Shown: positions 1-63,876, counted from the whole stretch's first letter. The stretch is DNA of 63,876 nt, filler included, from Reclinomonas americana ATCC 50394 (GCA_048213135.1; 16 parts of 16 records of this genome joined end to end with filler, not necessarily neighbours in it); one strand, 5' to 3'. Made by a program: numbers and translations. Notes: generated by a model not told the origin, from the letters alone.

Positions 1-156
<156 letters not shown>

Positions 157-158
157 AC

Positions 159-903
159 CGAGGTGCAGCTCAAACAGATCGTCGAGCGCGCCAGTCGACG
201 TCGACGACCCTCCAAACACATACATGCGCTGATTGTGCACAACTGCCGAGTGCGAGTTGCGCGCAGCCGGAACCTCCCCTCGATCACGCAGCTTGCTCCA
301 CGTCCAATGACCTACATAGCCACACACAAAACACCCTCAGCACACACACACACACACACGCACTCTCTTGTCTCTCTTTCCCTCTCTCTCTCTCTCTCTC
401 ACCAACATCAAGCGCATAAAGATCGTTGAACGCGGAGCCCGAGGCCGGATCTTGCCCGCCAAACACCACCAACTGCACACGCTCTTGCATCACTGCCACC
501 ACACAAGAGTGACCACTGCGCGCACAGGGAGCCACTGTCGCAGTCGCAGATGACACCACGCGACTCCACACTTGCGTGGCTGCGATCGAGGATGACTAGT
601 CAGTGTGTGTGTGTGCGTGTGTGCGTCTCTCTTGTCTATCTACTCACCCAAGTCCAGCTTGTGTACATCACTAAAGGTGTCGCCTGACACGGAGGAGCCC
701 GCAAAGAGCACGAGCGAACCAAGCGAGAAGTGCTGCTGCTCATCGTCTTCATCGTCGTCGTCGTCGCTGCGGTTGTGCGTCAGTTGTTCGCGTGTGAGAA
801 AGGTGAGAGAGTGGCCGCCGCGGTCCGACAGCAGCTCGCTGTCGCCACTGCTGCTGTCGCCAGAGACAGAGGCCAGCACGTCGCTCACGTGCCACTGGCT
901 CAT
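159..903 (-). CDS. Kelch-repeat protein, 5' part (continues beyond the window start)
   Basis: ATG at 903. Spliced exons give kelch motifs: DRGGHSLT...LVLFAGSSVSGDTFSDVHKLDL, ARSGHSCV...VVFGGQDPASGSAFNDLYALDV, and a third repeat. GT-AG introns. Confidence 0.8.
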
Positions 904-977
904 TGAAGAATGGTGGTGTGATGTGGGACAGACAACTGAATTCGCCTCTCGTTTTACTCTCTCTTGTCGTCGTCGCT

Positions 978-3900
978 TCATAGGCCGAGTCGAGCACGCG
1001 CCCACATTAGCCAGAACAACGCGAGCTCGGCCGTAGATTGCACCACCTGCGGTCTTCTGCGCGTGTTGTTACGACCGTCTGCGTCGTCGTCGTCGTCATC
1101 GTCGTCGTCGTCGTCGGAGAAGTCCAGACCGTCTGCGGCTTGCGTTGACTTTTCCTGCAAAGCGAGTCAGCACACCACGAAATACAGAAAAGAACACAGA
1201 ACAAAGGCCAAGAAGCCGAACCAACGCGTGCAGTCTATTGCGCATGGCGTCGATATTGTCGCTTGGCATGCGGACCACGGCAGATGGAAGATGGATCGGC
1301 GCTGGGAACACAAGTGCATTGGCGGCGTCCTCCAGCAGCGCAAGGTCTCGCGGTGAACGTTTCCCGCCAAATGCGGTGGCACCAAGACCTGCCATTGTCG
1401 AGTCTACGAGCCCGTCTGCCACAGCGAACCGAGCCAACTGCTCGCCGACCCACTCTCTGCGGCGACACTTCAGCGACACGAACACTGCACGGCATAAGCA
1501 AAAGGAGTCGATTACCTGTTGCGTGTGACAAAGTCGTATCGCACAGTGTCCAGTGCCGCTCTTGGAGTGAGACCGGTGGACTCTGGCAGGTCCAGCACCG
1601 ACGATCGCGCCGTCATCAGACCGCGCAAAGCTTCGTCCTGCGACAACTGCGACACGGGGGCATTTGAGTACACCAAGCTTGTCCATCACAAGCACAGAGA
1701 CGGAGGAGATACACCACCTTGGAGAACGCAGGAGAAAGGGGATCGCCACCAACGCGCGCGGTGACCGAGCCCATCAGTTGCTCCGTGGCTTTCCCGTCTG
1801 CATACACAAACGTGCCGGCGGCGGGAGCATCATCGTCTGAGAGTGAGAAGCAAAGAGGCAGGTCAGCACCGCGTTCTCATCACCACTCGCCCTGTCGGCA
1901 GCTCACCGGATACATCGGACTCCTCGCCTTCATCAATCGACATAGTCGACGTCTCCACCACCCACAATCGAACAACCTTGCTGAAGAACAGGACGACAAT
2001 CTTCTTGGCCACGTAGAAGAACAGTACCACCAACATCACCACGGCGAAGAAGAGCTGGTCACCGAATGGATTAAACGCTATCCGGTCCACCAATTCCAAG
2101 CCAACAATCGACAACAGCAGTCCGCCAGCCATGAGCGCCGACGTAAAGTAGAACTGTAATGAAGAGTGTGGATCACACTCGTTTTGAACATCCAACAGAC
2201 ATATAAACAAGGCGCCAAATNNNNNNNNNNNNNNNNNNNNNNNNNNNNNNNNNNNNNNNNNNNNTTAATTAATTAANNNNNNNNNNNNNNNNNNNNNNNN
2301 NNNNNNNNNNNNNNNNNNNNGAAATCTAGGCACGAACCTGTGAAGAGAAGCAAAGCTGATCCAGACGCCGCAATTCTGGCTCCACTCGGAAGTCAGTTTC
2401 CTTGTCCGACGCCTTCCACGAACACGAGCGCGTCTCGTACAGATCAAGTTTGATGCGCACGTATTCCAGCAGAGGATACCGATACCACAATTCGATCACA
2501 TTGAGAGTGGCACACTGGATCAGCGGGTGGAAGCCCGTGGCGAACGCGGCAAAGACAATGTACCACAGCCACTGGCTCTCTTGCACCCCGAGCAAATTCG
2601 CAGTGTTGAGATCCGACCGGAAGAACCAAATGAGAGCCTGTCGCTCGTGTAAGTAATTTCAACATATCCTTCTCTCCGTCGCGCTGCTCTTCTAATCACT
2701 CACCACCACTGGTACGTAGAGCAAGGCGCCAATTGAACTTGCTGCCAGAGAGCCCGAAATCTCCGCAGCGTGGCTGATGACCTCAATACGAATAAGGTCC
2801 TTTGGCGGTGGTGTGAGTCTGTCGCCACGCCAACACCGTCTCCATGCCCACACCAGCCACAGTCGATAGTACGGTAGATGCCACACAAAGGAGCTGACGA
2901 GTGGATTGAGAAGGACATGGTTCACCAACTCTGTAAGCTGCATCAAGATGAAGCCTATCAGGAACTGAGTGATGCCGGAGCCTCCTGCGCAATGACAATG
3001 TTGTGAGAATCACAGGACAACGCACAAACATCAACTGCAACCATTCCGTACCTAGCAGCAGCACAAACTGCACTGCGTGAAGCGTGGCAATCATGGGGAT
3101 CACATGGACATCCTCGCGTAGCCACCAACGAAGAAGCTTCGACAACAGTAACTCCACGACTTTAAGGGACACAGCAAGGATGTACAGTGTTTCCTCAAAC
3201 TTCGGCGACATGGCGAACTCGAGCAGAACGGCAGAGAGTAAAACAACCACAAGACTATACATGGCCGTGAAACCCTGTTGCCATCGCGCATATGGCTCCT
3301 CGTCATCGCCATCACCACCACCATCACCGTCGTCACTTGCGTCCAGCTGTTCAAACGGCGGCTGGCCGGAGTACTTGACAGATTGATATACACACACCAT
3401 ACCACCTACAAACATCGCAATCGCCAGTCGCCCAACTGCCCACAAATGCAGCGTAGTTGCCCCTTCGGCGTCGCTGGCAGGCGTATAGTCGTAGGCAGCA
3501 TCGATTGATTTGAACAAGCCAAACGTGAGGTAGAGTGCGTCCCAGTTCAGCAGTAACACCACAGGAACCAACAGACCGAGGACGGTGCCAAGGAGAGACG
3601 ACGGCAGCACAAGCTTGAAGTACGAAATCATCCGGAAAGCGCGGACAGGTCGTACACACAGCAGGGATAGACACCACACAAGCAACGCCACCACCAAAGC
3701 TGCCCCGGCACACATAGTGAACACGGTAACATATGTCAGCGTACCGAATGTCACAGTGTCAAGAATATCGGCAAACTGCAACGGCAGCAGCTCAACCACA
3801 AAGGTGTACGACCGGTCTGCGCGATCACTATCGTAATCCAGGAAATAGATGCTTGCACGTAATATCTGCTTCAGCTGCGATGTCGACTGTGCGTATTCAA

Positions 3901-4136
3901 CCACAAGCCGTACGGTACGAGGGACCAGGGAGGTGGGATGAGTCATGACGCGAACAGGAATCATCGAGTCGGCATTTGCGACAAAGTAATCGCTGCTCGT
4001 TGTATCAACTTCGCCGTCGGAGCTGCGTGCCACCATTACACTGTCCCCGCCACCGTCACTGTCGATTGGCCATCCATAGTACGTGATTCGGTCGGTACCT
4101 CTCAATGCACGAGTGGAATTGCCTCCTGATCCAGAA
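978..4136 (-). CDS. Large uncharacterised multi-pass membrane protein (5' end lost in gap)
   Basis: ORFs 2783-4105, 2692-2946, 2326-2595, 1863-2210, 1096-1752 and 978-1160 join through GT-AG introns and across one gap. Many hydrophobic segments, then an acidic C-terminal tail ending ...ARARLGL-TGA at 978. Confidence 0.7.
2221..2320. other. Artificial scaffold gap spacer (first of 15)
   Basis: N44-TTAATTAATTAA-N44, with stops in all six frames. Others start at 4137, 11461, 14592, 18288, 21679, 27421, 35898, 37278, 39098, 42592, 46799, 58872, 61612 and 62770. Confidence 0.97.
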
Positions 4137-4236
4137 NNNNNNNNNNNNNNNNNNNNNNNNNNNNNNNNNNNNNNNNNNNNTTAATTAATTAANNNNNNNN
4201 NNNNNNNNNNNNNNNNNNNNNNNNNNNNNNNNNNNN

Positions 4237-4643
4237 ACACACAACACACGGACCACTGTGGCCGCTGGAGCGTCTGTGGCGGTGGCTCAGAAGAACACCG
4301 CCACCGCCAGATCTGGTGCGTTGCTCTCACTGTGTCACGATCGTCGTGCGTCCCTCATAGTTCGACAGCCCCTGCAACGTGTTGGCGACTCGCCTTTCCT
4401 CAAGCACCGACTCAATGTGTTTGTCAAGCACTCGCGCGATGGAGTGGTGTGTCACGCCTCTCTGCATGTGCTTGCTTTCGTCCTCGCTGACGCGTGTGCG
4501 TGCAGCACGAACTGTCGCCCGCCGACGCCAAGCACGCTGAGCTGAGGAGACACATGAAGGAGAAGCTGCTGGGAGACGATCCGTTGCTCTCGTCGACAGA
4601 CGAGGATGACGAGGAGAAAGAAGCTACACGGAACCGGAGGTAG
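4237..4643 (+). CDS. 3' end of a hypothetical protein
   Basis: Three exons join in frame (RQPLQRVGDSPFLKHRLNVFVKHSRDGV|HELSPADAKHAELRRHMKEKLLG...RNRR-TAG). No recognisable family. Confidence 0.5.
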
Positions 4644-4706
4644 TAGCGTGTTGTGTATCGATTTGCAGCGCGCGCGCCGTGGTAAACTCGACGCTGTGTG
4701 CTGCTG

Positions 4707-6456
<1,750 letters not shown>

Positions 6457-7136
6457 GAGTTCGCCCAATTGAAGTGACGCGGGGTTCTGACCAGTGGACC
6501 AATCGATGCGCACACCGATCGCGGTTTGCAGCGACGATACTGATGTATACAAGCGCTCGCTTTCTTCTTGTTGTATGAATAGCAGAAGCATGCGTTGCTG
6601 TGAAGGCGATGGTGAGCTCCGACAACTCACATGTTCGATCTATCGTTCGGATTTGAACCAGTTTTCGAATAAACGAGTCGTCGTGAAGTCGAACTTGCTA
6701 CAATGGAGCAAAGCCTCTGCCGCTGCAACTGCATGCAAGCAGAGACACGCAGACAGATGCTGGTGCAGGTGCTGCGCGTCGAATCAAGCGGGTTTTGCAG
6801 GATTTCGAATTTCGAATTCAGTCCCCCGCACGCCCGCGAGCTCAGCGTTCTCCTGCAGACCTGCAGATGCAGTGTGAGCCTGCTTGTGACCGCTTTCCCT
6901 CATCTGCTGTCGCCTGCTTGCATTCGTGCGAGGCTCCACGCGCAGTTTTTGCGACAACTTCGCGTGGACAGGACCACCTGCAGCATCGCCAGCAGCTCCA
7001 CAGTTCTGCCACCATAAAACGAAGCATCACCTACCGCATCGCATCGTTTAAAGCCTCGTACCCGACTTCCAACACAAAGAAAACGCTGTCCCACCACCAG
7101 TGAGTGAGTCCCGCGCTCACAACACGCACGCAAAGC

Positions 7137-10100
7137 ATGTCTCGTCGATACGAGATGCACGATCGCCGGCATGGTGACGGTGGCGACGGTGGTGGCGGCA
7201 GTGGCAGTGGTGATCACCACTCACGTGGACCGCGGCAGTACAACGAAGGACGGCGATGTTGCGTGTGGACATTACGCACCCGTCTCTTCTTCTTTCTCTC
7301 CCTCACCCTCTCTGTCTCTCTCTACATCCCACTTCGACAAGTCGCACATCTCTCTTCTGTGGTCTCGTCGCTTTTCGTTGTCTCTCAACAAGAGTCCACT
7401 TGTCTCACGACTTTTTCATGCAAAATCCATGCACAGCGTGGGGTGGTGGTGGCGATGATGCGCGTCACTATCAACCGCGTGGTGGTCGCGGTGGTTACCG
7501 CGCACGAGGAGGCCCGCGTGGTGGAGGTTTGCCGCACACATCACTTTTTTGTCGCCCATCAAAGTGTGCATTCAAGTCGTTGCGCAGGTCGCCCGGGAGA
7601 CCGACGCAGCTATGATGGCGGCGGCGGTGGTGGTGGTGGTCACTATCGTCCAAGGGAGGAGCCTCTGCCGCCACCTCCTCACGAGATCGAGCTCGACAAC
7701 ATTCGCAATGTGCTGGTCGGCATTGGCGATGTGGGTGCGCATGCGGTGGACGAGCAGCTGTCGGCGCTGGCGGACTTCCTGCTGGATCAGCCCGCGGATA
7801 ATCACGACGATATAATTTACCTGTTGCTGCGATGGTGTGTGTGTGCGCGCGCGATGAGTGTGGGCGCATGTGCTCATTCTGCGTGCAGCATCGACGAGCT
7901 GTCGACCAAGACGCCGATCTACGGCACGCTGATCGGGCTGATGCACCGAACGGACCCTGGCTTTACTGAGCGGCTGTTGCGGCGATTGGTGAGCGGCCTG
8001 CGTCGGCACTGGCAGAGGGGGCGGTGGCTGCAGGCGAAGAACTCGGTGCGCTTTGTGTGCGAGCTCGCCAACTCGTGCGTGGTGCGCGAGTCGGATGTGC
8101 TGCGGATGCTGGTCATGTTCGCCGATGAGGCACGCAAGGAGGGTGTGCGACGCGAGCGAGCCGACTACTTTATGCTGCTGCTGCTGTCTGCGTTGCCGTG
8201 GGTTGCGTAATCTGCATGCTTGTTTTCTGTCGTCTGGATGCCGTGACTGACTCGCCACGCTGTGCAGGTTGGCAAGACCTTGTACAGTGGAAAGAAGGCC
8301 GACCTGCTGGATCTGATTACGGGTGTGACGGCGTACATGGACGCACGCGCAAAGGACGTGGACCAGTCGGCGCTGGCCATTTTCAAGAATGACGGAGTTG
8401 CGCCAGAGTCTCTCTGCTCGTGTGCGCAGTTGTCGTCACTCATATTTGTTCGATTGCAGAGAGAGTCGTACGACATGCTGGCGTATGTGTGGGGCTGCAT
8501 TAGGGTGCTGCGACAGCGCGACTGGCAAGTGGCGACCACCTTGCAGCCGTACAAGGCGCGCATGGCCGAGTTGCACAAGCTGCACCCGATCGAGTTGCCG
8601 GAGATTGTGATTCCAGCGGATGTGCGTTGTGATTGCGGTTGACTGAATCGAGTTGTGCGTCGTGGCTGATGATGTTGGGTGTGTGTTATTCGCAGGATCC
8701 CTCTGCACAATACCCCGTGTGTCGATCGCAATTGTGGCTGTTTCCGGTGTCGGAGAAGATTGCACTGCCAGGTGAGTTGGTGGTGGAGATTAATTGCAGA
8801 CGCTGCCTTCATGGCGAGCTCACGAGCCATTGGTCGCCTTGCACATGCGCAGTGGACGAGGACATGGTGCGCACAGAGTTGGACCCGGATCTCTTGGTCG
8901 CACGCGAGTACATTGTGGAGACGCTGTACTTTTTCAACGCCACCCCCGACGAGTGCGTCCGCCGCCTCGCAGCACTCCCACTCAACTTTGAATATCGCCT
9001 GTTGTTGATTGAGGTGTGTGTTGGTTGTACAAAAACACTCGCTGTTCCCCCTAAATCTGAACCGCATCTGCAGACGCTGATTGGCGAAGTCCTGCGATTG
9101 CCGGTGCCACCTTTCCGCATGCCGTACTACACGCTGCTGATGGTGGCGCTCACCAAGGCCGATGCGGGTCTGGCGCCCATGGTGAGTCTGCTTGCGCATT
9201 ACGTCGTCATCCTGCCGCATGCTGAAACATCGGTGTGCTGCGGTGCAGTTTGGTCGTGCCATTAACAGAATTGCGGCGCGGGCGGACGACATGGACTTGG
9301 AGTGCATCGATCGTTTCGCGTCGTGGTTTGCACAGTACATTTCCAACTTTGCGTTCCAGTGGATGTTCACCGCCGACTGGTAACGAACTGCACGCGCATT
9401 TCCTATTCCCACCGGCCTCGTGGCTCATTAGCAACGCGCGCGTGCGCAGGGTGTCGTTTGCGGAGGAGCTAGCATTGTCGCCACGACGGTACACGCTGCA
9501 GCAGGTGATTGACAACTTTGTACGCCTGTCGTTTGCGGAGCGCATCCGGGAGATACTGCCGGCGGCGCTGCACGAGTTTGTGGCCGCGGAACCTGCGCCG
9601 CTGTTCTCGTACGCCGAAGAAGGTTTGCCGCGTGTGCACGAGCATGTGTCGATTCATAACTTCTCATCGCGTGACAGAGGTGGCCGGTTCGCGTGTGGCG
9701 AATCAACTGGAGGAGATGTTCAAGCGCAAGGCCCCGGCCGACGCGGTGTTGGCGTTCTTCAGAAAAATCGCCGGCGAGCGCGTAGAGGAGATGGAGGAGG
9801 ACGGCGACGATGCCAGCGCTGCTGCCGCCGCTGCTGAAGTACCCGAGCCGGACGAGCTGATCGAGAGTGAGCAGGAACGTGTGCGGCTCTTTACGCAGTG
9901 CCTGTTGCTGTTTGGCAGCCGCAGCTTGACGCACACTGTGACGGTGTTGGAGCGGTACCGCGCAGTGTTTGCTGAGATGTGCTCACACGGCATGGCCTGT
10001 CGCACATCGGCTCTGATGGCAGTTGCCGAGGTGTGGGCGCTGTCCACTCAAGTTGCGTGCCCATGCAGATGCACACGCGCATTATCATCGTGGAACACCT

Positions 10101-11009
10101 CTCATTTCTCTTGCACAGTACATTACAATTGTCGTGGATCGACTGCTGACGTACATGATTGTCGACTGCTCGGCCATCATCCACTGGCTCTTCTCGGAGG
10201 AGATGGCGCCGATGTTTGAGCAGTTTTGTGCCTCGTCGTTGTCTTTCTTCCACCTCTCACATTGCTCGGCTCATGGTGCTGCTGTTGTCGCAGAGGTTTC
10301 ATGTGGGAGATTATGCGCGACACCTTCTACAAGTCGGTGGCGCGCATCGATGTGGTGGCCAGTGATTTGGCCAAGGCCGAGAAGCTCTTGCATCGCGAAC
10401 ACAGGAAAGCTGCCCGTCATGGTCGGTCGTCTCCTCCCGCGTCGGACTCCGCGCCGTCGTCAGGCGACGAGGCTGTCGACGAGGGCGGGCGTGCCGATGA
10501 GAGCCTCGAGGACCGCATTGAGCGCATTCGTGCCACGCTGGAGCAGGTCAAGCGTGAGCAGCGCGACATGTTCCTCATCCTGTTCCAGGTACAACAACAA
10601 AGCAAGAGCGCCGCTGTGTGTTGTCACTTTGCCGTCGTGCGCTGACACTTTCTCTTTTAGCGCTTCACGATGAGCGTGGATCGACGCATCTCGGAGGGTG
10701 CCGACGATGCGTGGGTGACGTACACGCTGCAGCGCATGAAGGAATTCGGTCGCAAAGTTACGCCCGCTCAGTGTAGCACGAGCGGCCTGCGCACTCGATC
10801 GTTCTGACTGACCTCGGTGAGCTGCACAGTTCCGCGCCGAGATCGGCTCGTACCTGCGCACCCTCGGCGAAGTTGTCTTTACCAGCGAAGTCGATCCGGC
10901 CATTCGCGACGAATTCAATCGGTGGCGTGACATTTACACGGAGCGCACGCTGTCGCTGTCGGGTCTGCACACAACGTCCAAGTTGCTGAGTTGCTTCCCC
11001 AACATGTGA
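7137..11009 (+). CDS. NCBP1: Nuclear cap-binding protein subunit 1 (CBP80)
   Basis: MIF4G-like motifs ELSTKTPIYGTLIGLM, VRFVCELANSCVV, ERADYFMLLLLSALPW, YRLLLIETLIGEVLRLP, DMDLECIDRFASWFAQYISNFAFQW, LLFGSRSLTH, IVVDRLL. About 14 introns, stop TGA 11007-11009. Confidence 0.92.
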
Positions 11010-11100
11010 AATGAAAAAAAGCAACAACGTCGATGTCAACTCCGCAACGGTGCGTCCTGTGATCAAACGAATCATTTTTTGAGGAGAAGAAGAAGAAGAT

Positions 11101-14100
11101 ATGTCTGCGCAGCATCGTTTGTCTGTGTTGGAGAAGCACTTGAACCCCGTCGGTGCGGGAGGCTCGCGCTCTGCGGAGGAGGAAGAGAGGGTTGTCGCGG
11201 CTCCCATGGCCGCGGAGATTGATGCCGGAGTTGGCGAGGATGAGGATGGAGAGGAGCATGTTGACACGGGTATGTCTTTGCACACACGCACACGCACGCA
11301 CAGAGGGGAGAGAGAGTGAGAGAGTGAGAGAGTGCGAGAGATGCAGTCACAGGGAGCGAGACGCACACACTGCAGTGCGTTGTGTGCTTGCCTTGCGCTC
11401 TCCCTGCGTATGCGTGTGCGTGAAAGAGAGAGAGAGAGAGAGGAGAAAGAAGGGCGAGGANNNNNNNNNNNNNNNNNNNNNNNNNNNNNNNNNNNNNNNN
11501 NNNNTTAATTAATTAANNNNNNNNNNNNNNNNNNNNNNNNNNNNNNNNNNNNNNNNNNNNCTCGTTCTCTGTCAAGCGCTTGCAGGGCCTGTTTGCGTCC
11601 GAGTACCCCGAACTGCGTGTGGCCATGCTCAAGTTGCGTCGTTCTGCATCTCCCTCTCTTGTATCCCAACGTGATGTGTGACTGGTATGCGGGCAGTTTG
11701 TTCCGTGAGCCGATCTTTGCGCCGCGCTACGACCTGGGCTACCAGCAGTTCCGCGAGGTACATCTTGCTGTTTGCTCCCTCTCTTCCTCTCCATCAAGTC
11801 TGAACCCTGTTGCTTCCTCCCGCTGCAGTTGACGCTGCAACGGTGCAAGCGTGTGGCCGCGAGCGGTCTCATCAACCTCCGTGACTACAAGAAGGAGCCT
11901 CTGCGGTACCTCTCTGGTCTGGAGTATGCGGCACTCGTCGACTCGTCGATGGCCACCAAGCTCGGCGTGCAGTTCTCGCTGTTTGGCGGCTCGGTGCTGT
12001 CGCTCGGCTCCGAGCGTCACGATCACCTGGTCGACGACATTGGCGCGCTGCGGCTGCCGGGCGTGTTTGCGCTGACGGAGTTGGGCCATGGCTCGAACGT
12101 GCGTGGTATTGAGACCACGGCCGTGTACGACCACGCCACGCAGGAGTTTGTCATCAACACTCCGAATGAGACGGTTCGTGTGTGTGCATTGTACAAAGTG
12201 CTTGTGAAGATTCTGACATCGCTTGCGACGTTTGCAGGCGCAAAAGTGCTGGCTCGGCAACGCCGCCAAGCACGGCGTGATGGCCACCGTGTTTGCGCAG
12301 CTGACGCTCGGGGGCGAGGACAAGGGCATCCATGCGTTCTTGGTGCCGATCCGCAACGCCGACACGATGGAGCCGGTGCCGGGTGTGCGCATTGCCGACA
12401 ATGGCGCAAAAATGGGCCTCAACGGTGTCGACAACGGTCGCCTGTGGTTCGACAATGTGCGCATTCCGCGCGAGAACCTACTGAACAAGTTCATGGACGT
12501 GGACGCCAACGGCAACTACGTCACGGCGCTGGCGAGTGCCGATCTGCGCTTTGCCACCATGATTGGTGAGTGGCGACCCTTGCACTCTCTGTTCCACTCC
12601 GTTTCTCACCTGTGGCATCGGTGCAGGCGAGCTGGTGGGTGGACGTCTGGCAATCTCTGGTGGATCGCAGACGCTGTGCAAGGCGGCACTGACCATTGCC
12701 ATCAAGTACGGCTCCACTCGCCGCCAGTTTGGCATGCCGGGCGAACCGGAGACGTTCATTCTGGACTACAAGACGCACCAGATGCGCCTGTTCCCGCAAC
12801 TGGCCAAGACCTACGCGTACCACTTTTTGTTTGCCGACGCCGCCGTCAAGTACGCCAACCGCTCGCCGGCGACTATGAAGGAGGTGGGTGGAGGTTGTAG
12901 TGGCGGAGGCGGTGGTGCGATGTGATGCGCGAATCTCATCGTGGTGATGACTGCAGGTGCACGTGCTGTGTGCCGGTCTCAAGCCGCTGACCACGTGGCA
13001 CAAGGTCGACACGCTGCAGAATGCTCGCGAGTGCTGCGGTGGCATGGGCTTCCTGGCCGCCAACCGCATCGGACCGTACAAGACCGACACGGATGTGGAG
13101 CAGACCTATGAGGGTGACAATGGTGCGAAGGGGAAAAACCGTTGATTTTCTTGAAGATAATTTGGCTGACTCGATCGTCCCCGCGCAGTGGTGTTGCTGC
13201 AGCAAGTGACGCGCTCGCTGCTGTCGGACCTCAAGCGCGACATGCGCTCTGGTGGCAAGCTGTCGGCCGTGCTGAAGGTGGCCGAGCACGAGTTCTGGCC
13301 GTACCTGCACGACAAGAACCCGGTCAAGCGCCGCATGCTCAGCGATGTGCGTCACCACCACTTCTCCTTCCCCTTTTGTAGTTGGTACTCACATTAGTGT
13401 TGTTGGCACAGGAAAAGACCAGCGACCCGCGATTCTACCAGCGTGCGTTCGAGTACCGTCAGTTCAAGATGCTGATGAAGCTGGCGGCCAAGTTGGAGAA
13501 GTTGTCGGCGTCGCGACAAATGACGCCGCTGGAGGCGTGGAACAACTGCCTCGACCTGGTCATTGACACGGCCCTGGCGTACATGCACAAGTTGGTGTTG
13601 GAGAAGGTTTGTGCATGTGCGTGCAGCTGATTGCGTGTCATGACACTCACCCTTTCTGATGCAGTTCCTGGAGGGCATTGAGAAGGCACATGCTGGCGAC
13701 CGCGACATGCTGCGCGTGCTGTGCTCGCTATACTCACTCAACTACCTGGAGGAGAACATGGGCTGGTACCTGTCGAACAAGTACTTTGCGCCGAGCAAGG
13801 CCGACGCCATCCACGAGCAGATTCTGCGCCTGTACGACGTGATCCGCCCGGTGGCAGTGGACCTGTGCAACGGTTTTGGCTTGCCGGAGGACCTCATCGG
13901 TGCTCCGATTCTCGGCGATTGGGTCGAGGCCATGTCGTGCGTGCACACACTGCTGCTGCTGCTGCTCCCTCCCTTGTGTTTCAGTCGTCTGACTTGCGTG
14001 TGCGATAACAGGTGGCACAACACACCCGAGGCCAAGGCCGCGTCAGGGTCGTCGTCGTCCTCATCTGGCACTGCAGCCGCCCCGTCTGCATTCGACATGT

Positions 14101-14120
14101 CACGCGCCTCACGCAAGTGA
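11101..14120 (+). CDS. Peroxisomal acyl-CoA oxidase with N-terminal PTS2
   Basis: [83 protein letters not shown]. The N-terminus has RLSVLEKHL. Spans one gap. Confidence 0.93.
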
Positions 14121-14302
14121 GCAGAGAGACGCGTGCGCAACCACACACGCCGGTTTTTTTGTTGTTGTTGCATCACCCAAGGATTGTATTGTTTTTTCCG
14201 TATCTCTCGTCGGCTGCGCGCACACCGCTGCCGTCCCCCAGCCACCTCACTGTGAAACGTGTATATTGTATGCGTCGCCAAAAAAAGCATGGACCTCCCC
14301 GC

Positions 14303-14411
14303 TTATTTGCCCTTCTTGAGCACGTGGATCTCGTCGAGAATGTGCTGGTGCTTTTGCAGGATGCGCTGCACCAACACCAGAATGCTGCAGGCGCATGTCA
14401 AATCGCATCGC

Positions 14412-14466
<55 letters not shown>

Positions 14467-14796
14467 GACACTACGTCGACGACGACGACGAGGCGTCGGA
14501 CGGAGGGTACGGAACTAACGTAACCGTAAACGGTTCGGCGGTCGGTCGGGACCGTACGGTTGGTAGGTAGGGAAGGAAAGGAAGGAAGGGANNNNNNNNN
14601 NNNNNNNNNNNNNNNNNNNNNNNNNNNNNNNNNNNTTAATTAATTAANNNNNNNNNNNNNNNNNNNNNNNNNNNNNNNNNNNNNNNNNNNNTAACGGTAA
14701 CGGTAACGGTTAACGGAAACCGGTTAAGGAACCGTAAACGTAACTACGAACCTAACCGTAAACGTTAAGTACCGTACGTCGACTATCACTACTCTA

Positions 14797-14893
<97 letters not shown>

Positions 14894-15228
14894 GTCTTAT
14901 TCCTCCTGCTCCTCCTCATTCTCTCTCACCGTAGACAGTGAATGCGCAGAGAGCGGCCAAGATGAGCATGCCCAGCAGGTTCTTGCTCATCAGTCGCTGC
15001 AGACGACGTGCGATCATCTGTGGTGCAAACAGCACCAACACTAGCATGCCCACCTGTGTTCATGTGAGGGAGGGCGAGAGAGAGAGAGAGTGAGTGACAC
15101 GTGTTATTCCCTCCACCGCATGTGCGTGTGTGTTCTCTCTCTCTCTTCTTCTGCACTGTGTGTACCTCGGAAATGACGAGGGCGTTGAGGAACCACCAGA
15201 AGGAGAAGTACTTGACAAGGTCGTGCAT
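14303..15228 (-). CDS. BAP29/BAP31 (Yet)-like ER membrane protein
   Basis: MHDLVKYFSFWWFLNALVISE|VGMLVLVLFAPQMIARRLQRL...LILAALCAFTVY, gap, then ILVLVQRILQKHQHILDEIHVLKKGK-TAA. TM pattern with acidic residue and proline as in BAP31, plus a C-terminal KKxx ER-retrieval signal. Confidence 0.6.
14416..14466. repeat. (GA)n microsatellite
   Basis: Direct reading. Intronic, next to a gap. Confidence 0.95.
14815..14892. repeat. (CA)n microsatellite
   Basis: Direct reading. Intronic. Confidence 0.95.
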
Positions 15229-15426
15229 GGAGGAAACTTGGGGAAAAACTAAAGTGAATGCATGCAGGACCGCGGCCAGAAGGGCGCTGAACGTATAAAC
15301 GTGACATGAACGTGTAGGTGCGCTCCATTGGGCATTCATTCATTGGAAGGGTATTCGGAGGGCGATTGGCAAGCACCGTGAAAGGATACAGAAAAAGTGA
15401 GAAAGAGAGAGACCACGCAGAGCTGT

Positions 15427-19283
<3,857 letters not shown>

Positions 19284-19384
19284 TGTAGTGAAATGTTCGA
19301 AGTCGACATCGACTTTCTTTTGTTTTGTTTTTTTACTCGTCACTCTCTCATCCATTCACCATTTTTGCATTACACACAAGCCGT

Positions 19385-20777
19385 CTACGTCACTGTGATC
19401 ACGAGGTCAGCGGCATGCGCCAGTGAAAACGCTGCAGTACAGCTGGACGCAACGTGCAACTCACTGGCATCCGACGGCAGTTCGCCAATGTCGAGCTGAA
19501 CGCGAGGAGAGAGCAAGATGAGCGTGCGGATGCATGGAGCATGCACATTAAGAGTCCGACGCAACGGTGGTCGACATGGGTCGCGGCCATGACTCGCCCA
19601 GTCGCCCGGCGTCGGCCATGGCAGGATCGAGAAGCTGCGACGCTGTGTGTGCGGGAGTTGCCAAAGTCAGCGCGACGCCAACGCACTGTGTTTTCTCCAA
19701 CATGGCAAACCATTCCGCTGATGCTTGTCGAGATCAATAAATTGCTTGGAGCACACGGCGGCCGATTCGGGATGCAGCGTGATCATGACAAAGTACGCCG
19801 TCAGTGGCTCCACGTCATGCCGCAAGACAGGAGACTGCAAGAAACGTCAGCACACCCCTCACTGCGTGGCGTCGACGTGCAGGCGAGACGCAACGGCGAG
19901 AATGGCCTTGGAGAAGCGAGCGGTGGCATCGGAGACCACTTGCAGCGTGATCTCCTGTCCGTTCGGCAGAGTCGACCCAATGCTGTACCAGTCGCGCAGC
20001 AGCAAGTACAACTCCTTGACAAGCTGGTGACGCGATGTGAGGAATATGACAAATAACAGAACAACAACTACAGGAGACGCGCGCACCAGCAACTGATACT
20101 TGCGGTTGGAGTCACTGTCGGGGACGATGCGCATCAACTGTGTGCACACACAACACGCGCGCGCGTGTGAGACAAAAGTAGTCGACGGGAAGGAGGAAGG
20201 CGGTAGGAGGCACGGACCTCATTCCAGTTGTCGGAGAAGGTGCCGTCACAGCAGTCCATGTACTCGACCAGTATCCGCTGCAGGGCCTCGAATATCTTTT
20301 TCTGTGGACGGGATGAGTTCACGAACCTGCATCGCTGCGCGGGTGGGTGCGGTGGACAAACCTCCAGGATGGGATAAACTTGACTGTGGATGGACTTGAT
20401 TTGGTCAGGCGTGAACGACTCCGAGACCGAGAGAAGAATGGAGAGGTACTCGTCGGTGAGGAATGACAAGGTGTCCATCCACTGCGAGAAGAAGCTGGGA
20501 TGCGTGGCGGCGAACACGTCGAGTTCGGCGGAGAACGCGCAGGCCTTGGTCTCAAACAGTGGCTTTGCAGGTGGAGGAGTCGCCTGCCGCGGTGGTGTCG
20601 ACGGCTGCGACATGTCGCCGTCGTCAGTGTTGATGGTCGACTGTGCAGAAATAATCAAAAGAGAGTGAGCGAAAACAAGAGAAGAAAGATGTGGATGCAC
20701 AACGCGCAACATTGACTGTCCTTGGTGCTGACTGTTGTTGCTGTCGTTGCGATTGCTGTTGTTGTTGTTGTTGTGAC

Positions 20778-20809
<32 letters not shown>

Positions 20810-21678
20810 AACGTGGCCCTTGGTGGCCTTCAAACTCGGCGACGCAGTACTTGTGCCGTTGATGGCCGGCGACTGCATCGACATGAGTGAGCAAACTGGC
20901 GACGGCCACACCACACCATGCCAGTGCCGTCAACGCATACCTCAACGCCGTTGGCAGTCGGCAATCTCCGTGCGGGTACTGTGCCCTCTTGCTCCAGCTT
21001 GGTGCGGGTGGAATGGTAGTGGAACACGCACAGGAACAGGAAGCGATTCATCTCCAACTCCTGCTGCTCCAGCGAGCGATTCGGGCTGCGTCCAGCATCG
21101 TGTGCATCCCACGTTAGCATCACTCACTTGCCACCCACCAGTGACGCGGTGCGGCAACAACGCAACTCAAAGTACTTTTGCCGCACGACATTCTCCAAAA
21201 ATTGCAAAAACGAGCGATAAACAATCTGCTGGTGCTGGAACACCAGCTTGCCAATGAGCACACACTGCTCGAAAGTGAGATACACTGGATCCTGTTGGCG
21301 GCAGACGCAGTCAGCGCACGTCCACCACACACACAAATGAAGAAAAAACAACGTGGCTCTCCGGCAAACCATCTTGGCGCGCACAGCATCTCGATTGCTG
21401 CGTCCCAGTCGGGGTCCCGTCATGCCGAGCTCCGACAGGGTCACCGTGCGTGCAAACAGGAAGAATACCAAGTCATCCTCGTTGTACGTCTGCAGCATCA
21501 GCATCATCAAGTCAGTCCGGTGGTGCAGCGGGCGTGAGCATCGAAGACCACCCTCCGGCGACTCACCCCGTCCAGGAATCGTCCCATGAGCTCGAGCTCC
21601 AGGAACTTTTCGCGGAAATTGTGGACCGACAAGATGACATCCCACGAGTATTGCTCGCCAAGCGCATGGATACCGTGT
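19385..21678 (-). CDS. Uncharacterised protein with polyQ tract (5' end in gap)
   Basis: Exons splice in frame: ...WDVILSVHNFREKFLELELMGRFLDG|TYNEDDLVFFLFART..., polyQ near 20740-20810, then helical C-terminal exons. 3' end approximate. Confidence 0.6.
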
Positions 21679-21778
21679 NNNNNNNNNNNNNNNNNNNNNN
21701 NNNNNNNNNNNNNNNNNNNNNNTTAATTAATTAANNNNNNNNNNNNNNNNNNNNNNNNNNNNNNNNNNNNNNNNNNNN

Positions 21779-24700
21779 GGTGATGGTATCGTAGTAAAAG
21801 ACCGGAGCGAATTCCTGCAAGAAAAATGCACAACTGAGCACCTGCACGCAGCGGCGCTGTCGTGTGACACACGCACCGACTTTTGCTCGCGCTCCAGTGT
21901 CCGCCGCGCAACACCATGCGGCACTTGTAATCTGTGTGCCAACAGATCCACATGATCACCACGAGTGGAGAGGAGAATGCACGAGAAAACACACACCTCT
22001 TTGTGGATTCCGTGGTCAAATACACGGCACGCGAGTCATCGACTTGAGCTGCACTCATAGGCACAATCAATATCGCTCCCAGTGACACATCCACTCCATG
22101 GCGCCACGACATACCTCCGACTTGGACGAAGAATGCAACTGCCGGATGCTCATTCCGCAAAAGCACCGAGCTGCGGTGCACATTCGGCTCATCGACACGT
22201 ACAAATGGCGGATACATCTGCAATACACGAGAGGGAAGGCGCTCAGCAAACGCAGCAGCATGCGTGCACGTGCTCTCGCTGCGCCGAGTACCTGCCCAAC
22301 ACTGTCCGTCCGTGTCAAGGCGATTTCGCTGGCCAGCAATCTGTGCGACACGGCGTGTGAGACCGAAAAAAGAGCTCACACACACCGTGAGCACACAAGG
22401 CGATGCGCACCGCTGGAGACGCTGATCAACTGGCGGCGCATTAGGCACGCTCAATGTCGGCGGCGTCACGTGCAGCACACTCGGCGGCACCGCCAATCGA
22501 TCCAGATCCGCAAAATCGGCCATCTCAGCGTACAAGGTCTGGGCGACCAGACCGGCTTCGACACGCACAACCAGCGGCACCGTGAGCTGCCGGAAACAGA
22601 TGCGCGCTGCGTGGGAAAACAACAGCAGGTCAATGGGAGAACTCTACCGAGTCGGTGAGGGAGCGGCAACGCACTGGGGCGGTCGGTTCCTGGTGGCGGC
22701 TCGTCGGGCGGCGCCGTGTACTTGATGTTGAACTTGCGCAAGTACTCCTTGACTCTGTGTATGTGTGAGAAAGTGTGTTGCAAGTTGGGTGCGCGTAAAT
22801 GTCTGGGGCGCAACTCGGCGAGCTTGGGTCGGCGGCGTTCCACACGCGTCCACGTCCGTCGTCCGCGACCAGCTCGCCCACCGCGGCGATGCTCATGGTC
22901 GACGCCGTGCACTGCAGTGGCCACAAGTCAGCACGTGCGCAGAAAAGTAAGTGTTTGGTCCACCAGAAAGCGCACCACCGAGCTGTATTTGCTTCTCGAA
23001 AAACGTGACCACAGTCTCGGCATCCACTCGCACAATGACGGTGCGTGTCTCGCCAGGATTGATGGGCTCGTTGAACTCGACAACTTGCCCGAACGGACAC
23101 GATTGCTGTGCGAGTGGAGGTTGAGCCCCGAGTGCGACAATGGTGACTCGAAAAAAAGAGGAAACGAAGCACACATACCTCTGCGCTGCGGATAGTGACG
23201 TGCAAATCCTGCAAAATCTTGCGATCAAGAGCCAACACACTCGGCGCGAGAACCGACGGTGCTGCGACTCCCTTGGCGCCGACGACCGGCTTGACCGTCG
23301 CAGTGGCTGCGGTGGTGCACATGTGAGCGACACCTGGGCACGACAAGCAAGGCAGAATTGTTGAAAATTCATCACCAGCTGGATGGGCAGGAGCCGCTGA
23401 CGATGCGGGGCGCACAGGTGACGCTTGGCGCTGGTAGCCGGCAAACTGATTGTTGAAGGAGAGAGCCCTCGAGCGCACTGAACAAACATTCGGATCAATC
23501 AGCACGCACTGACCCCAAGTCCCTTCTCGCAATTCACACAAGACGCAACGGGGTGCGACAGTCGACCCCGAGTTGAAGGCACTCGCAGGGCGTGCTCCAG
23601 CAGTGTCACCAGCAGCGGTCGTGAACGGTCCCGCGTGCGATACCAGATGACCGGCAGGCTGCACCATAGGTGACGCGGAATCGCCGGGGCGAGCGACTGC
23701 GAAACACAAACTGAGCAAAGCGCGCGCGCGAAGAAGGCACACGTGCGGCACTGCGAGCAGACTCACCAACGAAAGTGGCATCGGAGTCAATCGACTCGTC
23801 ATCTGTCGACGAATCCCCCAATGACTCGTCGCCAAACTCGTGTCCCGGTGGCAGTCGGGCGATTGGCGGCCGGAAACTGCACACACACTCACAATCAGTG
23901 ACAGCATTGCATGGTAACCAGCGCAAGCATCACTTCTTACACAACTCTTTCAGCATGCTGTTGCTGATATCCGAATCGACAGACACCACTACACTGGCCA
24001 CCGGGTGAAGGCCGATGTTGCTGAGCAGCAGCTGCGTCTCGATGCTGTAAACCGCGCATCGTTAGCACCATCGACGGAGGTAGTCAGCCGACAAGAGAGG
24101 CGCACGCACGTTTCACCGGGAAACAGGTCGAACTCGGTGCTGTACGGCAGCTCAAATGTGGCTGTCAGAGTCGGCAGAGGCGGCAACACGTCCACCGTCG
24201 GTACCGGATTGGCCACAATCACCGTCATCGGGCTGTGACGACCCCGTGTGAGACAAGTGTGCATTTCTTCTGCCCGTTTCCACAACACGTACCAGTTGGG
24301 GCACTCACGGCACTTGTACTCCACGTGGCGAATGTACAATGTACCGGAAGACACAGCCGCGCCGCGGATGCGAATGTGCTGTCGTGAGCGTGACGGCACA
24401 AACATGACGCGCGGTTCGGCATTGAGACGGAAAAAGTCGGTGCGCACAGGAGTTTCGGCCGTCGGCAACGTGCCCTCGGGCACCAACTGGCAGCCGAGTT
24501 GCACATCGATAATGTTCAGATCGCACGCCAGCGGATTCTCAAAGCCCACTTCCACCTCGCACAGCTCGCCCTCGCTCCACTTGATCTGCACGCGACACAT
24601 GCCATCAGCTTCTTTGCCTGCATTGCAGCAATCTACGCAGCAGACACATGTACCTTTTGTCGATCGTTCTTCTTCTCAAACGGCGAGTAAATGAAGATGC

Positions 24701-27420
24701 TCTTGCGTGCTCCCGCCAGCTCCTCCACGTGCGGCTCCAGGTCGCCGTGAAGTCTGCGGTGAGTGACAAAGAGAGTGCAGTGATGAGTGGTGCTGTCGGA
24801 GGAAGCATGTGAATGACGAGAGTACGCACGGAAGCGGCATAATGTCGGACAACAGGAGAATGTTGGGCATGATGGTGCGCAACGAGTGCACCGGCAGCGC
24901 ACTGGAGTACTGGTGCAGCTGCTGCAAGACGTACTGCTGCTGCGACTCGTCCTCTTTCATGCAGTCGTGGAAACACTGCAGCAAAACACCGTACAACCGA
25001 GTGCACAGCAGCGAATCTGCGAGCCGCCACCCGTGTGAGACGCGTCTCGACGTTTTCTCTTACCACAATGCTCGCCAAACCTTGTGCATGCACAGCAAGA
25101 TCGACCAATTCCCACAGAATGTGGTACTGAATGGTGCGCCAGCCGTAGATCGGCGACCGCACGGCAACCAGCGGCACGTCGGGCAACGACGAGAAGGAGT
25201 GAGGGCCGAGCTGCAAGCAGTCCATGTGGTAGAACTGCAAGCATCGTTGCAGCACTGAGCACGCCTGTACACACACATACACACGATAGGTGAGTTCGAC
25301 AGCGCCACTTGAGAAGAAGTGGCTAACAAGCGAAAGTGCCTTAGGCGATTGCTCGAGCGAGTCGAGCGCCAGGGCGGCCTGTCGCATGAAAAAGGCGTGC
25401 TTGCGGTGCATATTCATCTCGCGAGACAATGCCGCAGCCAGCAGACACACAGGAACCTGGGTGACAGCAGACCCAGTGTGAGCCAGAGAGAAAGACAGAG
25501 AGAGGAGAGTTGGCCAGCAGCGCGCGTCACCTTCTTTCGTCGCTCTAGGTGCTTGAGCGACAGTTCCACAGCCTCGGTGATGTGATCCTGCGCTTCCACT
25601 CGCTGATTCGACACCTTGTGAATCTGGCCGAGCAGCATCATCACCTGCCACACGCGGTGAGCAGCATAGCAACGAACACAACCTTGCACAGACAAGTCGC
25701 AACTCCAACTGCCAGGTCCATCGCACGCTCGCCCTGGTACAGCTTGAGAGCCTCTTTCAGATAGTCAATGGCCTTTTGGTACACCGACTGTCGCGTGTTG
25801 GATTCGCGCTGCGCCTTCAGCAAGGTGGCGACCGCCAGACCCTCGAGCGCACCAGCCACCCACACAGAATCGCTGATGGGCCGCAGCGTCTCGCACGCCA
25901 GTTGGTATCTGTGCCGCACCGTCGAGAGTGAGCCACCCGGGTGCTTGGAAAAGGAAGGGAAAAAACAACGAAACTGCACAATGGCATCGTCAATGTCGCT
26001 GAGCAGCAAAAAGTGATCGGCGCGCCACTTGGCCGTCCGACCCGTTTCGCGCTTTTGCATCACCTTTGGTTTGGCGGTGCCTGGTGCAGTGCGGATGCCA
26101 GAGGCCGCAGACGAGGAGCGCGGTAACTCGGCGACACGTGATTTCGTACCCGCCACAGACACACTGCTCCCAGTACCAGCCGCGGCCGCCGTAAAGTTGG
26201 CTGCCACTCTGTGCAATCACAAATGAACATGTGTGAGTAATGCATCGCGCCACACACGCCAACACACAGTAAATGGGGCAGCAAGATGACGCACCCTCCC
26301 ACCGAGTCGAGATCCCCCGTGTTGACGACGCCGAAATCGAGGGCCGAGTTGAGAAGGAGCGAGCGATGCTCGTAGTACGACAACTGTGTGTGACGGAATC
26401 AGCCAGCACAGAATGTGAGAGAGAGGGACAGACACACACCAGCTTCTCGGTGTCGGTGAACACGGCCGACACCACGTCGGCAATGAGCGTGCGCAGGAAG
26501 AAATCCAGGCGATCCCGAATGTTGGGAATCATCACCATGCCGTCCATGACGACATCCTCTTGCCGCTCCATGGGCTCGAAGCAGAAGACGCGCGTGATGA
26601 CGCCCTGCGTCGAAAGAACATCTTTGTGTTAGACTCTGTGCGTGAATGTGTGTGTGTGCATGTTTGCGTGCGTGGGCACACTCACCCGCAGGGGAATCGA
26701 GGACAGCGAGTCCGATTCGTCACTGGCCTCATCGAGGCTAATGTCCTCTGGATCGACACTGCCTCGCCGCTGTTGCAGCACGTCATCATCGGCACTGCTG
26801 CCACCCCGCAGCACCGACACGTCCTCGGCAGAGTGCGGAACACTGCCCGGACTGCGTTGGCCTGCAGGAGGGGGGAACCAAGAAAAAATCGTCAGCCGAC
26901 AACAAGCAGAGGGGCAAACGGCGGTCACTGTGCAACACAGACCGCCTGCATTCTGCTGCAGAAACGAGCCGTGCGTACCGGTTGAGGAGCGTGTCAGGCG
27001 TGTGGGCACAGTACGGGCACGCGCAATCTTGCTCGGCGACGAGGCCATGTTGTACGACTCGTTGCCTGCGTGTTTCAGCGATGCGCGTGAGCAAAAAGAA
27101 GACGCATGTGATAGACAAACAAGCAACATAAAGTGCGCACCCGCCAAGCTGCCACCCAGTGCATCATAGGCGTCGGCGAGGGCGCCAGTCTGTGCCTGAC
27201 TGATTTGCGAAAAACACGACACTCGATCTCGCTGGTACTGCTCATATGCCTCCGCCAAGTCCGGGTACTCGACGCAGTGCACCACACCGATAGCCTGTGG
27301 TGAGCATGTGTGTGTGTATAGTAGCACAGAGAGAGAGAGAGAGAAGGAGGGCGGGGAAGACGCACAGCAAAGAGCTTTTGATGTGCGGAAAAGTTGACGT
27401 ATTCGCCACTGAATTCACCA
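21779..27420 (-). CDS. TRAPPC9: TRAPP II subunit TRS120/TRAPPC9 (both ends in gaps)
   Basis: AHQKLFA|AIGVVHC, TRVFCFEP, GRTAKWRADHFLL...YQLACETLRPISDSVWVAGALEGLA, MHRKHAFFMRQAA, GWRTIQYHIL, SIFIYSPF, KWSEGELCEVEVGFENPL. Phases stay consistent through the low-complexity C-terminal exons. Confidence 0.85.
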
Positions 27421-28024
27421 NNNNNNNNNNNNNNNNNNNNNNNNNNNNNNNNNNNNNNNNNNNNTTAATTAATTAANNNNNNNNNNNNNNNNNNNNNNNN
27501 NNNNNNNNNNNNNNNNNNNNGAAGAGCGCGCGCGGAGAGGCTGGCACCAGGCAATTTGGATCGCAATTTGTGACAAGAGGACACTTCGCGCACACAGTGG
27601 ACTTCTGGGCAAGAAACGCAGTCTGCACTGACTGCTCCTGCTTCTCTTGCACGCCATCCACGTTGCAGTGCGTCTGTGCAGGTGAACTTTGCATGTGCGA
27701 CGTCGACGTCGATATCAAAGCACTTAACTCTCCAACCCTCCGCTGCAGCTTCCAACGAGGCGCCACCTGCACAACGACGAGCAGTGTATAGTGCGATACA
27801 GGCAAGCTCGTCAGTTGCTTCTGATCCTTCACTGTTGGACTTCGCGGTCACCGCTGCGATCTCCACTTGCTCAAAGGCATGCAACATGTACATGCAGCCT
27901 TGCGCACATGTGAGTGTCATAGTACGCGCGTAGATGCACTTGCATGCTTGCTTACGCTGCAGCTCGCTGTCTGTCAGGACAACTCTTCTCACTCCTCTTC
28001 GTTATCGCAGATCTTATCGCACTC

Positions 28025-28931
28025 ATGGACGCTGAGTTTGCCGCCAAGCACGCCGACACTCTTGCTCGCCTCAAGGCCGAGATCGGAGGTACGCACTCTC
28101 AGAGTCAAAACACAAACTGCATTACGCGCTCGTGTCTCTCACACACAAACACACAGCATATCCCGACTTCCCCAAGCCCGGTATGCTCCCTCTTTCTCTG
28201 TGTGTGAGTATTCTCCTCTCTTTCTGACACGCAGTGTGTCAGGCATTCTCTTCCGCGATGTGTTCTCTGTCACGCGACTTCCGCATGGAATGCGCATGAT
28301 CACGGACCTGTTTGTGGAGTTGTACCGCGACAAGGTCGATGTGATTGTTGGTCTGTGTGTCCTTCTCTCTCTCTCTTTCTACAGTGTGCCTGCTTCCTCA
28401 CATGCGCACACGCGACGCCGAACAGGCATTGAGACGCGTGGTTTCTTCATTGGTGGTGCAATGGCCTACGTCATGCAGCTGCCCTTTGTTCCGGCCCGCA
28501 AGGCCGGCAAGCTCCCCGGTGAGAACAGGAGGAAGCAAGGCCTTTGTAAGGCGGGCAGCCTCACCTACCCACTACGTACACAGGTGTCTGTGTGTCGGAG
28601 ACATACACGCTCGAGTACGGCACCGACACGCTGGAGGTGCAAGAGGGCTCGGTGCGACCGGGAGACCGCGTGGTGATTGTCGACGATCTGATTGCCACGG
28701 GCGGGACCATGGCGGCCGCAGCCAACCTTGTGGGTGCGTGCGTGCGAGTTGAGCAAGCAGCTGGTTTGTTTCATTCATTCTTCCGACACACTGCTTCCTC
28801 CACGCGCCACAGAGAAGATCGGTGGCGTGGTCGTCGACACGGCATGCATTGTGGAGCTGCCGGAGCTCAAGGGTCGCGAGAAGCTCGGCGATCGCCACCT
28901 CACGGTGCTGGTGCAGTACGAGGGTCACTGA
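28025..28931 (+). CDS. APRT: Adenine phosphoribosyltransferase
   Basis: [41 protein letters not shown]-binding [27 protein letters not shown]. Five introns. Confidence 0.96.
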
Positions 28932-28941
28932 TGATGATGAT

Positions 28942-29581
28942 TCACCGGTGCGCGCGTCTCTTGGCCACCAGTGCATCCGACAACTTGAGCAGCACCGACT
29001 CGAGTGAATCTGTAAGCGTGGCTATGCGCCGTCGAGCCTCCTCCCTCTCCTGTTCCTCCTCGTGCTCCTGCCACTCCTCCGCAGCAGACCACTGAGTGCT
29101 GGCAAACGAGCGGCCCAGACTGTCGCGACTGTCGACCAGATCGTGCACGCCCAACCACTCCCGTGTGGCGCGTGGCACGTGCGTGGGCAGCGGTGCGGTC
29201 AGCAGCGAGTCGGGTGGCTGACTTACCACGCTCGGCACTCCCCTCCCTCGCTCGTGTCGCTGCAATCCGTACGCTGCCGATACTCGTGCAGCACGACTGT
29301 TGGCCTCCTGTGTGCTCACCATCCAGTGGGCATGCTGAAACACACATCGGGCTGCATCACCAACTGGCGTACCATGCGCTGCTGCTGCGCCAGCAGTGTC
29401 TCCACCTCGTACTGTGTCTTTTGCAGTGTGGCCTTGGCACGACGCACAGACTCTGTCGATGACCAACGATCAGCAAGCCAGCTTTCCTTCTCTCTTCTTC
29501 TCCATCCGTCTCACCTCGAGGCCTTGTCATGTCGACATACAACAGCTTTTGTGGGGGGTGGCTGGGGATTGGCTCCAACAT
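28942..29581 (-). CDS. Hypothetical coiled-coil protein
   Basis: Three exons: [53 protein letters not shown]...|EANSRAAR...[27 protein letters not shown]...RAHR-TGA. Confidence 0.55.
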
Positions 29582-29631
29582 GACGACGAAGAGAAAGATT
29601 GCCGGGCGCGTGCACAGGACTTCTTATCATT

Positions 29632-31438
29632 TTATTCTGCATCGTCCATCGGCACGGTGTCGTCTTCCACAGAGGCGTACACGGCGTCAAAGAGGGATGC
29701 CCACCGTGGGTCGCCACCGAGACCGCCCATGATGAGCTTGTTGGGCGTGTAGCCAAAGGCCAGCTCGTTGTCCGGGTCTGCGAAGTTCATTGGTGACAAG
29801 AACAAGCTGTGGAGAACGACAGCGGCTTGCACGTACTCACCGGCCCAGCCAACAGAACCACCGCTGCCAGAGTGCCCGAACGTGTTGGGCGTGCGACCGA
29901 GGGAGCGCATCTCGGCGTTGAGCAAAAAGCCGAGAGCGAAGCGGCTCTGCAGACCGAGCAGGATCTGATCGTCGCCACTGCACGGATTGTGAGCGACAGC
30001 CGGATTCCTGCGTGCATGGAACGCATGACGCAACTAGGCTTGCTCGGTGCGCAGCTCGCGCACAGTTTCAGGCTTCAGGAGGCGCACTCGCTCGCCCGTG
30101 GTCTCGTCGGCCAGCCCGAGACCGTCGCACGCCAGCATGGTGTACATGCGCATGAGTGCACGTGCGTTGCTGTGCCCTGTGAGTAGCGCGGCATGAGAAG
30201 CTGTTGGCCGAGCGTGACAATGCACGCACACATGCACACAGAGCGCCTCACCATTGCCGGCAGGGATTTCGGCCTCGATCCATCCCTCGCTGTTGGCCAC
30301 ATTCGGCGCCGCAAAGTCGGCCGGATTCAGCATGGCCTTGTGCGTCATTGTCGTCGGATCCATCATGGCGGCCATCATGCGACGCACGGCCTCGGGCACA
30401 CTCTGCTGCATCGCTGCCGGATCCTTGGGCAGCGCACTGCAGGAGAGGGAGGCGTCACGATCGCGAGAACAGCAGCTTCAAATATGAAAACGCGCAACAA
30501 TGAAATCACGGGTGCCACTCGCGCCCGCGTCTCCGCATCGCGCACACCAACGTGCAGGTCGAGCCCGAGTCGCTGCGTGACCTCGCGCTCAAACACATCC
30601 GAGAAGCGCGCACCGGGAGTGCCGTCGGCCCGGCGTACCATCTCGCCCACCAACCACTGCACACAACACACGACGCGATTAGTCACCCGCTGCTTCGCCG
30701 TCTCACCACTAGCACTGGCACGCACTCCAAACGTCAAGGCCTACGCAGTCCGTCAGTCAACGGCCAAGGAAGGATGCGCGTTCGATTAATGTATGGTCTG
30801 CACGCAACATGATACCCGTGCGCAGTTCCCGGCTCCCACCACGGCTCCTGCTGCGCCAGCTTCTCGCACATCACCTCCCACTTGTATCCGTCGCCAGGCG
30901 CCAGCGTCTCTCGCACCGCCGGATTGCCACTCTGGTGCGCCAGCATGTGTCGCAAGGTGGTGCGTTCCTTGCCATTCTGCACCTGCAATGAGCCTCCTTC
31001 TCGATGCGTGCAAACTGAGCAACAAGCCTCGCGACGCAACGCAGGCATACTCGGGCCACACATCGCCCACGGGTGCATCCAACGATAGCTTGCCTTGCTC
31101 GATCAGCACGTGCGCACACAGCGCAGTGGCCGCCTTTAATGCCACGTCAGCGCCATGTGCATGCATGCATTCTCACACACGCAGAAGCTGACCTTGGTGG
31201 CACTAAACATGTTGACAATAGTGTCCTTTTGCCATGGCTGCCTCTCCTCCTCCTCTTGCGACGACGACTCGTTCACGTGCCCCGCCCACAAGTCGCACAC
31301 AACGCGACCGCGCCACGAGAGCGCCACAGCAGCTCCACACTCGCTAAAGAGAGGAAAGTTCGCCGCGAAGGCCTCACGTACGCGTGCAAAGCGCGGGTGG
31401 CAGTAGCCAAAGACCTCGGGAACCACGGCGCTCGACAT
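29632..31438 (-). CDS. Beta-lactamase-fold serine hydrolase (class C / family VIII esterase-like)
   Basis: SxxK motif FSATK, [78 protein letters not shown]. Eight introns. Confidence 0.93.
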
Positions 31439-31525
31439 TGATTGAAAGACGAGCAAGATGCCTCTTGTCCTGTGAGGGTTGCAACAATGCAGCTGCCCCT
31501 GGCACACCATGGATGGGTAGGAGAC

Positions 31526-31897
31526 TTAGCTGTACAGGCTGCTCCTCTCGGGCCGGTGCATGCGCTGTGAGAAGATCGCGATCGGATAATTCTGGACGTC
31601 GAAGTTGTTGTCCACGCGTGCACTGCCCTTGCTTGAGCGTGCTTTACCTTCACTGACACGGTGGACGATACACATACTGTCCATCGAGGGACAGCTGTGG
31701 AGAGCAGCGCGTGTACGTGTCGTCGGATACTTGTCGCGAAGTTGTCTCGCGTGTCGAGAGTTCTCTCGTAGCCGGAGATCTGCGGTGATGCGACGAACGC
31801 GGTGGGTTGCAAACCAGTCTTCAAGGTCGCTCTCCGCGATACCCGCTCTTCGCTCCATTGCGATCAGTGAACGTCGAAGCGACTCTCCGTCCTCCAT
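31526..31897 (-). CDS. Possible small hypothetical protein
   Basis: Open frame MEDGESLRRSLIAMERRAGIAESDLEDWFATHRVRR... fills an otherwise empty spacer. No family recognised. Confidence 0.3.
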   Translation of the reverse strand: MEDGESLRRSLIAMERRAGIAESDLEDWFATHRVRRITADLRLRENSRHARQLRDKYPTTRTRAALHSCPSMDSMCIVHRVSEGKARSSKGSARVDNNFDVQNYPIAIFSQRMHRPERSSLYS

Positions 31898-31927
31898 TAT
31901 TGCCACGTGCAACTCCGTTGCGCAACG

Positions 31928-32470
31928 ATGCTCCCGCTTCGCCTCGTGTTCATGTGGGCTGGTGTGGGCGTGGCTGCCGTGCTCTTTGTGGCCTGCACGG
32001 TGACATACTACGTGTGGCCTCGCATGCTCGTGTGCTTTCCCAAGTGCGGATTGTGGGTCTCACAGGTCGGTCTTCTCTCCCCTCCCTCCCCTCTCGCCGT
32101 TTACTCTGTGCTCGCCATGCTGACTTGCTTTGTGGTGTATGACAGCGTGTGTGGGCGCGCACACTGGTCGACTTTGTGCGCATGTTGAATCTGCTGGTGG
32201 CGGTGGTGAGTCTCGCGACCATGTTCTGCATCTGGACGGGCTTTGGAGCGCTGCATTGGGTGGTGTCATCGCTGCTGCTGAGTGTGGCGTGGGCTCTCTT
32301 CGGCACCGTCTGGCTAATGGTGAGCGCGCGCTCGCTTGTGCGAATTCGTTGTGTTTTGTTGTTTGCTCACGTTGTCGGTGAAGGCGTCGGCGCGTCTGCC
32401 ACTGGAGCGCGAGCTGGAGCGACAAATGCAGCAGCATCAACAACAACAGCAGCAACAGCAACTGCAACAT

Positions 32471-32503
<33 letters not shown>

Positions 32504-35202
32504 TCGTCGCCGGGATCGCAGTCGACGCCTCCCGGGACGATTGTGGGTGGAGGAGCGGCCGCGGTGTCGTCATCGAACGAGGGATCGCCGACGCATCTGC
32601 TCCCGACGCCGCCACCGCCTGCCAGACGCGCTCCACCAACCAAGAAGAAGATGAGGAGAAAGGGCGGTCGACCGTACCAGCAGGTGTCGAAGCAGTCGTC
32701 GAGGTGAGGAGGCGTCACTCCCTCTCATCGTTCACCGATCCTGTTTGCCCACGAAGGTCCTCTCCTTCTTGCTGTTGCAGGTTCCACGACGGCGACGACG
32801 ACGACGACGACTCGTTCGACGATGACGACGATTGGACGGAGTTGTTGGAGCTCGATCAGGACCAGAAGGGTGGGAGGCGCGGTCGTTCGGGGCGTCGCGG
32901 TGGTGAGTCGGACGACGAGGAGATGGCGCTGGATCTGTGGTTGCCCACGGAGAAGCCACGATCGTGCTGGTCGCGTTGCGTTTGCTGCCAGGTGAATTGG
33001 TCGCGTATCAAGTGGGCGCACGTGGCGGTGTGCGTGACGGTGGTGTGCATCATTGCCGCCGTTCTCAATTACTACTCGCGAGGTCCGTTGGTGGCCACAG
33101 CCGAAGTGTTAGTCAGGAAACGTGCTAACCGAGTGTGTGTGTGTGTTGGGAGCAGGGATCTGCGTGGCCACGTACCCACTCTCCATCTCCACCACGTGCA
33201 CGAGGCAGTGGGGCGACGCTGGCGAGTGTGGCATCGGCAAAATGTGCAACACCATCCTGCTGCTCCCCGAGGATCCCGCCACACAAGCCTTGGTCACCTT
33301 CCATCTGACCGAGACGCCACTCGACGCGTTCATCGAGCTGGCCAGCGCACAGCAGGGTTTTTTTTTTGGGGGGGGGGGGGGGGGCACGGCGGCGACGGGC
33401 GTTGTTTTTCTCGACTGACTCCCTTCCTGAGCGCAGTGGACGCGGAAGAGTTGTCGATGGATGCACATGGACAATCTGGCCTTTGAGGTGGAGCGCACCG
33501 TGGTGTGGTGCACGCTGCACGATCTGCTGCCTGGCACGGTGTACAACTTCCGCGTTGGTTCGTTGATGGGATGAGCTGCAGTCACTTGTTTCTCACTCCA
33601 CACGTGCTGACAAACAAAGACTCCTGCGTCGCACAGGCTTCCACAGCATGTACATTCGAGTGGGCGAAGTCCGCTCCGAACCCCTGAAGCTGCGCACGAT
33701 GGATGCCACGGGTGTGTGTGCTCACTGCTCATTCCATCACTGTTGCTGTACACGATGCTGACGCGCACCAGGTCCCATTCGCTTCATCATGGGTGGCGAT
33801 ATGGCAATGAATGACGACGCACTGGAGCTGATGGAGCGTGCGCAGCACATGGAACCGGCCTTTGTCGGCATTGGTGGCGACCTGACGTACGCCAACGGCA
33901 TTGCGTGAGTCCTTTGCGATGGAGAATGTTACAGCGTGCGTTTTGTGTGGCACCCATCCACGCGTGCACGCACAGAACGTGCTATCGACGATGGGACGAT
34001 TGGTTCACGCAGTGGAGCAAGGTCATGGTGTCGGCCGACGGGATCATGGTACGTGCACAATGTGTGACAGTCGATGCACTGTGTTCCCGACTCACTCGAT
34101 GACCGCGCAGACTCCACTGCTGGCCTCGATTGGTAACCACGAGTCCGGTGGCTTTTGGCTGCCGCGAGACGACGTGCCGTTCTACCTGCAGTACTACGTC
34201 ACGGCCACGGACGAGACGGCGCTGCAGTCGCTTCCGGCCGCGGGTGAGTTACCGTACGACACGGTGGTGGCGTCGCGCCCGCTCTGGCATCGTCACAGGT
34301 TTGCGGCTGCGCTGTGTGCGCCGGAGTCATGTGAGCAGTGCTTGACAGATTGGTGTTTGCAGATTATCGGACCACACCGAGGTCTCTGTGCTGGACTTGA
34401 GCACGGTGGTGCACGACCAAGCGACCCAGATGGAGTGGCTCAAGGTGACTGATTTCACTCGCTGTGCGTGCTCCTCGCCACTCGCCCATGCCTCACGCCG
34501 TTTATGTGCAGCAACATGATCCGCAACGTCACAATCATCTCGCCATGTACCACGACTCGCTGTATCCATGGTGTGTGTGCCTGATTCCTCACATCGTGTT
34601 CCTCACCCGTTTGTTGCTGACACTGCTTGGCAGTGTGAGTGCCGGACCGCGCGAGGCTGATGCTCTGCTGCTGCGTGAGCAATGGTCGCCACCAATTGAT
34701 GAAGCACGGGGTGTGTTGGTGCTGCGAGTCTCTGCGGTTGTTGTTGCGCGTGTCACTGCTGACACCGTGATGCGCAGTGTCAGTGGCGTTTGAGAATCAT
34801 GTGCATGCCTTCAAGCGCACGCACAAGATCTTCGGTGGAAAGGTGAGTGGAGTTGACATGTGCATCTCTCTCGCTGTCTCTCTCTCTCTCTCTCTCTGAC
34901 GCAAGTGCGTGCAGCCGGTCCCTGATCACGAGCAAGGAACGGTGTATGTTGGCGACGGACGATGGGGCACACCGCGCTTTGTGACCAATCTGCTGCAAAA
35001 TGAGTTTCTGAACAAGACCTCCATTGACAAGTTGCGTTCTGCACAGCTGTGCCTCTCTCATTCTGACCACAACTCACACATCTGCATGTGCAGTCACTTT
35101 TGGCTGGTGGAGGCCGCCGCCACTGGAGTTCAGCTCACAGCCTACAATCTCAACGGGGACGAGATTGACGAGCTGCACGTGGCACCCAACCCTGCTTCAT
35201 AA
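31928..35202 (+). CDS. Membrane-anchored purple acid phosphatase-like metallophosphoesterase
   Basis: N-terminal hydrophobic helices, polyQ and acidic linker, further TM, FN3-like DLLPGTVYNFRV, then metal motifs FIMGGDM, GGDLTYANG, ASIGNHE, AMYH, VAFENHVHAFKRT, VYVGDG. Confidence 0.85.
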
Positions 35203-35234
35203 TGGACAATAGTTTGCTGTTTGGTAATGTTCAA

Positions 35235-37206
35235 TCAACAGAAGGAGCCGCACGAGTGGAAATCGTGCAAGTAGCCCGACTGAATCGAGTATCCGCCGTA
35301 GATCAGTAATGAGTCGCGGAAACGCCATGCCACAGCGCCGAGCCTCGGTTCTGGTGGACTGCCGATGGTGGATGCGGCGCGCCACGACATTGTGTCTGGT
35401 GGGTCGACAGTTAGCGTGCGGGACACCAAAGACTGTGCGTGATTGGCGGAGCACACTCACCGAGACTCAAGATCAGCAGGTCGTTGACACACTCGGCTCC
35501 CGTGTACCCACCAAACACCAGCACCTCGCGTCGGTCTTCCTCGTAGAACATGTTGAACGAGCCGCGCCCCGACACATGCAAGCCACCGGCGAGCGTGTGC
35601 GTGAATTGATTCGTGGACAAGTCGTAAAAGTACAAGTCATTCAACGAGTACACCAAGTCGGTGGCCACCGTCGACCGAGCCGACACATTGGTGCCGCCCA
35701 GAATGAGCAGTTTTTTCAGCTCGCGCAGGTACACCATTCCGTGGAACAGCCGTGGTGGTGGTACATCACCGGTGGGATGGAAGAGAGTCCACGTCATGGT
35801 CTCTGCCATCAGCGATCAGAGCGATGCGTACACACAGGCGGCAAACACAGACACAAACACACCCAAGTCCAGCTGGTGCAAGTCATTCAGCGCCTCGNNN
35901 NNNNNNNNNNNNNNNNNNNNNNNNNNNNNNNNNNNNNNNNNTTAATTAATTAANNNNNNNNNNNNNNNNNNNNNNNNNNNNNNNNNNNNNNNNNNNNTCT
36001 CAAAGCCGACACCCACACCCTTGCAACCCTCGCGAGTCACCGGCTCGTACTGCGACATACGACTGACCTTGTGCCAGGCACGAGTCTCTGCGCGCACCAG
36101 TGAGCGCTCGCACGTGTGGCGGCCTTGCATAACGACGACGACGACGACTCACCAGGTGTCAGCATGTACACATGGGCACTCGTTTCGCCTGGCACTGCGC
36201 TTCCGTTCACTGCACACCGGCTGCGCATCAGTACTTGTCGACTGCCAGGGAAAACCCCGAGCGACACACTCCTCTACTGACCTGCCAGCACCAAATGGTC
36301 GTTGAATTGCACTGCTGTGGAATACATGCGTTCACGAGGCTTCGCGCCACCGACTGCGTCCTTGCTCCACACAAACTGCTCCTCGGCGAGCAAATGCGAC
36401 AGCGATGAGCCCTCGGCGGCAGCGGAGGGGCCGGCCGCTGTCGACGCACCCGCCATCATGGTCTCTGTGCTGTCCACGGCCATTGGTCGCACACCCGTCG
36501 CCGCCACTGTGTGGTGAATCGTGTGAGCAAGCAGCGAGTGGGCGATGCACTCCACTGATCGCCACGCACCGGCTTGTGACAGGCGGCGAAAGTGGTGCGG
36601 CAGGAAGGAGCGAATGATCGAGGCCAGCGAGTGGTTGCGCACCAAGTGAAACGACGTCAACTTCTTGCCCGTCATCGGCGACGACGCATGTCGATCGAGC
36701 CACTCGACAATCGACGCTCGCTCATACGTAATGCCGTCGCCCACACAGATCACCGGATCCTTCATGACATTCTTGGTGATGGGACACAGGAACTCGTGTG
36801 GCACCTACACGATGTGAGCGATGAAGGAGAGAGAGGCTCGTGCGTGGAAATACAGTCGTACCTCATCATCAGGGTTCAGGAACTGTGAGAAGAAGCTCTT
36901 GGAGACGCGCGACAGACACTCCTCGGCCGCCTCGACATCGCCAGCTGTGATGGCAGTCGCATCGGACTCCTCCTGTCAGAGACAACTCCTGTTATCGCAC
37001 TGATCGACAGAAGAGAGAGAGAACGAGATGGAGAGGAAGAGAGAGAGAGAAGCGTGCATACGCGCACGCACAGTGAATCGCTCCAGCAGCGACTGCGCCA
37101 GCTTGGCCGTGTGTTCGAGTGTCGGCCGCGTCGATGACTCGGGAATATTGCGCGCTGGTGCCAGAGCTCGGTAGGCGCGAATCAATCGCTCAAACCGCTC
37201 ACTGCC
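35235..37206 (-). CDS. U-box E3 ligase with C-terminal kelch repeats (5' end uncertain)
   Basis: U-box VPHEFLCPITKNVMKDPVI...GITYERASIVEWL...SPMTGKKL...LVRNHSLASII. Kelch blades GDVPPPRLFHGM...LILGG, VLVFGGY, PEPRLG...LLIYGGY. Confidence 0.85.
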
Positions 37207-37602
37207 TACGGTTGCGCATCGACCCAGAAAGAAGGGGAAGAGAGACTTTGAGCAGGCGCGACACAATCACACAAAGGNNNNNNNNNNNNNNNNNNNNNNN
37301 NNNNNNNNNNNNNNNNNNNNNTTAATTAATTAANNNNNNNNNNNNNNNNNNNNNNNNNNNNNNNNNNNNNNNNNNNNGACGATTGCGAATTACGAACAAA
37401 GACGAGGTCGCTTGCCAAACAATATCGCAGTCCGCCCAGAAACTACTTGGGTTGACTACAAAGTGGGGGGAAGGGCGTGCCCTCTGATCGTGCACCTCAC
37501 CTTCTTTGAAGCCCGTGGCAGTCGACGTCGCATAAAAGACAAAACAAACGGTTTGTCCGTTTTCTTGTCTGATTTTGTTTCGAACACACACACGCACGAG
37601 CG

Positions 37603-38290
37603 ATGGCCAGCGCCCACAGCAGAATGATGGCGCAACGAGCGCAGGAGGACATCATGATGGCACAACAGGAGGACGACTGGGAGACGGTGAAGCGCATGCT
37701 CGCCGCCGATCCGTCGCTCATCTTTGCACACCAAGAGTTTGTCGGCACCGGCCTCGTCCACATGTGCGCAAGCAAGGGACGCGCTGACGTCTACGAGGCA
37801 GCCATGGAGGCCTACGCCAGCAGAGCGCCAGGAGACAGCGGCGCCGGAGAGCCACAAGAGACGCTGGAGGAGTTCACCAACCGCATGCTGGGATTCGCTG
37901 TGCACACGTCGGGCGACTTTGCCTCTGGCGACGGCTCCACGGTGGCACAGTTCGCCGCGGCGGCGGGCCAAATGAATGTGCTCGAGTTCATCGTCCAGCA
38001 CGCCACCAACGCGGCACAGCTGCTGTCGGTGGCCGCGCGTGATGGGACAACAGCGGCGAGCGATGCCGCTCGTCATGGTTTGTCGCAAGTGGAGAGTGGA
38101 GAGTGGAGGTGGTGGAGGCTAACAGTGTCACCTGTGTGTGCATGCAGGCTACGCGTACGAGCTGGAGTACATTGTCAAGCATGCTGAGCGTGGAGTGGAA
38201 CTGCTCAACCACCCATTCATCGCGTCGGTGGAGAGAAACGATCCCGATTCGCCAGTGGGTCGTGTGATTCGCCGACTAAAGGGTCGATGA
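37603..38290 (+). CDS. Ankyrin-repeat-like protein
   Basis: GTGLVHMCASKGRADV, GSTVAQFAAAAGQMNVLEFIV, GTTAASDAARH|GYAYELEYIV. One intron, stop 38288-38290. Confidence 0.7.
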
Positions 38291-38882
38291 GGCGCAGCGG
38301 GGAAGCGAGCCTCGAGTGGCTGCGTGTGGGGGGGGGAGGCGATCATGCTGCAGACAACAGCTTGTGTGCGGTTTTGGGAGTGAGTGAAAACAATGAAAAG
38401 AATGTATATGCACACACTCCTTCCTGGGACACAGGCTTTGGAGGAGAGGACCGATAGTGGCCAGCAGGCAGCCAGCGGGGCCGTGGTTCTCCTACAGAGA
38501 GATGGCGTCTGCCAGGTTCGAACACCGATTTTGCCTTTTTCGCTGATTGTGTGCGGTGAATCGTTTGCGGTTCTAGACCTTGCTGACGGAACAAGATATC
38601 TTACACATATGCAGGAGAAGGGACTGCAGTTCCCGGCTGTGCATGGCCGAAACGAAGCAAAATCGATCGCGCGCGCGATATCGAAATCGATGCAATTGAA
38701 ATCCTGTATCTCTTTCTCTCCAAACGCATCCCCCTTATCGATCGTCGCAATGTCCAGGTCCACCTCACGCGCAGCTACCTTCTCCGTCACCTCACCGCTA
38801 CCGCACAGCAGAGAAAAAAGTTGACCGAATCGATCAGCCGACCAACCAACTGGCCGTTATCACTGACTCCTATCCCGCGCAC

Positions 38883-40717
38883 ATGTCATACAGGTCCGCC
38901 CCTCGCTCACTGCGTCTGCGTCTGTGTTGTGGTGCTTTCTCACTGACTCAGTCTATATTGGTTGGGCGAGCAGAGTGGAGAAGATTGCAGAGGGCGGCTT
39001 CCGGTGAGCACACATTCACATTCGTTCTCTCAGTGCTCTCTTTCTCTCTCACTCACTCACTCACACTCTCTTCACAGCATCTCCTCACCTGTGATTGNNN
39101 NNNNNNNNNNNNNNNNNNNNNNNNNNNNNNNNNNNNNNNNNTTAATTAATTAANNNNNNNNNNNNNNNNNNNNNNNNNNNNNNNNNNNNNNNNNNNNGAG
39201 AGAGAGAGAGAGAGAGGATTCTGCAGAGGAGCTCATGCGCTTGTGCTTGCGTCGTAGGTTGTTGCGAACTCGGGTGGTGTGCCGACTGCGATTGGATTTG
39301 ACCTGTCGGGCATTCTGCACATCTGTGACGTCTCTCAGCAAGCGATTCGTTGCGTGCATTGGTGGTCTCCAAGCAAGCTCTCATGTGCTGGTCGTGCTGT
39401 ACTCGCCCTTCCTCCTTATCATGCTGGACTCGTCACTCTTCGTGTTGCACTCATCTCTCCCCTCGTCGTGTCGTGCTGCACTCGCCTCTCCTCTTCATCG
39501 TGTCGTGCTTTGCTCGCCTCCAAACCTTGTCGCGCCTCTTCTCCATATCGCGCTTCGCTCATCGCTCCTTCTCGTTGTGCTGCACTCGTCTTCCGTTTTG
39601 TCGTGGTGCCCTCATCGTCGCGTCATTCTACGCGCCTCTACTTCTCGTCGTGCTGGACTCATCCTCATCGTGCCACTATCACTTCTCCTCCTCGCCATGC
39701 TACACTCGCGTCTCTCTCCTTTATCGTGATGCACTCGCCTTCTTCGTCACTGGCCTTTGCTCGTTGTCACCATTCCTTGGTGTGGCCTCCCCTCGTTGTG
39801 TCGTTCATTTTCCATACTCTCACTCCCCTTTCTCTCCATTCTCTCTCCACACCAGTGACGCACGTGGGAGGCGAGCTGGCCGAGTTCGTGCGCGAGTACG
39901 AGTCGAAACCCTTCAAGGGCCCATCCGCCATGGTCATTGACTCTCGCGGCAACATTTATTTCACCGACTCTGGCCCATTTGGCGAGACCACCATCCAGGC
40001 GCCGCGTGGCTCCGTCTACGCCATCACCTGCGAGGGCAGTGAGGCACAACTGCTGCAACCGATGGCGCTGGAGTGCCTCGCGCATCCCTCCGGTGTGGCA
40101 CTGTCACCCGACGAGAGTGTAGTGTTGCGTCACGTACGCGAGTGCAGAAGGAGTGCGTTCTTGCTGTTGTGTTGACTGAGCGCACGGCAGGTACGTGTCG
40201 GAGACCAACATGAATCGCGTGCTGCGCTTCGTACAAAAGCCACACGGCGTGTTCCACTTCAGCGTGTTCTACCAGTTCTCGGGATGTGGATTTGGGCCAA
40301 CGGCACTGGCCTGCGACGCAAGTGGATCGTTGTATGTGGCACATTTTGATCCGCTGAAGGGACGCGATGACACGAGCCGCATCTCGGTGATCAGTACGGG
40401 TGAGTTTGTGTTCTGTTTTTTTTCTTGGCTCTTTTGCCTCATCACCATTGGTCCCCTGGTGCAGCCGGCGAGCGGATAGCAACAGTAGAGATTCCGGGTG
40501 GCGAGGTGACGGGCATGGTTTTCAACTCGTTGCGTAGTGTGTGTGTGTGAGAGAGAGACAGCGGAACTGCTTTGATCCTCACGCTCACGCACACTCCCGT
40601 CTTTGCAGAGCTCGCACGGAGCTGTTTGTGACCGAAGGCTCTCGCAACTGCATCTACGCGGTGACGGTACCCGGCGGTTCACAGAGCCAGAGTGCAGCCA
40701 GCAGCGGTCGCCGATGA
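38883..40717 (+). CDS. SMP-30/gluconolactonase-like beta-propeller protein (5' exons uncertain, gap)
   Basis: YESKPFKGPSAMVIDSRGNIYFTDSG, LAHPSGVALSPDE...YVSETNMNRVLRF, GPTALACDASGSLYVA, ELFVTEG. Confidence 0.8.
39390..39745. repeat. Degenerate pyrimidine-rich minisatellite (core like TCGTGCTGCACTCG) in an intron
   Basis: About ten imperfect copies spaced 20-35 nt apart. Confidence 0.65.
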
Positions 40718-41063
40718 CACGCCACGCAGACCCACCTCGCACCTCATCGCCTGCAGCTTTGCTTTCTCTCTCTCTTTTGATTCTCTGTAATCGTTCGCAA
40801 CAGTGTATCCCGTGCACGGTAGTGTTTGTGTAGCGATCCATTCGAAGGAGAGAGATGTCGCTGACGAGTACAAAGATCTCAAGGTTTCCGCGCACGCTGA
40901 TACCGAACGCAGATCGAGCGAACAGTGAGCGTTATCGGCGATTTCGCAGTTGTTTGCGAGAAGGCAAGTGCTGCTCTGGCCATACAATGCTCTCCCCCCT
41001 CTCGAGTCCTCACACCATGCTTCCTCTCAAGCAGAAGAAGTGAGAGAGAGAAAGGAAGGAAGC

Positions 41064-42884
<1,821 letters not shown>

Positions 42885-43178
42885 CAAAGGAAAAAAGACA
42901 AGCTGGTTATATTGCAGTGGTGAATTCGAATGTACACAGCTTCGATGGAGGAACTGCAATCGCAGATGACCAACAAACCCGCGCGGGTGTCTGGGACCCA
43001 GTTTCCCTCATCGTGACTCGCGCGGGCGACTCGGCTGCACCGCAGGCAGGTCCCGACCGGGACTTAATGGGTTCATCGGTGTGCACAATCTGCGAGTCGC
43101 TCGCAAATTAACTCTCAGTTTCACACCAGTCTCTCTCCCTTCTCGCGCGCAAGCACACACACACTCACTCACTCATAC

Positions 43179-44689
43179 ATGACTGCAATGGCGGCCATAT
43201 CCCTCCGCACTGATGAGGGTTTCTACGTTGGTGGTGGTGTGGGTACGTGTGCACTCTGGCGATAATGTGGGTTCCGTTTTGCGTCTCTCTCTCTCACAAA
43301 CGCACACACTCGCTCTCTGATGCACAGTGACTGGACAGATCTTTGTCAACACGCCCGTGCAGCTCAACTGCGAAGGTATGTGTGTGTGAGAGAGAAGAGA
43401 TCCGTCGTGATTGATCACTGCATGTCCTGAAACTATCATGATCATCATTGGTGCTTGCTGGTTCCCGCAGGCGTCAAGCTGAAGATCAAGGGCGAGGAGA
43501 AGGTCGACTTTGACTACTGGCACTCGTACCAGGTGCAAGTCCGTGCTGCGCACACCTCAGCCGACGGTGTGCATCACCCGGCGGTGCACGAGACACGTCG
43601 CGAGCTGCGTCATGCCCGCGCACGCCGTGACTTTATGGAGCGCAAAGAGACTGTGTTGCACATGGGAGCCCTCTTGCCGGGTATGTATGATCGACCGCTC
43701 ATCCACCCACCCACCTACCCATCTTCCGCTTGCTCATCACCTCCAGCGCAGGCCAGCATGTGATCCCGTTTCAGTTCCAACTGCCAGCCGACTGCCCCGG
43801 AGCGTTCCATTTGGGCGGCCGTCAGGGTGGCGAGCTCAACTGGTCGGCCAAGATCCACTACAAGGTCAAGGCCGTGGTCGACAGTCACATGGGCAACCTC
43901 AAGGCCACACAGACACTGGTCGTGCATGAGCGCGTGAAGCAGCAGTCCGGTCAGGCCCTCGTGAACAAGCAGGGCGCCGTGCTGTGCTGCTGCTGCATTC
44001 CACGTGGACGTTGCGTCAGCTGCCACAATCCCTTGTGTCTTTGCTCACTGGAACCACTCAACTGATGCGTGCAAGCAGATGTGTACATGGACGCGCTGTT
44101 TGACTCGCTGCACGTGTTCCCGGGTCAGCGCCTCAACATCCGCCTGCAAGTGCGCAACGACTCCAGCATGAACGTGGACCGAGTCAAGGTCAAGCTCATG
44201 CGTAACATTGTGCTCTCCGCCGACGGCCACACCATGCACCTCACCGATGTCATTGGCCCGGTGCCGAATTTCACCGGCATTCACGCTCGCGATAAGCTGG
44301 ACCAGTTGCGCCTCTTGTTTTTGCTTGCGTTCATGTCTTACTGGGTTGCTGCTTCTGCTGCTTACGCGTGTGCTGACACGCAGGCAAGTGCACCTGGACA
44401 TTGATCCGTACGTCGAGCCGGCCACTTCGCAAGGCCAGCACGTGCGCTGCGCCTTCCACGTCGACATTGAGGCCGACATTCCGTGGGCACCCGACGTAGA
44501 GATTCACCAAAACGTGGATGGTGCGTCGCGCTGTTGACGACAAATAATGCGAGAGGTCGTTCACTGACTGATGTCGCACTCGCAGTGTTGGCACCAATCC
44601 CGAGCCAATGGGGATCTCAGTTGTACGTGCCCAAGGCTGCACCACCGCAGTACACGGAGGGTGGCGGCGCCAGCGTGATCCACGCCTGA
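43179..44689 (+). CDS. Alpha-arrestin-like protein, copy 2 (tandem paralogue, PPxY tail)
   Basis: Collinear with copy 1 (GVKLKIKGEEK, GQHVIPFQFQLPADCPGAF, WSAKIHYKVKA, CCCCIPRG, ADIPWAPDVEIHQ). C-terminal APPQY. Confidence 0.87.
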
Positions 44690-44822
44690 GAGCGCTGGCG
44701 GCACAGAGTTTTCCCCGTTTCTTGTGTCGTCTTCGCACGCCCGTGTTCTTTCTATCTTTTTTGCTTGTTCGCCGCGACTAATTATGTTTCAGCAATTGAA
44801 ATCCGTCGTCAATGGGCTTGTA

Positions 44823-46013
44823 TCATCGCTCGCCCTCCTCCTCCGCTGCGCCAGTGTCGTCGTCGTCGTGAAACACGGTGAGACACATGGCGGCAAAGGC
44901 GTCCTCGCGGAACGGAAACAGCGACTCGGGCAACACGTATTCGCGCAGCCGAGGAAGCAACTGCGATCACACATGAGTTCTCCAGCGTCACTTCCAGGCC
45001 TCACACCTCGCCACACATGCTGACCTGCCGTAGCCGTGGAGCCTTCTCCTCCATTTTGGCGTCACCGAGGCGGATCGAGTAGTCCGACATTACGTTGCCG
45101 ACCATCACCAGCGATCGGTGCGGCGCAGCGTGCGCGGCCAGCACGCGCTCATACAGGAAGCACTCGCAGTGTGGCATGTAGTAGAGGATACGTGCAGGCG
45201 CCTGCTGCGCGAACACTGAGCCGTCGGTGAGCCGCGCCTGTGTGTCAACGAGAGTGTCAGCAATCGACAGCATGTATAAGATCTCCGCTAAACGCCACGC
45301 CACCTCGTCTTCCGCCGTGCGCGCCACACGAAACCCCAACTTGCCGACGACCACGGCCTCATCCACCGCACCAAAGACAGGATCAAAGAGCCACACCTCG
45401 CTCGGCGCCACCCGCAAGAAGCGAGCACACGCCACCAGAAACGCCAGCTGACACTGCCCATCGACATGCAATTGTCAAAGCTGCAGCAGCCTCAAGCACA
45501 TCATCGCACACTGACACGCACCTGCGAGTGAATCGAGCGCTCCACCGACCCAATGCCCAGACACACCACGCCCGTCACGCCGTCCGCGTGCACATGCTCC
45601 GCACAGAGCGCACAGAATGTCGACCAGTAGGCCGACGACAGCAGAGCCTCGCTGACAAGCGCACATGAGAACGGCCGTGGCGGAGGAGACAAGGCAAAAA
45701 GAGGCACACCTGCACTGTGCCAGCCGACTGCAACACCACTCCACTTGCTCCTCATGTGTGCGCTCCACAGGCTACAATGAGGATAGCGTGAGCAAGCTGC
45801 TGAGCGTGCGTGTGTCTCTCTGATGCACACCTGACGACCCTTCCTCTTCTTGCTGTTGCTGCTGCGCGTGGCCTCCTCAATCACACTGAGCGCCTCCGCA
45901 GTGAGCACAGTCGATGTCGACCCTCCAGAGGAAGACGACGAAGAAGAAGAAGAGGAAGAGGAAGCTTGCTTCTTGGGTCGGCCACCGCGACCACCATCAA
46001 TCCACTCGCCCAT
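44823..46013 (-). CDS. SRR1-domain protein
   Basis: VVCLGIGS...Q|CQLAFL, WLFDPVF, LYYMPHCECFLYERVL, MVGN, DAF...VF, matching the SRR1/SRRD motif order. Confidence 0.85.
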
Positions 46014-46080
46014 TCGTGATTGACAGTGAGAGAGTGTCAGTCGATTCGTTCTTCTGTCGCTCTTCTGTGTGTGTTGCGCA

Positions 46081-46929
46081 ATGGTGTTCAGCTTGGCAAT
46101 TGTCGCTCGTCGCATGGCACTGGTGAGTGCGAGAGAGAGAGAGTGAGAGACAGTGCATGTGAGGAGTGAGACACAGAGATTGATATCAGTGTGCTGTCTC
46201 TCTCACTCTCCGTGTGTATGTGTCTCTGTGTGTGTACGCATGCCAGAGAGAACTGTGCTGTGTGTGTGTGTGTGCGTAACGCGTGCATCCACATTATCGT
46301 ATCTCTCTCTCACACACAGCGCGTCACACTCGCATCTTCTTGCGCGCTGCATCCCGCCTTTCCCACTCTCTCACTCTCTCTGTCTCTCCGTCTCTCCACT
46401 TCTCTCTCCCCCACTCCATGTCTCTGTCTCTGTGCGCGTGCGTGTGCACCATGGTCAGCGCCATTGCCACTCACGCGCTCATCCGCAGGCGCCCAGTGCA
46501 TCCGTGTTCAGGTCAAGTGTCGTACCTGCCATGTACATGAGCACCAAGGCTGTGAGTTGCGTCCATGTACGCAACAGAAGGAGAGGACGAACATTGTTTG
46601 TGATTGATTGTGATGAAATGCAGAGCATCCGCTGAGCAGCAAGCTGGAGCATGCACGAAAGGAGCTGCTCTCCACCGACTGGTGCGACATCTACTCTCTC
46701 TCTCTCTCCTCCTATCTCTCTGTCGTCTGACTGTGCGGCCAACAGGAGCGATCTGGATGATTTGGTGCTGGAGGATGCCGACAAGGCGTTGCAGCAGGNN
46801 NNNNNNNNNNNNNNNNNNNNNNNNNNNNNNNNNNNNNNNNNNTTAATTAATTAANNNNNNNNNNNNNNNNNNNNNNNNNNNNNNNNNNNNNNNNNNNNCT
46901 ACTCGCTCCCTCCCCCCCCCTCCCCCTCC

Positions 46930-46964
<35 letters not shown>

Positions 46965-47372
46965 GCACACACACACACACTCTCTCTCTCTCTCTCCCTT
47001 TCTCTCTGTCCGTATCTCCTCCCTTGTCTTCCCTCCTCTCCCTCCCCTCTCCCTCCCTCTCCTCCCCTCCCCTGCGCTGACACACGCGGTGTTTGCAGAT
47101 GTCTCGCAGGAGCAGCAAAACGAAATCACGGCCATCTTTAAGGAGTTTGAGCGAATGGTGCACACGGTACCCACCGATGTGGAGCACAAGTTCAACAAGG
47201 ACGTGGGTCGCCAGGTTCGCTTGTTCATCTCTCTCTCTCTCTCTCTTGCTGGCCTCTGTGCAGCTCACAAATGAGGTTGTCGACGACACAGCTGGTGGTC
47301 TTCAAGTCCATGGTGAACATGCCCAACTTCCGTGCCTCGTTCGACTTCAAGGGACCCGAAATCCGCACGTGA
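46081..47372 (+). CDS. Mitochondrial protein resembling plant-type succinate dehydrogenase subunit 5
   Basis: Presequence MVFSLAIVARRMAL|APSASVFRSS..., then LEHARKELLSTDWSDLDDLVLEDADKAL and, after the gap, NEITAIFKEFERMV...VEHKFNKDVGRQ|LVVFK. Both blocks follow the pattern of plant SDH5 as I recall it. Confidence 0.55.
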
Positions 47373-47510
47373 GGATCTCGTGCAGCACCTGCCTCTTCGT
47401 TTCCCGGGTGCGACTAGCAACCCGAGTAGCAATGGCAACGAGAAAAACAATGCAGTGCTGACGGTTAATGTGTGTGTGTGTGTCGTATTGAGTTGTTTTT
47501 CTTCAATTTT

Positions 47511-50500
47511 TCAGCTGCCACCAAGAAGACGCAGAGCCAAAGCCTCCTGCTCGGCAAGCGACGACGCAGACGCGGTCTTGGCTCGTTTCTTCGGTGGCTG
47601 CTCCTGTTGCTTCTTCGGGGCCGGCTTGGCTGCTCCCTTCTTGCTCACAGTCTGCCGTCTCCTCCTCCTCCTCGGATCCTCGTCCTCTTCGTCCTCATCA
47701 CTGCCCTCCTCCTCAATGGCACGCTTCCGTTGCAGCTCCAGCGGCTCAATGTCCTCGCTGTCTTCCGAGTCGTACGAAGACAGGTCGGACGAGTTCACCA
47801 TCTCAATGCCACCGTCGTCGTCGTCGTCATCGTCGTCTTCATCCTCGCTGTCGTCGCTGGGCCCGAGTACAACCACAGGATCATCGTCGCGACCGAGGCC
47901 GAGTGCCTCGCGTGTCGCCGCCCGGTCCTTTTGCTTGCGCTTGTGGCGCTGCTCGCGCAATCGCTGCTTCTCGCGGTCGATATCTTCGTGGTCGCGCTCT
48001 CGCAACTTTTCGCGCACTTGCTGCTGGTACACCGCGCGCTCTTTCTCCAGCTCCGTCTGCGACACGCAAAAGAACGAGACATGAGTTTTCTCTCGCCTCC
48101 ACTTCATCAAGCACACTCTCTGACACACATACCTCATCGGCCATGGTCTTGGCCTCCATCGGGTTTCCGTCTTCGTCAAATACACGGCGCTGATTGAAAC
48201 TCTGGCTGCCGCGCAGCTTGAGCTTCTTCTTGGCGCGCGCCCGCTCCAGCATCAGTTGCTCAATCGTGGCACCCTCATCGTCACCCTGCGCGCCATCCTC
48301 CCCCTCATCCTCCTCCATCGGCTTTTCCTTCTTCTTGTTCTTCGGCACCAGGAAGTCAGCACCTGCAGCAGCAGCACCATCACCAACATCAGAGATTAGC
48401 CAAACGCCTTGCTAACTCGCGCCATTCCATAGAAAAAAGGAAGGGAAAGGGCAGGACAGAAAATGAGGAGGAAAGGAATCTCCCAAGGTGTCTGACCCCT
48501 GCACGACACTGGTAGACGGCAGCGGAATTCTCCTTGGTTTAGGTTTTCATGCAATGCAGAACAGTCGTCTTTTCGAAACACTCACACTCACACGTACCAT
48601 CACTGTCTTCGTCCTCCGATGCCTGCAGCGCCTCCTGCAGTGGTCTCAAGTCCTCCGACACAAACTCCGCCGTTTTGCGGTTTAGTGACTGCAGTCCACT
48701 CGCCTCTCCGTCGGCCGCCATCTCAATGTCCATCAGCGTCTTTTTGAAGTTCTTCTCCTTTAGTTTTGCACCCTGCAGAGATCGTCGCGTGAGTCCACAC
48801 CGTCTCTCGACTCTCTCCCGCAGCACCACTCCACAAACCTTCTTCAACGAGTTCACCGCCGGCACCACACTCAGCCCTAATGAGTACGCAAACTCGGCCG
48901 TGTTGATGGCGTCCACAGAGAAAACATTCTTGTTGGGTTGCACATAGATTCTTCGCAGGTACGACGTGAAAGCCTACGCGAGAGACTCGTCAGGGCGAGC
49001 GTAACAAGACAAACATTTTCTCTTCTCACACACACTCACCTTCTGAGCCATAAACTTCAAGTCCTTGTCATCCACCACCAGACTCGTGAGCTTGGTGCGA
49101 ATAGGCGTAATCTTGCCGTGATTCATCGCCACCGGCTTGAGCGGAATCTCTCGCTGGAGAATCTCGTCCACCATCGGCCGCTCCGACTCGGTGAGGAACA
49201 TGAGTGCCTGGCCACCGTTTACATATCGCGCAGTGCGACCCACGCGATGAACGTACATGTCCACATCCTGGCACGAACACAGAATGAGTGCATAGAACGA
49301 TTGAACCAGATGGCCCCACTGGCACTCCATCACTCACCTCTGGGCAATCGTACTGCAACACCCAATCCACTTGCGCGAAATCGAGACCACGTGCAGCAAT
49401 GTCGGTGGCAAACAGCACCGCTCCGACACCACTGTCCTCCTTCTTCCGGTCACAGAACGTCTTGTACACCGCCAGTCGCTTCATCTGTTTCAACTTGCCC
49501 GACAACTCCAGCACCGGCATGCCCACACGCAGCTTTGTGAAAGAATGGTGCATGAACCGCACCTGCATCAACACATACATATGAATGAGTGAGCTGCCAC
49601 TGCCTCTCCACTCCTTGCTCTCTCTCTCTCTCACCTGTCGGCAAGTGGCGAAAAACACAATAATCTTGGCCTTGATGTGGGTGCGCAAGAAGGAAAACAG
49701 CACCGTCGGCTTCTCCTCCAGCGGCACCACCATGAACCGCTGCGCCAGCAGCGTTGGTGTGGCCGTCGTTCCGGAGGCGTTCTCGTCGGTGCTCGTGTGC
49801 TCGGGCTGATACAGCGAGAGACGCGCCAGGTCGCGCACCGACTTGGTCTGCGTGGCCGAAAAGAGCAGCGTCTGCCGCCGTGGTGGCTTCGGTACGTGCT
49901 CCACAATGGCGTTGAGTGTGCGCGCAAAACCCAGATCCAGACACCGATCGGCCTCGTCCAGAATCAACAGGCGCATGCTCTCGCATCTGCGTCAATCGCC
50001 AACAACAACAGCAGTCGTGAGCTCACAGTGGTTGACACTTTCACGTATCGCGCAAGCGCACCTGAAAGTCGGCGTCTCGTCCATGTGCTGCAGCAGACGA
50101 CCGGGCGTGCCCACCAGAATGTTCATCCGTTCAATGCGCTCCTTCTCTTCGTCCACGTCCTTGCCACCAATCACCAGACCCGCCGACAGATCGTGGTAGC
50201 AGCCGACACGCGAAAACACCTCAAAGATCTGCAGCGCCAGCTCGCGTGTCGGACTGATGATGATCGCACCCAGTCCATCCACCCGACTCCAGCGCAGACG
50301 GTACAACGCCTCCAGCACCTATTCATCGCCACACGCGCAGCGAGTCAGCGACGGCCAAGAGCAACGCAAGGATCCAGAAGGCGACAGACCGGAATGACAA
50401 AGGCCAGTGTCTTGCCGGAGCCTGTGCGTGCCGCGCCGAGCACATCGCGTCCCGCAAGCGCATGCGGAATGGAGGCCATCTGGATCTCGGTCATCTCCAC

Positions 50501-50968
50501 GTATCCGGCCTTGCGCAAACCTGAAGCAGCCACCTCGTCAATCAACAGATTACGTCACACTCACACTCTCGCACTCTGGTTAACTCACCGGCCTTGGTGC
50601 GTTCCGAGATCGGCAGCTCCTCAAACAGTGTCGCGCTGCCTCGCGTCTGCAGATGGTGGCAAGTCACGGGTGAGACAAGTGCACATTCACATCACGGCGG
50701 CCATGCGCATGAGCACCACCACACGCACTCCCCCCCCCTCTCTCACACACACATATCAACGCACCCCGCGCGGTGGTGCCTCCTTGATCACCCGCTCCTC
50801 CAGCTCCGCACTCTCCTCGACCACACCAGGGAACGAAGGGCGCTTCTTCCCCGGCTTACTGCCTTGGTACGGACGCTGTGTGGCTGTGGCTGACGCATCC
50901 TTCTTTTGCGTCACCTGCTTCTGCTGCTTCTCACGCTCCCTCTTACGCGCTGTCCACGTCTTTGGCAT
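47511..50968 (-). CDS. DDX10: DEAD-box RNA helicase DDX10/Dbp4
   Basis: MTEIQ...[107 protein letters not shown]-terminal [11 protein letters not shown] and [12 protein letters not shown]. Confidence 0.95.
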
Positions 50969-51063
50969 GGTCTCTCTCTTTCTGGCGTTTTTTGTTGGCG
51001 TCGGACACGCCACAGCGGGACACATGCGAAGTCTCTTTGCAACAAACTTTTGTGAGCGACACG

Positions 51064-52263
51064 ATGAGCGGAAAGCGGTCTGTGATCTATGGCACCGAGT
51101 ACCAAAAGGTCAGTGTCTGCCTCTCTCTCTGTATGTTCGTGTGTGTGCGATTGAAGACTCACACACTGCACGTGTGTGTGTGCGAGGATTGCGCAGCGCG
51201 GAGAAAAGACAGAGTGGGAAGGTGTGTGTGCGCGCTGCTCTCACTTTCCGCGCGTTTACACACGCACTCACTGCTCTCTCTCTGTTGCGCAGATGCGCTG
51301 GTGAAGCACGGCGTCATCGAGGCATCGCATCACTCCTCTGATGTTGCGCTCGTTGTGCTTGCTGCATTGCGCGATCCATTTTTCTGCAAACTGCTCATGA
51401 GGGGTGTGTGTGTGTGCAGGATGAGAGTGAGGAAGAGGAGCTGAGTGCGGCGGATCGCCGTCACGCCGAGCTGGCCGGCTCGTCGTTGGCCAAGCTGGAG
51501 GAGATGGAGGATGAGATCAAGGATGAGGTAATAATAATATCTTTTTTCATCGTCCGCCGGTCCCTGCCAGCATCCGCCTCACGTGTTTTGCAGGAGGAGG
51601 ACGAGTACGAGGCACTGAAGCGCAAGCGACGACAGCAGCTGATGCAGCAAAAGGAGCGCAGTCGATATGGCGAGCTTGCGTGGATCACTCAGCAGGTTCC
51701 GTGATGTGCCCAATGGCCCCTCGCGTGCGTGCACTCATCGTCGTCATTGCAGGAGTTCACAAAGGAGGTCACCGAGGCCAGCAAGCAGCCGGGCGTGTGG
51801 GTCGTCTGCCACCTCTTCAAGGACGGGTGAGCGATAGCGTGCGAGTCGCTGTGAGCGTTGGCACGCCACTGACTGCTGGCGTGTGTGTGGTTGCAGTGTG
51901 CAAGAGTGCAGCTTGCTGAACGAGATCCTGGGCGTGCTGGCGAGAAAGTTCCCCGCGGTCAAGTTCTGTCGCATCATCTCCGAAGACTGCATTCCCAACT
52001 ACCCCGACGCCAACTTGCCCACCATTATCGTGTACCGCGGTGGCGAGGTCGCCGTGCAGTACGTCGGCACGAGTCCGTTTGGTGGCTCCGCCATGACCGC
52101 CGATGGTGAGCCGTGTTGCCGGTGGTGATGGTGATGGCTTTGTCTGACACATTGGGGCGCAGATGTCGAGTGGGAGCTGTCGAGATTGAACGTGGTGCAG
52201 ACGGATCTGGAAACGTGCCCTCACGTGGAGCGTGGAGGCCGCACCAGGATTCGACGCGTATGA
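51064..52263 (+). CDS. Phosducin-like protein (PhLP2/PDCL3 type)
   Basis: TEWE|DALVKHGVI, EFTKEVTEAS...WVVCHLFKDG, LARKFPAVKFCRI...CIPNYPDANLPTIIVY, FGG, DVEWEL. Confidence 0.92.
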
Positions 52264-52373
52264 CCGAACTATCGATCTATCTAGCCATAGGAGGGAACAA
52301 CAAAGGATGCGCATGTGTGCGCGCGCGACACGACCGGAGCATGAAACAACAAACAATTGAAACAGTTTTTTAG

Positions 52374-54939
52374 TTACAGTGTGGAGACGTCGTGCGCGCC
52401 GCTCTCCTTGATTCCAGCGCCCGTGATGCGCACCCACTCGACGTTCTTCTGCATCTCCGAGATCGTCTTGGCGCCACTGTATCGACGACGAGTGAGTGAG
52501 AAACATACACGAGAAGAGGCGGTGTGCAGTCTTCGTCTAAACACACACCAGTAAGAAATGCCACTCCGCAGACCACCGACGAGGTGGCGAATTACGTCGC
52601 TGACATCGCCGCGGTACGGAACCACAGCCTGTGATTGTGCAGTGAGCGTAGGCTCTCCAAAGGAGAGAGAGAGACTGCACAAGCGACAAACCTCCACGCC
52701 CTCTGGCGTCATCTCAAACACGTCTTCGGCGCGCTCACCCGATCGCTCCGCCTGTGAGATACAGAAGAGTGAGATGAGAGCGAGAACCCTGCTGGAGCAA
52801 CAGGCAGCAGTGATGGCAACAAAACCTTGCCCAAATTGGCACCGAGACCGGCCATACCGCGCACAATCTTGACGCGCTTGCCTGCCCATCACATTCACAA
52901 AACAATGCGTGCGTCAGCAAAACAGTTGGCAGTACTGACAGTGAAACACAAGATGTCGAGGGAGGAGAGAGTTGCGTCCCGTCAGAAATTAAAACAAATA
53001 ATTTGATCCACAGACCCGTTGGGTTGTCAAATAGAATTGTCTCATCCTTTGGACTCCACACACACGCACACACACAGTCACTGTGGAAAGACTCACCGCC
53101 CTTGGTCAGCAGCACGCCGGGACTCTGATCGGTGCCGGCCAGTGCGCTGCCGAGCATGCCCGTCGACGCACCGGCGGCAAGTGCCTTGGTCAGATCGCCA
53201 CTGCCACGAATGCCTGCACGCACAGAGTGAGCTCGTGTGTACAAGACACTGGCGCACGCACAGTTGCATGCACACGCACCACCATCGGCAATCAGCGGCA
53301 CGTCATACTCCTTGGCGGCGACGGCGCAATCCATAATGGCGGACAGTTGTGGCACACCGGCGCCCGTCACAATGCGAGTGATGCAAATGGAGCCGGGTCC
53401 CACACCGACCTTGATGCCGTCGGCACCCGCCTTGGCCAGATCGCGCACGCCCTCGGCGGTGCACACGTTGCCGACAATGAGCTGCACGTTGGGGAAGGCC
53501 TTCTTGAAATTCACCGTGGCGTCAATGCCAATGTCGCTGTGTCCGTGCGCAATATCGACCACAATCACGTCGCAGCCGGCCTCAATCAGCAGGCCTGCCC
53601 GCTCCAAATCACTGCCACACGAGTGAGCGACGGGCGGCGAAAAAAACAAGTGAGAAATGCGAGTTTGCACACACCCAGTCTTCACGCCAATGGCGGCGCC
53701 CACTTGCAGCTTGCCGACGGAATCCACCGAGCTGTACGGTCTCAGTTGACGGTTGAGCAAATCCTTGGCCACCACGAGGCCAGTCAACCTGACCACGTTG
53801 TGAGACACAGCACAACAAAAGCACAATGCACATAATCATCATCGCCAACACACAACTTGTTGTCACTGTCGACCAACACCAGCTTCTCGATGCGATGCTC
53901 GGCAAAGAGGCGCTTCGCCTCATCCACCGTCACCTTGTTTGTGGCCGTCACCACTGCGACTGGGGGATGAGTGGCCTGCACCAGCAGAATGCACATGGAC
54001 AACAACAGCGGGCGCAACATCGACTCCGCGGCGTCATCACATCGGCCACCGTCTGCGTGCTGCTCGGCGAGACAAAGCTGCGACCGCACACAACCCATCA
54101 GCGACTGCCAACAAAGAGCGGCAACAGTCTCTCGGTCAACGCACCGCACATCACGATTGGTGACAATGCCGAGCACCCGCTGCGCCGCATCGACCACCAC
54201 AAACGAGGTCACCATGGCGCGCATGCGCTCCATCAGCACGCTAATCGACGTATCGGGACTGATCGTGTACGGGTTCTCGATAATCACCGACTCGGCGCGC
54301 TTCACACGGCGCACCAAGTCCGCCTGATCCTTCGCCGACAAAAACCGATGAATGATACCAATGCCGCCGAGTCGAGCCATGGCCACAGCCATTTCCGATT
54401 CAGTCACCTGCATCACACAAGCAATCTCTGTCAGAGAGCGTGAGGGGAGAGGCAAGAGAGAAGGCGAGAGGAGTCGTGCAACGCACCGTGTCCATGTTGG
54501 ACGACACAATGGGTGTGCGCAGGGCAATGTCGCGCGTGAGACGCGTACTCACATCCGTGTCCTTTCGTGAGCGCACCGGCGAGCGCTTCGGCACCAGCAG
54601 CACGTCTGCAGATGCACATGAGAGTGAGCAAGAAGGCAACGGAGAAGAAGAAGGCGGAGAAAAGTGCGAGACATGCGCATATGCAAACACAAACAGAAAA
54701 GAAAAGCGCATGCATGCACAGAGCAAAGTGCAAGCACATAACAGCCATGAAAGAGCTGCAGCGGTTGAGTTGCACGCACCATCAAACGTGAGACCGACTT
54801 TGATGTCGGCCCATGTCCGCGTCGCCACAGTGGCCAGCGTGCGACGCATGGTCACCGCCGTCCTGCTGCCACTGCTGCTGATGCCCACAAGAGCCGCCAG
54901 CGAGGGCGACCACGTTGCGCGTGCGTACGCGCCAAGCAT
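52374..54939 (-). CDS. IMPDH/GMPR-family enzyme with CBS domains, most likely GMP reductase
   Basis: [26 protein letters not shown] pair, VDIAHGHS, catalytic [16 protein letters not shown], flap [19 protein letters not shown]...PEGVE with no Arg-Tyr dyad, ending [10 protein letters not shown]. Start at ATG 54939 or 54849. Confidence 0.88.
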
Positions 54940-55012
54940 GAAGAGGGAAGCAGATGCCAATCAACTGATCCGACGACGGAAAGGGCCGGAAAGCTACGTT
55001 GCATTCTTGCAG

Positions 55013-58000
55013 ATGGCGCAATGGTTGACTGATAGAGACGAAGCTCAAGTTGCGTGCATGCTCGTGTGAGTGCAAGCCCCTCTCTTGCTCATTTTGTTCT
55101 TGTGTAGATTGTGGAATATGTTCGCTTGCTCGTGTACCCCGATGACATGGATGCGCGACAGCGTGTGGAGGATGCCCTGCAGGCGCTGGAGGGAACTCCT
55201 GGGCTGCTCACGATTCTCTTTGTTGCGTGAATGTGTGTGCATGAAGAGCATTTCGATGTTCTTCTCCTCAACATCAATGTGACAACACAGAACATTGCCA
55301 CGGACGCGACGCTGGGCGATGTGGATGTGCAACTGATGGCGGCGCTGCTGATGAAGACCAACATGTCTCGGCATTGGTACAAGCGACGGGAAGCGTTGCG
55401 TGGTGCTGACTTTGAGCTTGTGAGTCCTCTCGTGGCTGACTGACTGGTGACGTGCAGGAGCCCGATTCCTGCCGAGGAGAAGCAGATGCTGCGGCGAATG
55501 CTGGTGCAGCACATGGAGGAGCCAGATGACAAGGCACCGACGCACTCCTCCCATTCCCCCCATCTTCCTTCCTCAGTCACTCATTTCTGCGGGCAGGTGG
55601 CCATGCATCTGTTCATCCTGCTGTCGAAGATTGCACGCGCCGACTACCCGCTGGAGTGGGAGACGTTGTTTCTTGACCTGCTGGGTAGAATGCAGTCGGC
55701 GCATACGGCGTTGGAGAGGCGTCGGTGCACCATGGCGCTCTATTTTGTGCTGAAGGAGCTGGCCACCAAGACCATTTCGGGTCATCGTGTGCAGTTCCAG
55801 CAGGTGCCGTCTCGCTTCCCCTCCGCCATGCATGTACTCGACGCAAGAAGACTCACTGTGGTGGTAGCTGGCGGTGGACATTTTTGACTGGCTGCACGCG
55901 TCGTGGAAGGAGGCCACGAGTGCGCTATTTGGTGGCTTGCCTCACGGTGCGTGCTGCTGCCTGTCGATTCGTCCACAAGTCTCTCTCCCCAAATATCATC
56001 CTCCTTTCGACAGGCGAGGAAGAGTCGACACTATGGGTGGCACTGTTCACCACCAAGAACATCCGCCGTCTGCTCACCTACGGCTTCTCGTCGCTGACGG
56101 AGCACCCGTCTGTGGAGCAGTTCATGCATGGCCTGTTTGACACGATTCCCAATCTCATGCAACTTCGTTGCGTTGGTCCGTGACATGCAACACGGGAGTG
56201 TACATACACTGACGACAAATGTTATTGTGCAGGTGTGGACAGAATGGCGGCTGGCGCAGCCCCTGATAGCGACCTGGTGGGATACCTCGAGACGATTTGT
56301 CGTGCCACGTTCCGCATCTTCAACAAGGTGCTGCAGCGTCGTTCGTCAGCACTGGAGCCGTTCCTTGTGCCGGCACTTCAGCTCGCATACAATGTGACGG
56401 TGGCACCGGCGGCGTCGCTGTTTGAGGGCCTGTCGGTGGCGGCCATGAATTTCATCAAGGATGTGCTGCTGTGCGCGGTGTACAAGTTGCGACCGTGTGC
56501 GTTGCCATCGTCCTTGGCAAATATACTCACCCAGCTTTCATGCAGACCGCCATCGACCGTGCAGACCGAGGCTGTCGAGCGCCCGCGACAGGGACCCATG
56601 CTGTTGGCGCAATTCTTCACGCCAGAGGTTGCGTCGCGTGCACTCTTTCGCATGTTGCGAATCGCGCCGTTCCATCTCTCACATAGAGTGAGCAGATTGA
56701 GCGACACCTGGTGGAGGTTGCCGTGACATCATTCATGCGGCTGCAAGCGAGTGATCTGGAGATGTGGGAGAAGGATCCGGAGTCGTTCTTCTCGGAGATG
56801 TCGGTCGATGAGTACCAGCTGCGGTGTAGAGTTGCGTCTCGACTGCGCACAATCATGTGCATGCAGGGGAGACATGCTGACTGCGCGATGTGTAGCCTGC
56901 GGCATCTACCATGTTTTCTACGCTGTTGCGAGATTACCACCCCAATCTGGGACCATTCATGGTGGAGACGCTGCAGCAGATTGTCGGCAGTTTCGTCGCG
57001 GAACTCGATTCGTTCACTCTCAGCTGCTCTGTTTATCGCTGACAACTGCGTCATGTGTGTCCACCTCAGGCCAACCGGCCGAAGTGTCACTGGATTACGT
57101 GCTTCTGCGGGATTCCGTGTACTACGCGCTCGGCTGTGCACCGTACGAGTTGGGCTCGTATCTGGACTTTCCGGCGCTTCTCGGTTCCGTGTTCCTGAAC
57201 GACATTTATCAGCGCGATCCACTGTTGCGTCACACATAATATCTCTCTTTCTCTTCCCCCCCTCACATTCTCACGCCCGCATTAAATTGTGTGCAGGTGG
57301 CAGATCCTCCGCCGCCGTGCCGTGTGGCTGTGCTCCGAGTACGTGGAGTTGCTGACCGAGGAGTCGCAAGCGGCACTCTTCCCCGCTCTGGTCGATGTGT
57401 TGATGAGTGGCGACTTGGTGTTGCGCTTGACCGCCGTGCAGACCCTTGGTGACGGTATGAATGGTTAAGAGCGACAAGAAACGGAGGAGTTGGCTGACAG
57501 ATGTGTTTCATCTGCAGTCGTGGAGTATCTCTCGTGCAGCATCGATGCACTGGAGCCGCATGTTGGTCACCTAATGTCGGCCGTCGTGCAGCTGCTGAAG
57601 GACACGGAGGATGCCGACATTAAGTGTCGCCTCTTGAAGGCGGTGGTGGCGCTCACCGAGCGTCTCGAAGACAAGGTGTGTTGATAGTGCGGAAGGTCGT
57701 GATGCTGGCAAGATTTGCTGAGTCCGCTGGCTGTGTCAAACACAGTTTGCGCCCCATGTACCCACGTTGGTGCAACTGCTGCCGGAGTTGTGGGAGCACT
57801 CGGAGGGCTCAAATCTGCTGCGATCGAAAGTGCTGCAGACGTGCAAGCAGCTCGTAGAGGTTGCGTCGCATGTCCTTTGCTCTCATCAGTCGACCCCACT
57901 CTGACAGCATGCTTTCGGGTAGGTGCTTGGCACCGAGTCGGTACAACTGTACGACTTTGTGCTGCCGGCCATTGCGTACGCAGTGGGCGAGGATGAGGAT

Positions 58001-58871
58001 TGCAGATTATATCACGCCGAGCATGGTGTCGGTGCGCGCCGTGGGCCGAGTCAAGCCTGCTTCTCTTCTCCTGCTGACTGACTACGCATGTCGCGCTCGC
58101 AGCATTGTGGTTGGTCGTCATTGAGAATGCGCCAGTGTACACGCCGACACTCGCCGAATTGTTCCACTACATGGTGAGCATGGCGGAGGACGAGGATTTG
58201 CAGGATCCGAGCATGGTGTACAAGATGTTGCAGTTGGTCGACGGCTACGTGCTCCTCGGCGAGGCGGATTTCATGAATGTTGCGTGCACGTTCGATTGAG
58301 GGTGGAGATGGGGAGGAGAGAGAGAGAGAGAGAGAGAGGTGAGTGATGCTGAGTGTGTGGCCATAGACCTTTAGCGAGCGCCTGCCGCGTGTGCTGCTGG
58401 GCATCATTGAGCACATTCGCGAGGCGGCCATCATCAAGGTGTCGGATGTGTGCCAGACCATGATCCAGCTCTTCCCGGAGAACGCGCCCGCCATGTTGCA
58501 CGACGTGTTTTTGCATCTAGTTGACAAACTGTTCTCCGATGAGGTGCGTTGAGACACGGATAGAAGCGCTGTGTGTCAGCTGGTGACCCATCGCATGTTT
58601 TGCGCAGAGCTCGCTGGTCGGTCTGCACACGATTTGTCTCATGTCGCGGCTTCGCGTGCAAAACTCTGCGTACTTTGAGGAGTTCTTCAAGTCCCTGAGT
58701 CAGAGCCAGCAGCAGGACTGCTTCCAGCCGTTCTTCACCAAGATGTTGACCATGGTGCGGTGGTGACTCGCGTTCCTTCACCCACCAACGCGAGAGAGAG
58801 AGACTGACACAGTTGTGCGTGCAGTTCGACGACGGTGTGTACTCGACGTTGAACAAGAAGATGTGGTCGCT
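55013..58871 (+). CDS. IPO11: Importin-11 (Kap120-like) karyopherin, 3' end in gap
   Basis: Importin N-domain, IPAEEKQMLR, LLSKIARADYPLEWETLF, VLKELATK, DLEMWEKDPESF, LLRDSVYYALG...YEL, ILRRRAVWL, DLVLRLTA. About 18 introns. Confidence 0.85.
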
Positions 58872-59051
58872 NNNNNNNNNNNNNNNNNNNNNNNNNNNNN
58901 NNNNNNNNNNNNNNNTTAATTAATTAANNNNNNNNNNNNNNNNNNNNNNNNNNNNNNNNNNNNNNNNNNNNCAAACGGTGGGCGCACGTGCCCTTGTTAT
59001 TTATTTCTCTCCTTCCATTCATGCGTTCCCTCACGTGTGCGTGCCATGCAG

Positions 59052-61575
59052 AACGATTTGCGGCACACCCAACTACATTGCTCCCGAGGTGCTGGATGCC
59101 AAGATTGGACACTCGTTTGAGGTGGATGTGTGGTCACTCGGTGTGATTTTGTACACAATGGCCATTGGTCGGCCGCCGTTTGAGACGTCGGATGTGAAGA
59201 GCACGTACCGACGCATCAAGGCCAACAACTACACATTCCCCGACCACGCGCAAATCTCGGACGAGCTGCGCGCCCTCATCACTTCGGCACTGCAGTCGGA
59301 TCCTCGTTGCGTCTCGACAGCCAGCGGTGATATTATTGTGTTTTCATCGCCACTCATTGCGCACGTGAACAGAACAAAGGCCAACAGTCGACGACATGCT
59401 CAACTCGGAGTTCTTCACACGCTACATGATTCCCACCGAGCTGCCGCAGTCGTCGCTGCAGACTGAGCCGCCATTCCCGTCGGCCTTCTACGAGCGACAG
59501 GCCGTGGCCACGGCTCCAACGATTGTGGCCGGCTCCGACAGAGAAAAGGATGTGCGTACTGCAGTGTTTTTTGCAGGCTACCGCCACCAACGCCACCATC
59601 TCATCTCTTGTCTCTCCATGCCTTCAGCGAGGTGCATCGTCATCATCATCATCATCGTCCTCCACAACAGCTTCAGCCGCCGCCGCTGCTGCTGCTGCTG
59701 CTGGCTCTTCTTCGTTGGCATCACGTCCGCGATCAGCGTCCAGCCAACGACCACCGACTGCCACGGGAGCACCATCGCCACTGGTCAACGCCCCGAATGC
59801 AATGATGCCCGGCAGCTCATCACCTCTGGTGCCGTCACTTCAGTTGCATCAGCAGCAACTGTCACCGGCCGGTGCACTGCAGCCACTGCACCAGCAGGGC
59901 CCGCTGGCACCACCGCCAGCTGTGGTCGGCTCTCGAGTGCGCCCGCAGTCGGCAACCGCAGTCATGTCGTCAACACCGGTCTCGGCCGCCGCTGCCCCGC
60001 AGTCGTCACGATCCCGAGGTTGGTGCTCTCTCTCTCTCTCGTTACCCCTCAGCGCAACGCAATCCGATTTGCAGTCTCACACGCCTCTTGTCCACGCGCA
60101 GGACCGACGGCATCGCCTGTCGGCACAGCCACTGCCATCACGGTTCCGACACTGGTGGTCCCACAGGCCGTCTCCGGTGGTGCGTCGACACCCACTGGCT
60201 CGTCGGCGCCTAAATCGTCGCGCCGTGTGGCTTCGTCACGCGACCCGAGTCCGGCACCTGCCGCCACCGAGGTCGACGACGACGATCGTGGCAACCTCAC
60301 CGCCATGTACGAGACCCTTGCGCAGTCCATGTGTGTCCTCGAGTCGGAGGGCGGAGCGAACGGACAGGGAGATCAGGAGAATGCTGCGCCGGTTGACAAT
60401 CCAGCGCCGAGCAGCCGAGTTTCGTCTCGCGCCGCCGCAGCAGCGGCTGGTGTTGCCGCCGTCGTGCCGCAGAGTTCGGCGTCGTCGCGCCCTCTGAGCG
60501 CCTCACCAATGACCAATGCGCCGGCGGCCACACAAATGGCAGCGGCCTTCAGCAAGGTGTTGGTGGTGGAGCAAGTGGCGCCAGGACCGTCCTCATCGTC
60601 GTCATCCTCGGTGGCTGCCTCGTCGGGCAAGCCACTGCCAGAGCCGACGGTGTGGGTCGTCAAGTACGCCGACTTTACCGAAAAGTATGGCTTGGCCTAC
60701 CGCCTGAACGACGGCTCCACCGGTGTGCACTTTAACGACTCGACCAAGATGATTCTCAACCAGGACGAGTTGCGCGACACTCTTCTTCTTTCGATGCCTT
60801 CTCCACTCTGCTCACTCTGGCGCGCAGCTCTGTGGAGTACTTTGAGAGGAAAAAGTCGTCGGCTGGCGCCTACGACAAGTACCACTGCTTCTCGCTGTCG
60901 AACTACCCGGACAACCTGAAGAAGAAGATCACGCTGATCACCTACTTCCAGAATCACTTGGACGAGGGTGTGCGTCCGACGGCACGCAACGGCCCGCTGA
61001 GCACCGTGAAGGGCGAGCAGAACCTGGTCTACGTCAAGCGGTGGCTGTCAACCCGCCACGCCATGATCTTCCGCCTCAGCAACAAGTGCGTGCAAGTCAA
61101 CTTCCACGACGGCACCGAGTTGATTCTGAGCTCGGAGGCCCGCGCGGTGACGTACACTGGCACTGACAAGCGCCGCACCACGCACCACCTGTCGGATATC
61201 ACACGCAATCCGCACCCGGAGGTGGCCAAGCGTCTCAAGTTCACCAAGAACGTGCTGTACCAGCTGATCGACAACCAAGGGCACCACGGCCAGTCGGCGG
61301 CGCCCACGGCCTCCTCAGGCCCCAGCGGCTGCAAGTCGTCGCGCGATTCTGCCGGCAGTGCAAACGGCGACGCGGCGGCGGCCACGGCTGCTGCGCTCAT
61401 GCAGCCTTCGGCGTCGTCAATGACGTCGTCGAGGCGACAGGCGGCCGCCGCCGCAGCCGCCGCTGCATCGGCTGTGGCTGTCGGATCGACTGGTTTGATG
61501 CCGGCAGCTGCGCCTCCGGCACGGCCATTGTCGGCACCAGTTGCTCGCCAGCAGTTGGTGGCTGGCGCGCGGTAA
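59052..61575 (+). CDS. PLK1: Polo-like kinase (5' half of the kinase domain in gap)
   Basis: [14 protein letters not shown]...[25 protein letters not shown]. Polo box 1 [16 protein letters not shown]...GVHFNDSTK, linker [11 protein letters not shown], polo box 2 [27 protein letters not shown]. Confidence 0.95.
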
Positions 61576-61812
61576 TTCGACGAATGTGTGTTTTGCAATT
61601 TTTGCTAGTAGNNNNNNNNNNNNNNNNNNNNNNNNNNNNNNNNNNNNNNNNNNNNTTAATTAATTAANNNNNNNNNNNNNNNNNNNNNNNNNNNNNNNNN
61701 NNNNNNNNNNNTACCTACTCGGTAACGGAACGTAACGTACGTACACACGACGACGTAGTGTCGTCTCTCTACCACTCTACTCTCGTCTCTCCTCCTCCTC
61801 CTCGTCACACTA

Positions 61813-61863
<51 letters not shown>

Positions 61864-61900
61864 ACTCCCTTGTTTCCCTCTCTCTTCCCCTCACTCTTAC

Positions 61901-62011
61901 CATGTGCGGAAAGTCCTCCGAGGTGCGCACCAGGCGCTTCAATCGCGTCGTGAGACTCCCGTGGATCTCCAGTGCATCCAGCGAGCGCGGCTGGTACTTC
62001 TCCGCGTACAT
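61901..62011 (-). CDS. Replication factor C small subunit (human RFC3 / yeast Rfc5 type), first exon only
   Basis: MYAEKYQPRSLDALEIH...DFPHM followed by a GTAAGA donor. The rest is presumably in the gap. Confidence 0.75.
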
Positions 62012-62142
62012 TCTCGAAGGCAAACCCAGTGTCAAGCGAAATTTCACGCGTGTGCGGGAAACAATAAACATCACGATGTGATGGACGCCGTCGACATGTG
62101 TCGCCCCATCAACGGCTGTTTGTTTGCTCATCTGCTTTCGCG

Positions 62143-63779
62143 ATGGCGTCTACGTTTGGCCGCTCGATGCGTGACGGCATGTCGTCGCCCGACATGCACA
62201 AGTTGCCGACGAACATTCGCCAGTCGCAAGCCACCGCCACGCATGTGCCTCCACCGCTGTTTGGCGTTTCGTCTTCTCGCTCTTTAGTCTCTGTCTCTCT
62301 CTCTCTGTGTGCTGACTGTTTCGCCACAGCCGACAGCCGTGCGTCGCAAGATGAAGGAAGATGCCAAGGAGGCAGCGTTGCAGGCATCGCAGCCGCCGCA
62401 GCGTCGTGTGAGCATCAAGCGGCCAAGCACAACAGGGTACGCGCGCGCGTTTCGTGTGTCCTTCGTCGTCCTCTTTACCCTCGCTCACTCGTTCTCTCGT
62501 GGTGGGGTAGCTCGGGGCATGGGAGTCCGGTGCACACGGACACGCTGGATACGGCGGGATCGCCACCGAGACGCATGTCGAGCAGTGCGGGGGACGGGTC
62601 GCAGCGGCGAGCGTCGACGGCTCACGCGTCGCCCACGTCCGTCAAGGCCGACGTCGACGAGGATGCGTATGCGGAGAGTCGCCGCCTTCTCAATCTGCAG
62701 CAGGAAGTGCTGGAGATGGACGTTGAGTGATGATGGATTCTCCGATCCGCTCCGTCATTTCTGTGTGTCNNNNNNNNNNNNNNNNNNNNNNNNNNNNNNN
62801 NNNNNNNNNNNNNTTAATTAATTAANNNNNNNNNNNNNNNNNNNNNNNNNNNNNNNNNNNNNNNNNNNNAGAGGAAGGGAGAGAGAGGAAGGGAGAGAGA
62901 GGAAAGGAGAGAGAGGAAAAGAGAGAGAGAGAGCAAGCGAGAGGGCGAGTGAGTGAGCGAGCGAGAGAGAGAGAGAGAGAGCGAGGGAGTGTGAGTTCTG
63001 CTTTTCTCTCTCTCTCCCTCATGTCACAAAGAGAGAGCTCCCCTTGTCGCCACAACTCAGCGACGAACACAACAAAAAACAAACTTCGACGTCCCGCGGA
63101 CATGCATTGCAACACGAGGATTGCAAGAGCAGCTCACGCCTGTTGCAACTAGATCACACACACCGAGCCTTCTCCTCCTCCCCGTTGTCGCCACAACACA
63201 GCGACGAACGCACATGAGAGCAAGCTTCCGTCGACGTCCCACGGACATTTGCATTGCAACATGAGGATTGCAAGAGCGGCACTCGAGCGGGCTTCATTAG
63301 TACGACAAGAACACGCGCACGTTGTCTCCAACCTTCCCGTTGTCGCCGCATTACATCAACGAGTAGAGCACAAACTTCCGTCGACGTCCCACGGACATTT
63401 GCAACACGAGGATTGCAAGCACAGCTCACGAGCGTGCATGACCTGTTGCAACCGGAGCACACGCACACTATGTCCACCTTCCCCTTGTCGCCACAACACA
63501 GCGACGAGCGCAACAGAAACAAACTTCCGTCGACGTCCCGCGCGCGGACATTTGCAACACGAACGAGGATTGCAAGCGCAGCTCACGCCTCTGTTGCAAC
63601 TAGATCACACGCACCGAGCATTCCTCTCCTCTCACGCTGCACGCACACGCGCGTCTCGTCACCCCCACCATCTGTCCTGCGACGTCTCTTTGTTTGATAC
63701 AAACAGTATGGGCGCCAAGGGCTCTCGCGGCGATCAGTTCAGCGGAGGCGCTGGTGGACGCGCAGAGAGCAGTCTACAG
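62143..63779 (+). CDS. Hypothetical Ser/Pro-rich protein, partial
   Basis: Exons MASTFGRSMRDG..., PTAVRRKMKEDAKE..., SGHGSPVHT...LNLQQEVLEMD. A probable further exon lies at about 63707-63779. Confidence 0.5.
63041..63633. repeat. Four-copy tandem repeat with units of about 140-155 bp
   Basis: Units start near 63041, 63181, 63336 and 63481 and share TTGTCGCC...AACTTC(CGTC)GACGTCCC..GGACAT..TGCAACACGAGGATTGCAAG. Confidence 0.92.
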
Positions 63780-63876
63780 TTGAGTCGGGAAAGAGAGAGA
63801 AGATGCTCAGAGAGGAGCTCTGTGAGGAGTTGACTGACGTGTTCTTGCTCTCTCTCTCTCACTCTCTCTCTCTCTC

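What the first reader, a model, noticed from the sequence alone, without database searches (positions are those of the whole stretch)
7258..60775. Abundant second class of 5' splice site, N|GTTGCG, resembling a one-nucleotide register shift of G|GTGCG
Seen in sequence: restoring conserved reading frames by hand needs about 40 introns to begin GTTGCG. Plus-strand examples are 7258, 8202, 8397, 10052, 11633, 41369, 46556, 51343, 55049, 55222, 56167, 56831, 58279, 59306 and 60769; more occur on the minus strand in PARP, TRAPPC9, the serine hydrolase and the GMP reductase. That is very roughly a fifth of the introns. Related GTTTG/GTTCG/GTTTC donors add more. Nearly all GTTGCG donors have a non-G last exon base, whereas GTGAG/GTGCG/GTGTG donors usually follow G. 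So G|GTGCG and |GTTGCG share the hexamer G[G/T]TGCG with the cut moved by one base. Established: T at +3 and non-G at +5 are disfavoured in typical U2-type donors, and rare mammalian GTTAAGT sites are read by U1 in a shifted register (Roca and Krainer). Inference: this organism may use shifted or bulged donor recognition as a mainstream mode, possibly with variant U1/U6 snRNAs or altered accessory factors. This is my best candidate for an undescribed system here.
Basis: partly seen in the sequence, partly recalled or inferred. Interest (0 to 1): 0.8.

Follow-up and report, generated by a model that had tools for sequence, protein, structure and literature searches.

The report
Abundant GTTGCG intron-start class
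In this intron-packed protist DNA roughly one intron in six starts with GTTGCG instead of the usual GTG(A/C/T)G, a real and specific second splice-start signal whose reading mechanism could not be tested here.

Summary
All 15 listed plus-strand sites read GTTGCG. I built a gene-structure caller that scores any GT equally as a donor. It finds 211 introns, and GTTGCG is the commonest donor hexamer (32, 15%). With a learned hexamer table it is 37 of 205 (18%). GTTGCG makes up only 0.5-0.6% of non-donor GT hexamers. The last exon base is G in 3 of 37 GTTGCG donors against 76 of 108 GTG donors. That is below neutral expectation, and A is enriched.

These are ordinary short GT-AG introns. They share branch motif, acceptor and length with the others, and they are not repeated elements.

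The one-base-shift resemblance to G|GTGCG is real (+7 T/C mirrors +6 T/C). A generic shift is contradicted, though: GTGAG and GTGTG donors are common, but GTTGAG and GTTGTG donors are absent. A standard U1 would pair better with GUUGAGU.

The class clusters by gene and is kept between old paralogues.

No snRNA gene, whole genome or RNA run was available, so the mechanism stays inferred. I favour a U1 5' end specifically complementary to GUUGCGU.

The parts
Evidence: Not called by either ab initio set. A GT at 7265 in another frame was chosen with the same acceptor at 7436. Unresolved.
8202..8267 (+). GTTGCG intron, CBP80-like gene
   Evidence: Called in sets A and B. The upstream exon ends inside Pfam MIF4G at profile position 151 of 203.
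8397..8459 (+). GTTGCG intron, CBP80-like gene
   Evidence: Called in sets A and B.
10052..10118 (+). GTTGCG intron, CBP80-like gene
   Evidence: Called in sets A and B. Pfam MIF4G_like_2 runs to profile position 110 at residue 123 of 124 in the upstream exon and resumes at 113 at residue 2 downstream, so the profile is continuous.
11633..11696 (+). GTTGCG intron, 5' part of the acyl-CoA oxidase gene
   Evidence: Called in sets A and B.
18638..18698 (-). GTTGCG intron, BRCT-containing gene part
   Evidence: Called in sets A and B.
18945..19010 (-). GTTGCG intron
   Evidence: Called in sets A and B.
19213..19453 (-). GTTGCG intron (241 nt, the least certain)
   Evidence: Called in set B only.
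19496..19565 (-). GTTGCG intron
   Evidence: Called in sets A and B.
19835..19894 (-). GTTGCG intron
   Evidence: Called in sets A and B.
20641..20710 (-). GTTGCG intron
   Evidence: Called in sets A and B.
21086..21166 (-). GTTGCG intron
   Evidence: Called in sets A and B.
22753..22814 (-). GTTGCG intron (acceptor GAG)
   Evidence: Called in sets A and B.
25645..25703 (-). GTTGCG intron, TRAPPC9-like gene
   Evidence: Called in sets A and B.
29978..30034 (-). GTTGCG intron, beta-lactamase-family serine hydrolase gene
   Evidence: Called in sets A and B.
30437..30498 (-). GTTGCG intron, serine hydrolase gene
   Evidence: Called in sets A and B.
30741..30808 (-). GTTGCG intron, serine hydrolase gene
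   Evidence: Called in sets A and B. The upstream exon ends at Pfam Beta-lactamase profile position 145 of 329, at its last residue.
30977..31040 (-). GTTGCG intron, serine hydrolase gene
   Evidence: Called in sets A and B. The Pfam profile reaches 86 two residues before the exon end and resumes at 89 at residue 1 of the next exon, so it is continuous.
35031..35093 (+). GTTGCG intron
   Evidence: Called in sets A and B.
40124..40190 (+). GTTGCG intron, arrestin-like gene 1
   Evidence: Called in sets A and B.
40529..40608 (+). GTTGCG intron, arrestin-like gene 1
   Evidence: Called in set B only.
41369..41436 (+). GTTGCG intron, arrestin-like gene 1
   Evidence: Called in sets A and B. There is no intron at the matching place in the paralogue.
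41914..41983 (+). GTTGCG intron, arrestin-like gene 1, shared with the paralogue
   Evidence: Called in sets A and B. It has the same position and phase as intron 44010 in the paralogue. The intron interiors cannot be aligned.
44010..44078 (+). GTTGCG intron, arrestin-like gene 2, shared with the paralogue
   Evidence: Called in sets A and B. Position shared with intron 41914.
46556..46623 (+). GTTGCG intron
   Evidence: Called in sets A and B.
51343..51419 (+). GTTGCG intron, phosducin-like gene
   Evidence: Called in set B only.
53954..54018 (-). GTTGCG intron, IMPDH/GMP-reductase-family gene
   Evidence: Found by spliced alignment to a profile of 12 homologues. Called in set B.
55049..55107 (+). 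GTTGCG intron, karyopherin-like gene
   Evidence: Called in set B only.
55222..55290 (+). GTTGCG intron, karyopherin-like gene
   Evidence: Called in sets A and B.
55395..55457 (+). GTTGCG intron, karyopherin-like gene
   Evidence: Called in sets A and B.
56167..56232 (+). GTTGCG intron, karyopherin-like gene
   Evidence: Called in sets A and B.
56486..56545 (+). GTTGCG intron, karyopherin-like gene
   Evidence: Called in sets A and B.
56628..56686 (+). GTTGCG intron, karyopherin-like gene (one of three with G at -1)
   Evidence: Called in sets A and B.
56831..56895 (+). GTTGCG intron, karyopherin-like gene
   Evidence: Called in sets A and B.
57224..57296 (+). GTTGCG intron, karyopherin-like gene
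   Evidence: Called in sets A and B.
57860..57922 (+). GTTGCG intron, karyopherin-like gene
   Evidence: Called in sets A and B.
58279..58366 (+). GTTGCG intron, karyopherin-like gene
   Evidence: Called in sets A and B.
59306..59372 (+). GTTGCG intron at the end of the Polo-like kinase catalytic domain
   Evidence: Found by spliced alignment to two PLK homologues. The upstream exon ends at Pkinase profile position 247 of 263. Missed by the ab initio sets.
60769..60827 (+). GTTGCG intron inside the first polo box
   Evidence: Called in sets A and B. The upstream exon ends at POLO_box profile position 29 of 61, at its last residue. The homology aligner instead chose a 32-nt GC-AG gap with the same acceptor; that is shorter than any other intron called.

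Best explanation
GTTGCG(T/C) is a genuine second 5' splice-site class of ordinary U2-type GT-AG introns in this unidentified, very intron-dense protist. It accounts for about 15-18% of introns, and T at +3 occurs in about a third of all donors.

The motif is read as a specific heptamer on the intron side only (+1 to +7), with no help from a G at -1. My preferred mechanism is pairing with a U1 5' end that is complementary to GUUGCGU. The +1 G then sits where -1 G sits in the canonical G|GUGCGU donors, and -1 faces the next U1 base, giving a preference for A.

This needs a non-standard U1. It could be a second U1 variant, for example one C-to-A change in a ..ACGCACC.. type, or a main U1 with G opposite +4C that is read one base out of register. 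A standard ACUUACC U1 in a generic shifted register does not fit.

Shown: the class, its specificity, its exon-side statistics, its ordinary intron body, its gene clustering and its retention in paralogues.
Inferred: everything about U1.
For: - Donor-agnostic calling makes GTTGCG the top donor hexamer: 32 of 211, or 37 of 205 with a hexamer table. It is 0.5-0.6% of non-donor GT hexamers.
- Homology or Pfam-profile continuity backs 54018, 59306, 10052 and 31040. Exon ends fall inside domains at 8202, 30808 and 60769.
- The intron body is ordinary. A CT[CG]A[CT] motif within 45 nt of the 3' splice site is found in 28 of 37 against 75 of 108 GTG introns. The split between CTG- and CTC-type branch motifs is the same (Fisher p=1). 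The [GA]CAG acceptor is the same. Median length is 66 against 70 nt. Interiors are no more alike than those of GTG introns (mean local score 7.66 against 7.73).
- The motif is specific: GTTGCG 32-37, against GTTGAG 0 and GTTGTG 0-1, while GTGAG is 33-34 and GTGTG 18-19. Given 32 T-inserted donors, the probability of zero GTTGAG is 1.4e-10 if they followed the GTGAG:GTGCG ratio.
- Exon side: G at -1 in 3 of 37 against 12.5 expected from phase and codon composition (P=2e-4). A at -1 in 15 against 6.2 expected (P=3.5e-4).
- GTGAG donors need G at -1 more than GTGCG donors do (31 of 34 against 23 of 34, p=0.03). This fits a U1 that pairs with C at +4.
- Duplex energies. Standard U1: A|GUUGCGU -1.4, A|GUUGAGU -4.0. 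A ..ACGCAAC.. end: A|GUUGCGU -11.8, G|GUUGCGU -11.2, GUUGAGU -6.1.
- Two arrestin-like paralogues, about 57% identical by eye over about 270 aligned residues, both keep GTTGCGT at the same intron position, although the intron interiors have diverged.
- There is precedent for U1 5' ends co-evolving with atypical donors in Entamoeba and Mastigamoeba (Roy and Bowser preprint, abstract and sections 15-16).
Against: - There is no RNA evidence. No RNA run was listed, so every junction is inferred from homology or coding potential.
- Only 2 of the 31 homology-backed introns are GTTGCG. Most of the class rests on a self-trained caller that mis-places 6 of those 31 introns.
- No U1 or U6 gene could be examined.
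- A ..ACGCAAC.. U1 would also pair well with GUUGUGU (-9.9), yet GTTGTG donors are absent.
- No model tried explains why G at -1 falls below neutral. With any CC-containing U1, a G at -1 makes the duplex stronger (for example -9.9 against -5.5).
- The base after TGCGT differs between the two classes. This fits a separate reader but not a pure register shift.
- The gene-wise clustering has no mechanistic explanation.
- Roy and Bowser found standard U1s in Thecamonas and the Mamiellales despite their +4C donors, so an atypical consensus does not by itself imply an altered U1.
Confidence: 0.45

Rival explanations
1. One reading: a single standard-type U1 reads N|GUUGCG in a shifted or bulged register, as a generic one-base displacement of the G|GUGCG consensus. 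This would be the Roca-Krainer mechanism made mainstream.
For: - +3..+7 of the class equals +2..+6 of GTGCG donors, and +7 T/C mirrors +6 T/C.
- G at -1 is not needed, as expected if +1 G takes the slot of -1 G.
- A is enriched at -1, which would face U10 of a standard U1.
- Shifted and +2/+3-bulged registers are experimentally established in human cells (Tan et al. 2016, passages read).
Against: - GTTGAG is used 0 times and GTTGTG 0-1 times, although GTGAG and GTGTG donors are common.
- A standard U1 pairs better with shifted GUUGAGU (-4.0) than with GUUGCGU (-1.4).
- A bulged register predicts that G at -1 is favoured, but it is depleted below neutral.
- The base after TGCGT differs between the classes.
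- In humans such registers serve about 1.5% of sites, not 15-18%.
Confidence: 0.15
2. U1 pairing is not what defines the class. GTTGCG is bound by a protein factor (such as a Luc7- or U1-C-type factor, or another RNA-binding protein), or is selected at the U6/U5 stage. It marks a separately regulated set of introns.
For: - The donors cluster by gene (10 of 19 in one gene, 0 of 19 and 0 of 10 in others; permutation p=0.0002). The clustering does not track GC3, intron GC, coding score or intron density.
- The exon-side preferences (avoid G, prefer A) are not explained by duplex energies.
- LUC7 paralogues are reported to define two 5' splice-site classes that differ in exon-side against intron-side strength (preprint 10.1101/2022.12.07.519539; search listing and start of abstract only).
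Against: No factor gene could be looked for, because no genome is held. A six- to seven-base invariant motif with complementary-looking logic is more typical of RNA-RNA pairing. The clustering comes from only 18 gene chains in one window.
Confidence: 0.2
3. A historical relic: GTTGCG introns are a cohort gained through one insertion or creation mechanism that had its own target preference (a non-G, often A, before the insertion). The motif persists by inertia and is merely tolerated by a permissive spliceosome.
For: The gene-wise clustering. The slightly shorter and tighter length range (median 66 against 70, Mann-Whitney p=0.008). A non-G at -1 could reflect a target site rather than a function.
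Against: - The interiors show no family resemblance, so these are not introner copies.
- The motif is retained at a shared intron position in paralogues of about 57% identity, while the rest of the intron has diverged. That points to selection.
- The motif is 25-30 fold enriched at donors and nearly invariant over six bases.
Confidence: 0.12
4. An artefact: the GTTGCG 'donors' are produced by hand or ab initio gene modelling, and the real junctions lie at other nearby sites.
For: No RNA data. The caller is self-trained on this window. 6-8 of the 31 homology-backed introns are mis-called. Site 7258 is ambiguous.
Against: - The donor model was blind to sequence beyond GT in set A, yet GTTGCG came out on top.
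- The reversed-sequence control gives 6 introns per strand and no GTTGCG.
- Independent homology or Pfam continuity supports several members.
- 37 of the 85 copies of a random-looking hexamer sit exactly at coding-to-noncoding transitions, each followed 57-88 nt later (one is 241 nt) by a branch motif and an AG acceptor.
Confidence: 0.05

Closest known systems
Shifted and bulged 5'ss/U1 registers in human cells (Roca and Krainer 2009, recalled and not read; Tan et al. 2016, NAR, PMC4856993, passages read)
   Same: A GU donor with U at +3 whose downstream bases match the consensus one position late. The cleavage site is still the GU. The exon-side G is dispensable.
   Different: In humans the validated non-canonical registers cover 1.5% of 201,541 sites, and the +2/+3 bulge covers 54-68 sites. 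Here one motif covers 15-18%. It is restricted to the GCG core (no GTTGAG or GTTGTG). A standard U1 would not favour it.
Entamoeba GUUUGU donors with a co-evolved U1 (5'-AACAAAC-3'), and Mastigamoeba balamuthi GUGCGC donors with a U1 ACGUAC variant (Roy and Bowser, bioRxiv 10.1101/2022.06.08.495308; abstract and sections 15-16 read)
   Same: U at +3 or C at +4 as the lineage norm. An snRNA 5' end changed to match. This window also uses G|GTTTG(T/C) and GTGCG(T/C) donors.
   Different: Those genomes have one transformed consensus. Entamoeba is also intron-poor. Here the genome is very intron-dense (6.5 introns per kb of called CDS). At least two sharply different consensus classes coexist, and the second has C at +5. 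No U1 gene could be examined.
GTGCG(T/C) donors of Mamiellales green algae (Ostreococcus, Micromonas) and +4C donors of Thecamonas trahens. The earlier scan note e1-560454 cites Irimia and Roy 2008 for Ostreococcus, a paper I have not read.
   Same: A GC-rich genome, short introns, a GTGCG(T/C) donor and a CTGAC-like branch motif.
   Different: Those lineages are described with a single strict consensus and a standard U1. In what I read, none is described with a GTTGCG class or with avoidance of G at -1.
LUC7-defined 'right-handed' and 'left-handed' 5' splice-site classes (preprint 10.1101/2022.12.07.519539; listing and start of abstract only)
   Same: Two donor classes that trade exon-side against intron-side information. 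GTTGCG is purely intron-side, whereas 31 of 34 GTGAG donors have G at -1.
   Different: The published classes are gradients within one canonical register. Here the second class has different bases at +3 and +5 and a one-base offset.
Introner elements and U12-type introns
   Same: Each is a sub-population of introns with its own conserved 5' end.
   Different: There is no sequence family among the interiors. There is no [AG]TATCC donor or TCCTTAAC branch; the branch and acceptor are the same as in the other introns.

Membership tests
U2-type GT-AG spliceosomal introns | Begins GT, ends AG, and its removal restores an open, coding-like or homologous reading frame | tested here: met
   All 37 called members meet this. 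Homology or Pfam continuity backs 54018, 59306, 10052 and 31040.
U2-type GT-AG spliceosomal introns | A branch-point motif and acceptor shared with the bulk of introns | tested here: met
   A CT[CG]A[CT] motif within 45 nt of the 3' splice site in 28 of 37 against 75 of 108. Same [GA]CAG acceptor. The CTG/CTC split does not differ.
U2-type GT-AG spliceosomal introns | Observed spliced junctions in RNA | not testable with these tools
   No RNA run was listed for the 10-kb stretch submitted.
Shifted-register 5' splice sites (Roca-Krainer type) | Intron bases from +3 on match the organism's consensus from +2 on | tested here: met
   TGCG plus T 73% / C 22% at +3..+7, against TGCG plus T 79% / C 15% at +2..+6. 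The next base differs.
Shifted-register 5' splice sites (Roca-Krainer type) | +1 G replaces -1 G, so no exon-side G is required | tested here: met
   G at -1 in 3 of 37 against 76 of 108. This is below the neutral 12.5, and A is enriched.
Shifted-register 5' splice sites (Roca-Krainer type) | The shift applies to the consensus as a whole: any good canonical core displaced by one U should work with the same U1 | tested here: not met
   GTTGAG 0 and GTTGTG 0-1, against GTGAG 33-34 and GTGTG 18-19. A standard U1 favours GUUGAGU over GUUGCGU.
Shifted-register 5' splice sites (Roca-Krainer type) | Register shown by suppressor U1 or mutational analysis | not testable with these tools
   An experiment is needed.
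Co-evolved atypical donor / variant U1 systems (Entamoeba, Mastigamoeba) | A U1 snRNA gene whose 5' end is Watson-Crick complementary to the atypical donor | not testable with these tools
   No snRNA match in the window at gathering score or at E up to 1. No genome is held.
Introner-like elements | Members share sequence along the intron body | tested here: not met
   Pairwise local scores of the interiors: mean 7.66, maximum 15, against mean 7.73, maximum 32, for GTG introns. The paralogue introns cannot be aligned beyond GTTGCGT.
U12-type (minor) introns | An [AG]TATCCTT donor and a TCCTTAAC branch close to the 3' end | tested here: not met
   The donor is GTTGCG. The branch motifs are the same as in the other introns.

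The most novel reading that the evidence does not exclude
This protist runs two 5' splice-site codes side by side in one U2-type spliceosome. One is a canonical G|GTG(A/C/T)G code. The other is an N|GTTGCG(T/C) code read by a dedicated U1 variant, or by one non-standard U1 in a fixed second register. The second code is concentrated in particular genes, so donor type could act as a gene-level regulatory label.
Probability: 0.3. Interest if true: 0.85.

Novelty: new variant of a known kind. Interest (0 to 1): 0.62.

Why it matters
The positions +3 (purine) and +5 (G) are among the most conserved features of U2-type donors. Non-canonical U1 registers are known only as rare exceptions in humans, about 1.5% of sites.

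An intron-dense genome in which about one intron in six uses a fixed GTTGCG donor, with T at +3, C at +5 and G avoided at -1, would be a natural system for two questions. First, how is the cleavage site fixed when the pairing register or the U1 sequence differs? Second, can snRNA variants partition introns into classes?

The whole assembly makes this directly testable: find the U1 and U6 genes, then map RNA-seq junctions.

It also has a practical consequence. Gene finders trained on a single donor matrix would mis-annotate a sixth of the introns in this organism.

Tried and rejected
- Whole genome: none is held for this window, so U1/U6, METTL16, SNRNP27K, U1-C and Luc7 could not be searched.
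- RNA runs: none was listed for window 51000-60999.
- Rfam: 0 matches at gathering score. At E up to 1 there were only weak snoRNA or miRNA look-alikes and no snRNA.
I used stop-free ORFs and later the called exons.
- The PLK long-ORF search gave only 2 hits, both Trypanosoma PLKs. The ACOX 'longer' search gave 1 hit. As a result the spliced alignments of PLK and ACOX contain spurious short 'introns' in low-complexity stretches. I dropped those before counting: ACOX 2 of 6, PLK 7 of 8, and the last PARP intron of 837 nt.
- The metagenome scan for close relatives of the PLK C-terminal exon found 216 pattern matches, none confirmed. I did not repeat it.
- Earlier scan notes: nothing on this genome or on this sequence. 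No note contains GTTGCG.
- Literature: GTTGCG with 'splice site' and 'intron' gave 8 papers. GUUGCG with 'intron' gave 3 papers. None is about donor consensus, judged from listings only. A consensus shown only as a logo figure could not be found by text search.
- Organism identity stays unresolved. The nearest named IMPDH relatives are amoebozoan transcriptomes (Pyxidicula 54%, Soliformovum 54%). The nearest named PARP relatives are a chytrid and Willaertia. I therefore could not exclude that the consensus is documented for the lineage.
- Rejected: the introner hypothesis; U12-type introns; composition or expression proxies as the cause of the gene clustering; boundary sliding by one base. Sliding would need G at -1, or G as the first base of the next exon. 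G is at -1 in only 3 of 37, and is the first downstream exon base in 12 of 37.

Full report
**What the window is.** The 63,876 bases are 16 short contigs (about 1-12 kb) joined by 100-base spacers of N44-TTAATTAATTAA-N44. GC is 57%. No whole genome is held, no RNA run was listed for the 10-kb stretch I submitted, and Rfam finds no snRNA. Pfam on stop-free ORFs identifies nuclear eukaryotic genes on both strands:
- a Vps4-like AAA ATPase, CBP80-like MIF4G protein, acyl-CoA oxidase, PARP and TRAPPC9;
- a phosphoribosyltransferase, a beta-lactamase-family serine hydrolase, kelch and U-box proteins;
- two arrestin-like paralogues, SRR1, an SPB4/DDX55-like DEAD helicase, a phosducin-like protein;
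- an IMPDH/GMP-reductase-family enzyme, a karyopherin-like protein and a Polo-like kinase.

The organism is not identified. The nearest named IMPDH relatives are amoebozoan transcriptomes at 54% identity, and no database protein is close.

**Homology-based introns.** I wrote a profile-to-genome spliced aligner. It allows any GT or GC donor and any AG acceptor at a flat penalty, so it has no donor model.
- With 12 IMPDH homologues it finds 11 introns of 63-215 nt.
- With 12 PARP homologues it finds 16. I kept 15 and dropped a terminal one of 837 nt.
- With one ACOX homologue it finds 6. I kept 4 and dropped a 40-nt GC-AG and a 47-nt GTCACC intron.
- With two PLK homologues only the kinase-domain intron at 59306 was kept. 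The other 7 lie in a low-complexity linker or use GC donors with 26-33 nt gaps.

The 31 kept donors are GTG 19, GTT 11 and GTC 1. Only two are GTTGCG (54018 and 59306). T at +3 is therefore frequent even in this strict set, but GTTGCG itself is rare in these particular genes. Coding sequence has only 4% A at third codon positions. Introns are T-rich, with a median length of 68 nt. They carry a CTCAC/CTGAC-like motif 10-25 nt before a [GA]CAG acceptor.

**Donor-agnostic ab initio calling.** The strong codon bias made a Viterbi gene-structure caller feasible. It uses:
- a 3-periodic Markov coding model, self-trained on the window;
- an acceptor matrix;
- intron length and interior composition terms;
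- a constant score for every GT.

After three rounds of retraining (set A) it introns: GTTGCG 32, GTGCGT 25, GTGAGT 20, GTGTGT 16. Adding a donor-hexamer table learned from its own calls, never using exon bases, gives set B: 205 introns, 37 of them GTTGCG.

Set A recovers 23 of the 31 homology introns exactly, and set B recovers 25. The misses are mostly in-frame GTs 3-15 nt away. On reversed, non-complemented sequence the caller finds 6 introns per strand and no GTTGCG, against 101 on the real plus strand.

GTTGCG is 0.58% of exon-internal and 0.63% of intron-internal GT hexamers. Of the 85 copies of the hexamer, 37 are called donors.

**Independent support for members of the class.** Pfam hits on single called exons show profile continuity across two GTTGCG introns:
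- 10052: MIF4G_like_2 reaches 110 one residue before the exon end and resumes at 113 at residue 2.
- 31040: Beta-lactamase reaches 86 two residues before the end and resumes at 89 at residue 1.

Exon ends also fall inside domains at 8202, 30808, 59306 and 60769.

**Anatomy of the class.** The consensus is [A/T/C]|GTTGCG[T 73%, C 22%][C 51%]. In everything else these introns look like the rest:
- The branch-like motif is found at the same frequency and distance.
- The acceptor is the same.
- Median length is 66 against 70 nt.
- Composition is the same.
- The interiors are no more similar to one another than those of GTG introns.

They are therefore neither introner copies nor U12-type introns.

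**Exon side.** G at -1 occurs in 3 of 37 GTTGCG donors, 76 of 108 GTG donors and 20 of 35 other GTT donors. Allowing for intron phase and codon-position composition, 12.5 G were expected (P=2e-4) and 6.2 A against 15 observed (P=3.5e-4). G is thus avoided and A preferred, not merely unselected. The donor models never saw this base.

**Test of the register-shift idea.** The resemblance is real at the heptamer level: TGCG(T/C) sits one base later than in G|GTGCG(T/C). A generic shift would apply equally to the other canonical cores, and it does not. GTGAG 33-34, GTGCG 32-34 and GTGTG 18-19 contrast with GTTGAG 0, GTTGCG 32-37 and GTTGTG 0-1. The probability of zero GTTGAG is 1.4e-10 under the canonical ratio.

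Nearest-neighbour duplex energies were computed for unmodified RNA with idealised 10-11-mers.
- A standard ACUUACCUG end pairs better with shifted GUUGAGU (-4.0) than with GUUGCGU (-1.4).
- Only ends with G opposite the C favour the observed motif: a Mastigamoeba-type ACGUAC end, or hypothetical ACGCAC and ACGCAAC ends.
- A ..ACGCAAC.. end pairs 7 of 7 with GUUGCGU and places U opposite -1, which fits the A preference.
- The same end also predicts usable GUUGUGU (-9.9), which is not seen.
- No model explains the avoidance of G at -1. With any CC-containing U1, G at -1 gives a stronger, bulged duplex.

Two further points. The base after TGCGT differs between the classes (C14 G7 T4 A2 against G15 T6 C4 A2). 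GTGAG donors depend on G at -1 more than GTGCG donors do (31 of 34 against 23 of 34, p=0.03), which is consistent with a U1 that pairs with C at +4.

**Two further observations.**
- The class is clustered by gene: 10 of 19 introns in the karyopherin-like gene, 6 of 11 in the gene part at 18479-20713, 4 of 8 in the serine hydrolase and 4 of 9 in arrestin-like gene 1. By contrast it is 0 of 19 in the PARP catalytic part, 0 of 10 in the helicase, 1 of 11 in IMPDH and 1 of 17 in TRAPPC9 (18 chains with at least 4 introns, 34 of 177; permutation p=0.0002). GC3, intron GC, coding score and intron density do not explain it.
- The two arrestin-like paralogues, about 57% identical by eye over about 270 aligned residues, share three intron positions. 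At one of them both copies have GTTGCGT (41914 and 44010), with -1 A or C, while the intron interiors cannot be aligned. This is one case of retention under divergence.

**Comparison with what is known.** In humans the shifted and bulged registers are experimentally validated but rare: 1.5% of 201,541 sites, with 54-68 in the +2/+3 bulge class (Tan et al. 2016, passages read; Roca and Krainer 2009 is recalled only). Roy and Bowser (abstract and sections 15-16 read) report the following:
- Entamoeba has GUUUGU donors with a U1 changed to AACAAAC.
- Mastigamoeba has GUGCGC donors with a U1 ACGUAC variant.
- Thecamonas and the Mamiellales keep a standard U1 despite their +4C donors.

This window shares GTGCG and GTTTG donors with those lineages. 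It adds a distinct GTTGCG class in an intron-dense genome (6.5 introns per kb of called CDS). Text searches for GTTGCG or GUUGCG as a donor found nothing relevant. Logos printed as figures, and the genome paper of the unidentified organism, could not be checked.

**Verdict.** I put the reality of the donor class at about 0.9, and the specific mechanism (a U1 5' end complementary to GUUGCGU, whether a variant or a non-standard U1 in a fixed second register) at about 0.45. Every mechanistic step is inference, because neither RNA nor snRNA genes were available. The finding is a new variant of a known kind, of real interest to people who study splice-site recognition. It is directly testable as soon as the full assembly or a transcriptome is at hand.

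Noticed in passing
window 2221-2320, 4137-4236, 11461-11560 and 12 more such places: The window is not one molecule. It is 16 contigs joined by 100-base spacers of N44-TTAATTAATTAA-N44, so gene order and neighbourhood across the spacers mean nothing.
   Followed up: partly
window 39273-42404 and 43225-44686 (+): Two arrestin-like paralogues lie on neighbouring contigs, about 57% identical over about 270 residues. They share three intron positions with the same phase. The donor types at the shared positions are GTGAGA/GTATGT, GTTGCG/GTTGCG and GTTTCG/GTTTTT.
   Followed up: partly
window 53853-53856 (-), IMPDH: A tandem donor three bases apart (caa|GTT|GTGTGT). Homology prefers GTTGTG and the ab initio caller prefers GTGTGT. 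Some apparent GTTG.. donors may therefore be T|GTG.. sites with one extra codon.
   Followed up: partly
whole window, introns: (TG)n and (GA)n microsatellites are very abundant. GTGTGT makes up about 16% of intron-internal GT hexamers, and ACACAC/GTGTGT and CTCTCT/AGAGAG are the most over-represented hexamers after the spacer motif.
   Followed up: no
window 62925-63020 (-): A weak C/D-box snoRNA look-alike (Rfam snoZ178, 34 bits against a gathering score of 100, E=0.0027). It overlaps weak miRNA-model hits and is probably chance.
   Followed up: no
window 11561-14591 (+), acyl-CoA oxidase: The only database relative found by the word-based search sits on roughly 10-kb metagenome contigs, with cluster members named acyl-CoA oxidase (51% identity over the query exon). 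No eukaryotic relative turned up in that search.
   Followed up: no
window 52404-54858 (-), IMPDH-family gene: The best relatives are about 55% identical. They include amoebozoan transcriptomes (Pyxidicula, Soliformovum) and thaumarchaeal IMPDHs at 52-53%. This is a CBS-containing, prokaryote-like IMPDH type.
   Followed up: no
called coding sequence, whole window: Extreme third-position bias (A 4-8%, G+C about 76-85%) together with a very high intron density (205 introns in 31.7 kb of called CDS, median intron about 68 nt).
   Followed up: partly
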